Part shown: piece after piece, positions 1-64,000 of the stretch
Layout of the letters: the number at the start of each line of letters is the position of its first letter
Numbering within the stretch: position 1 is the first letter of the stretch
Source: Leptogorgia sarmentosa
Lineage: Eukaryota
Length of the DNA stretch: 64,000 nt
Reading direction: 5' to 3'
Assembly (NCBI GenBank): GCA_964658305.1
Contig: OZ210884.1
Location: 1,736,001-1,800,000, forward strand
The notes under the pieces: generated by a model
What the model saw: only the letters and a program-made list of their open reading frames with translations
What the model was told of the DNA's origin: nothing
Databases searched by the model: none
Program-made: the position numbers and the translations under genes

Positions 1-787
1 ATATGGCAGGGCTAACACAACAGTATTACATCAATTACTGTGGACCTTTTAACTTCTCCAACATAAATTGATTTTCGAACTTAAATAAAAACAGAAATAT
101 AATACAACCGAAAATCAGAAAAATCTCACATCAATCTCGGCACTCGATGATTTAAAATGCCTAAAATGCAAACGTCAGTCGAGATTTCGAGTTAGATATT
201 TCGAGTTAGATACATGTTCGCCACATTCACAGTTCACAATAGGGGGACTTATAGCTACGACAAAATAACTCGCGACTTTGAATCACACAAGATGCGACTA
301 TCGTCCGACCTAAACACGCCTATATAGCCTAAACGGTATAAAATGCGTGCATGCGTGTCTTGGCTAGACAGTCTCGTATAAATACACCAAAATGGTCAAA
401 GATGCATCGCGACATATTTACTATTTTATTTTTAAAAGTACGTTGTTTTCAACATTGGTGGAAGTAACATGTTGTAGGCCAATGTGGGCGGGCTCTTTTG
501 ATCGGACGAACTATACCTTAATTTAATACAAGCAAACTAACCTGGTCTAAAATCATCTCCATTTCATTTGAACAATCCGGTGGTTATTCCTGCTATGTTT
601 TTTTTGTTCTTTAGGTTTCCTATTACATTCATGAAAGTTCTGTCGGTGGTGACTTAAGTCGAGTGAAAAGTGTCGAACGAAAGGGAACGAGAGACTCGGA
701 TTGGGATTCAGGATACGGTAGTGACTCGGGTGGCGGCGGGACAGTGGGGATGCTAAGGTAGGTAAAACGATCATTTGAAACATTTTA

Positions 788-1437
788 GTCCATAGATATA
801 TGTTATTTACCGGCTGGGAGGTCCGTACGGACCGACCTAAACGGTGAAAAATAGATTTATTTTTCTCTCCTCGATGTTATGATAAAATTCGTCAAAAATT
901 CCAGTGTTGCGTAGTAGATTTTGAGATCAGTTTGTTTGTTTACTTTGCTACTCAATCGCAAGTATGGCTGCTGAACAGCCAAGACGAAGTGAGAAAAAAC
1001 CCTTCAATATTTAGACGCATTTTCTTCAATATTCACGCTCTTTCACTCAAAATTAAAATGAAAAAGGTGGACTTATTAAAATTATTTATTTTCCTGGTCG
1101 TTTCACGATACAAACATGGGTAAAATACGCTTTAGACACCGAAATATTTCGCCGAGAATGTTTTGTTTTGTTGCCATTCTGATGAGACGTGTTTTTGTCG
1201 CTGTAAATACCCCCGAAATAACCCTTAGCATAATAAAATGAACTTTCATGTGTTCTTTATCGCCTAAATTCGTTTTGAATGTTTTAATAAGCGGCCATTC
1301 AATTTTAAAAAAACAAAAACATTGACTATATTTCTATTTAATCTACGAGAATGCGAGCCGTCCGTACGTAGGATACGGACCTCTCGCCAACCAATCAGAA
1401 AGCTCTATTTAGGTTACGAACCTGGAAAAAAATAATT
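788..1437. mobile_element. Non-autonomous interspersed repeat; inverted copy at about 29885-30643, related fragments at about 13085-13535 and 5215-5345
   Basis: Extended reverse-complement similarity to 29885-30643 (e.g. gttatttaccggctgggaggtccgtac vs gtacggacctcccagctggtaaataac). The copy here lacks the internal palindrome. Confidence 0.8.
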
Positions 1438-1932
1438 TATGATATTATAGAATGTTCATATTAATTATGTGATGCGAATTGCCAAATCTTCCATATTCAT
1501 TGCTTATTTTTACTCGCTAGACAAATCGACAAACGATTTGGTGTCGTTACATCATTCCAAGGCACTTACGTATCCAATCGATGGTCAATTGAATTGTCTA
1601 ATGATACTAATGTTGGTAGGTTTGTCTAGATGTTTTCAATTTTTTTTCACCCCCTAAATTGTTTTTAGTGTTTATGGTGAGACTGTTGAGACTGTGAGGT
1701 GTAATTATAAGGGAATTATAATTAGTAAAACAGATTAAACGTTCGCTGACCAAGATGCCCTTGTTGTCCCTTGTTGTCGTTTTAGAGCTTTGGGCATGTG
1801 TGGATGCGTCGATGTCTCTGTGTTGTACCACAGAAATGTTTCAGTCTTTCTTTATATTTAATTAATACGCTCCTTTCAAAGGCTCCATAATTAATATGTA
1901 GCTATATACCCAATATCTTCATATAGCTACAG

Positions 1933-2291
1933 CTCAAGGAAGTTCTCCAACGCCGGCGTCGTCCTCAAACAGCAGCATCGAGATCGTTGTAGGAATCACA
2001 GTTGCTGTTGTGGTTGTTGTTTCAATAGCGAATGTTGCCGTTTGTCTCCTGTTGAAACGGAAAGCAGATAAAAAGAGCACGGGAATAATGGCGAAGCAGG
2101 AAAACAATGGCAATGGCAATGGCAACGTTTCATCAGAAACCAACGAATTAGAAGAAATACCTAATCCAGTAAGTGAGTACAAAGAACCATCAGCATATGC
2201 ACAACTTGACAAATCCAAAAGAGTTCCAATTGATGAAAATTATGAAAGTTTGGGTGCCGTAAATCGTGTGGAACTGGAGACCAATTCTTAA
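1933..2291 (+). CDS. Terminal exon of a single-pass membrane protein (TM helix + tyrosine-motif cytoplasmic tail); upstream exons not identified in the window
   Basis: Acceptor tacag at 1928-1932, phase 1. Reads QGSSPTPASSSNSSIEIVVGITVAVVVVVSIANVAVCLLLKRK (hydrophobic stretch + basic stop-transfer), then YKEP, SAYAQL, YESL, stop at 2289-2291. Close paralog at 22300-22652 with the frame preserved through a 6-nt indel. Confidence 0.7.
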
Positions 2292-3859
2292 AAGTATCCT
2301 TTCAAATGTGGCGACGTTGCCAACGAATGCACCCTTCTGGAAAGCATACGTCAGCAAACTCGAAAACAAGGTCGAATCGCTAAGCCGTAGTAATAAATAG
2401 AATTTTTTTTTAGTTTGACCAACGTGTAAACAGAGACGGCAGAGAATGTCAAATATGTTAGATTTTATAACATACTGAGTTTTTGCTAACTGCAGCAAGC
2501 TTGCAGCATAGAAAAAATCAGGCTGTACTAATAAATATACTGGCGATATGATTCAGCCTCGATCGTTTTTAGGTTTACCGACGTATACTTTCCGAAAGAG
2601 TGCATTCGGTTAGGAAAATAGCGTATTAGTTAAACCGTCAGGAGCATTTTTTAAATCAGTGTGATAATGGTTCGCTAAAGTTTAAGAAAAGTTGAAGCAA
2701 ACAGGACAATTTTTCGGGTTGTAAGATTTTCTTGTTTATTTTTGAATAAGCATTTTCCACAGTTATTAATGCATGGTGCAAGAAATTGCTAATAGACATG
2801 TCAAGAATGTGTTAGAGGAGTTATGAATTTCACCATTTTGTGTCCTAATCATTTTTGGACATTTGTGAAACAACAATTAAGAACTATGTATTTAATTAAT
2901 AGTTGACCAAAGTATTTTGCCTACGGTGCATGATTGAGATAGAAAGCAGGCCTTTTGCTTTGCTAACCAAATTAGCCTAGCATTTTCTACGAAAGCCGTA
3001 AGTTTCAGGCAAAAAATTGATTAATTGTATGTTGTCGATGTATTTATGTAACTAGAGATGGAGGCTCATTAGGTGTATGGCATCATAGACATTTCGTAAC
3101 CGGTAAATGTTGTAAATCAGAAATATAATGGACAATTACCATTATACACTAACTTCTGAACTGAAAAACAAAAACGGGACTTCTGGAAGAACATTATTGA
3201 TATTAGTAGCAAAATTGCAAAACAATTATTTGGAATTAAAATTTAAAGGTATCAACCCGCTTCCTACATGATCTTTTCGGTTTGGGCATTTTGTAATGAT
3301 CGGAATGACACAAGTCGCAAGGGGTGGTGGGAGGGGAGGTGCAACAATTTATATGAGGGGCAATAATCTGTATTATTATTTATTTCAAACAATTCAAGAG
3401 TTTTGATTGGTTAAGAGCAGTGCAATAAATCTTCATATACGACATTATGACGTAATTATGTCGTATATTGAAAATTATACGACATTATGACGTCGACTAA
3501 TTTATTCTGCATATGCCAAAAGCGGAAAAATAGTGGGAAATACAAATGGCTTCCTCAAAGAAAGGTTCTTCCAAACGTTTATATTGAGTTGAAATAAATT
3601 TATTTGATTTAATTCTTGTTTAGCTATGTTGAATCACGTCTGACTGCGACCTTGAAATGTACAACAGCTATAAGAACATTTTCTCTTGTAGTCTGATTGG
3701 CTTATTAAGTCTTGCGAACACTATATTATTGTTCTATTTCCAATACCTTGCAATTGCGTGTTTTTGCAAGCGCTATATACAAATAAATAATAAAACAATT
3801 ATTGAATTCGGTCCTCGTAGGATATGCAGAATTATCCAGGCCTCGGTTTGTGTTATAAC

Positions 3860-4869
3860 CAGGGCCGTAGCTAGACATTTATAGTTGGGGGGGGGGGGGG
3901 GGTGTAGGCCAAAAATTTCCGAATGACAAAAAAATTTTCCGAATATTTCATGGCATACCGAAGCCACGAATGTGTTTACTATCCGGACGAAGCAATAAAT
4001 TATATAGATATTAATAAAAGCCGTTTTTTATTAGTCGCACCCAGAATACCAATCTATCATAATCAGAGAGGCCGCAGAAGCATTTAGATTGTGTAGTGGC
4101 ACTGTGGCATTGACGAAAGGGAAACTTTTGTATATGACCAAAATCAAATTTTATATGGCCCAGAAAACTGTAGCCCAGAAAAAAGGCCCTTTATAATTTT
4201 TACTTTAAAAAGGGGGGGGGGGGGGAGGCACATGCCCCTATTGCCCCAATGATGAAGTAAAAATGTAATAAGTTTCACAACAATGCCATAATGGCTATTG
4301 TTTATTGCGGCAGCAATTGTATATGTTCACTAACGTTTCCACGTAATGAAAACGCCATTCGTGCAGACATGACAAATGTCACAAATTTATTCTTCGGTTA
4401 GTTTTCATAAACCATTTATCAACTAGCATGTCTATGTCCAAACTGCCAGTAATATCTTTTTCGCTGGTTAAATGCTACAATTTACGTTATTATCCACACA
4501 GATAAAAATTACCAGATTCAAAGTTTCTAAGGGTTTTTTGAGAGAATTAAGTCAATTATTGACCAAATACAAACAATAAAAATAAAATACGCATATCTTA
4601 CGCATAGACATATTACAGAGGTAACAAACCGAAAAAGATCTACCGATTTACGATTTTTAAATTGTTTTCCATGTAAATGCCATGATTTCGTAAATCAGTT
4701 TATACTGACTCTTTCTGTAATATTTTCTCTGTTTAAAAATTAAGATTCCGTTATACCTTTATTTCCGTAATTTTCCGAATGGCCAACCCGATTTTCCGAA
4801 TATGTTAATTATAGAAAAGTTGGGGGGGTTAGCCACCCCCCAATACCCCCCCCCCTCGCTACGGCCCTG
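3860..4869. mobile_element. hAT-like MITE
   Basis: TIRs CAGGGCCGTAGC...GCTACGGCCCTG with an exact 8-bp TSD GTTATAAC (3852-3859, 4870-4877); inserted at the centre of a palindrome (3793-4937). Confidence 0.85.
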
Positions 4870-7800
4870 GTTATAACACAAACCTCGGCCTGAATAATTC
4901 CTCATATCCTACTTGGCCTCATTCAATAATTGTTTAATATTCCAATTTTAAAGCACAAGAAGTTCAGTTCGAATTTGGATAAATATCAATGGAATGGGTG
5001 TATGAGACCTCGAACATGAACATGCCATTTCCAATGATCTAGACATCTCCAATCAAATATTCAATGTGGTTTCCTACTGTCAGGATTTAAATGTACCGTT
5101 TTGAAATTGACATCGATCACGAGCGTATAAATATATTTGAACTCCAGTTTTAACAGGGGCCGTGAGTTGGTGAGTAAAAAAATGTTATTACGGATTAGAA
5201 TGATTGACATGATAAAGATAATTATTATATGGTTTTTCAAAATTCTCTATTCTGATTGGTTGACAAGCGGTCCGTAAAAACACATATCCGGACCTTGGTC
5301 CGCAATTTCCGTATCTGGACCGGTGTCCCGGATGTCCGTTCATCAGGCGGGAAATTTCGCTTTGCAAACCAAAACTATTTTTGCTTTTTAATATAATTGT
5401 AGTCATTTTCCTGGACGCTGATTAGCTAAAAAGCTTCAACAACTGTGCGAATTAAACATTAATTACACATGCAGGTGTGTAATTAATTTTTCGAATACCA
5501 CGGTTTCGAGCGGTAAATTTAAAAACAAGTAAAACAACAGTAAAATTTTTGTTTCTCGTATAAATTTGCGATGGATTTTGATTTGTTTGATATTAAAAGG
5601 AAATTACACTTGTTCTCGAAGTATTAATGAAAAAGAAATATTTCGCCAAACACGCGTGCAATTTTTCATTAATACTTCTCGAACCGTGTAATTTCCTATA
5701 CTAATTTTCAAACTTAGAATTTAAAGATAAAAATTTCATACAACTAAATTGTTTTTATTGAGCATGTATATGTCTGCAGTACTCTTACCCAGCAAAACAG
5801 ATGATAGCCGATTTAATTCGGGCGAAAAGCATGCAATTCTTATGCTCAAAGACTCAATTCACCCATATAAAAAACGAAGTGTTGACCTCGTTTGTTCGGT
5901 TAATAAACTTTAGTGCCATTGTAAATGTAATATATAGTTTGCAGTTTTGTGTACTCTGATTTCTAAAGCGAATAAAATGATGTTCTCCATACGCTTGACA
6001 GTCTTTCTCAGTTGAAGATTTAAGATTTATAGTTTAAGTTTTGCAAAGCACAACTTCTTTGATTTGCATGAACTATCTTACATGTATGTATATGACATAA
6101 GACACGATGACGATCAATGACACTATCAGAATATGTTTTGACAATATTATATGGATTTGTAGCCAGTTCTCAACTTAAGTTTGTAATTCAAAAATAACAG
6201 AAAAAAAAAACGATAGAAAAAACAAAGGAACATAAAGGGAAAAATGAAAAATTTGTCAACCAATTTAATTATTACGACACTTGTAGACATACTTACTAGT
6301 TTTTACGAAGATTTACTAGTCTGTGAATATGATTAGAAGCTAATAATAAAATGTGTTTTTTTGTTGTATCTATTTTGGACGTTTGGACCAGTGTTTTTCA
6401 TCTCGGTGAGCAAATGTGGGCCATTCCACGCAATTGAATCTAATTATCGCAAATGCATTGTAAATTTAGAAACCAAAATGTTGTGTGAACTATTTACAAG
6501 AACATTTTTATAAAACGAAAGGTAATCTGAATCAAATTCATAGTATATCGCTCTCTCTCTCTCTCTCAAAAAAGAAATTGTATTATGGCAAAAAACTTAT
6601 TTTAAAAATTTCTTTTCTAAATTTGAACAAAATTTGCACGGCAGCAGATTTGATGGAAACACGGTGGATGCCACATTTGCAATTGCAATTTTCGCCGTCT
6701 GCATGTTGCCAAAACTCACTATTTCCTGAGCTACTGTGCCAGGGACAGCTCGTGAGTACAACTTTCAGAAAACGCTGAAAAAGTACCCTTTTGTTTGAGG
6801 TGAATGGCCCTTTTTGTATTCCCTTTTCGTATTTACGTGCCAATATTTAATTGCTTTTTTCACCGAATCCGCCCCCCCCCCCCCGTCTCACCCAACTCCA
6901 ATGTCATTCCTGCGCCCTTGAAGATATTTTACATGTAATATATAGAGTGCAGTCGTGAAATGTTTCCAGTGAGTGAACAACGCCTGTTAGTCATGTAGGC
7001 TTGCAACATTAAAATTCAAAAATGGAAAGGTGTGTGTATCGTGATTTTCTGTGGTGGCAAGAAGCAATTCCCGATACTATTAATTACCATATTTGAGAGT
7101 CGAGAATATTTCACAAAGTTAATTAATTTTGAACCAAATTTTGAAAACACTAATTGTACAATTAAAATAACATCCTTTTTGTAAGAAGAACTTTTACCTA
7201 TACCCGGGCAGCTTTGTTACCTGATTTATATTACCTTCCAACATGTACTCTTGCGATATCTGTCTCCAAAGCTGTTCTAATTAACGCTGCGGCACCTTGG
7301 TTCTGTTTTTATTTTTCTGTAAAACACAGCCAAAACGCGTACAACTATATTCCGAAGTATTATATTTCCGAAAGCGATCCAGCAACCTCTGCTGCGGCGT
7401 TCCCAAAACTTGTTCATACAAACTGGTTAAAGAATTACTCGTTAAAAAATTAAAAAATTGCAAGTTTGAAATTGTTCGAAATTTTTTGTAATGCCTTTTA
7501 TAGGTTTTACCTTCCAATCAAACAGGTTATATTTTTTTGAGGGGGAAAGGGGGGGGGGGGGGGAGGGCACACACGGTATACCAAATTAAGTTAGCCTTCT
7601 CTTAACATTATAAAACTTACCTGGATGCAAGAGCTGGTTTAGTTCTTACTTCTTACATTGTATTAAATCAAACACCGATACTTCAGTTTTCGATACAACC
7701 GATATATTCATATGTCATAAAAACGCATGCACATGGTACATCAAATTTAGATAAATTAGATGTCAACCACAGTTACAGAGATAAAATTAAAACTATGTAC

Positions 7801-7975
7801 CTGCAAACTAACTACGTAAATATAATTATTGTACGTGGATTGCAAAATTATTGAAACAACTACGTATTAGTCCTACTAGAGACTAATCTTAAAGTGAGAC
7901 AAAATAAATGTTGATTGATTATACTGGCCTTTCAAAGGCGTTTCGTGCACATACTGTTTGAACCTATACTCTGTT

Positions 7976-10900
7976 TTAACGAACAAAGATGTACCCCATA
8001 GCCTGCACTTCCTTGTCGCCATTGTCAGCATTACAAGAACTAAAAGCGCTGTTGCCGCAGCTGTTGACTATGTTCCTCCGGCTGCAGTATCTTCGTTGGC
8101 TGGCATCGATTGCACCAAATCCTATGAAGGAATCTGCTGTCCGACAATCTTTCTCATTATTTCCTATAATGCCGATTCGAACCCGTGCGTGATACTTGTC
8201 ATCAGCAGCAACATTGAACCCTTGCCTTCCACAATATATTTGAAGTGAGGAATCGTCGTACAAAGATTTCCATGTGTTGCGAGGGATGTTAGTTGCGCGA
8301 AATTTTCCGTCTGCCAAGATATCGTACAAAGAATTTGCCTTGTAGCTGATTGGAATGAAACGAAGTGAATTGTTAACTCTCATTCCAACACAAAGCTGAG
8401 TAAACGGTGTGCTCCAGAAAGTTGCCAGTTTAGTTTCCGCGTGATCTAGTCCGGTTTCTCTACAGTTTATTGAGAAACTTTCCATATTGCTCCAGTACCG
8501 AGATGAATAAGAAAATGTTTCCTAAAAAAACGAACAGCACCTTGTTGAATATGTGAATAATATTTATAATCAAATAGAAGGCAAAATTACAAAAATCTGA
8601 TTGGCTAATGAGGAGGGCATTCTTTCTTAATTCCGGTGGCAAAATTACTTGGCTGAAATGCCCTGATTGCATGGCTGAACTTTCAGAATGTTTTTGTGTT
8701 CATTTTAGGTCGGACATTTAATCGCTTCCTCGCAGTATTTGTCGCGTGTGAAATCGACAAATTGAATTATTTTCAAGCAATTTGGTAAATATTTAAGCAA
8801 ATTTATTGAATAATTATAAACCTGGTACCCGAGACGGTTATTTAAGGGTCCACAAAACATTCTGGTTTCCCGAGGGCCCAGTCAATAAGTGCTTTATTAT
8901 ATACCAATCGTCAAAGAAACGACAAAAAAAAGCGGAACAAGTGAACAAAAATACACGAAATATTTTGTTTTGAGATTCACAAAAAATTCGCGCACTTTTC
9001 AGGTCGTCCAAAGGTCGCGTCTTCACGTGATGGCGCACGTGATTATTTTGTTGTTCCCCAGTGAATAACGTATTATCTCCCTCTCTTGCTGATGGGAGGG
9101 AGACAGTCTAATTTCGTCACTCTCACGTGACACGCTCCGACCAATGAAACACAAGAAAAAGGAAACTTTGAGGATTGGTATATAATAATTATCACTCATT
9201 TACTGAGACCGAGGGAAAGATTGTTTTTTGTGGCCCCGAGACCGCCGTTGTTGCCCGAGGCGAAGCCGAGGGCAACAATGGCGGTCGAGGGGCCACAAAA
9301 CACAATGTTTCTCGAGGTTTCAGTAAATAAGTGTTTTGTTATATAGTTTAGTGTCAAAATATGAATGAATTCACCGGTTTAATACTGGAGTGAACTTTGA
9401 AATAAAAAAACAAACATTAAACGGGGACGCCTTACGCCGTAAATGTTCGATAAATTTGAAAAACATCGTACGATTGAATGAACTTTGGACTTCACGGTTG
9501 ACGCGCATGCGCATTATGCCCAGTTAATTGTTTCCCGGTCAATAATTTTTTGATTTTTGACCGGTTGGCGAACATGACGTTTTGTGGACCGGCACGTGAT
9601 ACGGTTTTGTCCAATCAGAAAACAGGAAAATTGAACTTTGACACCAACTATATAACAATACTAGAATATTACTAGAATATAATTGCATTGAGCATAGAAT
9701 TCTTGATTTGAGTAAGGTGGGCGAGGGATTGGTAGTCATGTAATTTTGATTTTTGATCGTTGGATTTTGCAAAAATTATACTGTCGACGTGACTATGCAT
9801 TGTCTATAATTTAAGTTATTCAATTACTTTTCGAAACTATCTATCTATTATCGTTTTTTGTCTTTTATTTATTTTCCTTCTAAACAAATTAATAACTCGC
9901 AGTGCTTGTGTCCTGCATGTACAAGCCACCATTTTATACATTAATTCGTTCCGTTACATCTCATTCCTGCGGGCCATATGCATGCATGTGCCCCAAAAGG
10001 ACATGCTCAACCTTGGTGTTTAACAATCACTAACAAATACACAGAGCGATGAATAGTCTATGTGAGTGGATATATGACTACTTGAAATCGTCTCATTCAA
10101 TGAAATAATTATGAATAACCTTGTTTCCGTCGATTTTCATCACCATTGTCCATCCACCGCCTGAACATCCTTCTATTGGTGTCATATGACAATAAACGTT
10201 GGTGAAATTTGTGGATGTTTTAGCTTTAATACGATAGACACCATCTTGGGCCTGCCTGAAAAGTCGAATCATTAAAAAACTAGTTGCAACACAGCAGCCT
10301 TACAATAGAAGAATGACATTTGCCACGTACAGACCGGGCTTTAAAACATGTTTAACATAATTAATTCTTTGAAAGTTTGCATGGTGCCGGTGATGTTAAT
10401 ATTAATTTATAAAGTTTGTAGTTTACACCACGTAATTTCATTATTATTATATTATTATTACTATAAAAAAATTACGTGGTGCAAACTAGAAACTTTATAT
10501 AAATATTTAATATAGCTGCTGTCAACTTTGCGAACTGTTTCCTTTTTTCTATGGTTGAGCTAGCTATATACCGTAGAATGGACGAAAAATTCCGAAATTT
10601 AAATTTTTAAAAAGCCAGCCATCGTTCACCCGTTAAACAAAGACCTCAACGGGTAGTACCCGATATTTCTCAATTGAGAACATGGGTAATGCCCACGCTG
10701 GACTATCGTCTAAGTAGCCTGGCCTGGTAAATTATGAATAGTGATTGCCCGGGTCTATAATCATATGCATTTAGCCACGCCAGAGTGGTGAGCAGCGAGC
10801 TCGATTTAGCTCAAGTGGTAAGGCGCGCGGTGCGTGCGTTACAGTTCTATAGTTCAAGCCCCAGTTCGACACATTTTTTCAGCGTTGGTGATGAAAACTT

Positions 10901-13900
10901 TTTTTTCCTCAATATTTTTCTGACCACAATGGTCAGGGTTAGGATTCCAGGGTTTGGGTTGGGATTAAGGAAATTCTTAGTATATAGAAAAATGGTTTAT
11001 ATATCTAACACTAATACAACTAAGGGTAAGTATATTTTTGGAAGAAATTGAAAATGCTTAAAAGTAATTTTGAGTTTCTGGATGGAGAATTTGTTGGGTG
11101 TTGTTAGTAGTTTCTATTTCTTGCCACCCCAGGTCAAGGGAAATAATTTGGAAGGAGAAATACCGAATTAAAAAGAATCCAGTTCTGTTGTTAGAACAGA
11201 GGACACTTTAAATTCGTTAAGACAGTCTGTATAGAGAACGATTTATCGCGTACAACTTCTTGAATCTGTAAAAATAGCTTACTTATTCTCCAGTAAGACT
11301 TGGCGACATGAATTGTATACCATCTCTGGAAATACAAAAATGAAAGAAAAAATTAAGACAGACCTAAAATAGGTTTCTGTTGTTCAAAACCATTTCTGAT
11401 GTCTTCCAGACGAAGAATGTTATTTCCTTCCTATTAGCTTAAAAGACAGTTTTGACGCGGTAAACAGAAACCAACACATTCCTGACAACTTATTCACGGA
11501 TGATTTCCGATTTATATCTTTCGTTAAATCCTCATTTACCGACATACCGCTAGGCGCTTTACTTTTATTTTTAAAAGATTTACGACGAAAACATTAAAAC
11601 GACCACAATTAAGAAACACTCAAAAAACTGCTCCTTGATGCTTGCACCAAAACTCTTTACTCTTTCTAATGAAGATCTTCACAAATTAATAAATTGACAG
11701 ATTTTCGATGGTCACGCGGGCCTTTAAGTCACACTTCGACCTTCGATGATTGCATTATAGAAGACCAAATTATAAAACACCTTTTCAAAAACGAGACTAT
11801 ACAATTTTACATGAGATATGTTGGTTATACAATTCTGGCCATACGGTTCGATATTAACCTTTTTTTGAAATAACTTAACAGCTACCATCTGCATGCAGAT
11901 ACAGTTCACGCAAACTAACATCAAAGGGCACTTCAATTTTCCGTAAGCTAGAGTACTAACACAGACGAGTATATCCAATTATCTAGTTTGACTCGTGGTC
12001 GTATAAATTTGCAAAATTTATGTTCGCCTCCCTTACATAAGTAAATGCAGAGCTGATCTTATACAAAAATTGCACGAATACCTAGACATCTGCTGGATTT
12101 CAACAAATTAATTGTACAGCCACGGGTCATCGCGAATTGTTGTCAAATCTCCGTTATCGCAACGAAAATAGGCATAAAATGGAAGTCATTGCGACTTTTC
12201 ATTTTGTTTTGTAATGTTTTTCTATTTCGGGACAAATATGGCGCCATTATGCAAATTTGTCGGCCCATAAATAAGTTCGCTAGGGGGCATGCCCGTCTGC
12301 CCCCCCCCCCCTACCCCCTTGCCCCCCTAGCACGCCACTGTTTGGGATACCCTGGCGCTGAATCAAAAATGCTTACCAAATTTGGAGTTACCGTTGCTTT
12401 GTATTTGATGAAAATATTAAGTTGTTCCCGCAATTTTTGGCGCTTAGATCCCATTATAAAACCAAGCGCAACCAGTAGCTGTTCACGTCGAGCGTTGTTT
12501 ACGAAGAGGATCTCTGTGTGTGTACGAATTGTCAAGATGGCTCCTTACAGTTTATCAAATCAGTGGTTGAAAATGTATAAATTCATCACTTGACTTTATG
12601 AAGTCAAATTACATTTTTTGTTGCAATTTATGGTTTATATACAATCATCCCTCTTTGCCCTCCTAGACGAGTTCTTATACTATTTTTTTATTCAATTAAC
12701 CCTAGTGGGAAAAAATAAAACATCTAAGCCTGGTGTTTCTTTTTAAATCACGAAAGACTGCAGGGTTTTACTAAATGAGAGATGAATAATTTTACGGGGC
12801 GAATGCACAATGACAGTAAAATGAGGTATTCCTAGGCATTGTGGTAAAGAAAACGCCACAATTATTTCTAGAATGTTCAAACCAAAGTGGGCTACTTTAT
12901 TTACACCTTTTTAAACTAAATTTTTACCTACTTCCGTTTATCTCATCCACTTCGCCTCTCAGTTTGGAAATCTCATCTTCCATTTCGGACAATAAGCTTG
13001 TTATTTCCTGAAGTTCGGGTTCACAAACCCCCATTTCACCATACGCGTATTTTTGTCGTGTCAGAGAGGTGATTCTGTAATCATAAATATATGTTATATA
13101 CCGGCTGGTAGGTCCGGATTTTCCCAGCCGGATCGACCTAAACGGTAAAATTTAATAACGGATTTATTTTTTTGCTGCGCAATGCTATGATCAAATTCAT
13201 AAGAAATTCCAGTGTAGTGAACTAGATTTGAGATCAGTTGTATTTGTTAAAATTATTTCTTAAAATATAGAAGAGAAATTAACTTTAAATTTATATAAAT
13301 CAACCGGTTATAGTATTTTTTTAAAAAGGATGAATTTAAGTCGGGATAAACTGCAGGTTTTCGATATATATTGCAATTTTTTGCCATTAAAACAAACATA
13401 CAAAAGATTTTTTATTTGCTTCGGCCATTACGGATTTAGGATTCCGGACCGTGGTCAAATATCGTAAAATTCCGCCCGCTACTGCAGCCAATCAGATTGC
13501 AGAAAACGCCCGCTGCTGATTTGCAAAAAAATAAAAGACATTTATCCTACGCAATAGAAGGTGAGTCTACAATGTTGGCATCACTACAGCACTAAAAACA
13601 GAATTCGATATATCGAGTAGATACTCTTTGTTGTTTCTTTGAATAAAAATTGTCGCTCAAAATCGCATATTTTCTCCGTTGAGAATTTGCATGGCGCCGA
13701 GCATTGTAAGTTGGAAAATTAAAATGAAGGAATTCAATGGGGCTTAGGTGGCGCAGTGGTCAGTGGCCACTCGCCTTTCACCTCTGAGGTTACGGGTTCG
13801 ATTCTCAGAGAGAACTTTCTCAATGTTACTCGATCCCAGTGCTCCACTCATGTGAAAAGAGTCAGTCAACACTCTGCGTAAAGTCGTGGGTTTTCTCCGG

Positions 13901-15835
13901 GCGCTCCGGTTTCCTCCTACAGGGAAGTTGACAGGGTGGGTTAGGATAAACACAGCTAGGGAAGTAAATCTCAATTGTTGTAAAAATAGCTAGTTTAGAT
14001 TAAAAAAGTAAGCTTAACACTTGATGTAATCGGCCACTGAAAAGCCCTTATGGGGAGTGAGCTGAATAACACGCTGTAACTGTAACTGGAAATTAAAATG
14101 AAGGAATTGAATATGTTACAAGCCTGACTATTGAAGAATGCGAGAGACCTAAATCCCGCTTCGGTCAATGCCAGTTGTCAGAAATGTGGCAGTGTTACGT
14201 ATTCGTAGCGTTTTAGCGGATACGGGAACGCGTAAAATTTTTAATCCGCAAAAAAATGTTTTGCGGATACAAACGAATTCGGATACGCGCGGACAGGGCT
14301 CACTTTCCATTCTCAATGAAAATTATGAAAATATCCGATTTCTACGAGCAATTTTTATTAATGCTCATTCACACTTTCCTCATTTTGCCCAAAATGCTGT
14401 ATGCTTTCTATTGCTCTATTCGATCAAAGCCTAGCTGATGTGAATTTTTGGTGTATTCATCAAAACTTTAACGTCTGTTCACTTTCTACATATATTCGAT
14501 CGAAAATGTACAGCTGTATATACGATTTCAAGCCGCAATTTGAACTGCTGGAGCCCGTTTGTACAACTAGACGCAATGTAGTGTTGTTAGATTAAGTGAG
14601 TAAGGGGCTGATTACATGGAGAATTTCAGCTAGGGCTAGAATTTCAGCCCGGCTGCTGACGGATTGGAAAGAGGAATAGAATTTGAGTAACAAAACGTCA
14701 TGATTTCAATACACACTTCGCCTGTCTTTGTGTCTTTTATGCTAATATCATTGTAGTCGTCAATTTCCTGGACGCTGATTGGCTAAAAAGCTTCAACAAC
14801 TGAGCGAATTAAAAATTAATTATACAGGTGTGTAATTAATTTTCAAATTCCACACTTCGAGCCCGCGATATGCGAGCGGTAAATATAAAAACAAGTAAAA
14901 CTACAGTAAAATTTTTGTTTCTCGTATAAATTTATGATGGATTTTGATTTGTTTGAGATTGAAATTCCCCCGAAATTGATTACAATTATATTAAAAAGAA
15001 ATTACACTTGTTCTCGAAGTATTAATGAAAAATTGCACTTGTGTTTGGCGAAACCATGTAATTTCCTATATAAAAAATTATTCTACTCTTTTCCATACGT
15101 CAACATCCGGGATGAAATCCCAGCCCGGGCTGAAATTTCTCCATGTAAACAGCCCCTAGCTAGTAGAAACAAAACCGTGAGGATAATTTTTACTATGAAT
15201 GGAATCATTTTCAATTGAAGATCTGCTTTGTTTTCCCCATTTCACGGGTCGGTGATGCTCAATCACAATTCAGCTTCTGAACAACACAGCCACAGCAGAG
15301 ATTATATAGATCTCGCCGTGAGCTCGATCGACAAGTCAGTGCTTAGTAAACGTCTAATCGCCTAAGATCACCTAAGATCGCCTGAGATCGCCTGAGAACG
15401 CCTAAAATTGATAATGATTGCCTATGATCGACAGTATCGACATATATTACATACAAAGAAATACGCATTCTGGACTTAATAGGGGGTCTGAATTGAGAGA
15501 CCGAGGTGTGAATTAAGGCATAAACTTTTTATAATCCAGAATAAATCTTACATAAAATCACCCAATATTGCTTAAGATCGCCCAAGAGTGCCTAAGATCG
15601 CCAAAGATCGCATAAGAACGCTCAAGATAACCTTGAATTTTGGCATTTTCCCCCTAAAATGGCAAATAATCGCGGCGATTTTGGACCCTAGAGTAGGCCT
15701 ATCATTGATACTGTAAACACAGTGTGTTAGTTCTGTCATTGGCCACATTATAAATTAAACACACACATGTATAGCTACTTACAATCCGACATAAAGCAAG
15801 ATCAAAGCAAAATCCAGAACGCTTGCTCCTTTCAT
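7976..15835 (-). CDS. Secreted coiled-coil + fibrinogen-N-like protein, resembling coral 'uncharacterized skeletal organic matrix protein 5'-like family (paralog A, 306 aa)
   Basis: Exons 15835-15783 (MKGASVLDFALILLYVG, signal peptide), 13074-12932 (CEPELQEITSLLSEMEDEISKLRGEVDEING, coiled coil), 11325-11283 (YNSCRQVLLEN), 10255-10120 (DGVYRIK...VYCHMT...GGGWTMVMKIDG), 8521-7976 (ETKLATFWSTPF...SLQIYCGRQGFN...RIGIIGNNEKDC...). All introns GT-AG with matching phases; total 921 nt = 306 aa + stop. Family name is from recall, not a search. Confidence 0.85.
10797..10872 (+). repeat. tRNA-derived (SINE-head-like) sequence followed by GGGTT-rich repeats
   Basis: A-box-like TAGCTCAAGTGG and B-box-like AGTTCAAGCC, but no convincing cloverleaf. 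Followed by ggtcagggttagg...gggtttgggttggg at about 10930-10970. Confidence 0.4.
13735..14089 (+). mobile_element. tRNA-derived SINE with V-SINE-like central domain
   Basis: Head with A box TGGCGCAGTGG and B box GGTTCGATTC; central GGGTTTTCTCCGGGCGCTCCGGTTTCCTCC; (CTGTAA) tail; 19-bp TSD AAATTAAAATGAAGGAATT at 13716-13734 and 14090-14108. Confidence 0.88.
14603..15157. mobile_element. MITE with ~28-bp TIRs, carrying a nested repeat also found at about 5395-5700
   Basis: AGGGGCTGATTACATGGAGAATTTCAGC ... GCTGAAATTTCTCCATGTAAACAGCCCCT; a partial copy of the right end is at about 16185-16263. Confidence 0.65.
15352..15632. repeat. Two short arrays of a 10-bp unit GATCGCCTAA
   Basis: 15357-15430 and 15570-15632 contain degenerate tandem GATCGCCTAA/GAACGCCTAA units. 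Confidence 0.7.
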
Positions 15836-16786
15836 GATGTCAATTGGTTTGAACTGATTATCATTTTGCATTTCTAGCTGTTATTATAATTATTTAAAAT
15901 GGCAAGACGGAGAGAAGTTTCAACTTCCTGGCTATACAAAAGTTTAAATTATAATCTTTTTCTTCGTTATAGAAACATCGATATTTATAGATAATTTCGG
16001 CACACCTACATTATGACTATTGTAGTTGATTGCTGCTATTTACAAACAATGTCTTATCGAACAAGGAAAAACAGACTGGCTGTTATCATACTCGTTTCTT
16101 TTCAAAGCCTCTATACAAGACCTCTAACTTATGAATAACAAAAGCTCATAATTTAATACAACACTTTGTGTTTCTTATTCAAATTTTTCTACTCTTTTCC
16201 ATACGTCAACAGCCGGGATGAAATCTCAGCCGGGGCTGAAATTTTTCCATGCAAACAGCCCTTAAGTTTGGAACTTCAGTACTTAATTTACCAACATGCG
16301 AAAATGACTTTGTAATTTCTCACGCAATAGTTCCAAATTTGGTAATGCAATAGTGTATTGAAACAGGAGACAAAGACATTTTATTGAAACAATCATGCAT
16401 AGCATTCTTGCTTGTTTTTCGAACGCCAAATTGCTATTGGATATTATTTCGTTAGGGATTGCTGCCTTAAAGAAGTCACTTCATTTATCCTCCATTTATC
16501 CAAATAGATGTATGTGTAGAAGCTATGAAATGGACGGTTATGATAAACAGCAACAAAGTTTTTCCTTGTTCGATAAGACATTCAAGACTAGTGTAGTATT
16601 ATTTGATAGGTCTGCATAAATTATCCATAAAGAATGATGTTTCAATAACAAGAAAAATTTTAGTTGTATGTTAATTTAAGATTTTGTATAGCCAGGAAGT
16701 TTAGGAATTTTGCCGTCATGCCCTTTTAAATATATGGGAATTTAACTTGAAATGCGAAAAATAATCAGTTCAAACACACCAACATC

Positions 16787-16839
16787 ATGAAATGGGCAAG
16801 CGTTCTGGATTTTCCTCCGATCCTTCTTTATGTTGGAAT
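16787..16839 (+). CDS. Duplicate / alternative signal-peptide first exon of gene C
   Basis: ATG at 16787, MKWASVLDFPPILLYVG, phase-2 donor GTAAGT at 16840. Lies in an ~800 bp block (about 16270-17070) duplicated at about 17590-18420. The two prolines may weaken the signal peptide. Confidence 0.45.
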
Positions 16840-18111
16840 GTAAGTGTGCATTTGTGTGCATTAAATTTATGATGTATGTTTCTAACGACAGAAATATCAG
16901 CTTTTAATATTGTGCCTACACTGCGTGCTCATCGGAATCTATTATAATTACTTATTTATACATACTGTAAATTCGAAACCCTACATTACTTCTGGTTGTA
17001 GAAAACATAGTGGCGTCTAGGTCAGCGATAATCAACTCGACATCGGAATAAATGATTGTTAATTATAATATTACATAATGCCGGATTAGGGTATACGATT
17101 GTAATAGATTAGTTTGTCTTGTACACGTTTCTTACTTTCACAATATTCAAAGTAGGTCAATCAGGTTGGAGATATTATATAATTATCATAAAGAGAGATT
17201 GATTAAAGTCATACCTGTATATATAAATATATTTACGATTTCGTTGCTGTACTCAAATATTCATGCATGCAGTACCAGTAAACAATTGTTCACAAGTGCA
17301 AAACCGACTTTATTTCAGTATTTCCGTAATTTAGTTCTGTACTCAGTACTTTAGTCAGTACTTAAGTTGAGGACTTCAGTACTTAATTCACCAACATGGA
17401 AATTTGGCTTTACAAGTTCTTTCGCAATATTACAAATTTGATTAAAGTCATACATGTATATAAATATATTTACGATTTCGCTGCTGTACTCAAATATTCA
17501 CGCATACAGTACCAGTAAACAAATTGTTCGAAAGTGCAAAACCGACTTTATTTCAGTATTTCCGTAATTTAGTTCGGTACTTCAGTACTTAAGTTGGGGA
17601 ATTTCAGTACTTAAGTTCTTTTGCAACATTCCAAATTTGGTAATTAAACTTGCTTTAAAAAATGACCGGAAATCGACTGTAACGTCATAGCTACCTATAG
17701 CTAAAATGAAGCTAGTATAGGATATTGAAACAGGAGACGAAGACATTTGATAGAAACTGTCATACATGAATAGCATTTTTGCTTTTTTTCGACCGCGAAA
17801 TTGCTATTGCATATTATTTCGTTAAGGGATTACTTCATTTATCTTGCATTTATCTATAAGTGAAAGGTTTATGATAACAGCCAGATATTTTCCTTGTTCG
17901 ATAAGACATTGTGTGTAAACGGCGGCATTCAAGTGCTATATTATTTGACTGGTCTGCATAAATTATCTATAAATATTGATGTTTTGTATAAATATTGAAT
18001 GTTAATTTAAGCTTTTCTACAGCCAGGAAGTTGAAATTTTACCGTGGTCATGCGTTTTTAATAATATGTCCTTGAAATGCAAAATGATAATCAGTTCAAA
18101 GCAAAGACGTC

Positions 18112-21100
18112 ATGAAAGGAACAAGCGTTCTGGATTTTCCTTTGATCCTTCTTTATGTTGGAGTGTGAGTATACATGCACGTGTATTAAATTTATGATGT
18201 GATGTATGTAGCCAACGGCAGAAATAGCAGCTTTCAATAATGGGCTTACAGTATGAGTAATAAAACTGCGTGCTCATCCTAATGTGTTATATAATTACTT
18301 ATTTCTAAATACTGTAATTTCGAAGCCCTACATTGCTTCTAGTTGTAGAAAACCTAGTTGGGTTTAGGTCACTGATAGCTATTTGATAATCACCTCGAAA
18401 TCAGTATAAATAATTGTATTAATAATCAACAATTAGATTATGAGCTCGAGATTTCTATGAGGTGATAGTTGATGAGGGCGAAGCCCGAATCAACTATCAT
18501 CTTGTAGAAATAGAGAGTGAGACTGTTTAAAGTCATACCTACACCTATATACACTGCTAAAATCATGCTAGTATAGTATGAGAGAGAGTATGAAATGAAA
18601 CTAAGCGATTAGGATAGCAGCCAGACAGTTTTTCCTCGTTTGATGAACAACGGCGGCATTCAAGTGCAATATTATTTGACATAGGTCTGCATAAAGGGGT
18701 TTCTGTAAAGAACGGAAACCGAAACGACCGAAACCGGAAAAATTTTGTCAGTATATTGTGCGTGCTTGAGCATCTTAATCTATACATAATTAAGAGTATT
18801 CCACTACTTTCTGATGGGTTTTTTGTTATCATTGTTCGCATTATCGTTGCATGTAGAATCAGTCTGATCTTCTCTTATAATTGCTAGACTCGTAACAACG
18901 TGGATTTATTAATTCTACGTGTATACCAATTAGACGCTTGCTCAGAGGGTAGCCAGGATTTTTGGCCAATTATACGTAGGGCCAACAATAACCTAAAGGG
19001 GGCCACTCGACTCCTATATAAAAATCGGTGATATGAATCAACAAATATTCACAAAACAAACCCATTGTAAAGTGATTCATTGAACAAGAAAGTGTCTTGT
19101 ATCCATGTTGTGCACGGTGACGAAACGCTCACGTCATGCTTTTCGTACTGTTAGGTAATTCAAATCTTGGGACAATGATTATAACAATAATATATATACA
19201 CAAATATATAACAATGTGCCTTCCTGGTTATCATCATACGGTTGTACATTGTGGTACGAGGTTACATTGCATTGAGGAGGATACCGTGCGTAGCGTGACG
19301 TAAGATTATAAATAGGGGAGGGGAATCTGACGAGGCGCCACGATGGTTGGCGACGTGGGAGAAAAATTTGAACATTCAGGAACTCCTAGATTGCCGGTAC
19401 TTGCCATTGCCGGTAACGGCAATAACGGCATACACTATTACATGATTTCAGACTCTTTAATCTACGTTTTTAATCTACCTCGCCTACAGGCGCTTTTATT
19501 CTTGTAGTGAGTTTTCCCGACAATGGTGATCAGTAGTTTTTGTGTTGAAATTGAAAAAATTGTATCTGTCTTGATCGATTTGGAAGAATGTTTCGTTAAC
19601 GTTGTTTTAATTTATTGTTACGTTAATATTTAAGAGGGAGGCCAACATTCCAGGGGGGGGGGGGTTCTCGTGAGAGAACTTATTAAACAGCCCTCTCGTC
19701 TTAACGTTCCATCCACAGCCCTGCGGGTTCTCCAAGAAAAAAACAGTGATTCATTTTGATACCATAATTGTAAATTGATTGTTGCGTAGAATAAATATCT
19801 CATGTTCTTATTACAGAATCAACTGAAAATTTCCCACGTAGGTAACAGATCTTGTTGACATTAATTAATACGTATATATTTAACAATTCACATATTTTGC
19901 TACTCGCTATCTATCGAGGAATAGATAGCGAGTAGAGTAGCCAATCAAATTGCAGCACTTGCAATAGTATACGAGTATGATTCTACTAAACATATATATA
20001 TATACATATATACAAAACGTATAACAATGTGCCCTCCCGGTTATCACCATAATAGCCTTATGGCAACTCCTGAACTTGGGCACAGGATGTAAGGTTATAT
20101 ATATATATATATAGGTATATATATAGGTTATATATAATTATTAATATATAATTAATTTTATATACAATTAATGATTTTTAGCATCAGTCTTGCCAGCTCT
20201 CTCGATACTGGTGAAGGTGTTACTGAACAAAATACGAATGAAAAGTGCCCTGTTAAGCCACATCTTCAGGAAATAAGATGCCTCTTGTTAGCAATGAAAG
20301 AAATTAACTCCAAAGTGAAATACAAATTGTCCCAAATAAACGGAACATTGTCGAAAAAGGAAGCGAATAAAAAAGGTGAGAACAAAATAGCCCATGTTGT
20401 ATTGCTAAAGCACTCTTGAAACACTTGTTGCATTTTCTTCGCCACAATGCCTAGGAGAATGTAAATTTGCTGTCGCAGTGTAGGGCGTAGGGGCGTCAAT
20501 GTGTGCGTTGGGGGGTAGGGGGGGGGGGGTAGGGTTGAACACGCTACCAGTAAAATGTCATTGCCGGTCTCAAGATTGATTAAACTCATAATAATAAAAA
20601 ATACTAGTAAAAAAAATAAAAATATAAAAATAATAGTACAAATCGTCATATCTCAAATATATATTTTTCCGAATAAAGCAGTTATTGAAAACTTGTTACA
20701 TTAACTTATTTTAGCTCTATAGTGGGTCTAAATTCGCATATCAGTATTGATCGGTCTGATTTCCATGAGGCACCCCCTGCCATATTCGATACTTACGCTC
20801 ATGATAACTCTATCGATCAGATTCGTCATAACGTAGGTTGATAACGAATTCCAAATTAATTGCAACACTTTTTGCACCCAAGAAATGTCCATCTCTCATT
20901 TAGTGAAACTCTACATTATTTGGTAAGTGAGATTCGCATTAATCAAAACTGCTGAAGAACAACGAAAAAATCGTTGGCTCGAGCCGCGGAATTCGAACTC
21001 GCAAGTTTGGGTATCTAGACCGCTGCTTTACGTACAAATTCATCTACCCAGGCAACTGGGATTGGTTGCAAGTCATATCCAATTTAAGAGGATGAAATAT

Positions 21101-22652
21101 TTTCATGACAACTTAACCCTTGTCTTTGAGGATGTCCTGTGGAAGGTGGCGTACTAGAATTTAGTGCCTTATGCCATCTTTCACATGACATGAGTTCACG
21201 GCAAAGTGAACTGTAATGACAATAATGGACAATTATACGATTATCATAATTACTTTATTCATTGTAAAGTTCAGCACATGTGTTCCAATAATTGTTTTAT
21301 TAGTGAAAATGCCATATATACCGATATACGAGTTGTGATGGATCGCTATACAAACGAGTGAGTTTTGATATCCATTACAATGAGTAGATGATAAAAATCG
21401 TGCAAGCGAGCCATCGAGCTGTGAGGTGTAATTATAAGGAAATTATAATTATTCCCCTGTAATTAAAGGGAAATTAATGCAAAAAGATTGTATGTTGCAT
21501 TGTGATCGTTTGGGAGCGTTTTGTTACGCGGCACTTGTATCTGGGACAAGCACTTGAACAAATATTTCCTTTTTAAAATTATTACTAGCAAAATCCTAAA
21601 TAATTCTGTTGATACCCTGAATCATTCACTTTTCAGATATTGACGAACGCCATCACAAGGCTGAATGCATTTTTAGTAACGGAACATTGTATTGTTCTTG
21701 TAACGCTGTTTGTGCAGGAAACGGCACGCATTGTGAAGGTATGTTAAAGTTGTATTAAGCTGTGAAATGACTAGAGACAGCTTCTGCTATGCATCAATGC
21801 AGCCAATGGCGGCCATGTAGGTGTGGCCAATAGAAATCTAGTGTGGTGTTATTGATCCACTAAAACAATTCCTGCAGTTTTAATAAATCGACCATGTGCG
21901 AATAATTTATTTCAAAACTGTGATTTTTTTTCTTTTGAATTTGCCTCTGAATACCAAATCAGATCACGCGAAGGTATCTAGGTGCCTGTGCAAAGCTGCA
22001 CAGAGGAGGCGGTAATGCTGAAACATAGATATTAAAATGATAACGTATTCGTAGTTTATTCTAACTATTAAGGTACAACTACAATGATTCGCCAAAAAAA
22101 GGATTGTCAATTCGGAATTAACCTCAACTTTCACCTTTAAAAACTTATACGGACTGTTTTTAAGAAGTATGTTATATTGTTACTTGCCTGTTGCGAATTT
22201 TGTGAAAAATGCCTTTCTTTATTCTTAATCCTTTTAAATGCTTGAAAATTGATATGTAGCTAGTTGTAAATAGCTATTAGCCAATATTTTCTTATGCAGC
22301 TCAAGGAAGTTCTCCAACGACGGCGTCGTCCTCAAACAGCAGCGTCGGCATCGTTGTAGGAATCACAGTTGCTGTTGTGGTTGTTGTTTCAATAGCGAAT
22401 GTTGCTGTTTGTCTTCTGTGGAAACGGAAAGCAGATAAAAAGTGCATGGGAATAATGGCGAAGCAGGAAAACAATGGCAATGGCAACGTTTCATCAGAAA
22501 CCAACGAATTGGAACAAATACCTAATCCAGAATATGAGTACGAAGAACCATCAGCATATGCGCAACTTGACAAATCCAAAAGAGTTCCAATTGATGAAAA
22601 TTATGAACGTTTGGGTGCCGTAAATCGCGTGGAACTGGAGACCTATTCTTAA
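18112..22652 (+). CDS. Predicted chimeric type I membrane protein: signal peptide + coiled coil + degenerate EGF + TM + ITAM/ITIM-like tail (gene C, 233 aa)
   Basis: Exons 18112-18164 (MKGTSVLDFPLILLYVG, donor GTGAGT), 20182-20375 (...CPVKPHLQEIRCLLLAMKEINSKVKYKLSQING..., donor GTGAGA), 21637-21738 (DIDERHHKAECIFSNGTLYCSCNAVCAGNGTHCE, phase 1-1, donor GTATGT), 22300-22652 (TM + YEEP, SAYAQL, YERL). Phases 2/1/1 are compatible; 702 nt with no internal stop. Confidence 0.65.
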
Positions 22653-25600
22653 AAGTATCTTCTCAAACTCATTAATAATTCATGAGGAAATACACCAATC
22701 GAAAACACACATTTCGTCACGTGCATGAGTTGTGAAACCCCGGTAATAAACCAACAATTGATTTAATAATTGAGAAATTAGATAATAAACGCTTACGCCT
22801 GAGAAGTTATTTCATAAACTTGTGACACGTGTTTTACCGGGGTTTCCAAACCCTTGAGAATAATTGAATTAACTCGACTGTTCACCGCGCGATTTTCTTT
22901 ATTGTTCCCTCGTGTATGTTAAACACTCAAGACAATAAAAACCACTCGGCCGTACCGGCCTCGTGCTTTGATAGCCTTTCGTGCTTTACACACTCTCGAG
23001 AACAATACAAAACGCTTGGTGAAGAGTCTCGTTAATTCAGTTATTCTCGCGCGTTTGGAAACCCCGGTAAAACACTCGCACTCGTTTATGAAATATTACC
23101 TCCCAAATGGCGCGACGTTGCCAACCAATACACTGACCCTTTCGGAAAGCATACGTCAGCAAACTCGAAAACGAGGCCGAATCGCTAAGCCGTTGTAATA
23201 ACTAGAATTTATTTTTTAGTTTGACAAATGTGTAGACAGAGACAGTAGAGAATGTCAAATATGTTACATTTTATAACATACTGTGCTGTTGCTAACTGCA
23301 GCAAGCTTGCAGCATACAGTAAATCTGGCTGTACTAATATAAAGGACTTAATTTTGCCGACGTATACTTTCCGAAAGTGTGTATTCGGGTAGGAAAATAG
23401 TGTTTTAGTTAAACCGTCAGAACCATTTTTAAAATCAGTGTGGCAATGGTCCATTCGCTAAAGTTTAAAAAAAGTTGAAGGAAAAAGGACAATTTCTAAA
23501 GTTGTAAGATTTTCTTGTTTATTTTTGAATAACTATTTTCCTCAGGATAAATGCATGGTGCAAGAAATTGCTAATAGACATGTCAAGAATGTCTTATAGG
23601 AGTCATGAAGTTCACCATTTTGTGCCCTAATCATTTTTGGACATTTGTGAAACAACTAGAACTATGTATTTACAAATAAAAAATTTGACCAAAGTATTTT
23701 GCCTACGCGGTGCATGATTGAGATAGAAAGCAGGCCTTTTGCTTTGCTAACCAAAGTAGCCTTGCATTTTCTACGAAAGCCGTAAGTTTCAGGCAAAAAA
23801 ATTGTTAATTGTATGTTGTCGATGTATTTATGTAACTAGAGATGGAGGCTCATTAGGTGTATGGCATCATTAACATTTCGTAACCGGTAAATGTTGTAAA
23901 TCAGATATAATGGACAATTACCATTATACACTAACTTCTGAACTAAAAAACAAAAACGGGACTTCTGGAAGAACATTATTGATATTAGTAGCAAAATCGC
24001 AAAACAATTATTTGGAATTAAAATTTAAGGTATCAACCCGCTTCCTACATGATCTTTTCGGTTTGGGCATTTTATGACGATCGGAATGGCACAAGTCTGA
24101 AGGAGGGGGCGGGGGGGGGGGAGGTGCAGTAATCTATATGAGGGGCAATAATCTGCCGTCCTGTTACCCAGCAAAACAGGTGATAGTCGATTTAATTCGG
24201 GCGAAAAGCATGAAATTCTTATGCTCCAAGACTCAATTCACCCATATAATAAACGGAGTATTCACCTCGCTTGTTCGGTCAATTACCCCTTAGTATTGTA
24301 CATGTAATGTATAGTTTGCAGTTTTGTGTACTCTGATTTCTAAAGCGAATAAAATGATGTTCTCCTTACGCTTAACAGTCTTTCCCAGTTGAAGATTTTA
24401 AATTTATAGTTTTGCAAAGCACAACTTCTTTGATTTGCACGAACTATATCTTACATGTATATGACATAAAACACGATGACGATCAATGACACTATCAGAA
24501 TATGTTTTGACAATTTTATATGGATTTGTAGCCAGTTCCCAACTAAAGTTTGTAATTCAAAAATAACAGAAAAAAAACGATAGAAAAAACAAAAGAACAT
24601 AAACTTAAGGGAAAAAATGAAAAATTTGTTAACCAATTTAATTATTACGATAATTGTAGACATACTTACTAGTTTTTACGAAGATTTACTAGTCTGTGAG
24701 TATGACTATAAGCTAATAATAAAATGTGTTTATTTGTTGTATCATTTTTGGACGGTTGGACCAGTGATTTTCATCTCGGTGAGCAAATGTGGGCCATTCC
24801 ATGCAATTGAATCTAATTATCGCAAATGCATTGTAAATTTAGAAACCGAAATGTTGTGTGAATTATTCACAAGAACATTTTTATAAAACGGAAGGTAATC
24901 TGAACCAAATTCATAGTATATCGCTCTCTCTCAAAAAAGAAATTGTATTATGGCAAAAAAAATATTTTAAAAATTTCTGTTCTAAATTTGAAGAAAATTT
25001 GCACGGTAGCAGATTTGATGGTAACACGGCGGATGCCACACTTGCAATTGCAATTTTCGCCGTCTGCATGTTCCCAAAACTCACTCTTTGCTGAGCTACT
25101 GTGCCAGGGACAGCTCGTGAGTTCAACTTTCAGAAAACTCTCAAAAAGCACCCTTTTCCTTGAAGTGCCTTTTTCATGTTCACCTGCCAATGCCAATTGC
25201 TTTTCTTACCGAATCCGCCCCCCCCCACGTCTCACCGAACTCCAATGTCGTTCCTGCGTCCCTGAAGCTATTTTACATGTAATACGTAGAGTGCAGTTCT
25301 GAAATGTTTCCAGTGAGTGAACAACGCCTGTTAGTCAGGTAGGATTGCAACGTTAAAATTCAAAAATTGAAATGGTGAGTGAATCGTGAGGATCTGTGGT
25401 GGCAAGAAGCAATTCCCGACACTATTAATTACCATATTTGAGAGCCAAGAATATTTCATGAAGTTAATTAATTAACGTCCATACGAACCAAATTTTGAAA
25501 ACACTAATTCTACAATTAAAATAACACCATTTGTAAGAAGAACTTTTACCTATACCGGGCAGCTTTGTTACCTGATTTATATTACCTTCCAACATGTACT

Positions 25601-26870
25601 CTTGCGATATCTGTCTTCAAAGCTGTTCTAATTAACGCTGCGGCACCTTGGTTCGGTTTATATTGTTCTTTAAAACACGGCCAAAACGAGTACGGCTATA
25701 TTCCGAAGTAGTAAGCTCTAATTTGGATGAAAGCGATCCAGCAACTTCTGCTGCGGCGTTCCCAAAACTTGTTCATACAAACTGGCTAAAGAATTACTCG
25801 TTAAAAAATTAAAAATTGCAAGTTTGAAATTGTTCGAAATTCTTTGTAATGCATTTTATAGGTTTTACCTTCCAATCAAACAGGTTATATTTTTTTGAGG
25901 GGGGAAAGGGGGGGAGGGCACACACGGTATACCAAATTAAGTTAGCCTTCTCTTAACATTATAAAACTTACCTGGATGCAAGAGCTGGTTTAATTCTTAC
26001 ATATTACATTGTATTAAATCAAACACCGATACTTCAGTTTTCGATACAACCGATATATTCATATGTCATAAAAACGCATGCACATGGTACATCAAATTTA
26101 GATAAATTAGATGTCAACCACAGTTACAGAGATAAAATTAAAACTATATACCTGCAAACTAACTACGTAAATATAATTATTGTACGTGGATTGCAAAATT
26201 ATTGAAACAACTAAGTATTAGTCCTACTAGAGACTAATCTTAAAGTGAGAGAAAATAAATGTTGATTGATTATACTGGCCTTTCAAAGGCGTTTCGTGCA
26301 CATACTGTTTGAACCTATACTCTGTTTTAACGAACAAAGATGTACCCCATAGCCTGCACTTCCTTGTCGCCATTGTCAGCATTACAAGAACTAAAAGCGC
26401 TGTTGCCGCAGCTGTTGACTATGTTCCTCCGGCTGCAGTATCTTCGTTGGCTGGCATCGATTGCACCAAATCCTATGAAGGAATCTGCTGTCCGACAATC
26501 TTTCTCATTATTTCCTATAATGCCGATTCGAACCCGTGCGTGATACTTGTCATCAGCAGCAACATTGAACCCTTGCCTTCCACAATATATTTGAAGTGAG
26601 GAATCGTCGTACAAAGATTTCCATGTGTTGCGAGGGATGTTAGTTGCGCGAAATTTTCCGTCTGCCAAGATATCGTACAAAGAATTTGCCTTGTAGCTTA
26701 TTGGAATAAACCGAACTGAATTAACTCTCATTCCAACACACATATGAGTAAACGGTGTGCTCCAGAAAGTTGCCAGTTTTGTTTCCACGTGATCCAGTCC
26801 GGTTTGCCCACCGCCTATTGAGTATTCTTTCTTATTGGTCCAATAAGAGGACGAATAAGAAAATGTCTCC
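22210..26870. repeat. Segmental duplication, copy 2
   Basis: Direct homology to about 1845-8521; for example, ORFs 7958-8248 and 26309-26599 translate identically. Confidence 0.9.
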
Positions 26871-29800
26871 TAAAATACAACAAAATGAACAGTGATAACA
26901 TTTAGAATTAAAGACGCAGTACTAGTAGTTATACAAATAACTACTCTGCGATTCGGACTTGGTTGGGAAAATACCCATGAAGGTTCAGCTAATTGCAATC
27001 GTCAAAAAATGTAATCTCTTTCTTTTACTTCGTACATGATAACCTAGACTTGCTTTGTGTTTCCAAAAAAATAATATCTAACAAAATGTTGCTGTAATGA
27101 CAACAGAAATTCTAAAAGATGCACTCTCGGGAAATTTGTATACACCGCACGAGTTATTTACTATAGCAGCTTAAATTTTTCCATTCTTAGACACATTAAC
27201 TTACCTTGCTTCCGTTTATTTTCATCACCATTGTCCACCCACCGCCTGAACATCCGGGTAATGATGTCATATGACAATACACTTCAGTGAAGTTTGTGGG
27301 TGTTTTAGCCTTGATACGATAGACGCCATTCTCGGCGTGACTGAGAAAATATAAATTTGGGGATCGTTGTTTTATACTCAGTTTGTTAATTGCCCGTATA
27401 ATTCTCATCCCTAGGGATAGCGCTACTTACGGCGGAGGCCCGAAATAGCCTTAGTATCGGTTGAGTATATATTTTATTAATACTAACAATATTATTATGC
27501 CTGATCTCTGTTAATTGTAAATGCACAAGCGTGTTGCAATGGACATTATAACAACTTCAAAAACGCGTAATTAGCAGCGAATTTGTTTCTGGCGATATTG
27601 TTGGGGAAGGAGAAGAAAACAATTTTTCTCCATGATTTTATCGGTAAAATGTCGCAGTATGTATTCAATTACGCCAGGGACTGGCAAGTACCAGATGAAT
27701 CTGTTCAAAACCTACCTAATACTTGCTCTTGTACAAATTCTGTTTCTATATTGGCCCCCTTCACAGAAATAGCCATGGGGCAATGCTTATTGTTTATACT
27801 GTAATGTGATAATTGTTCACTGCATTAAATTTTAATGTCTCGAGCTAAGTATCATAGAGGTAAGAAAGTATCGAATCGAAAGCATTTTAAAGTATCGAAT
27901 CGAAAGCATTTTTTGGTCACAAGCTTATTGTGTTTTACTAACAGGTTAGTAAATACTTGAGCTTCAGGGGCCGGGCACCACGAAAAATCTTGGATTTGAA
28001 AAAAAAACTATTAAAGCCGTGCCTTAGTCAACAATCTTTCATGTGTTTTTCCAAAGAAACCTACTAAAATGGTAGAGTTTGGATTCCGAAATGGTCATTT
28101 CCGGCGATCTAGAGATCCTAAATGTTAAAAATGTTATCGCTCGGCGCCAACCATGATGGCGTCCCGTGAGTTCCACCCCCCCCCCCCCCCCCCCCACATT
28201 GTTGAAAACATTCCTACGTCCAAGTGGTAATTTGTTCAAATTGTGCAAAAATTCAATTCAACTCGAACTCTTAAAGAAGTATCAACTAAATAGCAACAAT
28301 TTTTTGCAACACTTTGCAACAAACATTTTTTTAAATATTATTCAAATGAAATGTGGAAACACCGTAAATGTATTGCGTATGCAATGGAATCGCAATACAA
28401 CAGGAGTCAATTGTTTCAAATACATTGCGAACTTACAAATGGACATTCACTGGAACTTAGAGACTCAAAATTGTTTCCATAATCATTCGTATTTCAACAC
28501 TACACTTCACATTTTCTCAGTAAAAACATTTCAACATCGCCCTCATTTCTCGGCGGCCGCAGTCTTTGAATACGTCATTGCAAACAAAAGGTCATCGCTT
28601 GATTACAATTCAAGTAAGCTAATCGCAGATTGGCTAACAAAATTAAATTGATATAAGCTCATCGGTGAATGGCTATGTGCTAACACATTTTGCGGTGTAG
28701 TAAGGTACGGGACGCTTGAGATAGCAATATACCTGCTTTGAAGATATAAAAACAACAGCGAGGTATATTTACGTTTTAAACAGTGTAATTTTCAGGGATT
28801 ATTCTAACGAAATATTAAAACTTCAGTGGGCTCCAAAACTGTTTGCGTGTGTAGCTGTTGTGAATGCATTTTTTATTCATGAAAAATATTACAGAGCTCA
28901 CATAATGTTTCATGTAAGTGAGTAAGACCTTTACATTACATGCTGCGTTTCGCCAGTTCATGATATATACCCTAAAGTCTTATTGGAGAAGTCTAACCAG
29001 TGGTCGGAACCAAAAATTGAGGTGATAATAATTACATTTTTTTCACGAATATTGGAAACGTGGCAGCAGAAGTAAAAACTCGAATATACCAGTCATTGCG
29101 AAGTTCGTTCGTAGAAATATTTTTACAACTCCAAGAAGTGGCAGCGAATTATCACTCGTAATTTTTAAAGCTTTAAATCTTCATCTTTTTCATCTTGGAA
29201 TTTTACACATTGGAAATTATCAGTCATGCATGGTCGCTTGAAACATATAGCAAAATTAACGGCATTGTTTTCACGATTTCTTGTTATCACCTGTTGAGAG
29301 GTAAAAACTGGCGAACAAATTCTTCCGTTTCTAAACTGCGCCAGGATCAACAAATTTTATGAATCGATCGCCGGAAATGACCATTTCGGAGTCCAAACTG
29401 GACCTTTTTCGTTGGCTTCTTTTGGTATACAAATGTATGATTGTTGACTAAGGGCCGGCCCCCTGGAAACTTAAAATTGGGGGCCCCGTTGCTCCGCCCG
29501 TTTCCAACGTCCCTGCATGGTAATTCCAAAGAAAATTTCTGTTTCCCTATTTTGGCTTGCTATGGTACTGGTTTTGTATTGCTTTAAATACTGCACTCAG
29601 TTCATATTTTCAGGCACAATATTGGTGAGAATGACTACCCTACATCTGCTGTTGCCGGGCTTTGAGAACTAAAAGATATCAGAATTTTTCTTTTCCCGTT
29701 CTAGTTCAGAACTCGTAAATAAAATTCACCTGTTTTCCAATAAGGCTTGATGGCACGATTCGTATGTGGTATCATCTATATAACATAATACATGGTAGGA

Positions 29801-32800
29801 TTGCAAGGTCTGAATGTTTTTCTTTCAGGCAAAAGCATACATGTCATTATATAGTAAGAAATAATTATAAGGTGATATTTTCTTTTATTTTTTTCCGGTC
29901 CGTAACTCCCGGTCCGTAACCTAAATAGAGCTTTCTGATTGGTTGCCGAGCGGTCCGTAACCTACTTTACGGACCGCTCGCATGCATTCTCGTAGATTTA
30001 ATTACAAATATAGCCAATGTTTTTGTTTTTTAAAATTGAATGGCCGCTTATTAAAATATTCAAAACGAATTTAGGCGATAAAGAACACATGAAAGTTCAT
30101 TTTATTATGCTAAGGGATATTTTAGGGGGTATTTACAGCGACAAAAACTCATAAGTATCAACAAAGTCTCATCAGTATGAACAAAACAAAACATTCTCGG
30201 CGAAATATTTCGCTGTCTAAAGCGTATTTTAACCATGTTTGTATCGTGAAACGAACGGGAAAATAAATAATTTTAATAAGTTTACCTTTTTCGTAGTAAT
30301 CTTGAGTGTGAAAGCGTTAATATTGAAGCAAATGCGTCAATTTTGAAGGGTTTTTTCTCACTTCGTCTTGGCTGTTTAGCAGGCATACTTTCGATAGAGT
30401 AGCAAAGTAAACAAACAAACTGATCTCAAAATCTAGTTCGCAACACTGGAATTTTTGACGAATTTTATCATAACATCGAGGGGGAAAAAATAAATAAGTT
30501 ATTTACCATTTAGGTCGGTCCGTACTGGAAAATATTTTGTCTCGGTCTCAAAAACGTCCCTCGGCCTTCGGCCTCGGGCCGTTTTTGAGACCTCGACAAA
30601 ATATTTTCCAGTACGGACCTCCCAGCTGGTAAATAACATATATTTATCCCCAGGAAAATTCATACCTTTTTTACAAGCATTTCTTTGGATCACTCGTTCA
30701 TTTATTTGGTCAACTTTGTTATTCAATTTGGTGATCTCATTTTTCATTGATGACAAAAAGTTTCTTATTTCCTGAAGTTCAGGTTGAAGAGCACAATTTT
30801 TACCAGTCTTACTTCGATGTGTAATACATATTTCTTCATTGGTGCGGAGAGAGATGTCGAAAGCATTGACGCTGAAATAAACAAATGTTTAGGAACTGAT
30901 TATATGCTAACCAATCCGTTTCATTAGATAAAATCAAATATTCTGTTCAATCATGGAGTATGGTAACTATTTTGAGAATAGTCATACGCGCATAAATCAT
31001 ATTGCTACGCGCGTAATAACAGAAAAATTCGTCTTTTACAGTCCACATGTTTGATAACTGGTCACGTAATCATTACCAGAAATTTCAAACATGGTTACCC
31101 TCACTTAAAGTGGCACTGTCATGAAAAAATTGTCTATCTAGTTTTCATTTTAATGAAACATCCTTTCAACATAAGGCATCACTACACTACTATCATTTTC
31201 TCAATATATCGTCTACTTCATAAGATATTCGCCTCTTGAAAATATGCAAATTACACATTGTATCGATTATTATTTCCATGACAGTGCCACTGTGATTCTT
31301 GAGCAATTAATTGTATAAGTTAGTAATGGTTATTCTCAATGGTTTATAACCTGTGCTAAGCCATACAATTCTTTATACAGCCGATAGAGTTCAATTGGCA
31401 GAAACCAAACACGACATATGCATGTTGCGATAAATAGAATATCAAGGGATCTGATAATAAATTTAAACATAGTAACAGCGTAGCAAATCATCATGCATGC
31501 TTGAATGGCTAGAAATTATAACCTGTGAATGTCTTCGCTACATGGCGAAGAATACCGAACACTCATGTGCACAACGTACGTTGACTTAGAAATATTTTGA
31601 GTCAAGACGTGAGACAAGTATTACATGAGTTTCATTGGAGAAACAAACAAATGACTTCCCTAAACCTGCCACTTAAGTAAGATATGTTTGATATTTCAAC
31701 CTTTACAAGATCTAACGATACACAAGGTTTGCAAATATTGCAAGGAATTTGCTTAGCAAGATATCATTTGCTCGATCGTCATTAAAAGCACTTAATTAGT
31801 CTCAATCAATTTTAAAAAGTCAATATGACTTGCTTTCAGGCTGAAATCTCTTTTTCCTCTCTCTCTTTTGGAACCATAGTCCATAGTCACTTTTAATGTT
31901 GATAATGGGTAAATTCTAGAAAGATTCAGCTTTCCATTGGTGACAGGTCTACAATAGTGGATCTTTTATAACAACGAGATCATCGATCGTTTTAACAAAC
32001 CAAGAAAGCCTCGTAGAATCCCGCTAAGTCGAACTCGCTTAATAACTCGAACTCTCCGCTAACTCTAACTAATTAAATACGATTTCGCCTGGATTTGAAA
32101 CGAGGCTGGTAAATTTCGATTGCTTAAATCTCATTAGTCGCAAGCGTAATTTCGATTTAAAAACAACAGTTTAACCAACTTATACACACAGTATAGCTTC
32201 AATTAATAGACCATATTAATTAACAATGGATTGACATTAGAACAGCACTTTCAGCAGTGGCGCCGGCAGGATTTTTTTTTTAGGGGGGGGGGGCAATGAC
32301 CCCTTTTGATATAATTGATCACTTACATGACGCATAATTTTGCTTTTCCACTTTTATTTTTTTTCATTATAAAAATGAAGACTACTATATGGAAAACATT
32401 GGGGGGGGAGGGGGGCAGTTGCCCCCCCTTCCCCCCCCACTTGCCCCCCCCCCCTTGCCCCCCTTGCCCCCTTGCCCCCCTTGCCACCCTTGCCCCCCCT
32501 TGCCCCCCATGCCCCCCCCTTGCCGGCGCCACTGGCACTTTGGGATTCTTTGTTAATTTTTTATTCATATAAAGCACCCGAGTGCAATAAACGAAATTTA
32601 ACACATCCCTCGTTAACTCGAACCCTCGCTAATTCAGTTATAATTCGAACAATTTTCCGTTTTCCTTGAGAGTTGGAGTTAGCGGTGTTCTACTGTTTTC
32701 ACGGCACCATTATTGAATTCACCTATTTAATTTTTTCAAATAATGAGGGCAATCCTGTCTGAAATTTCTTGTAGTGATAATGTAAAGATGCTGAAATGTC

Positions 32801-33494
32801 ACCCGTATAGATGTGTGAAGTGACATAATTTAATAACTATTGAGACGCAGATTTTTGTATGTCACGTATCTCGCGCTTAAAACTCACATTCGTCGAAATA
32901 TAAATTTCAAATGTTGAGGTTTCTCAGTCGACAGACTCACTTAAAAAGTTTGATAGATTCATAATTAATGATATAAAACGAAAATAAAAAAAGGTTTTGG
33001 AGGGTACCCCAGAGAGAAAATTACGTTTGAAATCTTGCATTTAATGTTGAAATCAAGGCTTCATTCATGTTGCGCTGGTTATACGAACATTGATGTTCAT
33101 AATTTTCATATTCCCTTTAGTTTCTCAGACATAGTTTCGAAGATAGCAAACATTTTTATCTAGACAATAATCATCGAACAATTTGATTTTGAGAGGAACG
33201 CCAAAACGATTTCTGGTTTGATCACATTTCAACAAAATACATGATATGGAAAAAATTAACTGCTTAATTTTTGAGAGGGATCATTAGTTAAATGCGATCC
33301 GGAGAAAACCATGGCGAATAGAAAATATCATCAGGTTGCAGGAAAATCTAACACTCACTCTATAATGATTAACTCTGCGTGCATGTATGATGAACATTCA
33401 AAATGCAGAAGAAGAAATCAGTAATTTGGTGTACTCACCTTTCACGATACAGCAAGATCGATGCAAAGAAACCAAGAAGGCCGGCTCTTGTCAT
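26327..33494 (-). CDS. Secreted coiled-coil + fibrinogen-N-like protein, skeletal organic matrix protein 5-like family (paralog B, 328 aa)
   Basis: Exons 33494-33439 (MTRAGLLGFFASILLYRE), 30871-30666 (...CALQPELQEIRNFLSSMKNEITKLNNKVDQINER...), 29775-29730 (TYESCHQALLEN), 27340-27205 (NGVYRIK...VYCHMT...GGGWTMVMKING), 26869-26327. GT-AG introns with the same phases as paralog A; 987 nt in frame. Confidence 0.85.
32255..32534. mobile_element. hAT-like MITE with TTGCCCCCC microrepeats, nested in a Tc1/pogo-like MITE (about 32013-32696)
   Basis: TIRs CAGTGGCGCCGGCA...TGCCGGCGCCACTG; GCACTTT on both flanks (imperfect TSD). Outer element ends GTAGAATCCCGCTAAGTCGAACTC / GAGTTGGAGTTAGCGGTGTTCTAC. 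Confidence 0.7.
32840..33270. repeat. Interspersed repeat family, three copies (about 32840-33270, 42060-42465, 62066-62460)
   Basis: Shared blocks such as TTGAGGTTTCTCAGTCG, CTTAAAAAG and ACAATTTGATTTTG in the same order. Confidence 0.8.
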
Positions 33495-36400
33495 GATGCG
33501 AATTGGGCTTGAACTGATCATTATATCGCAGTTTTGTTATATTTATAATAGTCCACCGGACGTTATATTTTATCTTAATTGCATCTTCCTAACTTCCTTG
33601 ATCTTAATATAAATTGCAGTATATCCATCAAACAATACCATTTATTACTATAATGACTTAATTCGATTTTTGCGAACTATGAATAGACCTTGTTTTTCTA
33701 TACAAGCTATTAAAAATGAAAAATATCATTTAGCTAAGTTCCTCATCATTGTTCATTGTGGGTAGAATGATTATAACGAAATATCATGACATCATTAGCT
33801 ATCGTGTATTCTTCATAATATTAAAACATTTCAGTTTGTATTTTTGTGGTATGGGACATTTTGTTGTAACTTTGGCATTTAGAGAACGTTTTGTTAAATA
33901 AAGCATTCGGTTTAGCGAGTTGTAGGACATCTTGCGCCGCTTGTTCGTAACTGTGGCCGCTTAGCCTAAACGGTGGATACGACATATTTGAATTAGAATA
34001 ACTGAATTTGTGAATAACTGAACATTACAAACGCAAGATATGTACTGTAGTTGTGTACACAGGTAAGTCTTGTCTTCAGATTGAAAATTGTTATTTTGAA
34101 CTCTAACCACCGTTTGGGCTAAACAAGCTAGCAACAACCGACCCCTGCTTCCACGCAATCAGCATGTAAATTTAGGAATTATAGAAACATTTCCGTGTAG
34201 AAAATGGATATAGGAATTGGAAAATCAATCAATTTTCTAATGTCTCCATAATGTTTTTTAAACAATCAGCGTGATGCCAATTTCCACAAGTTTTGGTATA
34301 TTCAACTGTATTTATCAAAATGGGAAGTGTTTTTTTTTCAAAGTATATCATAGAGAACCTAAAGGAAAAGATTGATTATATAAACTGCAACAGGGAAGTC
34401 AAAATTTGCGTGCTGAGTTCTTTAGTAACAACAAATGATCAACATGCATACCCCTTATTTTGACACGATTTAAAATTCACAAATCCTGTATTATCAAAAC
34501 AAAATCATCCATTCGTTCATGTTGTGTAGACGTCGTAATGTAATTATTAAAGTCTTACTTATGGAAACCTCTAGATAACGATTTTACAAAAAAAAAAAGG
34601 ATGACGAACTGAAGGCGCCGATGTCTAATATACAAGGAAATATATTTTCAATTTACTCTTTAATCAGATAAATGTTTCTAAAATTAATCCTATACAAGCG
34701 TTTATTCGACTAAACAGCGTAAATTGACAGTATTTCCTCATTCCCCAGACGCCAGTGTTAGTCATCCGGTTATTTTAAGGTGAAGCCATCCATATATGTT
34801 TTAAGTCAACACGTTCAGAATTTAAGATTCAACTGCGATATTAAAAAAAAAACCATCTATATATTCTGTAGTACATGCATATGGTAAACGTAATGATGAT
34901 TAATTCATCTTAAGACAACCATATGGCGAACATACAGAATGAGCTCATGCTGCAAGAACGAGGAAATATTTTCAATTCCGAGTGGACCACTTGAATTAAT
35001 TGTCAATTCATAACTAATTTTAGAAATGTTTATCCGATGAAAAAATAAGTGAAGAATCTTCCCGCATTCCCCAAGCGCCAAAGCATTCTGTTCGTAATCC
35101 GGTTATTTTATTGTGAGCTATATCAGCACACATCTTAGCATTCACAAATTCTTTCGCAAGGCCCAGTTATAAGGCTTATTAAAAACATTTAATTCAAACA
35201 ACGTTTCGGAGTTTACGCTGTCATCATGTTTTACAAATACAATTAAACTATGAATGTTAATTTCGACCGATATGTTGTCGTAAAAATTGCATGTAAATAA
35301 TTATTACTTAAGGAATAGAAAACATTTTCCATGTTTACATCGAGTTATGTAAACATGAGTGCGAGTTTGGGAGAACGAGAAATGTGTGGAAACACGAGCC
35401 CGAAGGGCGAGTGTTTCCCTACATTTCGAGTTCTCCCAAACTCGCACGAGTGTTTACATAACTCAGTGTAAACATAGGAAAACGTTTTCTATTACTTTTA
35501 TTAAATAACACGACAAAAGACAAGACAAAAGCGGAATAACGCTGTCGCAATGGCGAGAAGCAGCGGGAAATAGCCGTGTTTTTCACTTACTTCCGGTTAT
35601 TTTATAAATGTTAATATAACATTATTTATATTACATGCATGTAAACGTAATAAAACAATCAACGTATCCACGCACTTCTAAAGCTTGCTTTTCTTTAATA
35701 TATTTGAAGCTGGATACTTTATAATTATAAGCGCGACTATTACTATAATGTGAACACATTATGCGATGCGCATTTGTCAAAACATTTGCCAGAATAAGGT
35801 ATTAAATATAATATAGAAATGACCTTTTCTTAACTCTTCTAAATTGGCACTTGACATTGTGGTTATGTTTCCCATTCGTGCCTGCTTGAGACAATGGCAA
35901 ACTCTTGAGATCGTACGCGCGATAGCATCATAAACATTATAGGGAAGTCAGGAGGCTTCACAAGCCTCGAGTGCGGCACGGAATCATTCAAAAAACCGCA
36001 TAGAAATGCATCAAATAGCCACCAAGCCAGCAGATTCGTAAAGCTCAGTTAATACCCTACTAGACGCGTACATCTCATACTGAATGATGTCGTGAAGCAC
36101 GAATTTAGAAGAATGAGGACAAGATATATTCAAGATATAGAATGAGGACAAGTATTATCACATGTTTTTATACAATATAATAACACGGAAATGACGTCTT
36201 GTTTTATGGATACATGGTTTTAAAACAATCGGACAGCGAACAGAAGGCATTGCATATCATAATTTATGTGAAGAAACGAGAAACATTATCAAAAATCTCA
36301 TAATAATGAAATAAATGTATCGGAAGAAAGTTATAGCAAAGACACAAATCTTGCAGTACGCCTACTAAGTAAAAGGACAATTGACTCAATTCTACACTGA

Positions 36401-38710
36401 GTAATTCAATAAGGAATCAGAGATAATAGAATGGATGTCATTCTGGTGTAATATTATCTATGAGTATGAGTAAGATTTATGCTAGATCATTCTGTATCCA
36501 GTGTCCTTGTTCGTAGTAAGAATTAGATGCGACGCATTTGTTAGCTACAAAACGGATGTCTATTTAAAGATTTTGCAGAAGAGAAAACTAAAAATGACGA
36601 CCTAGCACAAACTATACCAATGCTTAAGAATGAAGACATAATTATGGAGTTAAAATTATAGACTTTTGCAGATGATAAACCTTTACATTTGTAGCCAATT
36701 TCGCACCGAATTCATTGGAATATAATCGTACCGATACCACTGAGTACATTGCATCGTGCTGTATTGACAATTAGGTAGCCCTATAGTAAATAGACCATGT
36801 TATATAGTAAATGCAGTGTAAGTTTTGAACGCAATATAAGTTATTGAAGTTGTACAGACTATGAGCATAAATTGACAATATTTCCTCATTCCTCAGACGC
36901 CAGTGTTAGTCATCCGGTTATTTTAAAGTAAAGCCATCCATATATGTTTTAAGTCAGCACGTTCAGAATTCAAGATTCAAACTGCAACATTATATTATAT
37001 ATATAACGCCCATCCAGTTCCGAGCCATGGCGCGAAGCGTCGATCTGCCGTTAGCTCTGGCCATGGGCGATAGCAATAATTCCGTACCGGCTATTTTGTC
37101 CCGGGTAAAGAACAGCATAGCGGAATCCAAAGTTACTTCGCCACCATTTTGGGTCATGGTTTAAGATGCTAACTCGTTGGGTGGTCATAACTAATCTCAA
37201 AAATATGGCGGACAATCATAAAGGGCGTCAGGGAGGACACCAAAGGCTTCCTAAAAGTGGAGAAAAAAGGCGAAAACTATTGCTGCAAGACTATAAAAGA
37301 GTCCTGTGAAGATATTGATACTGGAAGAAGACAGAAAAGCCAGAACACACGACAATGGTTGAAATTCAAGACAAGAGTATGTATTGTTTTACAATAGATC
37401 AAGGTTTTGTCCAACATGGCAGCCGAAACTCGTTTTTATTTCTACCGATCGATTTTGAGGAAATACCGTAGAAATTAGGCAAATGCACAAAACACAAAAA
37501 TGTTGTTGCGATGAATTCGAACTTACGATTATTTTGTACATCGCGTATTTACAAAGGAAGCAAATTATATTCATGACGTAAGTGCATTGCTCAAAATTTG
37601 ATCTAATTTACGCAATATTGACTATAGTGAGCATTTTCATGTGGTCATATAATTATGGAGTCGTGACGTACATTGCAAAGCTGCACTGATTCGTAAGTGA
37701 TTCGGCGTAAACGCCGAAACAGGCCGAGTTATACCGATGGTTTATTGTTCTTTTGCAGATGGTGATTACGTTACATGCATGAAATAGGGAAACTGCAAAA
37801 CACAAATTCATTAAAATAGAACGAATTAACCTAATATTACAGGGACATAGAAATATACTAAATATATAACAATTTACTTAGTATATAGCTAACTATCTTC
37901 GTCAATACGAATATTCAACGATGATAATCGAGACAGAGGAATAATTGTTGTATTATAATTTTAGTTATAAAAATATGTAATATTTAAAAGAGATAAATAT
38001 CGCGACATGCACTTTCGTCATGAATCAGTCTAATTTTCCTTTTGAATACGTAATGTATAAGAAAAATATTACGATAGCCATTAAAATAACAAACAAAGCC
38101 GGTCTATTTTAATGACATGAGCACAAATTTACTAGTCGGCAAGGAATCAAAATGCTAGAAAACCAATATTTACTGGAGATATTATAGGCTAATTAGAGAT
38201 ATAACAAAGCACGATATATCCATGGATTAAATATGTACTTAAGTTTAGCAGTTTAATACTTTATAGCTATGAATTTACCCGGCTAATACTTATTTATTGA
38301 CAGTTAATTGCCACGTCGACAAAAGCTCAGGCAAAAGCCGTATCTAAACTAGCCTGTATTCTAGAGTTATATTAGGGCAAAAATGAACAACGAAGTATAG
38401 AAAGTTGATTATACAACGAGATATTCAGATCACAAAGTAGCTAAGAAACTAATAATTTATCTAAAGTCACCAAAGGCATGAATTGGAATGTTAGCTCTCT
38501 TACAATTTTTTCGTTGTATATGTCTACATCCAAACGATCAATACGTAATACACACGTACATAGCTACGTAGAATCTTTACGTCACAATTTATTGAAGTGA
38601 GTCAATAATGACTGGGCACCAAAAGATTAAGTTAATGTTATACGTTGGCGCGGTCAATTTAGGAGGTTGGTATTTTCCGCATTCGTAGAATTTACATAAA
38701 ATAGATAAAG

Positions 38711-40302
38711 TGTTAAATATGTCTTTATTCTGCACGAGGAGGGAATCGTTACAATTGGTCTATAGTATTCCTACTGTTCGTAAAGATCTTCCGTTGTCTT
38801 CTTAGCGTTGTTTAGTCGGTTTCTTCGTTGAGTTCGTCTGTTTGAGTTTCGGTAGCCTTTTCATTTGATACGCTTTTACTTCGGTCTACGTCCACTGACT
38901 CAAGTTGGGATGGGGAGTTCCTTTTATACTAACGGTCGAGGGGATCGTTGTCCACGTGAACAGCCAGGTGGCACGATACTGAATCCACCAATCAGCGTTC
39001 ATGTGTTGTACTATGAACCCTCGTTCCAGCTCTCCAATTCTGTTTGTTTAGGGTGTTGTCGCACTTCTCAAGTCAGTTTTACGCTCATTCTACCGATACT
39101 TAGATAGGTTAAGACTAACCTACTTCTTTACTTATTAATAACAAAATATTTGACGTGCAACCTCTAGGCTTAGCTTTACGAGTTAACTTAATTTAGAAGA
39201 GAATTTAACGAACTGAGATTTTGGTGACGTATTATTGTAATTACTCAACCGCGCGAATTATCTTGAGGCGTGATTGATGGCAAAACCCAAAGCATACGCA
39301 CGTGTAAGTACAAAGTTTCTATTTACCCAATGTACACGGTCTGTTCAAACACATCTGGCTTTTTTCCTCACTTTTCGATCAAACTTTGACAGTATCCAAG
39401 ATTGTTTATCTTCATTGTTACGCAGGTGCATAATATTGCGTAAACATTAAAGACAAGTTCCGCAGGCAAACTAAACATTACGCACGTGGAGGAGCTGCAT
39501 GATGAGTGACATTCTTGCTTCAAAATCCAAATAAAGTAAATTATAAATTTTCGAACCTACGCAGAGTGTCAATCACGGTTCCAATTAGGCGGATAGAGAA
39601 GATAAACAATCTTGGATACTGTCAAAGTTTGATCGAAAAGTGAGGAAAAAAGCCAGATGTGTTTGAACAGGCCGTGTACATTGTGTAAATAGAAACTTTG
39701 TACTTACGCGTGCGTATGCTTTGGGTTTTGCCATCAATCACGCCTCAAGATAATTCGCGCGGTTGAGTAATTATAATAATACGTCACCAAAATCTCAGTT
39801 CGTTAAATTCTCTTCTAAATTCAGTTAACTCTTAAAGCTAAGCCTAGAGGTTGCACGTGAAATATTTTGCTATTAATAAGTAATGAAGTAGGTTAGTCTT
39901 AACCTATCTATAAGTATCGGTAGAATGAGCGTAAAACTGACTTGAGAAGTGCGACAACACCCTAAACAAACAGAATTGGAGAGCTGGAACGAGGGTTCAT
40001 AGTACAACACATGAACGCTGATTGGTGGATTCAGTATCTTGCCACCTGGCTGTTCACGTGGACTACGATCCCCTCGACCGTTAGTATAAAAGGAACTCTC
40101 CATCCCAACTTGAGTCAGTGGACGTAGACCGAAGTAAAAGCGTATCAAATGAAAAGGCTACCGAAACTCAAACAGACGAACTCAACGAAGAAACCGACTA
40201 AACAACGCTAAGAAGACGACGGAAGATCTTTACGAACAGTAGGAATACTATAGACCAATTGTAACGATTCCCTCCTCGTGCAGAATAAAGACATATTTAA
40301 CA
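38711..40302. mobile_element. 1.6 kb foldback element with ~700-bp TIRs, TGT...ACA ends and 4-bp TSD (Ginger-like / inverted-LTR-like, non-autonomous)
   Basis: 38711-39413 is the near-perfect reverse complement of 39598-40302, with a 184-bp spacer. TSD AAAG at 38707-38710 and 40303-40306. Confidence 0.88.
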
Positions 40303-40794
40303 AAAGGATAATATAGTTAATATTCGTGCTGAAAACAACTGTGAAGTGGAGGAAATTAATCACGCTGTTGCACGATGCTGCAGCACGTCATGACTGAGGT
40401 ATAACCTTTATCAAGGTCCAATATCCATTTGCCCAATTGGGTTCTGTTGAGGAAATAACTGCAGCCTGACTACGTGAATTTAGCGGGCTAGAAAAGTGAA
40501 TGCTGATACATCATCATCCGGTCACACATTTATATATGTATATAAACAACTGGCCATATTCACAATATATACATAATTATGTATAATTCTGCTTATGTGG
40601 TCACAACTGCTAGTATGCTTTGCGGTGAAACAATGTCTACCAATGACCAGAGCGCGCAAGTAACCATAAGTTCTATCGCTTAAAAATCAGTGAGCGATCG
40701 TGAATGGACTTATTTATTTCGAGCAGCCACGAACAAGTCGGTCGACTGTTTACTGCGAGAACTCGACACCACGCATAAAGATAAGAAAGATTTA

Positions 40795-43700
40795 ATGATG
40801 AAACTATACCCACCAGTAACTGATGACGGAAAACCTTCTATGAATGGCTATCAACAAGTTTGTTGCGGCGATAATGAATCCGCTGAACTAGAACTCCATC
40901 CTCCCGTTAAAGCTTTGATGAATGCAATTCTCACCGATCCAGGTAAGCAACAGCGCCGTAATTGCCGTTCATATTAAAGCTCTGTCAAATCAACTCATAT
41001 TAATGTAATATTTTGCAACAACATCATTCTGTGGATATAATTATTTTGCGCGATACTTCTCTCGTTAGGCAACAGCAATTGGCTGATTACAATGGCATGC
41101 ATGAATTTAGGATTTCATTATCAGTTGACAGGAAAGTATGACAAAAGTCGATCCTTTTGTAGAAACATTTTAAAACTAGGTATAGATGGGTTACTGGTTT
41201 ATAAAAAAATGAACAAAAATACTCGGAACTCGTCTTGTGCAAATGAAAGCTAATTTGTGCCAAATTGATTCTATATACCCATACTCTCAAGGAAAAAGCA
41301 TGTATATTGGTAAAAAAATATTGCCAATTGGTTTTACAGAACACAATTTGCTTATTGGCAATTGGTTTAAACCCAACGCAATCGGGAACACTGGCAGATT
41401 TGTACCGGTTTGCAAAGTTTAACTTATTTACTGTCCTCAATAACGAAAATGCTAGGCAATCCCAACTAAAATATATCTTGAAAGTAGTTCCTGTAAATAC
41501 GCAAATATAATAAAAATAATAATAAGTAATAAATACAAGTAGCCTTAATCATGCAAACTCGCTAAAAGTTTAAAACAATATGAACACATTAAAAAAAGAC
41601 AAGAACATGAACAAGTACAACAACAAAAGGCGAGTAAGATATGGGATAAGCATAAGGATTCGAGGTCCCAACGAGACAGATCACACTAATACACTTGCAT
41701 AACTATAACAGAAAATACGAAAATAAGAGAAGAATTAAACTCTACATCTGACTGAACAGGAACACTAACTTAATCATCAATGACTGTATCACTCCAAAAA
41801 CTCCTATGGTCATAGTATAGTCAATTTGGAATTCTAACTAACGTAATAATAAGTAAATCTTGATATAAATTTAAATCACAAGAAATCTCGAAAACGAAAA
41901 GAACAGATTGGTTCACTCAAAATTTACGCCAAAATATATAGCATGATATATCCCTAGTGGTTAAAATGAAAATTTAGTTCATGTCTTTTTTTGCAGAAAA
42001 ATTGTTTTAAAGTGTCCGTTTTAACGATAGTAGCTAGTTTAAGACGAAGGTTTTCTTTTCACGTAGCTATCTCGTGCTCAAAAATTAAATTCGTCGAATT
42101 ATAAATTTAGAATTTTGAGGTTTCTCAGTCGGCCGACTTACTTAAAAAGCTTTATAGATTCATAATTAATGATATAAAATCAAAATAAATAAATTTTGGA
42201 GAGTACGCCGAATAGAGAATTACGTTTTATTGTTGAAATCAAGGCTTCATTTATATCATTGCGCTGGTTATACAAACATTGATGCTCATGATTTTTATAT
42301 TCCTTTTAGTTTCTCAATATCCAGACATAGTTTCGAAGATAGCAAATAGTTTTGTCGAGACAATAATCATAGGATAATTTGATTTTGATCGGGACGCCAA
42401 AAATATTTCGGGTTTTTAATACATTTCGTCGAAAATACACGACATAGAAAAAATTATCCTCTTAATAAAAATGTTTCTATCGAAATACACCAATTATATA
42501 AGGTAGAGTTGACTCTATCTATACCAATAAATAATTATGTGCTCTTGCCCATTTATAATCCAACACCGTATCAATACGTTATTCATTGATACTCATTTTA
42601 ACAACCTTTTTTGCTGTAGACGGAAAACAGCATTTCCTTTATGTACCATTAAAAAAACGCAGACAATAAAATGAGCGATTTGCTTTTCAACCTGGTTATA
42701 GTTTGGACAAAATATTGTGACTTTAAGATATTCGAAAGATATATAAGATTAAATCGTTCAATGCATGTCTATTGATAGTCTACACAGTATTGCACGTCTA
42801 TATGTAGTGTTCCGCTACCACTTAAGTTGTTGAAAAAGCTCTTGGAAACTCTTAACCGCAATGAATTTGTCTAGTCAAAACGAAGTGAGCTTAAGATTGA
42901 TGCACAAAGCCGCCTTTATTTGTCTTTTGTATATGCGTGGGCAACTGTACTCAAAACGATGCAGCGATACAAAGATCGACCCAGGAACTGGAACCTGGAA
43001 CCGGAGCTGGAATCGCTCATAATTCTTGAAAATTATCGCACTAAGCTTAATCCCTTATGAAAAATACACATATAAAAACCCACATGTGAAACACATGTGG
43101 TTCACATGTGGTATTGGAACAATCACATGTGATTCACATATGATTCACATATGATTCACATATGATTCACATATTATTCACATGTGATTCACATGTGCTT
43201 CACATGTGCTTCACATATGGGTTTTTACATGTGTTTCAGTTCACATGTGAATCACATATGATTGTTCCATTTCCACATGTGAACCACATGTGAACCACAT
43301 GTGAATCACATGTGAAACACATGTGTATTTTTCATAAGGGATAACCGTATCGCAAATCAGTGATATGAATTTCCAATGGGAAAGGGGGGGGGAGGAGACA
43401 GAGGCATATTAATTGTCGTAACAAACTAAAATTGTTTCTGTCACCAAAATAGAAAAATGCGCAGCGTGTTTTATTCAACACACTATAATATAAAATATAT
43501 GCACGACCGGGCAAAGAAGAATCTCTATGGTATGATCAATTCTCTTTTATACAATACATTCCGGTCGTTTATTTGTTCAATTATTTTCACGTTATATGGA
43601 AGAGAAAGTTTACACCGTTTAAATAGATAATTAGAAAATTTCACCTTTCATCTCATGAACATTTTCTTACCATTGCACTCATAAACATTTTTAATAGTGA

Positions 43701-46407
43701 TATTTAGCTATAGACTAGCTTTGCTTAAATTCAGACAGCACCCTTAATCACCAGCAATATAGTTTGAAATTATTCCACCAGTTTCGTGGAAGTGAGGATT
43801 TAATTCGCCTTACTCACTCTTTGAGGCCAGTCCCAAGTGTTACGAAGATTTTTTCAACTGAAAGATAAAATGTTTTGCTTTTCAATATCTGATTCACGAG
43901 AACTTTATTCATTAATACGGATAAATGCAATAGACAACCAAAACTTATAATGTAAATATTCAATAATTCAAAAGAATTCAATAATAATTTTGAATATTCC
44001 TAGTTCATTCAAAATGGCTCGTTTAGGGCAAAGTCAATTGGCGTTGGAAATTGTAAATGTATATGTTTGCATTTTTATCGTTGTTAGAGCTCAATATGTA
44101 TTTCCATCTAATGTTCTGGCAACAGAAGGAACTCCCAGAGATTGAACAAGGAGCCAAAATTTGGTCTTGGCAAACTATGATTCTTCTAATCAACATGATT
44201 ATTGACAGAGCTCCCCAGTTTGGCAAAATTGGATTAGCGCCAACTCCGATCGCCGAAATTTTCAATTGGCCAATGGCTACCGCTGCTGGGTTCGCAGTAT
44301 TCTCTAATGAAAAGGTGAGAAATTTTAAATTGGTTGAGGCTGATTTTGCAATATACATTATACGTTATACGTTATACATTAAACGTAATACATTATACAT
44401 TTTATTATTTCAAATAAGTTTAGAGTGGGTAAACTCGTCACATCTGCTTGGTAAAATACATAATATGACACAATTATGTCGTATATTGAAAATTAATATG
44501 TGACATTATGACGTCGACTAATTATGCGGCTTATGTTAAAAGCGGCGAGAAATAGATGTTCTCGTTTATACATTATACATTATACATTATACATTATACA
44601 TTATACATTATACATTATACATTATACATTATACATTATACATTATACATTATACATTATACATTATACATTATACATTATACATTATACATTATACATT
44701 ATACATTATACATTATACATTATACATTATACATTATACATTTTACATTATACATTATACATTATACATTATACATTATACATTATACATTATACATTAT
44801 ACATTATACATTATACATTATACATTATACATTATACATTATACATTATACATTATACATTATACATTATACATTATACATTATACATTATACATTATAC
44901 ATTATACATTATACATTATACATTATACATTATACATTATACATTATACATTATACATTATACATTATACATTATACATTATACATTATACATTATACAT
45001 TATACATTATACATTATACATTATACGTTATTATAACTTTTATAGGCCATCATAAGTTTTTATATTTATTGTTATTATTTTCTGTTAAGGTCAACAAACT
45101 ATTCAAAGATATTTTAAATTACTGGGGAACATTTCTACAAAGTGAGGAATCCGTGTATGTGTTAAATGATGATGCTCGTAAAGGATGGTTTGGGAAAGAC
45201 GCTATGGAAACCATGCCAAATTTCGTTGAAGAATTTGAATGCGATCCATCAGCACCTCACTACGGATTCAATTCGTGGGATGATTTCTTCGGGCGAAAAT
45301 TCCGCGAAGGAGTGCGTCCAGTTGAAGATCCTGATGATGATAGTGTTGTTGCAAATGCCTGCGAGTCAGCGCCCTATAGGCTGGCGTACAATGTGAAGAA
45401 TCAAGATATATTCTGGATCAAGAAATGTCCATACTCTTTGGGTAGGAGAAATATTTATATTGTACTAGTGTTGTCAATAATTTTAGAGTATTTCGACCAA
45501 CCTCGACATGTAGCACACAGTGGCGTAACGCAACCTCTGGGGGCCCTCCGACAGTCGACCACTTCGGGGCCCCCTTTGTTCCACTAATTAATAGGCTGAA
45601 TTTACCACTTATGTCTAAACAACGGCAAACCTCAGTTTGTTACAGAATAGACTCGATCCCGAATTTGAATTTAATGAATTTCGCTTCTCTCTTCCAAACC
45701 TGCCTATCGGTCTGTTTTTCGTATTTGAATTCCCCAGAAATGTGCTATCAATTTTTTATGTTCATCTTGTCGGGGGCCCCTAAAGTTCGGATTGGACACC
45801 CTGACACACCTCCGTTACGCCACTGGTAGCACAATTGAGTCTCAAACCTCAATTGAGTCTGAAACCAAAAATTCATTTAGATCACATGCTCAACAACGAT
45901 AAACTGGCAGAGAGATTCTGTGGTGGAACAGTTTACCAAGGCTTCCTAAGCCCGACCAGTTATCATCGATGGCACTGCCCAGTCTCAGGAACTATATTGA
46001 AAACTGATTTGGTTGATGGTTCGTATTATTCCCGACCCTACGACATTCAAACTGGTCTCTCCTCAATCCACGAATCTCAGGCCTACCTATGTCAGGTTGC
46101 CGCCCGAGGTATTGTATACATCCAAGCTGATAATCCTGATATTGGTTTGATGGCCTTCGTCTCGGTTGGCATGCTAGAAGTATCCAGCAATGAGGTTACA
46201 GTCAAATCTGGCGATCGCGTTAAAAAAGGAGACGAGATTGGTATGTTTCATTTTGGCGGTTCAAGCCATTGCCTCGTGTTCCAGCCTGGAGTGAAACTTC
46301 AATTTGATTTGCGTGGTCAAACACCCGGCACGCACCACAAAGAGTTGTTCGACATTCCAGTCCGGTCAAAAGTTGCGGTCGTAGCGAAACAAAAAAAATT
46401 GCGATAA
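40795..46407 (+). CDS. PsiD-like pyruvoyl-dependent decarboxylase (phosphatidylserine decarboxylase family with fungal/bacterial-type N-terminal domain; 'L-tryptophan decarboxylase-like')
   Basis: Exons <=40795-40942 (...LHPPVKALMNAILTDP), 44088-44314 (ELNMYFHLMF...WPMATAAGFAVFSNEK), 45090-45441 (VNKLFKDILNYWGTFL...GFNSWDDFFGRKFREGVRP...ANACESAP...), 45881-46407 (GGTVYQGFLSPTSYHRWHCPVSG...GMLEVSS...KKGDEIGMFHFGGSSH). GT-AG introns in phase; 417 aa from ATG 40795. The true start is uncertain (see findings). Confidence 0.88.
43052..43340. mobile_element. MITE with CCC...GGG termini, 2-bp TSD and dense CACATGTG/CACATATG subterminal repeats (animal EnSpm/CACTA-like)
   Basis: CCCTTATGAAAAATACACAT...ATGTGTATTTTTCATAAGGG flanked by AT on both sides; the interior is tandem 11-mers GATTCACATAT/GAACCACATGT. 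Confidence 0.75.
44566..45026. repeat. (TTATACA)n heptamer tandem array, about 65 units, in intron 2 of the decarboxylase gene
   Basis: Near-perfect array with one visible variant near 44743; a shorter degenerate array lies at about 44353-44400. Confidence 0.97.
45518..45825. mobile_element. hAT-like MITE
   Basis: TIRs CAGTGGCGTAACG...CGTTACGCCACTG; exact 8-bp TSD GTAGCACA (45510-45517, 45826-45833). Confidence 0.88.
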
Positions 46408-49400
46408 CTTTGACGAACCGACAAATCTAATTTTTTTCTACACGATATTTATATATAATTTATTTTAATAAATAGTCGTGTTACTACAAAATACGGAAGT
46501 ATTGTTGAAGCGGTATTGTCAGTAAAAACGATGGTTCAGGTCGAGTGAATCTAAATATATACGTAACAAATAATGTAACGAATTATCCAAATATAACCAA
46601 AAATGCAAACATTTTGTCAGTTGTTCACGGTATTATACACAAATACTTTAGGAGAAATTGACGCTGTTGAAAAATATGATAATCGTCGTATAGGGGGTGT
46701 ATAAGCAGCTGACAACTTTGAAGTAAGCCAACCTTGTGTGATGGTGCTCCTCTTTTTAGTGGTCAAATTTTGGCATATGGTCATGATCGAAAGCTAATTA
46801 CTATTAACGAATATATCGAATGGGTCTTCCTGCAGGATAGTGCTTGCCATCCATGAAACCGAATGTCTACTTTTCAGCAAGCATATTTTTGTCTCTGTTT
46901 ATTGTACTTCTTTTTAACAGTTTCACGTAATGGCATGCAAACGTTTCTAATTGTGTTGTTGAAATTGCCAGTTCTCGGAAGAGTTCTCTACTCGCCAATC
47001 AAAAACTTGAGCGAAGTTCGTTCACTTCGTAGGCTTATACACGCAACACCTCAAATTTCAGTGCGCGTGATTTGGTATTTTCACATGCGATTTTTTGTGT
47101 TATCTAATTATTTACGTCCTTGAAACAACGCAGTAAACTCCTTGCAAATATACTCTAAGAAGAAATCCATTTTACAGTCGATTCCAAGTCACTTTTTTCG
47201 AAGCACGTGGCCCAAGTTTGTTTTGAATATTCCCAATTACATTTCCAAATTTGGAGTTGAGCGTGCGAAAATAAGGAAGTTGATGAAAGAAGAATTTCAA
47301 GAAATCCATTTTGCCTGTATTGAGTCGAATTATATCTTTCGTTATTCGGTATTAAACTTGTTAAAATTTTGTAACTATATTTTTGTTATGAGAGTTATAG
47401 CTCGAAATTAAGTATATTACGGGAGAAATTCACTGTGGCGTCATGGCCGGTTTTTTTTCGGAAATGTTTGGAAATGTAACGGCTGTCGAAACAACTATAG
47501 TCGATCAATTATTATTGGTTTCCAAAGTAAAAGTCAATCGCCTGGCACGTGATTTTTTACCTTTTCCGAAAAACTCGTCACATCCCGCGTGGTTTGATGA
47601 CGCAATTCTGCAGGAAAAACCAAATAGTATTCCATTATTTTTTATTTTTGAACGTGGCAACAGCAACAGCAACAAGGACAGTAGTTCGTAGGTCGTTTAG
47701 CTTTTTGAACGATCAAAATGAAATCTGTCAATCTGAAAAGAACACTTATATATACAACTACAAATTTAGAGCTTAAATTTATGTTCAGTTATACAGAAGA
47801 CAAATCGGAGTGGAATTTAAAATTCACTTAGCCGTTGTTGAAGCTAAACAGGCTAGGAGCAGCCGGCCGCAGTAACAATAGTAGACGGGATCGATTCAAC
47901 CGCACTTACCTTTTTTCACTCGCACGTCCCCCTTTGCGCATTTTATGCAAATTACCGTTTTATATAAACAAGGAATTTTACAAGCAAATTTTATTTATAA
48001 TTTGTTATGATGAACTAATCTAGCTAATATTTCTCCACAAAAGTCTTATGCCTAAGAATTGACCTAATAAATATACTGATTCTTTCAAATAATGAAAACT
48101 CAAGTATTTAACGCATAACGACGCGTGTACAATCGACTATAGTTCACTATAATCCACATAGCTACCATCCTATCTTTAATTTGAGTACAGCCCGGCTGCC
48201 AAACGGCGACAATTTTCCGGCTTATAGCCGACCTCAAACATGCTAATCTGGTGGGATTATAGCTTCTTACATGCAGTGAGAAATTGGGCGGTGGGGTATG
48301 CATGGTCCTTTTTGTGGCGTCGCACTAGAATCCGCTTTAATATAAAGAAATTAATTTTGAAAACACTCATTAATGACTCAAGAAGAAAAGAGAAGAAACG
48401 TTAAACGTGCACGTGATTATGCAATGTAAGTATGTATTTGTGATTATGTTATTACAAACTATAATGAAATCACTACAATTATTTGTAGGCCTTTGCTGAT
48501 CTTGCTTCCCCGATTTCGCTTCTTGGACCTACAGGGGGTTGACTTAGCGTTTCGCGGGAGGCTTGAGGAGTTTCGAACTTCGCTGATTTAGCTCAATAAC
48601 ACAGATGTGATAATGATAGATATTTATTTCGATATGGATTCAATGTTCATCAGATGTGCGAGTTCGAACTAAAGGTGGCAAATAAACTATACTAAACCTA
48701 AGGTTAATTAATACACATCACACAAGTCATGCAAGTCATGCAACAGTTCATGATACTGTTCAACACGTTAAATAGCAGTAACGCAAAATAACAAAACAAT
48801 ATAATACAAGAATAAATCGCTCTTACTTTGGTCTCCTCTCTACGGTCGTTGAATATAGCTGCTTAGCCCGAATCGATTTCAATATAACAGCGGTGTGACT
48901 GTAATAGTCCTCTCTACTTGCAATCAGATCTTGTTCTATCTCGCTATCTCGCATGCATGTTAACTTATAATGTCACGTCACTGATGTTATAGGATCAACT
49001 AATTAATTAATTATTAAATTGCTATAAATTGGAATTATTGGATGTTTCAAACTAACATTATTATGGTTATGGATATATGAAAATTATCTTAGCGTTTAAT
49101 AATAAAAAAATATTGTTTTTAGTTCTTCAAGAAACCTAAACGTTAAACGATGAAAGGCTCTATAATAATTATGAAGGCATCGGAGATTACAAATTACCTT
49201 GGCAAACGAGCAGGAAAATTGACATTTTCACCAGTCTTCACCCCATGTTCATTTTGTATAAATGCAACGTTGAATTCGTGATTTTTGTCTCTAAATTACC
49301 GTTATCTTCTGCTTGCTTGCAGCTGAAAGTTTAAGATTCCTAGAGGACAAGGTTCCTGTATCGAAATGACAATACTATACTATTTACTGAATATGTTTTG

Positions 49401-49948
49401 CATATAGCGAATATTAATAAGTATTATTTGTTAATTAATAAATTGACATAGCTTGTCATTACGTTCATACATAGCTACTATATCAAAAAAATAAATGTTG
49501 GCTAAATTAACGCATTTTATCCGAAAATGTTCAACAGAAAAGCTTGCGATAGGACATTAAAATGTTAATTCAATATTAATTAATGGAGATATATATCTCG
49601 TCCCAAAGCAAGTGAAAAACAGTTATAAACTGCCAATCAAATAAAATTATCCATGCTAGACCGCAAACCATATTCCTCGCAGTCATGCAAAATAAACTTA
49701 AACAGTCAAGTTTGTACAGTTGATAAAGCAAAGGAAAAGTAGTAACTATATAAGATATGTACAAAAAATATCTGTAAATTTTCAGCACTAGAGCAAATGC
49801 CGGTTTGATTATACTGTGAGTAGTCTATGAAGCTCTTTAGTGCAATTTAGTAAAATTATCAGAACATAAGCGTGCAGTAGAATAATGTGTTTTTAAAAAG
49901 ATGTTTGACAAAAAACTCGGAACGAAGAAAGTTTGTCAATTAAAAAAA

Positions 49949-52900
49949 TCAATTCCACCATTTCAAAGTGATGTTTATATGTTTTACGCATTGTGCGGCC
50001 GTTATTCGATTTTCTGGCTCAGTTTCCCAGCAATTCTTCATGAGGGCATCGAATTGAGATATTACACGTTGGCAACCTTTTATATGTTGTGGCCTCAGAC
50101 CATCCATAATTCTGCTCATCAATAACTTCCCGTCAGGGAACTCACTGAAGATTCTTTGCCCATACCATAATTCCCACAACACCAGACCGAAGCTGTAAAT
50201 ATCTGCGCTAGTCATATAACGTTTCGATGCAGTATATACCTCGGGAGCCATGTAGAGTGGTGTGCCGGCAACAGTTCCTGTGATATCCTTCTCGTCTTTT
50301 GCAATACCAACATCAGCAATTTTCAAAGATTTGCGATCTAAGCCAACCTTGAATAAATTAAAGTTGTTAGGTTAGTTAGATTGGAATTTTTGTTAGGAAA
50401 CTAAATGTAAGTAAATGGTAGTGAGATTTAAAAATGGGAACAAGGGATGGAAGGGTTGTCAGAGTTGGAAAACTCAACTTATTTCCAGCCAGGGGAATGT
50501 AAATGAAATTTTTAAAGCGACGAAAAACACCGTGATAACGACTCGATCAGTTCGATCATTTGTATGTCGACATTTCAAATTGCTAACCCTAAATTAAAAT
50601 GAACTTGTAATGCAATAGAACACGAAAAGGAGAATATACCTCGGGATCGGACAGCAGAACACTTGGAGGATTGGACCCCTCACACATATTTGTTAAATTA
50701 TATTTTTCGGGGCATCATTACATCATTACAGCATTACCGCAATTTCACATCCACTTTAGATGTAATTTGTCTTACATATTTAAATAACAAAACAAATACG
50801 GATGACGGATAACAAAATGTCAACGGTCAACATGGGTACATATAAAAATTAACACGAATTTAACACAAATTAGATATAGTGCCGTTACTCTACATATTTA
50901 TTATACACAAGCACTGTCCACTGCACTGCAGTTTTATAGTTTGTCTCTATTTAATCATAATTATGATGCTCTGTAAACGTTGTTCCCACGCGATTTCTTC
51001 ATTGCAAAATTGTTGATCAGCCATGAAACTGAAAGGCTTCGCAGCAGTTTCGCTTCAATGCTTAGACGTACCAGACTGTTCAGACTTTCTGTCCAATTGA
51101 AGATCGAATGTTATTCTTGATCAGTTTAAGTTTAGAAAACGACCTTCGAAATCATGAAACTTAAATAAATACGTAGTACGATGCAGTGGCGAAGCCACCC
51201 CGACTTCTGGTCATGAAAATGCAAATTTTTCTGTATTTATAGACCGTAATATAAGGAATCAATTTCTAAAGAAATGAATAACATAATGATTTAAATTTGC
51301 ATTTGCATGTTCAAATGTCGGGCTGGCTTCGCCATTGCTAAGATGACAATTTTTGGAAACACTGTCTCCAGATTATTCGCAACGATTAAGCGGTAAAGGC
51401 GCGTCTCGATCGATTCAACGCACAGTAAATCATTGTCGTCATGATCATCTTTTGTGATCACGCAAATTTTGTGATCAAGCAAACCACGGAGGCCCAAATT
51501 GATGCGCAAACGGAGCTAGGGCCCCAAATTAAATTGTTATGCGAAAGGACGAATCGATAAACGCAGGGGGCAAATACGCAAATCTCGAAGGGCCCCAAAT
51601 GTGAACCACAAACCACAATGGGCGAATCATTTTCCAGAAAAGGGCGTGGCCTATCGAAGAGCGGGGCCACTGTAAGCGCGGGGCCCGAGGCATATGCCGC
51701 ATCTTCCACGTGGTCCAATTACACGTCTTCCCCTGCATGTTTTAGTGTGTAATTGAGCCCGCAGCTATGTTTTCCAGCAACGTTAACAAGATGCATGCGT
51801 GATTATGAGATATAGAATGCGGGCAGTTATTAATCTCGTAATAAAATTATCTCGCAATAAAATTGCCGATTCAAATTTTATTTAATTAAAATGAAGAAAA
51901 TTATCGATCAACTGAAATTACGATAATCCGCAACCCCAGATTGAAAATACTCTAGCACGCGCACGTGCGAAATTTAGAACGATTTCCATTCGTTGGGTAA
52001 CAAAACTTGCTGTATTTTAAGAAACTTAATTTTGAGATATTCAGCTGTGTGCATTACACGTACAATATCTGCTATAGTAGTTTGTGTTTGCAATGTAAAT
52101 ATACCGTTGGCAAGGGCGCAAATGAGCTATAGAACTGTCCATGGCAATCAGTGGGGACATAGAAATAGAATACAAATTAATAAACATTACAACTAGTTCT
52201 TACCAAAATATTATCCGGCTTTAAATCCCTGTGAACAAGTCCTTTTCCGTGTAGGTACTCCAAACCACAGGCAATATCTTTTGCCCATTTCAACATCTGA
52301 GAGACGGCATTGTGGCGTGTGTCTTGCGAAGCTCGGCCTGGTAAAGTATCCTGGTATTTTTCAAGATACATTCGCAAACTCTCATCACAAAGCTCCATGA
52401 CCAAGATGAACTTCCTTCCACCAGACTCCTCTTGCAATACTGATCCGTAAAACTTCACCACGTTTTCGTGATTAATGGATCTATAGAAAATGTTATAAAA
52501 TTGAACCTTGAGGATAATGAAATTCAAGATTCCACTTGTTATTATTTCCACTACAGGGTGTGGAGAAAAAGCGGTAATCAAACTTTGGCATGTCATTATG
52601 CGGTAATAAATTTGTATATGCACGTATACTAATTTCTGCATAGTCATGAATGCAGATGCATGTATTACTCTACTTCACTTCGGTGTTGTTGAGCACTCTG
52701 TGCGCGGAGATAGTGGGTGTACATTCGCACTACTGCAAAGCTCGCGTCCCTTGTGGTCGTTTGAGTGCTCTGGCACCATGACTCTCTGCGCATGTGTGGA
52801 TGCGTGATGCGTCGATGTATTGGTGTGTACCACTGGCACCATACAATGTATGCATTCCTCCCATTTTTGGTAATAAATTTTGTCTGAATTATATTTATCC

Positions 52901-55900
52901 TTCAAAACACAACGCCTCAACTCCTAATATTAACTAGAAGATCTTTTTTGTTCCTGCGTAAACGAACAAATATATTGTTTTATCCAGGGGCGGCGGAACA
53001 TATTCTATTTTGGGGGGGCTAAATTTAAAAATGTTTATCGTAGTTTTTGTCTAGGTGGAAACACAAACGGCATAGCGTGTAGTCACTGTAGTGATGTCTC
53101 CTGCTTTGAAAAATTGTTCAAAATCTACAAAAATACGGATACCAGGATATGCAATTGTGCATAGTGCATACTGTAGAGTGTAGATCATTTGATAATCTCA
53201 TGACTCAGTGTCTCGCATTCTGACATTCTTTATGTATTTTTGGGGGGGCTAAGCCCCCCCACTTTTACTTCTGGGGGGGCTTTTAGCCCCCTAGCCCCCC
53301 CTGTTCCGCCGCCACTGGTTTTATCGTTGACCAAGTTATTTTGAAATCTCGTTTAAGTTCATGAGTATATGTTATTGCAATGTGGCTCAGTTGCTATTCT
53401 CAATTATGCGTGTGTTAATTGTATCTGAAAATTATAGACCAGTTGACATTGTTCATGTATAGTTATGAAGAAAAGCTTTGTGTTTCGAAGGATAAAACCA
53501 AAATTTACCTAACATGGGACGATTTCGTGCGCATACTATACATAGATTTCTTCTAGTTGTATGTAATTATGACAAAGTCTGGAAGAGAAGTTAATGGAGA
53601 GGTTAAGATATCCCGATTTACGCAAACGGGTGCGGGTAGCGTTATTTTGTCAGTGAGATTTGCATCAATATCTTTGTAGCTATTTAAATTTAATCCCTGT
53701 ATTGTTCTTTCGTAAAAGACCATAAGCTGATGCAACAAGCAGAAAAGTTTGGAGCAAATATGTAAATACCGCAGAAAATTTCACTGACAAAATAATGCTA
53801 CACGTACCCGTTTGCGGGAATTGGGATATCTTAACCTCTCAGACATCGAAATTAACAACCTCGTACCCAGGGTCTTATGATCTCCGCTCCCGCTGCTCTC
53901 CCGCTACGACAAAGACCCTGGTACAGGCTGGTCACGTGACACCTTAATTAGTTTCATCCCGTGGGGGGAGGGATGTGCAACGTGAAATTTTTGTTTGCCC
54001 ATTTCAAGCGTGGACTGTGGCCGCCATTTGTGATGTGCGTGCCGTGAATATTTGATCAAAGCTTTCCCAGATGCGAAAAGGTTGTGAATGCCAGGTTTTT
54101 TACACTTGTTTGCACTTCGCTATCATCAACAGCTTATATTACGATCTAGTGTTGATGTAGTGTTGTTTCACCGTGCTTTTATACAACACAATAATATGAT
54201 TTTCATTTCGTAGTCAAGACACTACGGTGAAAAGTATACTCCAGGGATGTGTAAATAATTTGTCTCATTGTTAAAGACAGGTTACAGTCGCTTCTGCGCG
54301 TCGGTTCTGCTCATAACAAATGTGGACCACATTGTCCAAATTTCGCATTTTTTGAAACTTTTTTGAATCGAAACGCTGGTTTATATTGTTTTAGGAGCAT
54401 AGCAAACCCGAAAAGTGTCAAATATTCAGTAGTTCAATCAAATTTTACAAATATAGCAACTCAAAATGAAAACAAAGCGTTTGTTTACATTAGTCTGTAA
54501 CCCCCTTAGCAATATACGAAAACAAGCATTCATCCGTAGTCCGTAGCAGTAGTCCGTTGTGAAGATCTTAAATTCCCTATTGTCCATGTGAACAGGTCAC
54601 TGGGCAAAGGCGAGCCGCGAATGCAACTGTTTGGCTTTATTTACATGACTTGCGAAATGCGATAGACTTACCCACCCCTCCCTCAGTATTCAATTGAAAA
54701 CACCCCAGATTCTGGGGTGTCACGTGACCAGCCTGTACCAGGCTCTTTGTCGTAGCGGGAGAGCAGCGTGAGCGGAGATCATAAGACCCTGGGTACGAGG
54801 TTGCGAAATTAATACCACGAGCACCGCAATTTTATTCTTCAGGAAAAATCAATGGGGGAAACGGGGGGGGGGGGGGGGGCGCAATTGATACTAAGAACAT
54901 TGGCAAAAAAAGAATAATTATTCCCGTACCCTAACTTCATCTCTTGAGACATCAAGTCGTGGGCATTCTTTTCAGTGAGCATGTCTTTACAGATTTTTAC
55001 AGCAACATCCAAATGCTCGCCCTCGGCTGTTTTCAGACTTCCCTTGAAAACATCTGCAAACGTACCACTGCCAATTGCACAGCTGCCCCATCGTAAATCG
55101 GCTTTCTTTATGTCCTTTGGAATGATTTTCTCGATTGTGAACAATGAAAGTTCTCCCCTAACATTTTCACAATCGGCATTAACAGGTGCATATTTTTCTG
55201 CTAATGCGGACAAGTATGCACTTTCATATATTATGTAAGTGATTAAATCAGCATCCGCATTGATCAGATTCGTAAAATTCGATTTCATTTCCTCCAAGTT
55301 AAGTTGTACCATATCAAACTTTGGCGTGATGAATGATTGCAGGCTTTCTTTACTTCTGTGATTGTTCAAAAATTTTCTTGATTCATCAGAAACGTAGGAT
55401 TTTTTATCTGTTTTGAATGTCTTTTTGGCGATGTTCTTAATACCAAAATCAACAACAGCTTTTCCAGCCACGATTGGGAGACAAAGAACACCCCCAATAA
55501 TTGCAATAGGAAACCAAAGAGGACTTGTTACACCGATTACGACTTTAGAAAGGGTGCTTAAAAATAGATTGGGAATGGATGAAGGGTTGACCATTATTTC
55601 TTCGACTTCTTTGATTTGAAATGCCAGAGAATCGCTATTACTTTTGATTTTTTCCATCATCGAATCGTGTGCGGATGTTATCACGTGGTTTTTCGCCTCC
55701 CAATCATTAATTTCTTTACCAAATCTGTTACAAATGGCTTCCCGCACTTTCGCTTCCACTTCGGGAGTTAACTCTTCTTCCGGAAAGTCATCATCGATAC
55801 CGCTCCAGGTACAAAATTTCTCTTCGAAACCTGGTTTTGTTAAATACACATGAAGAGATTCGGCAGCGTTGTCTATTTTAGATTTAAGTTCATATTCTAG

Positions 55901-58900
55901 TTCTTTTATGCACTTTTTATATGTTTGTTTAACAACTTCCAGTCTCGTTTTTGCCATTAACAGGTTCAGGAATACGTTATCCTTCTTGTTCTTACTATCG
56001 AGAACAGTAACAATGAAATGAATTCTAGAAACAAGATCGGAAAGCCACCTACATAAAAATGGTTCAGGTTAGCAGATATTTTAGAAACCAATGCTAGTGA
56101 GGTATATTGAAAATGACAACAATGAAAATGAAATTCAATTATGCAATGTACTCGAAACTGATGCTCTTTTTCTTCACCATTATATTATTTAGGCCCAAAG
56201 AGTGCTCGATATCATATAGGTAGAGAATATAGTATAAGACCTGACGATTTCTCTTCGATGAAACAGGGTGTAGTGGCACCTTTTTGAGACTCGTTACTTT
56301 GGGCCTTTTCAGCCAAAATACATTAACAAAGTACTCACCAATGTACGCAAAGAGCGACAGATTAACAAATCTAAAGAAGAACCTGAACAGCCAAAGAGGA
56401 CAATAACTTTACCTTACATAAACAGAAATCTGAAATGACCGCCAGACTACTCCGACCATTTAATATTAACGTAGCACACAAGCCAACACATAAAGCAGGT
56501 CACGTTTAAAAAAAGCAGACAAAACAACGACAATTGAGACAAACAATGCCACAGTCGGACGAGCACAGACAAGACATGCATCTGAATTCAAAGAGGGATG
56601 GTACAGCACAGACGGTAATACGAAAAATCGACAAATTGACATTCCTACAATCTACATACAACTTACGACAACACGTACTGTTGGAGCTCTACTAATACGT
56701 TAATACGACTAATACTTCAATGCAAACTTCCCTGAGTCTGAATTCGATAAACAACAATCCAGTCATTCCAATAAAACCACCCATGACAACAAAGTTCAAT
56801 CAACCATGACAACGCATCCTTCAACCACCAATAATATCAGTTCAACCTCCAAACGGCCACGGTCAGACGCTCTCGACGTATACAGGACCAACAGCTCGAA
56901 TCTCAAATATAATACGTACATTTGTAAATGATTCAAATATTTGCTGAAGAAGGTTCGGACTAACGAGTCGAAAGGTCAATCCAGAGAACTTGCGTCAGTA
57001 TTAATATGCCTGGAGTACAAATCTTGATGGGTAAGTTCTAAGTTTCAGGGTTAAACGATAAAAGTTTGTTTTGTTATAATATTTGGATATGGTGTATTTA
57101 ATACTTTAGGATTTTATGTGTCTGTTTACACCAGCGACTTTTGCTGCGATTATTTTTACTGACGTGATTCCTAAATGAAATCGCCGATGCACCCCACGAT
57201 TAAAGTTTATTTTTTCAATAAAATGAGTTTCGAGATTGTATCGAAAAGGTGCCACATTCAGAATTTTTTTTTGAACATTTGGGTGTTTTCAGGGAACAAT
57301 TTCACTTCAACGAGGTGATATTTTTTTGGTCTTGCTCGAAATTTTTCTCGCAAAAGTCATTTCTGAAAAGAAACTTTAAGAAGAGCGACTAAGCTGATAA
57401 AACTGAAAAAGTAACATGGATAAAGAACGAACAACGAAGACATTTATTAAAGCGATGGTACCATACTCAATATCGTCGTCTCTCATAGCTTTTTAGATTT
57501 AGCATACTTTCATAATCATAAAAGTTTCAATCCTATCCGGAAAATATGCGGGCAAACATATTTTAAAGAAATTATACATGTTGTAAGTAACCAGAAACTG
57601 TGCTGTCTTGCAGCTAGACGATATCGACGTGGGACATGACTATGTTTCGGACCTTCGGTCATATTATTACACACATTCTATGCTTACTTACGCGTGCGCA
57701 CTTACTCTACTATATTTGTTTAATAAATAGTATTGGTAACGTTAGGGAATACTATTGTGATTGCGTGATCAGAAAGGGGAAAATTATGGACATTTAGGGT
57801 TCGCAACCCCACCCCCCATACCAACTATGTGCTAGTGACGGCGCTGGGTGTCTGTATTTTTTTAACAAAAAATTCCAATGCAGAAATTCCTTACCTACAT
57901 TCTTTCTTCAGTCTTGCCTTTATCGTTTTGAACAGCATCGATTTAACTGAATTGACAACCACTCGGAACTGTGGACTGATCATACCATAGTCTTGCCATA
58001 TACTTGCTTCGGTGGTGGAAAGTTTAACAACTTGAGACTGACAATCCACGCCCACCCAATATTCCTCCAACTTCTTTTTAATATGACCTTCAACGTTTTC
58101 ACGTTTTGTGTCAACGCAATCCCATTTATTGCAGACAAATACGGCAGCTTCTGGGATGAATTTTTTCGCAGATTCTCGAAGCACATCTGTAGCATTTCCC
58201 GAATCGGAGGTTTCTGCTGATTTTTTAGGCTCATTTTCTGATGTGAAGCCTGCCGTCAACTTTGGAAACAGAACGGAATTTTTAGGAAATTTTTGAGGCA
58301 GACCTTCAATATCCCCTGACGTGAAGCTCGTCGAAAACGGTTTAAGCACATCACTGGAATCCTCCGAGACGAAGTTTTCAGCAGTTTTTTTAGACATCCT
58401 TTCCGAGATTAAGCCTTCTGAAGCTTTTTTCAACAGATCTCCGAGCTATAATGAAAATATCATTGCTAACTCAGAAATTTTTTTGACTATCCTGCACCCC
58501 TCACATTTACTTGATATAAAATTGTCAATGGTAAAAATGTCGACATGTTTAGATATATCAAGCCAATAGCGACAAATTATCTTAGAAATCGTCGATTCAA
58601 TCCGGGTAGAATTATTTCCGACACCAAGGAATGATGGTTTGTCAATGGTAATTATTGTTCAATTGCAATGCTTGTCGAGGATAGACATGATTTGGGCGGT
58701 ATAAAAAAGCAAGAATAAAACAACTATAATTAAAGCTGCTTTTCTGAAATGTTATAAAATGAAACAAACTGCGAATATCATCATCTTGTAACTCAAGATT
58801 TGAGTCATTTAGAATAACAAGACACAAAATTCGGGTATACCATTTCTACTTTATTTCAAAGTCATTGTCAAACCAACTAATATTTGCATAGATCTTTAAA

Positions 58901-61900
58901 GGTGGGTTACAGTCCCTTCTGCGCATGTGCACTGAGTTTGTTATGAGTAGACTACTCATGTTACAATCACAGCAAGTTCCTAGTCCTACAGAGTAATAAC
59001 AACACCCGCGGCCGCCTAAATGTTTTCACTGTCGTCGGCTACAAGGAGCTATGGCTGATTCAGGCGCGCCAAGTTCCGTAAACCTTCAAAAACTAAGCGT
59101 CGTTGCAGATCTGACACTAGAAAGGTATACGACAAGAAAAGAGACACATCTAATTTATTTTTATTCGATGCTTTCGAAAGGTGGAGAGCGTTCAAACAAG
59201 AAAGCAACCTGAAGACTGACCAGAATGTGGCAGATTTTCTGCTCGATCATTACGCACGCAGAAACACGTTATGGTGAGTGTGTTGATAATAATTATAACT
59301 AAACCTTTGACCTTTAATGATGATTTTACGCTTTAATGTACTTCCCTTTACATATTTTATATGTTTTAGAAAACTCAAACGGTGGGGTCAACAACAATGT
59401 GACCTTTGTCTTCACAAGAACAATCAACCCCTATTTGTAATTCATATATTTTCCCCGAGCCAAGGTGCGAAGCGCCGTCAAGGCTTTAGCCCGGGGCGAA
59501 GGTAATAATTCCGCACGGCTATTTGCACCCGGGTAATGGGCAGCATAGCGGAGTCCAAAGTTGCTCGATTTGGCCGCCCGATTTTGGGTCATCGTCGAAG
59601 GGTGGTCAAGATGATCTGAAAAGCACTGGTATGGTTAAATTTAGCATGCTCGGCTAGCCTCGTGTGTAAATTCCGAATTGTTTTGCCTATATAAGTTGTC
59701 GAAAAACCCGGACAGGAAAATTAGTATACTACATCACTCCGCTCTAAGGTAGTCTAATTTCGTCAGTCTCACGTGAAATACTCTTTAACAATGAAAAACA
59801 AGAAAAGGGGAACTTTGAATATATGATATATATATATATATACGATAAAGTTTTGGTTAACGAAATGCCGAAAGAGTGCTCGATACCATATAGGTAGAGC
59901 AAATAGTATAGTTTTGCCTCAAAAAGGTGCCACTACAGCCTGTTTCATCCAAGAGGAATCATCAGAGCCATCTGATGATCCCTCTTGGATGAAACAGGCT
60001 GTAGTGGCACCTTTTTGAGGCAAAACTATATATATATCTACTCTCAACTTTCAATGAAAACCCCATCTCCGGTATAATAACATTTAGTCTGAGTCCTAAT
60101 TTTTGATCCGGAGGCTGAAGACGCTTTGAATGAAAGTTTAATTTCGTACATAATTATGTAAATGGAAGCGTGCGTCTATATGAAACCTCTACATTCTTTT
60201 TCAATTTTTGTCCTGGAACACATGCAGTAGCATCTATAGTTTAGCTATTAGTGGGATGTCCGAAAAAGATTACAAGCAGGACAGCTTATAATAATGCTGA
60301 ATTTGCAATAGTCAAAGGTTGAGTGTACACTAAAAAATAGTTACATTGTTAGCAAGACAAAAAACTTACCCGGTCTCGAGCAACACCTCCGGCATTGTTA
60401 CTATTTATCACATATATAAAAAAGAACGCCTTGTTAAGATACTCTGCTACAATTTTGTCCAATTCCGGATTTTCTCCAACTCCCGGGCTGTCAACAATAA
60501 TCAATCCATCCTAACGAGTGAAATGGAAAGGAGGTAGTCAGCAAGCAGAAGAAAATCAGGCATTCATCGATTTCAGATAATATTAGATGAATTCGAACTT
60601 CTGTATATCGCTGGAAAGTTTGTTTTGGATTTTCGGAAGTATATTGAACACTTTTAAATCGTATTATTTCTTGACTATTCGCATTAAAATGGATTTTGCA
60701 ATAAAAAATGGCATTGAAGCAATCGTTGAAGTCTGTATTTTTAACTGTTGCAATTTTAAAATGCATCACTTTCGACTCGAAGGCCAAAACCGTAATTGAC
60801 ACATTGGTTCTTTTGTAAGCAATCAGAAAAAACTTAGCTATCGCTAACGAATCGCTATGAAGCTGGGATATATACTCCAATTGAGAGGGTAAAACCCCAA
60901 ATCGACTGGACGCAGCATTACACAGTAATTTTCTGATAACTTTCTAGTTTCAGAGCTTTAGATTAGACGGTAACAGACGTAAAAGCATTACTATGTTTTC
61001 AGGTCAACAATGAGGTTTGTTTGTTCTTAGCTTTTTCCGATTCCAGTTGATATACCAGACCTTTCTTATAAGTCTGGCTGGAAAATACTAAATTCCCGCG
61101 AATTTTGTGTTCGTCACTTTTATTGATTTGGGTAAAGGAATATTTTTTTTCACTACCGGCGGTCCTCTCAGAAAGATGTCGCAAAATTCGATAAATACAA
61201 TCACTAAAACAAAGAAACACACTTGCCTTCAGTAATTCATTCGACCAAAATATTTCAATCTTTTTGATCATCAAACCATCATGACGGTGATTTGGAATGT
61301 CCAGATACGGTAATAATTGGTCAGTGTAGCTTTTTCCTTCATTTGGCTCCAAAAAATTATATTCTTCCGATTTTCTCTTTGCGTCATTGTAGTGAATTTT
61401 GAATTTCTTCGAACTTCCATATCGCACTTCGCAGATCGTGGAGGTTAATGGTAATTGTGCGTATGGTAAGATCTCTTCGCCCAAAAATAGGTTAATCAAG
61501 CTGCTTTTTCCTGAAGAAGTCTCACCTACACGAAAAGGAGTTAATTAACTATGACAAACAAACAGTCATTATGTGAATGTGGTTATAAGGAGAAAATGCT
61601 TGAGTGGCTATATCTAAATAACGGATATTATTATATGCACAAGCGCTGTACTGATTGGTTCTCTACTAGCAGGATAATAGCTCATATCCTGCTAGTACAG
61701 AAATGTAAACAAAATGGCTGAAAGAGCGAAGCCGGAATTGAAGTTTTCAACAGTAAAAACGTCTTTGCATCTTGTTAAAATTGATATTCGCTACCTGCAA
61801 ATAGTATTACGTATTCGTTTTGCAGCAGTTGTTCTGTCTTTTTTTCAATTTCATTCATCACGATGGACCCGGCACCACGATCCAAGATGCTAAGTAGTAC

Positions 61901-62005
61901 GTCCTCACAATCCTGAATGATTAGCTGAACTTTCTTGTAAAATTTATATAATTGTTTTCGCGCAGAAATATCTTCATCTCGTGCCACTGCAAATTGGGAA
62001 AACGC
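49949..62005 (-). CDS. Dynamin/mitofusin-like GTPase - hydrophobic hairpin - protein kinase fusion (DSTYK-like architecture), 5'-partial, >=998 aa
   Basis: Exons 62005-61795, 61525-61227 (GETSSGKSSLIN P-loop; GC donor), 60510-60370 (IIVDSPGVGE, G3), 58445-57895 (VCNKWD, G4), 56048-54930 (helical region, VVIGVTSPLWFPIAIIGGVLCLPIVAG, then GSGTFADV and VAVK), 52480-52204 (HENVVKFYG, HRDLKPDNIL), 50347-49949 (KIADVG, GTPLYMAPE, DIYSFG). Sum 2997 nt in frame; the start exon was not located. Confidence 0.88.
51184..51337. mobile_element. Short hAT-like MITE
   Basis: CAGTGGCGAAGCCACCCCGAC ... GTCGGGCTGGCTTCGCCATTG; degenerate 8-bp flanks GTACGATG / CTAAGATG. Confidence 0.65.
52985..53317. mobile_element. 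hAT-like MITE
   Basis: TIRs CAGGGGCGGCGGAACA...TGTTCCGCCGCCACTG; exact 8-bp TSD GTTTTATC (52977-52984, 53318-53325). Confidence 0.88.
53856..54803. mobile_element. Non-autonomous TIR element with ~85-bp TIRs and 9-bp TSD (Mutator-like by TSD length)
   Basis: CAACCTCGTACCCAGGGTCTTATGATCTCCGCTC...GAGCGGAGATCATAAGACCCTGGGTACGAGGTTG; exact TSD CGAAATTAA (53847-53855, 54804-54812). Confidence 0.88.
59967..60008 (+). ncRNA. Minimal type I hammerhead-ribozyme-like motif (Penelope-like-element type)
   Basis: Stem I GCCAT/GTGGC; core CTGATGA (59972-59978); short stem II TCC-CTCTT-GGA-T; GAAA (59991-59994); palindromic stem III ACAG-G-CTGT; predicted GUA cleavage triplet ending at 60003. Inverted copy at 59908-59965; degenerate copy at 56241-56278. 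Confidence 0.55.
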
Positions 62006-63171
62006 CTACAAAACAAGAATATTGATGTATTCAAATTCAAATACATCCATCTAATTGAAGTAATTAAGACGGAGATTTTCTGTATGTCACGCATCTCGCG
62101 CTCAAAACTCAAATTCGTCCAACTACAAGTTTCGAATTTTGAGGTTTCTCAGTCGGCAGACTAACTTAAAAAGCTTGACCGGTTCATAATTTATGACTTA
62201 TAAAAAATTAAAACATTTTGGTGTGTACGCCAAAGAGAAAATTACGTCAAAGCTTTAATTATGTTGTGCTGGTTATACGAAATTTGCTGCTCCTAATTTT
62301 CATATTCCTTTCAGTTTTTCAATCAACACAGTTTGAATGCTAGCGAATTGTTTTCTCAATATAATTATCATATAGAACAATTTGATTTTGGGAAAAAGAT
62401 TTCGGGTTTTAAACACATATCGTCGAAAATACGCGACATGGAAAAATTTATCTTCTTAATAATTTTCTCCTTGGCGTGAAACATGCACAGTTAGAACGAC
62501 GATTTGACAAATAAATCGATTAAAATGCCATCGCAAATGTATGAGCAGCATTGAAAAAACCGCGAAAACAACCATATCTTTTTGTTGACCTGAAAAAATA
62601 GGAATTTTGTTAATTAAGATACTAAACACGTTCCAGTAAAGTAAATCTCTTGCGATTTTATCGATGAAAGTTTGCAAAGTACTGCCCAACCTTCCACGAA
62701 TTAAGAGATCTTTTACGACTTAAAAATAGCGACTTATTTAGGAGGCTGACGATCCAATCTGTTAATGTCCAAAATTTTTCGTCACGGATACTTTTGCAAC
62801 AGTATTGAAGCAGCGAAAGAATTATCTAGCCTTAAATTCATGAAAAAACATCCGAATTTCGAAATATATATTGCGGGCTTGTCATTTCGAAAATTTTTCA
62901 TACAGGCCAAGATTTGGTATCTTTAAACACTAGCCAGGCATTACGCGGATGGAAATTTTTTATACAATTATTTTATTACGTTGATTTATGATTTATTTAA
63001 CTTCGCCTATTACAGATAACAGTTAGGCCGGGATACCACAACAGTTAAATAAAAAGCAATTACTGTGGACCCTTAAGTATCTTAAAAGCATGCACTATGT
63101 ATATATACAGTAAATCTGTCAACAGCACGTAAAATGTTGGCTAAGTGGCCGCGAATTGTTACATTTTAAAC

Positions 63172-63420
63172 CGGCAGATCGTTCACGTAAAGTAGAAACA
63201 GTATGGGGCCCAGTATTGAGCCTTGAGGAACTCCCGAAAGGACAGGTCTTGCAGTTGATGTTGCTCCTAAGACAGTTACGCGCGGTTTGCGATCAGACAA
63301 ATACGACTGGAACTATTGCAGAAGATTACCCGCCATGTGCTTGAGCAGTGGACGATGTGGTGGGACCTAGATTCGTAGCAATGTCGCCAGCGAGCAGAAT
63401 ACATAGGTATAGATGAGATC
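63172..63420 (-). mobile_element. Internally deleted CR1/L2-type non-LTR retrotransposon remnant
   Basis: Minus strand reads HLYLCILLAGDIATNLGP (2A-like, about 63415-63362). After a frame break it reads [52 protein letters not shown], a typical RT segment with an internal stop. Confidence 0.85.
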
Positions 63421-64000
63421 TATTGTTCTTGGTGTTGAAATCTAGGCCATAGCGGTGTTAATACCCGGATGGAAAGTTGTATTTTCGCAGTACTTTATCA
63501 CGCGTTAAAGTCCATAGCAAACACAGTTTCTCAGATATTACGGCAAGTTCTGAAGCAATGACTATATTGGTAGACGTTACTTTCTCGTTGAATCTCACAA
63601 AGTCGGGCAGCGATCTTGTAGCTAATCAAAATACAAAGATGAGAGAGATGGTCGCATAACAGAATTTGCCAGAAGATATAAGTTTCATAGAAACCATTTT
63701 ACCAAATTTTATCTTGCTAGAAGATTCCAATTTTCAATTATTGGTAGTAATTAATTCCAAGTTGCCAATTAAAATTACAGATTAAGTTCAAATTGATCTT
63801 GCGATGTTGTCCGGAGCTGTCGCGTGCGCCGTTTACTTGCGTGATAACGGTCGTAACGGTCGTAACGGTCTCAACGGAAAATTTCAATTTTCGACACAAC
63901 AAATGACAGAAATCCAATAGTTTAGGCAACAATAACTTTCAATATTTCCAAATTATCGTAAGTCCCTGATCCAGATGATACTATCAGAAGTATTTTCTAT

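Follow-up and report, generated by a model that had tools for sequence, protein, structure and literature searches.

A predicted in-frame chimera of a secreted-protein gene and a tyrosine-tailed membrane exon in Leptogorgia sarmentosa

Introduction

In a 64,000 nt stretch of Leptogorgia sarmentosa contig OZ210884.1 (the window), two minus-strand genes for predicted secreted proteins (A and B) share a coiled-coil exon with a plus-strand gene for a predicted membrane protein (C). A first-pass annotation proposed that C could co-assemble with A or B and so tether a secreted domain to a phosphotyrosine signalling tail. Is C such an anchor, a membrane protein in its own right, or a remnant of rearrangement?

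Results

Gene models

Genes A (306 aa) and B (328 aa) could both be read through with GT-AG introns after the addition of one mini-exon each, the frame needing 11325-11283 in A and 29775-29730 in B. Gene C gave an intact predicted frame of 233 aa, also with GT-AG introns.

Gene A
15783..15835 (-): exon 1, ATG, predicted signal peptide, phase 2 donor
12932..13074 (-): exon 2, Cys and four-heptad coiled coil, net charge -6
11283..11325 (-): mini-exon 3, carrying the first Cys of the fibrinogen-related domain
10120..10255 (-): exon 4, fibrinogen N-terminal subdomain, GGGW motif
7976..8521 (-): exon 5, USOMP5-like C-terminal part, stop

Gene B
33439..33494 (-): exon 1, ATG, predicted signal peptide
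30666..30871 (-): exon 2, coiled coil, net charge +2; relatives P0081-P0084
29730..29775 (-): mini-exon 3
27205..27340 (-): exon 4, fibrinogen N-terminal subdomain
26327..26869 (-): exon 5, USOMP5-like C-terminal part, stop

Gene C
18112..18164 (+): exon 1, ATG, predicted signal peptide
20182..20375 (+): exon 2, coiled coil copied from the A lineage, with one core position occupied by Asn; net charge +5
21637..21738 (+): exon 3, degenerate EGF, phase 1-1, five Cys
22300..22652 (+): exon 4, Ser-rich stalk, TM helix, tail with NPxY, YEEP and YxxL-x11-YxxL

The exon-2 peptides of A, B and C were all confirmed as quoted in the first-pass annotation, and the intron phases were identical as described, all three genes having phase 2 at the end of exon 1 and phase 1 at the end of exon 2; the exon-2 donor of A was shifted about 28 nt upstream of the donor common to B and C. 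The three junctions proposed for C (18164/20182, 20375/21637 and 21738/22300) were all GT-AG in the DNA and left the joined frame intact. With a matrix from only 8+8 A/B sites, the donors of C fell in the 91st-99.7th percentile of 357 GT sites and its acceptors in the 86th-97th percentile of 302 AG sites. The claimed homology among the three genes was found for exon 2 in all pairs (z 8.6-17.2; 0/2000 shuffles per pair) and for exon 1 between C and A (z 15.7), but exon 1 of C resembled that of B only weakly (z 2.3; 70/2000 shuffles).

The continuation of C into an EGF domain, TM helix and tyrosine tail was borne out for the TM helix and tail but not for a complete EGF. Canonical cysteines 1 and 2 of the EGF are absent, one extra Cys is present, the six-Cys canonical spacing is lost and the Pfam EGF_3 score (19.6 bits) is below the cut-off of 28.5; the missing cysteines and the sub-cut-off score rule out an intact EGF in exon 3. 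Among 93 plus-strand open frames of at least 42 aa in 2292-22300, the EGF exon alone had a Pfam match, so that no other 5' domain partner was seen.

Origin of gene C

From the promoter through exons 1 and 2 into the first part of intron 2, A and C are homologous in inverted orientation; substitutions amount to about 16 % upstream and 23 % within intron 2.

17862..18201 (+): block with the promoter and exon 1 of C, copied from A's 15744-16098 in inverted orientation (76 %)
20376..20474 (+): first part of C intron 2, where homology to A intron 2 persists; the copy from A stops here
16787..16839 (+): C', where exon 1 of C occurs intact a second time, within a tandem duplicate of the C promoter block (about 16261-17360)

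The promoter of C is thus a copy of A's, head to head with A, and the short promoter motifs TCAGTT and AGGAAG, common with the old paralog B, persist in both C and C'. As in a chimeric gene, the 5' part of C is homologous to A, non-coding DNA included, the 3' part derives from an unrelated gene family, and one open frame with canonical splice sites joins them. The suggestion that C arose by exon shuffling is therefore supported as to chimeric origin, the likely route being that A's 5' half was duplicated in inverted orientation and came to lie ahead of the EGF and TM exons. Judged from its sequence, the chimeric gene model C is real and young, and its stalk is under loose constraint.

The duplicated block and a second membrane gene

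A second TM gene, here called C0, lies at the start of the window and extends beyond its edge.

1933..2291 (+): TM/tail exon of C0, paralogous to exon 4 of C, with 19 differences between them in 116 codons and one 6-nt indel
615-757 and 1521-1615 (+): two candidate upstream exons of C0, proposed solely on phase and splice-site fit; neither is related to the coiled-coil or EGF exon of C
22271..26875: one copy of the duplicated block, which runs from the TM exon through a spacer to the final exon of the secreted gene; the other copy lies at 1899-8527, and overall the two are 87-91 % alike

Neither candidate exon had a Pfam match, and the first (615-757) also lacked an Atlas match. No coiled-coil or EGF exon was present upstream of the C0 TM exon within window positions 1-1932, and the last 110 codons of A and B were identical. 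The tail-to-tail pair of a TM gene and a secreted gene, reported to occur twice, does so as a duplicated block from the TM exon to the last secreted-gene exon, but C0 lacks the coiled-coil exon; with only the TM/tail exon in common between C0 and C, the coiled-coil pairing occurs once, not twice. The repeated pair was accordingly rejected as support for co-function, being explained by the block.

Our main reading, to which we give about an even chance (roughly 0.5), is that C is a chimera that joins two sets of exons in frame: the signal-peptide and coiled-coil exons of A, copied in inverted orientation together with the promoter, and a decayed EGF exon followed by a TM/twin-tyrosine exon of octocoral type. 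It would encode a likely membrane protein whose coil serves as a loosely constrained oligomerising stalk and not as a dedicated anchor for A or B. An ancestral tandem unit, with a TM receptor and a secreted intelectin-fold protein tail to tail, would have been duplicated, and the flipped 5' half of A would have replaced the 5' exons of the second receptor, the join reading through because of the matching phase 1. The 87-100 % likeness of the blocks from TM exon to last exon would stem from later conversion. Under its copied promoter, C would be active in the cells that express A; selection would act on frame, splice sites, TM and tail, leaving ectodomain residues to drift. Like the tails of the parent receptor family, that of C would, once phosphorylated, recruit SH2/PTB proteins or endocytic adaptors, and mixing of C with A/B trimers, if any, would be a by-product.

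Selection on gene C

In a simulation without selection, exons 1-2 of C stayed intact with a chance of 0.014-0.076 (8-10 % substitutions, 0.5-1 % frameshifts per base), or 0.21 at the mildest setting, and the TM exon had 0 frameshifts against 4.7 expected (P 0.009), the indel rates being taken from flank alignments, in which over-counting is possible. The frame and splice sites of C thus appear to have been kept more than chance predicts; the frame of exons 1-2 could have been kept while belonging to an earlier full-length paralog.

Coil dN/dS was 0.97 for A-C, 0.96 for B-C and 0.32 for A-B, and a branch model gave 0.89 on the C branch versus 0.30 for A/B. A neutral dN/dS had been named in advance as a sign against the anchor hypothesis, and this was met with in part: the C coil is near 1 compared with 0.3 for A/B, but the contrast was not significant because it rests on 29 codons (LRT p 0.058 ungapped, 0.39 gap-aware; Fisher 0.059 and 0.36). 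Near-neutral values in this coil alignment fit positive selection or decay equally. The TM exon had a dN/dS of 0.73.

The globular domain of A and B

Both proteins carry the N-terminal Cys and GGGW subdomain of fibrinogen-related proteins. Exon 4 scored 30.1 bits in A and 29.1 bits in B against NF040941 (cut-off 30), and PF00147 matched A exon 4 below its cut-off (E 0.003). The last exon of A/B is 46-49 % identical to P0004, a USOMP5-like skeletal protein of Acropora millepora which, like A/B, has a signal peptide, a helix and a globular domain.

The fold was assigned on a model of P0004, as a full-length relative of A/B; this model (pLDDT 87) replaced an earlier one from 11 sequences (pLDDT 53). 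It aligned with human intelectin-1 at Z 15.6 (rmsd 3.4, 208 residues, 15 % identity), the next fibrinogen-type domain reaching Z 8.8, and the top six Foldseek matches were intelectins. For model residues 85-316, a fibrinogen-type fold was found in the top seven VIA matches. The predicted fold thus resembles that of human ITLN1, XEEL and lamprey LSVL, from which A/B differ by an added four-heptad coil. Columns of Asn, Asp and Gln, putative positions of a calcium-dependent glycan site, are conserved in 43/43 or 41/43 rows and kept in A/B. The idea that A and B carry a secreted recognition domain is strengthened by the intelectin-like fold modelled for P0004. Such a fold for the 'uncharacterized skeletal' USOMP5 family would suggest lectins rather than purely structural matrix proteins.

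PANTHER files USOMP5-like proteins with intelectins, so the fold link may already be known in databases, and paper supplements may annotate USOMP5-like proteins as intelectins. Placozoan proteins have been grouped with intelectins by PANTHER (PMC6321704, available part). In the portion of PMC3748352 at hand, USOMPs were termed orphans and given no fold; the accessible portions of PMC7853314 and PMC11959691 held nothing on USOMP5, and two papers that mention intelectin as well as skeletal organic matrix proteins did not connect them in the excerpts seen.

The TM/tail exon family

The relatives of C exon 4 form a family whose named members are octocoral. Elsewhere the exon sits behind EGF, CUB or Calx-beta domains, and by its sequence it is a mobile module. 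The motif YxxL-x11-YxxL, with its fixed spacer, occurred in 38 of 48 TM/tail-exon matches. A wider ITAM definition, with a spacer of 6-12, would admit a spacer of 11. A strict ITAM (Yxx[IL]x6-9Yxx[IL], 10.1101/2022.03.04.482883) was rejected, as the spacer is 11 in C, C0 and those 38 matches and 6-9 in only 1/48. The Hydractinia Alr receptors are, like C, cnidarian single-pass proteins with paired YxxL motifs, in a genome with Syk/Shark-like kinases, but they have Ig-like ectodomains and ITAMs with a spacer of 6-9 instead of a fixed 11 (10.1101/2022.03.04.482883, as far as available). A literature search found no paper on the architecture or tail motif of C. The conserved tail, on many likely octocoral receptors, is a candidate ITAM-like input to cnidarian SH2 signalling. 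Read cautiously and with both parents in view, the locus suggests a mobile phase-1 TM/tyrosine exon gaining new ectodomains in octocorals.

The expected architecture of signal peptide, coiled coil, EGF and TM was not found in relatives, in searches of weak power. None of 285 candidates among longer proteins with the TM exon had it, the single hit among 1154 from the coil alignment was genomic read-through of a B-type exon, and none of 593 and 376 pattern matches in two metagenome scans was confirmed. Likewise, the coil-alignment search and the metagenome scan with 593 matches, weak as they were, yielded no ortholog of C's coil.

Discussion

The anchor hypothesis holds that C and A (or B) form a disulfide-linked coiled-coil trimer, which would keep the intelectin-fold domain on the cell surface and relay ligand clustering to the twin-tyrosine tail of C. 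We regard this as doubtful. Direct copying of the coil and promoter from A speaks for it, as does the Cys ahead of the coil in A, B and C. Seven of the eight hydrophobic positions of the heptad core (L-I-L-M-N-V-L-I in C) are kept and the net charges are opposite (A -6, C +5), which suits a hetero-oligomer; against this, one core Ile is replaced by Asn, and there is one attractive g-e pair in A-C versus two in A-A. A complex prediction for two A coils and one C coil, run without an alignment, scored 0.27 and 0.25 (mark 0.34) and, lacking folded controls, weighs neither way. The modelled fold of the A/B-type domain is favourable, human intelectin-1 being a disulfide-linked trimeric microbe-glycan lectin (PMC9434060, in the part seen). 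However, extra constraint on the C coil was not seen, the repeated linkage gives no support since the second TM gene has no coil, and the weak searches above found no relative with C's architecture. A bolder version, for which we see similarly slender chances, has a receptor being born: promoter and coil of a secreted intelectin-fold lectin would have been copied onto a twin-tyrosine membrane module, and C would co-trimerise with its parent lectin, so that a soluble pattern-recognition protein would become a receptor at the cell surface with no fusion of the binding domain; the charge shift and excess amino-acid changes would then reflect selection for the hetero-trimer. Binding of C to A, if it occurs, would make this a direct case of conversion from secreted lectin to two-chain receptor. 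In PRiMA/ColQ anchoring of acetylcholinesterase, a small membrane protein holds a separate functional subunit, and the DAP12/FcR-gamma adaptors provide a ligand-binding chain with tyrosine motifs; none of them is homologous to C, and their contacts are proline-rich or intramembrane instead of a coil taken from the partner's gene. A favourable precedent is ANGPTL8, like C a duplicate with signal peptide and coiled coil but no fibrinogen-like domain, which co-precipitates with its parent ANGPTL3; ANGPTL8 is secreted, whereas C is predicted to have EGF, TM and tyrosine tail (PMC4172915, available text). In Xenia, LePin is a soft-coral secreted lectin that works with membrane (scavenger) receptors, as proposed for A/C, but with different domains and no exon in common (10.1101/2022.12.13.520278, in the text available).

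It is possible but unlikely that rearrangement left C as a by-product, not expressed or in decay, in which a truncated copy of A in inverted orientation lies by chance in phase before the remains of an EGF-TM receptor. The near-neutral coil, the TM-exon dN/dS, the decayed EGF and the plentiful recent duplications in the region all fit it, and the phase-1 join could have arisen without selection, since a phase-1 donor came with A's exon and the EGF and TM exons are phase 1. Yet C has kept its start codon, its frame and all six splice sites despite flank divergence of 16-23 %, exon 1 is intact in both copies, the two promoter motifs persist in C and C', and two other metagenome contigs (P0008, P0056) carry a C-type tail with every tyrosine and 98 % identity over 63 residues. 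An assembly artefact, with two haplotypes or repeats joined in tandem, would account for the TM-to-last-exon blocks being 87-100 % alike, and none of the contigs listed spans C exon 2 to exon 3; we consider it very improbable. Outside the block A and B differ strongly (exon 4 dS 0.44; introns unalignable). Contigs of three DNA runs, which are DNA-like contigs of one sample without splice joints and are not independent support since that sample is possibly the assembly's own source, cover 30/30 bins of 15000-34000, with 0-2 differences in those over C exon 2 and 0-7 in those over exon 3.

Gene models of A, B and C

The window is animal DNA, AT-rich and with introns. It probably derives from an octocoral, as the nearest named relatives of its proteins belong to Xenia, Dendronephthya gigantea and Paramuricea clavata. 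Genes A, B and C could each be modelled with GT–AG introns and no internal stops.

Gene models, with the paralogous exon of C0
15835-7976, minus: gene A, predicted secreted; five exons, 306 aa
33494-26327, minus: gene B, predicted secreted; five exons, 328 aa
18112-22652, plus: gene C, coiled-coil/EGF/TM/tail; four exons, 233 aa
1933-2291, plus: TM/tail exon of the upstream gene C0, paralogous to C exon 4 (22300-22652)

Signal peptides for all three products are predicted from hydrophobicity only. The frames, intron phases (phase 2 for exon 1 and phase 1 for exon 2 in A, B and C alike) and exon-2 homology of the first-pass annotation held, with none of 2000 shuffles reaching the exon-2 score of any pair, but a mini-exon of 43 or 46 nt that is required in each of A and B had been missed. 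In P0081, a B-type relative, exon 2 appeared by eye to read through into mini-exon-like sequence in a different frame.

Identity of A and B

The last exon of A and B was 40–49 % identical to seven longer proteins, including the USOMP5-like protein P0004 of A. millepora. In the Atlas it fell into unnamed cnidarian clusters, the nearest named cluster being intelectin-2 (0.89), a lead only. Bacterial relatives of the domain were matched at 1e-30 in 39 of the 61 genomes searched and were included in the 45-row alignment built for folding. The six best Foldseek matches of the resulting P0004 model (pLDDT 87) were intelectins, and VIA-align placed it on human intelectin-1 (Z 15.6, rmsd 3.4, 208 residues; next match 8.8). 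Given these matches to the model of a relative, A and B are likely to be secreted and to combine a coiled coil with a fibrinogen-related domain of intelectin type. On the P0004 model, the USOMP5-like domain (7976-10255, 26327-27340; P0004) has an intelectin-type fold, with putative glycan binding. The same domain lay at the end of many large bacterial proteins (L001–L038), several per genome.

Origin of C

Self-comparison revealed that promoter and exon 1 of A (15744-16098) recur inverted in C (18201-17862; 76 %), as do exon 2 and the first ~100 bases of intron 2 (A 12812-13013, C 20474-20264; 68 %). From this homology, the 5′ half of C is an inverted duplication from the A lineage. Divergence between A and C was ~16 % in upstream DNA and 23 % in intron 2. 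The promoter–exon 1 block of C is tandemly repeated, giving a second intact exon 1 (C′, 16787-16839). The promoter block of B was 51–53 % alike to those of A and C and had in common with them two short motifs near the start, which may be initiator-like and ETS-like sites. At 16818 (C′ exon 1), two of three runs had contigs with another letter, turning Pro into Leu within the hydrophobic core, and contigs also differed at 15784, the final codon of exon 1 in A; these are probably alleles or additional copies.

The 93 plus-strand open frames of at least 42 aa in 2292-22300 yielded a single Pfam match, the EGF exon, so no alternative 5′ partner was seen for this exon and the TM exon, which are joined in frame to the copied half. 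The EGF exon aligned to an EGF of D. gigantea P0017, with the first two cysteines lost and one gained. A search with the TM/tail exon returned 48 proteins with an E value of at most 0.001, 38 of them with YxxL-x11-YxxL; arginine at motif position 9 was invariant in 40 of 40 motifs, C and C0 counted. The Hydractinia Alr paper (10.1101/2022.03.04.482883) takes a spacer of 6–9 for ITAMs; just one of the 48 matches showed 6–9. No description of a fixed YxxL-x11-YxxL tail family was found in the literature searched. Among the 17 matches looked up, all those named to species were from the octocorals P. clavata or D. gigantea. P0049, P0051 and P0052 were weak matches and are large unrelated proteins. 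As it follows EGF (P0017), CUB (P0032) and Calx-beta (P0069) domains in different proteins, the TM/tail module is a mobile exon. Together with the inverted copy, this bears out the proposal that C joins an A/B-type 5′ half to a foreign 3′ half. Tails of P0008 and P0056 (metagenome contigs) resembled the version in C, not that in C0. In the family tails of P0008–P0055, YEEP often preceded the motif, which was sometimes repeated, and ectodomains varied.

The duplicated TM/secreted block

The duplicated block (87–91 %) begins ~30 bases ahead of the TM exon and reaches the 5′ end of the final exon in the secreted gene. Over their final 110 codons (7976-8305 and 26327-26656) A and B were identical, taken as recent gene conversion; in the same exon, the first 70 codons differed (dS 0.31). 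Exon 4 (dS 0.44, dN/dS 0.29) marks A and B as old paralogues outside the block, and the fact that the block stops at exon borders hints that conversion acted on two older units. A tail-to-tail pair of TM gene and secreted gene had been noted twice. Within 1-1932, however, C0 carries neither a coiled-coil nor an EGF exon. The coil (the exon-2 coiled coil) therefore occurs in one TM gene, and the repeated, conserved pairing that had been presumed is absent. Upstream of the C0 TM exon lie two unrelated, phase-compatible candidate ectodomain exons (615-757 and 1521-1615, plus strand) without a family match; the former contains a DSGxxS-like stretch.

Selection on C and competing readings

All six splice sites of C ranked high on a small matrix. 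Simulated survival of exons 1–2 without selection was 0.014–0.076 at flank rates (0.21 and 0.002 in the mildest and harshest settings), and the TM exon had no frameshifts against 4.7 expected; the reading frame is probably under selection. Residues are probably under weak selection: coil dN/dS was 0.32 for A–B, 0.97 for A–C and 0.96 for B–C. A branch model gave 0.89 for the C coil versus 0.30 elsewhere (p 0.39 with a one-codon shift allowed; p 0.058 with it disallowed), and the TM exon versus C0 gave 0.73, not significant. That C is a silent or decaying chimera is rather unlikely.

We favour, with a probability of about 0.5, the reading that C is young, chimeric and expressed, its coil serving as a loose stalk. 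The copied promoter would transcribe C into a spliced mRNA, and the protein may reach the membrane, oligomerise and signal through its tail tyrosines. Participation of C in a true split receptor, pairing with A or B through the coil, would fit the promoter copied from A, the heptad core kept in C (L-I-L-M-N-V-L-I; L-I-L-M-I-L-V-I in A and B), the opposite coil charges (net −6 in A, +2 in B, +5 in C) and the ANGPTL8/ANGPTL3 precedent (PMC4172915). It is unlikely, however, as the supposed interface shows no visible constraint and there is no conserved second case. Mis-assembly is very improbable.

C is a real, clearly traceable chimera, and its study gave two useful by-products. Partial duplication is known to give rise to chimeric genes; new here is that a twin-tyrosine membrane module carries the coil from a secreted protein of intelectin fold. 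No description of this architecture or tail motif was found in the literature searched.

Other features of the window

~44030-46407, plus: phosphatidylserine decarboxylase-like gene with introns (PF02666, E 3e-28), one of which holds 67 copies of a 7-bp satellite (44566-45031)
~49950-61540, minus: multi-exon gene, N-terminal dynamin-type GTPase, C-terminal protein kinase
38711-40302: 705-bp inverted repeat (98 % identity, short spacer), likely a fold-back element
825-1426 / 29907-30525: dispersed high-copy repeats
32839-33268 / 42039-42468 / 62063-62462: dispersed high-copy repeats

Contig depth was very high over the copies of dispersed repeats within 15000-34000.

Follow-up and report, generated by a model that had tools for sequence, protein, structure and literature searches.

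Among described systems, the closest to the locus studied here are the animal Cryptons, the attC sites of bacterial integrons, Helitron2 and the small DNA hairpins with GNA loops. Animal Cryptons have abundant non-autonomous copies and no terminal repeats, and no hairpin is reported for them in the available text of Kojima and Jurka (2011; PMC3212892). According to the accessible part of a 2026 review, Crypton transposition has not been experimentally demonstrated, and the same is true of the double-stranded circle model (PMC13565253). The attC site of integrons works by its structure, with bulged bases and one active strand, and replication completes the insertion (PMC4792948). On the side of DNA structure, an NMR study describes tandem sheared G.A pairs in the pyrimidine-GA-purine context (PMC10085684), and the GCGAAGC mini-hairpin is nuclease- and heat-resistant, with a Tm of 76.5 C (PMC13037366). 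C-GNA-G triloops are described as DNA loops (PMC13037366, PMC10085684), and primases and polymerases make use of GNA mini-hairpins (PMC13037366). The loop and mismatch chemistry of this mini-hairpin and of the CGAG block is exactly that of the palindromes reported below; both are known from phage origins, promoters and a human promoter, and no design rule for eukaryotic transposon ends is described in the available portions of these two sources (PMC13037366, PMC10085684). Likewise, a GA/GNA single-strand rule was not found in the accessible text of PMC5737381.

The window, i.e., the whole stretch of 64,000 bases that was analysed, is eukaryotic (33-40% GC) with scattered exons. Positions 9179-9345 form an imperfect palindrome with the loop GAA at 9262-9264 and an apex that includes GCGAAGC. 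GA stands opposite GA at 9257-8/9268-9, 9238-9/9287-8 and 9211-2/9314-5, each time in CGAG context, and the loop reads C-GAA-G. The resulting long hairpin, which defines the family F1, was placed at 9186-9338 with its GA strand on the plus strand. An earlier note on this DNA had described such an apex and GA/GA design for the palindrome at 9193-9333, and the GAA loop and the three GA/GA sites bear it out.

The F1 hairpin is followed by a spacer of the same unit, S2 (9339-9658, plus strand), which has its own inverted repeat including TATATA at the bounds. The score of this repeat exceeded that of all 300 shuffles, CCAAT and CACGTG are located 54 and 72 bases from the far end of S2, and high depth continues until about 9660. 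Upstream of the hairpin, the palindrome alignment revealed the right arm of a truncated F1 hairpin (unit 1; 8845-8897, plus strand) and its spacer S1 (8898-9185, plus strand), again with its own inverted repeat, CCAAT and CACGTG. The far end of S1 abuts the hairpin at 9186, which constitutes a natural head-to-tail junction, and S1 is also placed behind the hairpin in the metagenome locus L022. Contigs of three of the four public runs pass from the hairpin apex into the arm of unit 1 (joint 9277 to 8845); this indicates that an intact hairpin+S1 unit exists elsewhere and nothing more, and it does not count as evidence for a tandem. A third high-copy module, CCAAT-bearing and hairpin-less in this copy, was delimited at 8568-8813 by depth and by loose ends at 8567/8574 and 8813. 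The stacking order is the third module, the truncated unit (8845-9185) and the whole unit (9186-9658), head-to-tail. Depth over 8568-9660 was 17,000-195,000 as compared with 150-800 on most flanking bins (run X9), and it was high at F1 in all four runs, where depth derived from run contigs is not equal to copy number. The modules at 8568-9660 are abundant repeats.

The stack is read as sitting in an intron of a minus-strand host gene (7976-10262), which is skeletal-organic-matrix-protein-5-like with a weak fibrinogen-domain match. Coding stretches of this gene at 10118-10262 and 7976-8527 flank the stack, and the coding stretch beside it has anthozoan relatives, the closest named one being from Paramuricea clavata (71% identity), which points to a coral, likely an octocoral, as the host. 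The region belongs to a segmental duplication of two genes (1899-10262 and 22271-27347, 83-91% identical), in which the repeat insertions differ between the copies and which offers paralogous sites for comparison.

All five companion palindromes listed in the earlier note matched their description, and a seventh with one TC/TC site was added at 5585-5713. F2 is a short plus-strand hairpin (18451-18511) with one GA/GA site and a C-GAA-G loop, and its 627-base bin showed a depth of 82,732 versus about 150-190 beside it (run X9). F3 (35308-35607, plus strand) consists of the hairpin at 35310-35497, with three GA/GA sites and a C-GAA-G loop, and the spacer at 35498-35607. Loose ends with unrelated flanks were found before 35308 in all four runs (9, 9, 6 and 8 contigs; agreement 0.47-0.50) and loose ends behind 35607/35609 in two, and F3 was shown to occupy many insertion sites. 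An end-to-start joint of F3 (35607 to 35309) in run X9 may represent a genomic dimer rather than a circle. F4 (29865-30648, minus strand; left end set by eye) is a spacer plus the hairpin 30482-30651, with 2-3 GA/GA sites and a C-GAA-G loop on the minus strand and loose ends behind 30648 in three runs. F5 (22659-23098, minus strand) contains the spacer 22659-22807, with CCAAT reversed, and the hairpin 22808-23095, which has four GA/GA sites on the minus strand and a G-GTA-C loop. F6 (3371-4941, minus strand; ends by eye) has the spacer 3371-3790, the hairpin arms 3790-3859 and 4870-4938, two GA/GA sites on the minus strand and no GNA loop; the 1 kb 'loop' of its palindrome (3790-4938) is an unrelated nested insertion. 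F7 (5220-5713, minus strand; ends by eye) is decayed, with a CCAAT-bearing spacer, the hairpin 5585-5713, one GA/GA site on the minus strand and no GNA loop. As a common rule, the GNA loop proposed earlier holds for F1-F5, where F5 has a G-C instead of a C-G closing pair, and does not hold for F6 and F7. In the run contigs, the bins with F2, F3 and F4 were as deep-repeat as F1 and that of F5 less so; the depth of these high-copy repeats in independent runs agrees with the earlier assignment to mobile-type elements.

Other repeats were noticed near these families. A nested element of 1 kb (3860-4869) interrupts the F6 palindrome at its centre. It carries terminal inverted repeats, its target duplication is exact over 8 bases, and we take it to be hAT-like. 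Very deep further repeats were seen in the public-run contigs at 19860-19990 and 32650-33150; in the former, a small hairpin stands beside a CCAAT box, and contigs of two runs connect this repeat with the 18451 hairpin.

The inverted-repeat alignments of the window were then tabulated for mismatch types. GA/GA or TC/TC accounted for 11 of the 31 isolated two-base (2x2) mismatches, after exclusion of the alignments that start at 38700-40310 and 43000-43400, versus 1.25% expected from base composition (p about 8e-14, given independent sites), and the spectrum is thus far from random, as the earlier note had expected. When apices with a triloop and an adjacent 2x2 mismatch were considered, 5/14 were GA/GA plus GNA or the complement; the average over 200 shuffles was about 0.005. 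The motif was present in 8 of the 28 inverted-repeat alignments, none of which mixed GA and TC, and no site was found in the other 20; the AG/AG-CT/CT control occurred once among the 28. A scan without the long-repeat condition was weak (8/143 versus 0-5 in 20 shuffles). The numbers of GA/GA sites in F1 to F7 were 3, 1, 3, 3, 4, 2 and 1, and the GA side lay on one strand per element at 17/17 sites, the same-strand polarity that had been claimed; the context was pyrimidine-GA-purine at 16 of the 17. A weak bias of G.T versus A.C on the GA strand (18/27, p 0.12) was counted over the palindromes with an earlier alignment, in which the F5 centre was misplaced. These results confirmed that the one-strand GA/GA pattern in palindromes is real and statistically strong. 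By blastn, no match at E<0.01 was obtained among the seven palindromes, consistent with the statement that they are unrelated in sequence. Simple descent from one family was rejected on this basis, and simple recent descent cannot explain the pattern; very old common ancestry, below the sensitivity of blastn, may nevertheless connect the seven sequences.

The whole element is a hairpin+spacer unit, of which the hairpin makes up one half. Each hairpin with an identified spacer (110-630 bp) forms one gene-less, high-copy unit, and the order on the GA strand was hairpin to spacer in all six window families with an identified spacer. The spacer's own short inverted repeat was significant in 4/7 window spacers, and also in the outside loci L026 and L012, and a CCAAT box was located 42-81 bases from the spacer far end in 6/7. 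The outer ends are not mutual inverted repeats; F1, F3 and F5 share only a short TA-rich stretch. F5 is missing at a paralogous site near 2297, where no duplication was visible (the paralog is 9% diverged), and with respect to target duplications this one empty site showed none, L017 had a 3-base direct repeat and L026 none. No allelic empty site was present among the joints listed from the run contigs. Terminal inverted repeats with a target duplication, which characterize a MITE of a DDE superfamily, were absent in the hairpin+spacer units and present in the nested element at 3860-4869.

In five of six comparisons, the joined ends of a unit, namely the spacer far end followed by the hairpin start, matched the complement of the internal hairpin/spacer junction except for a 2-base excess on the joined strand. 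The match was obtained for the natural junction 9177-9196, F1 unit 2, F3, F5 and F6, and it failed for F4. For four of the five positives we picked the ends from loose ends, an empty site or by eye, and therefore only the natural junction 9177-9196 is free of choice bias. In silico, circular folds gave a continuous duplex across the junction. The end-to-start joint in X9 and the natural tandems (9177-9196 and L012) fit either a circle or self-targeting, between which contigs do not discriminate.

Folding was calculated with ViennaRNA. Compared with shuffles, both strands of the palindromes folded much better (z -7 to -16); the GA strand led by 5.6, 2.9, 3.0, 0.8 and 3.7 kcal/mol in five palindromes, under a model that may undervalue sheared pairs. 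For the whole F3 unit, the in silico fold gave -88.4 on both strands. The earlier proposal that the elements fold on one strand only goes too far; the GA strand is better by 0.8-5.6 kcal/mol, but both strands fold in silico.

With this architecture, the window elements were compared with the described systems. The animal Cryptons (CryptonA/CryptonI) have short gene-less copies that far outnumber the parent, lack terminal inverted repeats and target duplications, and occur in cnidarians (PMC3212892); the window elements are likewise short, abundant and gene-less, with no terminal inverted repeats and no clear target duplication. Non-autonomous Cryptons are 353-709 bp long (PMC3212892), compared with 300-790 bp for the window elements. 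The window elements carry an end hairpin, a feature not reported for animal Cryptons in the available text of that survey (PMC3212892). The integron attC and the CTX phage attP are similar in that sequence-unrelated palindromes share a conserved fold with bulged bases, one favoured strand and stacking (PMC4792948), a likeness that in the window elements is read from the sequence. However, attC is bacterial, with one hairpin per cassette, and neither a GA/GA nor a GNA rule is described for it in the accessible part of PMC4792948; in the window elements, unlike attC, formation of the site would require pairing of both ends with the internal junction. Asymmetric inverted repeats with an end hairpin, usually without a duplication, are shared with Helitron2, the transposition of which is single-strand (Bao and Jurka 2013, PMC3627910). 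Nevertheless, the inner spacer repeat in F1, F3, F4 and F5 is separated from the hairpin end by 150-290 bp, as opposed to 20-30 bp in Helitron2, and in contrast to the TTTT insertion of Helitron2 (PMC3627910) the window flanks of F1, F3 and F5 are not T runs; some flanks of L014-L029 are T-rich. Dirs1-like tyrosine-recombinase retroelements possess gag and reverse transcriptase (PMC4157794), neither of which was seen in the window elements.

Our search of the literature on Cryptons and on tandem GA/GNA motifs of mobile DNA, with Repbase Reports, Dfam, subscription journals and most supplements of PMC3212892 outside its scope, returned no description of this design. The end design is apparently undescribed, and the transposon class itself is probably known; individual families may already be catalogued, with the hairpin noted there.

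Relatives of the F1 hairpin were found outside the window. They showed 72-83% identity at 16/16 metagenome loci in animal DNA, several of which represent the same genomic site; at least two other spacers were present among them, and all 16 copies were gene-less. In seven F1 copies, 16/63 pairs were changed on both sides, a value reached by none of 500 shuffles, although sequence kinship and arm conversion can inflate this count. The second GA/GA site of F1, which lay outside the search pattern, was kept in 7/7 copies and the third in 1/7. L001, L002 and L012, records of a viral collection with low coding content and 30-34% GC, showed this apex again, together with natural tandems and a spacer that bears its own repeat; L012 has the hairpin+spacer layout in a natural tandem with a 3-base excess at the junction. 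The tandem elements of L012:3465-5454, L001:4747-5850 and L002 are 890-1100 bp long, and a second GA/GA+GAA hairpin lies inside their spacer. At L023:590-760, an apex of about 40 bases runs in the opposite orientation to its arms in a flip/flop-like manner, in a single contig that may be an artefact. Without long arms, the short motif was detected in viral DNA at 59 loci on 55 contigs, versus 11 for a single permuted control. A 19-base GA/GA+GAA apex was also found in a dispersed intergenic repeat of soil Actinomycetota (six loci, L032-L037, near position 10001-10025), which has a REP-like look. The GA/GNA chemistry is a general single-strand design, and this group is distinguished by the long hairpin+spacer layout.

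A gene for the mobiliser was sought in the ORFs. No recombinase, DUF3504, HUH or transposase was detected in 150 window ORFs (of 205 listed), in 148 ORFs from spacers and loci (of 238 listed) or in 16 long ORFs; the window, spacer and locus ORFs also contained no helicase and no remnant of a reverse transcriptase. A recombinase motif scan gave no match, and a protein search with the translation of the hairpin, a weak test, gave nothing. Long ORFs beside the hairpins in L015, L019, L022 and L024 contained host-type domains or none. For a long gene-bearing copy, viral scans with five further family motifs yielded 0, 2, 0, 0 and 59 loci, none of coral type with an ORF upon inspection of the hairpin context, and no such copy was found among the 16 metagenome loci and the six Actinomycetota loci of the genome scan. 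Rfam 15 gave no match at the gathering score in the 64,000 bases. With no recombinase gene found, the Crypton assignment is made by architecture. Similar hairpin-ended repeats are presumably filed as Cryptons in repeat libraries.

Our best explanation, to which we give about an even chance, is that the F1 palindrome belongs, as its hairpin end, to a gene-less repeat unit present in high copy. On this view, at least seven unrelated families share the design and are likely non-autonomous Crypton-type transposons, which a putative tyrosine recombinase would move as a folded single strand. From the architecture, we infer a tyrosine recombinase in preference to an HUH enzyme. In the proposed mechanism, the GA strand would become accessible during replication, either as single-stranded DNA or by extrusion, and its folding would start from, and be stabilised by, the mini-hairpin loop and the sheared G.A pairs. 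Once the ends are joined (circular form), the hairpin stem and the spacer stem would become one duplex across the AT-rich core with a 2-base bulge, and this bulged duplex would rebuild a double-stranded recombination site as in the integron attC (PMC4792948). A recombinase acting in trans could then exchange one strand with a TA-rich target, often the end of another element, and replication would complete the insertion without leaving a target duplication. The remnant promoter of the missing gene may be preserved in the spacer end with CCAAT/CACGTG. The broader proposal, held tentatively and somewhat short of an even chance, is that transposition of animal Cryptons and of their gene-less derivatives proceeds through one folded DNA strand. 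Such elements would correspond, in eukaryotes, to integron cassettes: the choice of strand would depend on GNA mini-hairpins and sheared G.A pairs, a bulged recombination site would be restored when the ends are joined, and unrelated elements could stack in cassette-like arrays.

One alternative is a Crypton-type double-stranded circle, as assumed in the published Crypton model (PMC13565253), with the GA hairpin as an accessory (a cruciform, a structure for priming or for an origin, or an end signal bound by a protein). The use of GNA mini-hairpins by primases and polymerases (PMC13037366), the frequency of the short motif in viral DNA without long arms (59 loci versus 11 for the control) and the location of the GA/GA sites, which lie 20-130 bases off the hairpin/spacer junction and never inside it, are all consistent with an accessory role. 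However, the complementarity between the joined ends and the internal junction, with an equal 2-base excess in unrelated families, is left unexplained; such a match matters only if one strand folds back, and it thus counts against the double-stranded circle, which we consider rather unlikely. Mobilisation by an HUH enzyme, as rolling-circle or peel-and-paste elements (Helitron2/Helentron-, Replitron- or IS200-like), seems to us distinctly unlikely. The asymmetric inverted repeats, the end hairpin, the lack of target duplication and the tandems do resemble Helitron2 (PMC3627910), and the TnpA of IS200/IS605 reads hairpins in a strand-specific manner (PMC13565253). Against this, the 3' repeat of Helitron2 is located about 20-30 bp from the end and the described copies insert after TTTT (PMC3627910), whereas the window hairpins with a known spacer span about 130-290 bp and the window flanks are not T runs; moreover, a hairpin serving as the 3' end would make the top strand the less stable TC strand, and neither an HUH nor a helicase ORF was found among the window, spacer and locus ORFs.

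The pattern could also arise from a repair filter, by which the arms of ordinary fold-back or MITE-type repeats are homogenised and the sheared G.A mismatches escape correction. Arm homogenisation alone would yield the paired changes (16/63), L023 and L028 suggest arm conversion or inversion, and we infer that tandem G.A pairs would escape repair. Such a filter is very unlikely, considering that other long inverted repeats of the window (20/28 alignments) have no such sites, that filtering on both strands would not fix the polarity relative to the spacer seen in 6/6 families, and that the element ends are not mutual inverted repeats, unlike those of the nested 3860-4869 element with its 8-base duplication. 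That the hairpins act as RNA, as small-RNA precursors or retroelement intermediates, is most improbable. Long stems with paired changes would suit an RNA role, and tandem G.A pairs also form in RNA; on the other hand, the window gave no Rfam match, the F1 strand transcribed by the host gene is the TC strand, the ORF searches showed no reverse transcriptase remnant, and C-GNA-G triloops are described as DNA loops (PMC13037366, PMC10085684).

If the folded-strand reading by a tyrosine recombinase is true, single-strand recombination by this enzyme class, as in bacterial integrons and the CTX phage, also operates in animal genomes. The sequence-independent end design provides a concrete substrate for a purified recombinase, where the ends of animal Cryptons have been reported as featureless in the available text of PMC3212892, and it would allow coral repeats of a very abundant class to be classified by a structural rule. 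If the enzyme is something else, these would be abundant elements with a mobiliser yet to be identified.

Several further features were observed in the window. A palindromic element of 1.6 kb at 38711-40302 has arms of ~700 bases with 97-99% complementarity and zero GA/GA sites. A near-perfect palindrome without the GA grammar is located at 59894-60041, and the adjoining 59747-59841 is a fragment of the spacer S1. A phosphatidylserine decarboxylase gene with a PSDC domain lies at 44057-46407, split around a 7-base microsatellite of 67 copies, and the exons of a Dynamin_N + protein-kinase gene were found at 49949-61544 on the minus strand.

Follow-up and report, generated by a model that had tools for sequence, protein, structure and literature searches.

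A PsiD-type decarboxylase gene with a remodelled substrate pocket in a coral genome

PsiD and Ao-ADC1 are decarboxylases that work without PLP: His-assisted serinolysis is followed by formation of a Schiff base with the substrate amine and by loss of CO2. Both characterised members of their family, PsiD (PMC11929908) and Ao-ADC1 (PMC12904898), act on free amino acids. PsiD is the L-tryptophan decarboxylase of Psilocybe cubensis (PDB 8X4Q, 8X4S, 8ZIA). Its His296 is required for self-cleavage, Trp27 is a plug residue, Y117A reduces activity and removal of the first 50 residues makes the protein more active (PMC11929908). Ao-ADC1, the pyruvoyl arginine decarboxylase of Aspergillus oryzae (PDB 9JER, 9JF5, 9JFN), has no phosphatidylserine decarboxylase (PSD) activity (PMC12904898). 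In sponges, Conaco et al. (2016; PMC4784904) describe 'PSD' genes of Amphimedon queenslandica, of 1293-1299 nt and with a Desulfovibrio top hit, which were already flagged there as horizontal transfers. These genes very likely belong to the same family, as the Amphimedon protein P0324 counts 432 aa (1299 nt with the stop codon). They differ from the gene described here in their single-exon size and, as seen in P0324, in a consensus pocket. The passage on them, which is silent on cnidarians, takes them for lipid enzymes.

The window, i.e., the whole 64-kb stretch of DNA that was analysed, contains a gene of this type on its + strand. Four spliced exons form a 417-aa open frame without stop or frameshift. 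The features are as follows.

40690..40794, + strand: exon 1, probable further coding sequence at its 5′ end, in frame, without ATG
40795..40942, + strand: exon 1 as in the earlier note, ending in DP at a phase 1 donor (GTAAGC)
40943..44087, + strand: intron 1, 3145 nt, GT-AG, with a dispersed repeat and a MITE-like element
43050..43342, no strand assigned: MITE-like element in intron 1, perfect terminal inverted repeats of 22 nt, with 11-nt repeats inside
44088..44314, + strand: exon 2, PF12588 helical domain
44237..44257, + strand: pocket loop 1, APTPIAE replacing consensus VGFPINV (PsiD 112-118)
44315..45089, + strand: intron 2, 775 nt, GT-AG, phase 0, with a 7-nt microsatellite at 44566-45031
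45090..45441, + strand: exon 3, in which PF12588 ends and PF02666 starts, with WDDFF and ANACESAP
45442..45880, + strand: intron 3, 439 nt, GT-AG, phase 1, not present in locus L089
45518..45825, no strand assigned: MITE in intron 3, 308 nt, 13-nt terminal inverted repeats, 8-nt target-site duplication
45881..46407, + strand: exon 4, PF02666 catalytic domain through the stop codon
45964..45966, + strand: His271, equivalent to PsiD His296
46066..46074, + strand: pocket loop 3, IHE replacing consensus PN(M/E) (PsiD 338-340), register less sure
46255..46266, + strand: predicted self-cleavage site GG/SS, within FHFGGSSH
46261-46263, + strand: Ser370, equivalent to PsiD Ser403, predicted pyruvoyl precursor

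This is a real gene for a predicted decarboxylase, integrated in an animal genome that is likely a soft coral's, as illustrated by its introns, by animal repeats and by orthologues in related animals. An earlier note on this DNA had proposed a gene domesticated in an animal host, which is borne out by the introns, the repeats and the grouping with Dendronephthya copies. The motifs that it listed are all in place in the 417-aa frame (WPMAT at aa 110, ANACESAP at 213, GGTVYQGFLS at 257, SYHRWH.PV.G at 269 and FHFGGSSH at 365), and its three spliceosomal introns were confirmed, each being GT-AG, with phases 1/0/1. The MITEs that it saw inside the introns are found in introns 1 and 3, but intron 2 has the microsatellite and no MITE. 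The target-site duplication of the intron 3 element is of hAT-type size. The dispersed repeat of intron 1, at 42039-42468, has further copies at 32867 and 62064.

The predicted protein has the same PF12588 plus PF02666 layout as PsiD. PF12588 was matched on exons 2 and 3 (E 4.8e-13 and 8.7e-12) and PF02666 on exons 3 and 4 (E 1.3e-4 and 3.3e-28); the Pfam matches on exons 2, 3 and 4 exceed the curated cut-offs, with PF12588 joined to PF02666. In the PDB, exon 4 is matched best by PsiD (E 4.5e-31) and Ao-ADC1 (E 4.9e-20). A predicted model of the related Dendronephthya protein P0025 (pLDDT 87.8) likewise matches PsiD (E 6e-29) and Ao-ADC1 (2e-23), and much more strongly than E. coli PSD (7e-12). 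The His296 and GG/SS site of PsiD is shared, and the equivalents of PsiD His296, Leu290, Met373, Phe398, Gly402 and Ser403 are kept, as are 197/232 highly conserved columns and all catalytic residues. By analogy with the characterised enzymes, the predicted self-cut between GG and S would turn Ser370 into a pyruvoyl group, after which a free amino acid would be decarboxylated.

In Pfam and in many databases such proteins are named PSD, and the sponge copies were treated as PSDs in PMC4784904, which would suggest an enzyme of membrane lipid synthesis that decarboxylates phosphatidylserine. With E. coli Psd, which is of the LGST type, the window copy is indeed predicted to share the PF02666 catalytic fold and pyruvoyl chemistry. 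However, the LGST motif is absent from the 417-aa frame, PF12588 is an extra domain, the protein falls far below the cut-off of every NCBIfam PSD equivalog, and the P0025 model reaches a TM-score of about 0.4 to the E. coli enzyme. In addition, the two members that have been assayed act on free amino acids, and one of them, Ao-ADC1, lacks PSD activity. A lipid substrate is highly improbable, and the substrate is probably soluble. The distinction from LGST-type PSD drawn in the earlier note is upheld by motifs, Pfam, PDB matches, NCBIfam cut-offs and the tree.

Soft and stony corals have several copies of the family, which is also found in a sponge and a crinoid; unnamed proteins are called cnidarian-like or sponge-like here by tree position alone. 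The window copy groups with Dendronephthya copies with a support of 100/99. Its clade comprises the Dendronephthya gigantea proteins P0002, P0003, P0025 (XP_028390667) and P0047 and stony-coral homologues, which show 61-64% identity across the alignment and a common N-terminal insert. On full length, the window copy joins P0025 and P0047 (support 98/90); in the tree of exons 3 and 4 it is sister to L089 at 71/73, the P0025/P0047 grouping having AU p=0.42. Its altered pocket may thus have one origin with those of P0025 and P0047, or may have diverged separately from a consensus-type copy such as L089. Stony-coral copies are intronless. No intron interrupts the coding region in nine coral-type metagenome loci, while L089 has an acceptor at the position of intron 2.

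The deeper origin of the family is less straightforward. The earlier note had suggested horizontal transfer, and the best trees do favour a bacterial source, but a grouping of animals with fungi is not rejected (AU p=0.085 with LG+G4 and 66 rows; p=0.21 with LG+C20 and 41 rows). In these best trees, which are unrooted and whose bacterial sequences were selected for their resemblance to animal and fungal query proteins, bacteria stand between animals and fungi, with support of 99/97 in one tree and 95 in another. It is somewhat probable that early animals anciently acquired an intronless gene from bacteria and that duplication and intron gain followed in the octocoral line. Such an acquisition would be old, as it is common to corals and probably sponges. 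Vertical inheritance from an opisthokont or earlier eukaryote ancestor, with loss in most animals and no bacterial gain, is somewhat unlikely. It draws on the same AU tests, on the many family copies that fungi hold, on the similarity-picked bacterial sample and on the lack of a root. The separation of animals from fungi in the best trees argues against it, as does the fact that bacteria form one side of a branch in 0/200 bootstrap trees. Moreover, the window protein is closer to bacterial (up to 55% identity) than to fungal copies (at most 49%), and the coral-type copies are intronless.

What the earlier note overlooked is the main feature of this gene, namely a remodelled pocket within a multigene family. 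The NCBI name 'L-tryptophan decarboxylase-like' of family members and the 2016 flag on the sponge genes were already known; the notable point here is that the pocket is rebuilt with the catalytic residues kept. According to a pocket map made by hand from HMMER alignments, with a gap in loop 3, the window copy differs from the consensus of the coral proteins at 7/13 PsiD pocket positions (V>A, F>T, N>A, A>P, P>I, N>H and S>L relative to the cnidarian consensus). At other conserved columns 56/270 depart (Fisher p=0.011, in a test set up after the changes had been seen). Both Asn that are lost are invariant in 74/74 GTDB bacterial copies. The changes appear to give more room and lower polarity. 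Such departures are not unique, as 20/81 cnidarian-like copies have at least three pocket changes; P0025 and P0047 likewise have altered pockets and GGSS, but with pocket residues that differ from those of the window copy.

The window gene likely encodes a neofunctionalised pyruvoyl amino-acid decarboxylase. We put at roughly even confidence the fuller reading, i.e., a host gene, likely octocoral, of the PsiD/Ao-ADC1 type, whose altered pocket would accept a non-ancestral substrate, with a bulky aromatic amino acid as the likeliest candidate. That the substrate is unlike that of the consensus-pocket copies is probable. That it is aromatic (Trp, Tyr or a halogenated or hydroxy form) can be put forward tentatively.

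Within that aromatic explanation, a true tryptophan decarboxylase feeding host-made tryptamine alkaloids is a rather unlikely subset. As in PsiD, the cleavage motif is GGSS, and 30/37 GGSS sequences lack the consensus loop 1, compared with 96/456 GGST sequences; PsiD itself arose through changes at the same pocket positions, and gorgonian bufotenine is reported in a passage of PMC11055458 citing Penez 2011. Yet GGSS, present in 37/495 motif-bearing family sequences, is not diagnostic for PsiD proper, as 7/37 GGSS sequences keep the consensus loop. The window copy equals PsiD at 5/13 pocket positions, all five being family-wide, and at 0/7 of the variable ones. It shares Phe289, Leu290, Met373 and Phe398, and probably a Trp27-like residue, but none of the eight indole-pocket residues of PsiD (0/8) is identical: L112, P114, Y117, V292, Y338, L339 and T374 are replaced by A, T, A, P, I, H and L, and I376 by V. 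Eight other cnidarian-like copies do have Tyr at PsiD 117, the position at which the window copy has the Ala that reduced PsiD activity; P0025, P0047 and P0023 are paralogues of this Tyr117 type. The NCBI name says nothing on the substrate because consensus-pocket copies carry it too. The route to tryptamine proposed earlier thus found no specific support, the more so as the family also holds the arginine decarboxylase Ao-ADC1.

The genomic surroundings point the same way. Whereas PsiD is encoded in a psi-type gene cluster, the window has none, and the animal clade is distant from the fungal copies. Among 202/205 stop-free stretches of at least 62 aa in the 64-kb window (three microsatellite frames were omitted), no Pfam hit to a methyltransferase, halogenase or P450 domain was obtained, the first two being the neighbours for which the earlier note had suggested a search. 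Nor was a kinase of the tailoring kind found, the only related hit being a dynamin-N/protein-kinase gene.

Decarboxylation of a basic or polar amino acid (Arg, Lys, Orn or His), as in Ao-ADC1, with a polyamine, histamine or pH role, is unlikely. By sequence, the window copy belongs to the same family as Ao-ADC1, with which it is predicted to have fold and self-cleavage chemistry in common. This arginine decarboxylase keeps a consensus-type loop 1 (LIGFPFN), and the window copy has a new Glu at PsiD 118 and a Glu at 340. In addition, 4/67 bacterial neighbours are an Orn/Lys/Arg decarboxylase (L030), a histidine decarboxylase (L062), an amino-acid permease (L069) and an arginine/agmatine deiminase-type domain (L045). 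On the other hand, the window copy has neither that loop nor the two Asp of Ao-ADC1 at PsiD 293 and 339, a test that is our reading of the alignment and not a published signature. The bacterial neighbourhoods are unconserved as well: no conserved operon was found among 80 loci, the top shared neighbour family occurring at 6/80.

To judge if coral and sponge amines and indole alkaloids come from the animal or from symbionts, PLP-dependent AADC genes are usually consulted. The Amphimedon host, for example, was judged incapable of making tryptamine and other trace amines since it has no AADC, in a paper whose main text contains neither 'PsiD' nor 'phosphatidylserine' (PMC10570526). The PsiD/Ao-ADC1-type family would form a second, PLP-free route outside the scope of AADC surveys. 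In the broadest, still doubtful proposal, an ancient, bacterially derived PLP-independent decarboxylase family of corals and sponges would have had duplicates that repeatedly rebuilt a PsiD-type pocket, and the octocoral copy would provide the animal itself with aromatic amines, of the tryptamine type or another. If true, hosts would have a trace-amine and indole-alkaloid route overlooked by those surveys. Should all copies act on a single ordinary substrate, the gene would be a modest addition to the known old transfers into early animals. The consensus paralogues, such as those of the P0002 type, and the remodelled ones offer a ready panel for a cheap enzyme screen, and a natural series for switching between Arg, Trp and other substrates on one scaffold.

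The pocket changes, the long branch (0.28 vs 0.08 for L089) and the missing in-frame ATG would also suit relaxed selection. A decaying duplicate with a drifting pocket and a lost start codon is nevertheless quite improbable. It would account for homology that extends 5′ of 40795 in the absence of an upstream in-frame ATG, and broken coral copies do exist (the L086 frame stops at 294 aa). Against it stand the 417 codons without stop or frameshift, the canonical splice sites, the intact catalytic residues and conserved columns, and a pairwise dN/dS of 0.135/1.136 = 0.12 vs L089 over 291 codons, with dS near saturation. A start at 40795 would moreover still be viable because PsiD gains activity when the first 50 residues are removed. 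The ATG at 40795, given as the start in the earlier note, is in the coding frame but probably encodes an internal Met, coding beginning further upstream. From 40684 onwards the frame of exon 1 has no stop. Among 89,838 stop-free windows, LLRELD at 40750 ranks in the top 0.02% for its match to coral homologues; the stretch 40705-40749 is also in register with homologues (top 1.4% of 54,166 windows), other frames scoring far lower. A frameshifted 5′ end with ATG 40704 as the true start was rejected, as that frame scores -24 vs +0.3 for the main frame. At 40690, an acceptor cag/TG could yield an intron-split A/TG, or GTG 40690 could serve as the start. In the alignment, the Trp at 40705 is in register with the family GxW motif, which corresponds to the Trp27 plug of PsiD.

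The predicted decarboxylase gene of the window is a genuine animal gene and belongs to an enzyme family already known; its lineage carries names in databases and, for a sponge, has been put forward as a transfer. The new findings are that the substrate pocket has been rebuilt repeatedly among coral paralogues, the window copy being an extreme case, and that introns were likely gained late. No papers on cnidarian members or their pockets were found in the literature searched, most subscription journals lying outside its coverage.

Splicing of the four exons yields a 417-aa open frame in which every motif listed in the earlier note is located, while LGST is absent. The three spliceosomal introns proposed there are borne out (3145, 775 and 439 nt; all GT-AG; phases 1, 0 and 1). 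Pfam matches above the curated cut-offs are PF12588 on exons 2-3, in agreement with the N-terminal helical domain described earlier, and PF02666 on exons 3-4. MITEs had also been placed in the introns; inverted-repeat elements are indeed present in introns 1 and 3, but intron 2 has a microsatellite instead.

Features of the gene and its surroundings (window positions)
40795-40942, 44088-44314, 45090-45441, 45881-46407, + strand: exons 1 to 4 of the decarboxylase gene
43050-43342: intron 1 element, perfect 22-nt terminal inverted repeats
Intron 2: 7-nt microsatellite
Intron 3: 308-nt element, 13-nt inverted ends, 8-nt target duplication, from which we presume it to be hAT
38711-39413 and 39598-40302: two inverted 705-nt copies, 97.9% identical, 184-nt spacer
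49949-61544, minus strand: exons of one gene, encoding dynamin-N and Ser/Thr/Tyr kinase domains (Pfam)
1899-8527 and 22271-26875: segmental duplication, 87-91% identical

By sequence, the nearest solved structures are PsiD, the L-tryptophan decarboxylase of Psilocybe cubensis, and Ao-ADC1, the pyruvoyl arginine decarboxylase of Aspergillus oryzae. The same two are nearest to the fold model of the Dendronephthya gigantea relative P0025 (XP_028390667), with E. coli phosphatidylserine decarboxylase (PSD) much more distant. All NCBIfam PSD models score far below cut-off, which, together with the missing LGST, upholds the earlier distinction from LGST-type PSD. In PsiD, GG|S cleavage and activity are reported to require His296 and Ser403, and the substrate is bound as a Schiff base by the pyruvoyl group (PMC11929908). 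Ao-ADC1 is reported to use the same mechanism on arginine, without PLP and without PSD activity (PMC12904898). Because the window copy retains the equivalents of His296, Leu290, Met373, Phe398, Gly402 and Ser403, PsiD/Ao-ADC1-like chemistry is predicted: the protein would self-cleave at GG|S, form a pyruvoyl group and then a Schiff base with its substrate. L089, a coral-type metagenome locus, has Ser at the site of PsiD's essential Leu290.

The exon 4 search gave 2090 of 2508 candidate proteins at E<=1e-10. Its named best matches are from Dendronephthya (4), Porites, Montipora, Acropora, Oculina and the crinoid Anneissia, followed by bacteria; several of the coral and crinoid proteins are already called 'L-tryptophan decarboxylase-like'. 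A later search recovered an Amphimedon copy (P0324), fungi have many copies, and a profile search of 1.84 billion representatives yielded 692 clusters at E<=1e-30. From GTDB, the best 80 of at least 582 relatives were retained, representing many phyla. In a tree of 66 rows (five of 71 being excluded as long or unplaced), the window protein groups with Dendronephthya copies (100/99) within a cnidarian-like clade (100/100), which makes an octocoral host likely; for unnamed proteins, the labels cnidarian-like and sponge-like denote tree position alone. The coral and sponge lineage is old. The Anneissia protein P0004 (XP_033109829.1), encoded on a 2.3-Mb contig, is nested among stony-coral sequences (99/95), through either animal-to-animal transfer or contamination. 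A Tephrocybe (fungal) protein of 890 aa contains two complete tandem enzyme copies, and the frame of one coral-type copy, L086, stops at 294 aa.

Thirteen pocket-lining residues of PsiD (PMC11929908) were placed by hand from HMMER alignments on a 509-sequence alignment, with the register of loop 3 (PsiD 338-340) least certain. The consensus pocket is unchanged in 61 of the 74 GTDB bacterial copies listed, all 74 having Asn at PsiD 117 and 339. Near-fixation also holds for most sponge-like and fungal rows and for 52 of 81 cnidarian-like ones; 20 of these 81, across several separate branches, have at least three changes. The window copy is changed at 7/13 positions, the joint maximum with P0025, versus 56/270 other conserved columns (Fisher p=0.011, a test chosen after seeing the data). 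At the positions changed in the window copy (V>A, F>T, N>A, A>P, P>I, N>H, S>L), PsiD too departs from the consensus, yet with different residues; the window pocket thus resembles neither the consensus nor PsiD. It loses two Asn and one Phe and gains Leu, Ile, Pro and His; in our reading it may be roomier and less polar, suiting a bulky aromatic side chain. In PsiD, Tyr117>Ala is reported as less and Leu112>Ala as more active (PMC11929908), whereas the window copy has Ala at both positions. That its enzyme makes aromatic amines in the host seems rather improbable; if true, the finding would gain in importance. Eight cnidarian-like paralogues (P0023, P0025, P0027, P0042, P0047, P0070, P0078 and P0110) have Tyr at PsiD 117 and are better candidates for tryptophan decarboxylases than the window copy. 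The GGSS motif, described as unique to PsiD (PMC6121855), is present in 37 of 495 motif-bearing sequences; a non-consensus loop 1 (PsiD 112-118) accompanies it in 30/37 versus 96/456 with GGST, an enrichment among sequences that are not phylogenetically independent.

The gene is likely functional. A pairwise dN/dS of 0.12 against L089 (291 codons; dS 1.14, near saturation) and the retention of 197/232 highly conserved columns both argue against a decaying duplicate, a reading that we keep as improbable because the branch is long and the start could lie at several sites. Coral homologues align 5' of 40795 (tblastn). With a profile built from 17 homologues, no more than 0.02% of 89,838 stop-free windows score as high as LLRELD at 40750, and no more than 1.4% of 54,166 as high as 40705-40749; the register is exactly as expected, and adjacent frames score -17 to -27. 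The Trp at 40705 aligns with the family GxW motif, which matches PsiD Trp27, reported to be a self-inhibiting plug (PMC11929908). The extension upstream of 40795 contains no in-frame ATG. An AG at 40689-40690 is followed by TG, and upstream donors ending in A are present. Translation could start at an intron-split ATG completed by this TG, at a GTG or from 40795. The inverted 705-nt copies, which we take to be LTR-like, end ~390 nt upstream of the gene and each have a TATA-like box, AATAAA and terminal CA; they could affect its promoter or first exon.

Horizontal transfer had been suggested, with phylogeny as the check. Bacteria do sit between animals and fungi in the best trees (99/97 in the 66-row tree, 95 in another), but AU tests retain animals plus fungi (p=0.085; p=0.21 with LG+C20 on 41 rows); these trees are unrooted, with bacterial sampling biased to close matches and unicellular relatives of animals left out. 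Animals as a single clade receive weak support (74/66 in the 66-row tree). The spacer after GxW measures 73-97 residues in cnidarian-like (7/14 measurable) and 48-59 in sponge-like copies (13/15), versus 39-44 in bacteria (21/29) and 41-42 in fungi (3/13), and the longer animal-type spacers fit one animal origin. Overall, we regard a bacterial origin of the family in animals as somewhat probable. For sponges this had been proposed before: three 'PSD' genes, their top match being Desulfovibrio, were reported as putative transfers (Conaco et al., 2016, PMC4784904); the main text of PMC4878875, on coral transfers, does not contain 'phosphatidylserine'. The Victivallis (Lentisphaerota) copy L065 lies on a long branch at the base of or within the animal clade, reflecting a long-branch artefact, a donor lineage or back-transfer.

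Nine of ten coral-type metagenome loci match over the entire coding region without an intron, on contigs of 2-9 kb with flanks mostly of lower GC and devoid of long ORFs. The tenth, L089, is 77% identical to the window protein and has an acceptor at the position of intron 2, but no intron 3; the three Amphimedon genes span 1293-1299 nt. Together, these observations make intron gain in the octocoral line likely.

The suggested search for nearby methyltransferase or halogenase genes came back empty: neither these nor P450 domains occur among 202 of the 205 stop-free stretches of at least 62 aa in the window. Next to the decarboxylase gene lie the dynamin-N/protein-kinase gene and duplicated genes in which Pfam gave no match; the segmental duplication carries a membrane-tail exon (+) and a 180-aa exon (-) without Pfam match. 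Among the GTDB loci listed, bacterial copies have no conserved neighbourhood, and 4/67 adjacent genes suggest amino-acid metabolism. Adjoining genes encode an Orn/Lys/Arg decarboxylase (L030), an arginine/agmatine deiminase-type domain (L045), a pyruvoyl histidine decarboxylase (L062) and an amino-acid permease (L069). A hydrophobic, signal-peptide-like N-terminal stretch in 30/75 of the bacterial copies listed there adds to a context that weakly hints at a soluble, sometimes exported enzyme.

What the first reader, a model, noticed from the sequence alone, without database searches (positions are those of the whole stretch)
49949..62005. Dynamin/mitofusin-like GTPase fused through a membrane hairpin to an intact kinase
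Seen: complete G1 (GETSSGKS), G2-like (PLTS), G3 (DSPG) and G4 (NKWD) motifs, long helical stalk segments, a Pro/Gly-rich hydrophobic stretch, and a kinase with VAVK, HRDLKPDN and APE but DVG instead of DFG. Established: that GTPase + stalk + paddle layout is typical of bacterial dynamin-like proteins and mitofusins; DSTYK is the known animal kinase with a related N-terminus; several dynamin-superfamily GTPases act in immunity. Inference: a poorly characterised invertebrate family in which GTP-dependent oligomerisation on membranes could switch on the kinase, for example as a membrane-damage or pathogen sensor.
Basis: partly seen in the sequence, partly recalled or inferred. Interest (0 to 1): 0.7.

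Follow-up and report, generated by a model that had tools for sequence, protein, structure and literature searches.

The report
Mitofusin-kinase fusion related to DSTYK
This gene, most likely from a soft coral, joins a mitofusin-like membrane GTPase to a protein kinase; it belongs to a large, apparently unstudied family of marine invertebrates that likely switches signalling on when it assembles on membranes, and it indicates that the unexplained front part of the animal kinase DSTYK is an inactivated copy of such a GTPase.

Summary
Seven minus-strand exons splice into one 998-codon frame: dynamin-type GTPase with intact G1-G4, helical stalk, hydrophobic hairpin, Ser/Thr-type kinase. The first exon (~60 aa) was not found. 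The kinase is not quite intact: the alphaC Glu is Gln (Glu in 137 of 148 relatives); DVG is the family norm. Relatives occur in corals, amphioxus, hemichordates, molluscs, nemerteans, brachiopods and an annelid, often as arrays, some with dead or no kinase; the nearest are from Dendronephthya. Models of two relatives match MFN2, Fzo1 and BDLP. It is not the DSTYK orthologue (DSTYK profile: 82 bits versus 438-479). But DSTYK's N-terminus proved to be a motif-dead dynamin-like GTPase, and both kinase introns of this gene lie at DSTYK intron positions, so the two likely share an ancestor. Likely mechanism (inferred): GTP-driven assembly on a membrane brings the kinases together. An immune role is plausible but untested. 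Nine literature searches found no description. This scan noted the family before in Trichoplax and a protist.

The parts
61795..62005 (-). Exon 1 of the model (internal exon; neck helices leading into G1). True first exon missing.
61227..61525 (-). Exon 2: G1 (G|ETSSGKSS, first codon split by intron) and G2 Thr98; ends in a GC donor
   Evidence: Dynamin_N E 1.1e-13; BDLP E 1.1e-6
60370..60510 (-). Exon 3: G3 DSPG (60481-60492) and the family motif AGGVxxDR (Ala in place of conserved Gln)
57895..58445 (-). Exon 4: copy-specific Ser/Thr/Lys/Glu-rich insert, G4 NKWD (58119-58130), end of GTPase domain
58161..58418 (-). In-frame low-complexity insert; segment is 104 aa versus median 27 (max 42) in 148 relatives
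54930..56048 (-). Exon 5: helical stalk, hydrophobic hairpin, return helix, kinase N-lobe (GSGTFA, VAVK, alphaC with Gln769)
55442..55552 (-). Pro-kinked hydrophobic hairpin, aa 567-603, only stretch of the protein with 19-residue hydropathy above 1.5 (max 2.29)
52204..52480 (-). Exon 6: kinase, up to catalytic loop HRDLKPDN (52210-52233)
49949..50347 (-). Exon 7: DVG (50306-50314), activation segment, APE, C-lobe, stop

Best explanation
The gene encodes one protein that joins a mitofusin/BDLP-class GTPase with intact motifs, a helical stalk and a hydrophobic hairpin to a Ser/Thr-type kinase, and it likely works as a membrane-assembly switch: the hairpin would insert into a membrane, GTP would pair the GTPase heads, and this would bring the attached kinases together for trans-activation. 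Shown: gene structure, motifs, family membership, fold class (through two relatives), and kinship with DSTYK. Inferred from MFN/BDLP: hairpin insertion, head-to-head pairing, and the kinase lying next to the head because the last stalk helix matches the C-terminal helix of MFN2/BDLP. Inferred from gene-family behaviour (arrays, rapid divergence, dead-kinase and kinase-less paralogues): a role in defence or membrane-stress signalling at endolysosome-type membranes. This particular copy likely has reduced kinase activity (alphaC Glu is Gln).
For: One open frame over 7 exons. All 27 relatives of 800 aa or more among 29 scanned carry Dynamin_N plus kinase. GTPase motifs intact in 128 of 149 rows, deviant in 13, gapped in 8, so GTP binding is under selection. 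Hairpin hydropathy >=1.6 in 101 of 149 rows. Model of P0007 (Dendronephthya; 36-45% identical to the window protein): residues 1-615 match MFN2 31-756 at Z 27.5, rmsd 7.1, 374 aligned. Model of kinase-less P0290: BDLP top by Foldseek, TM 0.51 over 718 columns; MFN2 Z 26.1 (rmsd 21.2, 377 aligned), Fzo1 Z 24.2 (7.6, 336), BDLP Z 21.1 (6.2, 551). Nine distinct Oculina locus tags in two number ranges on one contig, four Dendronephthya clusters. Kinase dead in 37 of 149 rows. One amphioxus model adds CARD+TIR, one coral model HEPN_DZIP3. The relative DSTYK sits on late endosomes and phosphorylates STING (PMC11933320, passages) and is needed for vacuole fusion (PMC7012607, passages).
Against: No experiment on any member; no paper found. 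The hairpin is missing or polar in 34 of 149 rows, so membrane insertion is not universal; it is low-confidence in both models. The window protein itself was not folded; models are of relatives. Extra-domain fusions may be merged gene models: FMO 'fusions' in two other records look like that, and only 3 extra-domain types were seen among the long records scanned. Gln769, Gly774, Ala214 and the insert all depart from the family. Counts include isoforms and near-identical amphioxus records.
Confidence: 0.55

Rival explanations
1. The main job is mechanical: tethering or fusing vesicles (endolysosome, vacuole or symbiosome membranes) as mitofusins do, and the kinase regulates the GTPase or neighbours rather than reading out assembly.
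For: Closest folds are fusion GTPases; kinase-less and dead-kinase members exist while GTPase motifs persist; Dstyk regulates vacuole fusion in zebrafish (PMC7012607).
Against: Kinase catalytic residues are kept in 110 of 149 rows; housekeeping fusion genes are usually conserved and few, whereas this family is 25-37% identical and lineage-expanded; 34 rows lack a hydrophobic hairpin.
Confidence: 0.25
2. This copy is a pseudokinase-like modulator or a decaying paralogue that acts on active family members, or no longer acts.
For: Only row with Gln at alphaC among 110 with Lys/Asp/Asn/Asp intact; three further departures and a unique insert; first exon not found.
Against: 998 codons without stop or frameshift, good splice sites; all G motifs and the other kinase motifs kept; Glu770 next to Gln769 might compensate; tree end branch ordinary (0.44, median 0.42); the first exon can lie beyond the window end.
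Confidence: 0.15
3. The GTPase and kinase are two neighbouring genes, or the gene is the ordinary DSTYK orthologue.
For: No RNA of this organism was available; some relatives are auto-named 'DSTYK-like'; an AU test did not reject a window+DSTYK clade (p 0.149).
Against: Stalk, hairpin and kinase N-lobe share one 1119-base exon; eleven relatives are continuous frames on short contigs; DSTYK kinase profile scores the five long DSTYKs 438-479 bits and the window 82.5; kinase identity 29-35% versus 63-87% among DSTYKs; the window protein groups with Dendronephthya paralogues (SH-aLRT 96).
Confidence: 0.03

Closest known systems
DSTYK / Dusty kinase (RIPK5, SgK496)
   Same: Same length and order: dynamin-like G domain, long helical region, kinase. 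N-terminus aligns to the family (hhalign 94.6-96.1%, reversed control 0.3%); Atlas features of a DSTYK N-terminus match Dynamin_N and mitofusin clusters at 0.96. Both kinase introns of the window gene fall at DSTYK intron positions and phases.
   Different: DSTYK has lost G1, G3 and G4, has no Dynamin_N hit above E 0.1 and no matching hydrophobic hairpin; it is highly conserved, while this family is divergent and multi-copy. The DSTYK identity of the fetched loci rests on a recalled motif, not on a database name.
Mitofusins MFN1/MFN2 and yeast Fzo1
   Same: G-domain motifs, neck bundle completed by a C-terminal helix, membrane hairpin.
   Different: C-terminal kinase; no Fzo_mitofusin (PF04799) hit in 10 relatives at E<=1; 15-17% identity; multi-copy.
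Bacterial dynamin-like proteins (Nostoc BDLP 2j68/2j69, IniA, Campylobacter DLP1/2, SynDLP)
   Same: Best sequence hit (E 1e-21) and whole-length fold match with paddle position.
   Different: Animal, intron-bearing, kinase-fused; a wide score gap separates the family (>=189 bits, 59 hits) from the next DLPs (<=73 bits, 18 hits, mostly unnamed).
Roco proteins (LRRK1/2), recalled as GTPase-kinase fusions
   Same: GTPase placed before a TKL-like kinase in one chain; plausible logic of nucleotide-controlled dimerisation.
   Different: Ras-like ROC plus COR instead of dynamin fold; no Roc or COR family hit in relatives; no membrane hairpin.

Membership tests
DSTYK orthologue | Highly conserved Dusty kinase domain | tested here: not met
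   82.5 bits versus 438-479; 29-35% identity
DSTYK orthologue | Dusty signature motifs GRGQYG, TDLGFC, GTP[IV]HMAPE as seen in fetched loci | tested here: not met
   window has GSGTFA, ADVGIA, GTPLYMAPE
DSTYK orthologue | Non-catalytic (motif-dead) N-terminal domain | tested here: not met
   window G1-G4 intact; 0 of 5 DSTYKs hit Dynamin_N below E 0.1
DSTYK-related superfamily (common ancestor) | Homologous dynamin-like G domain before the kinase | tested here: met
   DSTYK matches other DLPs equally well (95.9%), so this alone does not show sisterhood
DSTYK-related superfamily (common ancestor) | Shared kinase intron positions | tested here: met
   phase-2 intron 5 codons after alphaC Glu in 13 of 20 loci; phase-0 intron after the catalytic loop in 15 of 26 loci; loci are partly redundant; other kinase families not tested
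DSTYK-related superfamily (common ancestor) | Kinase domains are sister groups | tested here: inconclusive
   DSTYK profile: 43 of 149 family rows beat the best PDB kinase (IRAK4, 81 bits); family profile scores DSTYK 115-147, below FGFR2 163; no outgroup kinases for a tree
DSTYK-related superfamily (common ancestor) | Homologous stalk | tested here: inconclusive
   stalk alone 6.8% versus 3.4% reversed; colinear only in a forced global alignment
BDLP/mitofusin class of dynamin superfamily | G1 GxxxxGKS, G2 Thr, G3 DxPG, G4 N[K/R]WD | tested here: met
BDLP/mitofusin class of dynamin superfamily | Neck and trunk helical bundles with hydrophobic tip | tested here: met
   models of relatives; hairpin in window
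BDLP/mitofusin class of dynamin superfamily | GTP hydrolysis, head pairing and membrane binding | not testable with these tools
   needs biochemistry
Mitofusin/Fzo proper | Fzo_mitofusin domain PF04799 as C-terminus | tested here: not met
   no hit in window frames (E<=0.01) or 10 relatives (E<=1); kinase follows instead
Mitofusin/Fzo proper | Mitochondrial outer membrane location | not testable with these tools
   none
Canonical active protein kinase | beta3 Lys, catalytic Asp/Asn, Mg-binding Asp, APE | tested here: met
   K752, D859, N864, D878, E902
Canonical active protein kinase | alphaC Glu | tested here: not met
   Gln769; register confirmed by alignment and by intron position
Roco/LRRK | ROC-COR tandem | tested here: not met
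   Dynamin_N and BDLP fold instead

The most novel reading that the evidence does not exclude
Animals ancestrally had a dynamin-kinase: a mitofusin/BDLP-class GTPase wired directly to a kinase. Marine invertebrates expanded it into an innate-immune or membrane-damage sensor family with active, dead-kinase and kinase-less members, and the only broadly conserved branch is DSTYK, whose 'non-catalytic' N-terminus is a pseudo-mitofusin that itself docks on and helps fuse endolysosomal membranes.
Probability: 0.3. Interest if true: 0.87.

Novelty: new variant of a known kind. Interest (0 to 1): 0.66.

Why it matters
DSTYK is linked to human disease, zebrafish vacuole fusion and STING signalling, yet papers read here call its N-terminal part simply non-catalytic (PMC8636471) and leave its fusion effector unknown (PMC7012607). 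If that part is a dead mitofusin-type GTPase, its late-endosome location and fusion role become directly testable. The invertebrate relatives keep the GTPase motifs, so they offer an active model of the ancestral machine. They would also be a kind of dynamin-superfamily protein with built-in kinase output, expanded in corals, amphioxus and molluscs, where immune sensors are poorly known.

Tried and rejected
Word-index search with exon 5 for longer proteins found nothing; the profile search did. No whole genome is held, so paralogue number and a true DSTYK in this organism were not checked. No RNA holder listed. Missing first exon: donor scan, tblastn and a coral N-terminal profile found nothing. 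Homodimer prediction of a relative's GTPase head gave no verdict (0.43; a control scored 0.60). Atlas search of the small N-terminal domain of P0290 gave no usable hit; the Atlas query for exon 5 did not complete. Two profile searches did not list DSTYK; it was reached by a motif scan. A DSTYK N-terminal profile found no PDB sequence at E<=10. Prokaryote genome scan gave 1 locus of 84 pattern matches, a Der/EngA-like GTPase, rejected. N-terminal introns are not clearly shared with DSTYK; one phase-0 pair lies 1-2 codons apart in an uncertain alignment. No vertebrate, insect or nematode names appeared, but these searches are word-limited and do not show absence. An internal intron removing the exon-4 insert was considered; I saw no good donor by eye, not formally tested. 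Peng et al. 2006 was not held. One search was in the wrong frame and is not used.

Full report
Gene model. The finding is a spliced animal gene on the minus strand. Seven exons (62005-61795, 61525-61227, 60510-60370, 58445-57895, 56048-54930, 52480-52204, 50347-49949) join in phase to 998 codons and a stop; one donor is GC. Pfam places Dynamin_N on exons 2-3 and kinase families on exons 5-7. A family profile hits exactly these seven frames in the window. Contigs from three DNA runs of one sample cover exons 2-7 almost without differences; exon 1 lies among repeats and is not in the listed pieces. Relatives have about 62 more N-terminal residues, and no such exon was found in 62006-64000. No RNA holder was listed.

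Family. Exon 5 alone found 202 representatives at E<=0.001, 150 listed. Of 29 longer hits scanned, 27 carry Dynamin_N plus kinase, one only the kinase, one only the GTPase. Names come from soft and stony corals, amphioxus, hemichordates, bivalves, gastropods, octopus, nemerteans, Lingula and an annelid; most are 'uncharacterized', some auto-named 'DSTYK-like', 'mitofusin-like' or 'bacterial dynamin-like'. The window kinase groups with three Dendronephthya proteins (0.98, 89 rows; SH-aLRT 96, 44 rows), so the host is likely an octocoral. Nine Oculina locus tags lie in two number ranges on one contig. Eleven relatives are continuous frames of 913-1061 aa on contigs of 3.1-5.8 kb, as expected of assembled mRNAs; so the fusion is real in the family. 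In one search the 59 best hits score 189 bits or more and the remaining 18 score 73 or less.

Motifs. In an alignment of the window protein with all 148 stored proteins of 780 aa or more (isoforms and near-duplicates included), G1 Lys is present in 142 (6 gaps), G2 Thr in 139, G3 Asp in 146, G4 Asn in 147. GTPase motifs are intact in 128 of 149 rows; kinase Lys/Asp/Asn/Asp are intact in 110, dead in 37, gapped in 2. DVG is the family norm. The window copy departs in four ways: Gln769 for the alphaC Glu (Glu in 137 of 148; only Gln among the 110 otherwise intact rows), Gly774 for Arg (129), Ala214 for Gln (135), and a 104-residue segment where relatives have a median 27. HRDLKxxN and GTPxYMAPE point to Ser/Thr specificity (general knowledge). 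The only hydrophobic stretch is aa 567-603; 101 of 149 rows have such a hairpin and 34 do not.

Fold. The spliced window protein was not folded; two relatives were. P0007 (pLDDT 80) matches MFN2 over residues 1-615 (Z 27.5, rmsd 7.1, 374 aligned) and Fzo1 (Z 26.9, rmsd 6.3, 328) besides kinases, and BDLP over 696 columns. Kinase-less P0290 (pLDDT 79) gives BDLP first by Foldseek (TM 0.51) and MFN2, Fzo1, BDLP, SynDLP, IniA by VIA-align (Z 26.1, 24.2, 21.1, 21.0, 19.4). A profile of the N-terminal part ranks BDLP (1e-21), MFN2 and MFN1 first among solved structures. The hairpin is low-confidence in both models. The alignments run to the C-terminal helix of MFN2 and BDLP, which in those proteins completes the neck beside the GTPase head (general knowledge); the kinase follows it, so it would sit at the head end, on the same side of the membrane.

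DSTYK. A scan with a recalled DSTYK motif fetched 32 loci; five hold frames of 837-940 aa. Their kinases are 63-87% identical to the first row. Their profile scores them 438-479 bits, the window protein 82.5, the family at most 100, the best PDB kinase 81. So the window gene is not the orthologue. An AU test did not reject window+DSTYK as a clade (p 0.149), which reflects a long branch that can attach anywhere. The DSTYK N-terminus aligns to the family G domain at 94.6-96.1% probability (reversed control 0.3%) and equally to other DLPs (95.9%), with G1, G3 and G4 lost; Atlas features match Dynamin_N and mitofusin clusters at 0.96. The stalk alone is not significant. Both kinase introns of the window gene match DSTYK introns in place and phase: five codons after the alphaC Glu in 13 of 20 loci (14 flagged, L016 dropped as uninterrupted) and directly after the catalytic loop in 15 of 26 loci. 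Several loci are redundant and other kinase families were not checked. Against sisterhood: the family profile scores DSTYK (115-147 bits) below FGFR2 (163). I judge a single ancestral fusion likely (about 0.75), not proven.

Mechanism. Shown: architecture, motifs, fold class, family, DSTYK link. Inferred: hairpin insertion, GTP-driven head pairing, kinase trans-activation. For a defence role: arrays, fast divergence, dead-kinase and kinase-less paralogues, and single records with CARD+TIR, HEPN_DZIP3 or SCAN, which may be merged gene models (compare the FMO merges). DSTYK lies on Rab7/LAMP1 endosomes even when kinase-dead and phosphorylates STING (PMC11933320, passages), and zebrafish Dstyk is needed for vacuole fusion with no effector known (PMC7012607, passages).

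Literature. Nine searches returned no paper that describes this family or calls DSTYK dynamin-like; I saw listings only, except passages of PMC9573974, PMC10492769, PMC8636471 (N-terminus described as non-catalytic, citing Peng 2006, which was not held) and the two above. In one search the term was read as 'dynaminn'. Subscription journals and supplements were not searched. Earlier notes of this scan describe the same family in Trichoplax and a protist; they are unchecked AI notes and not counted as support.

Verdict. Real gene, member of a large and apparently undescribed mitofusin/BDLP-kinase family, paralogous to DSTYK; this copy is an atypical member. New variant of a known kind; interest 0.66.

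Noticed in passing
window 45063-46407 (+): Phosphatidylserine decarboxylase gene fragments with the PSDC domain (PF12588 E 2.7e-12; PF02666 E 3.3e-28), a type I recall from fungi and bacteria; tail-to-tail with the finding and interrupted by a repeat near 45579-45766.
   Followed up: partly
window 1899-8527 and 22271-26875 (+): Segmental duplication at 91% identity carrying a small single-pass membrane exon and, on the minus strand, a 180-aa Cys-containing frame (7976-8521, 26327-26869) with no Pfam hit.
   Followed up: no
window 44540-45050: Long tandem repeat of a 7-base-like unit (reads as HYTLYII in several frames).
   Followed up: no
window 38711-40302: 705-base inverted repeat pair at 98% identity, possibly a DNA transposon.
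   Followed up: no
window 53859-53980 and 54715-54810: Inverted repeat arms inside intron 5, high-copy in the DNA runs; likely a MITE.
   Followed up: no
P0068, P0094, P0105, P0111, P0174, P0246 and others: A mainly molluscan clade keeps GTPase and kinase but has a polar stalk tip instead of the hydrophobic hairpin (34 of 149 rows).
   Followed up: partly
N-terminal ~60 aa of relatives (e.g. P0290 1-62): Small conserved two-helix domain of unknown family; no Pfam or Atlas match.
   Followed up: partly
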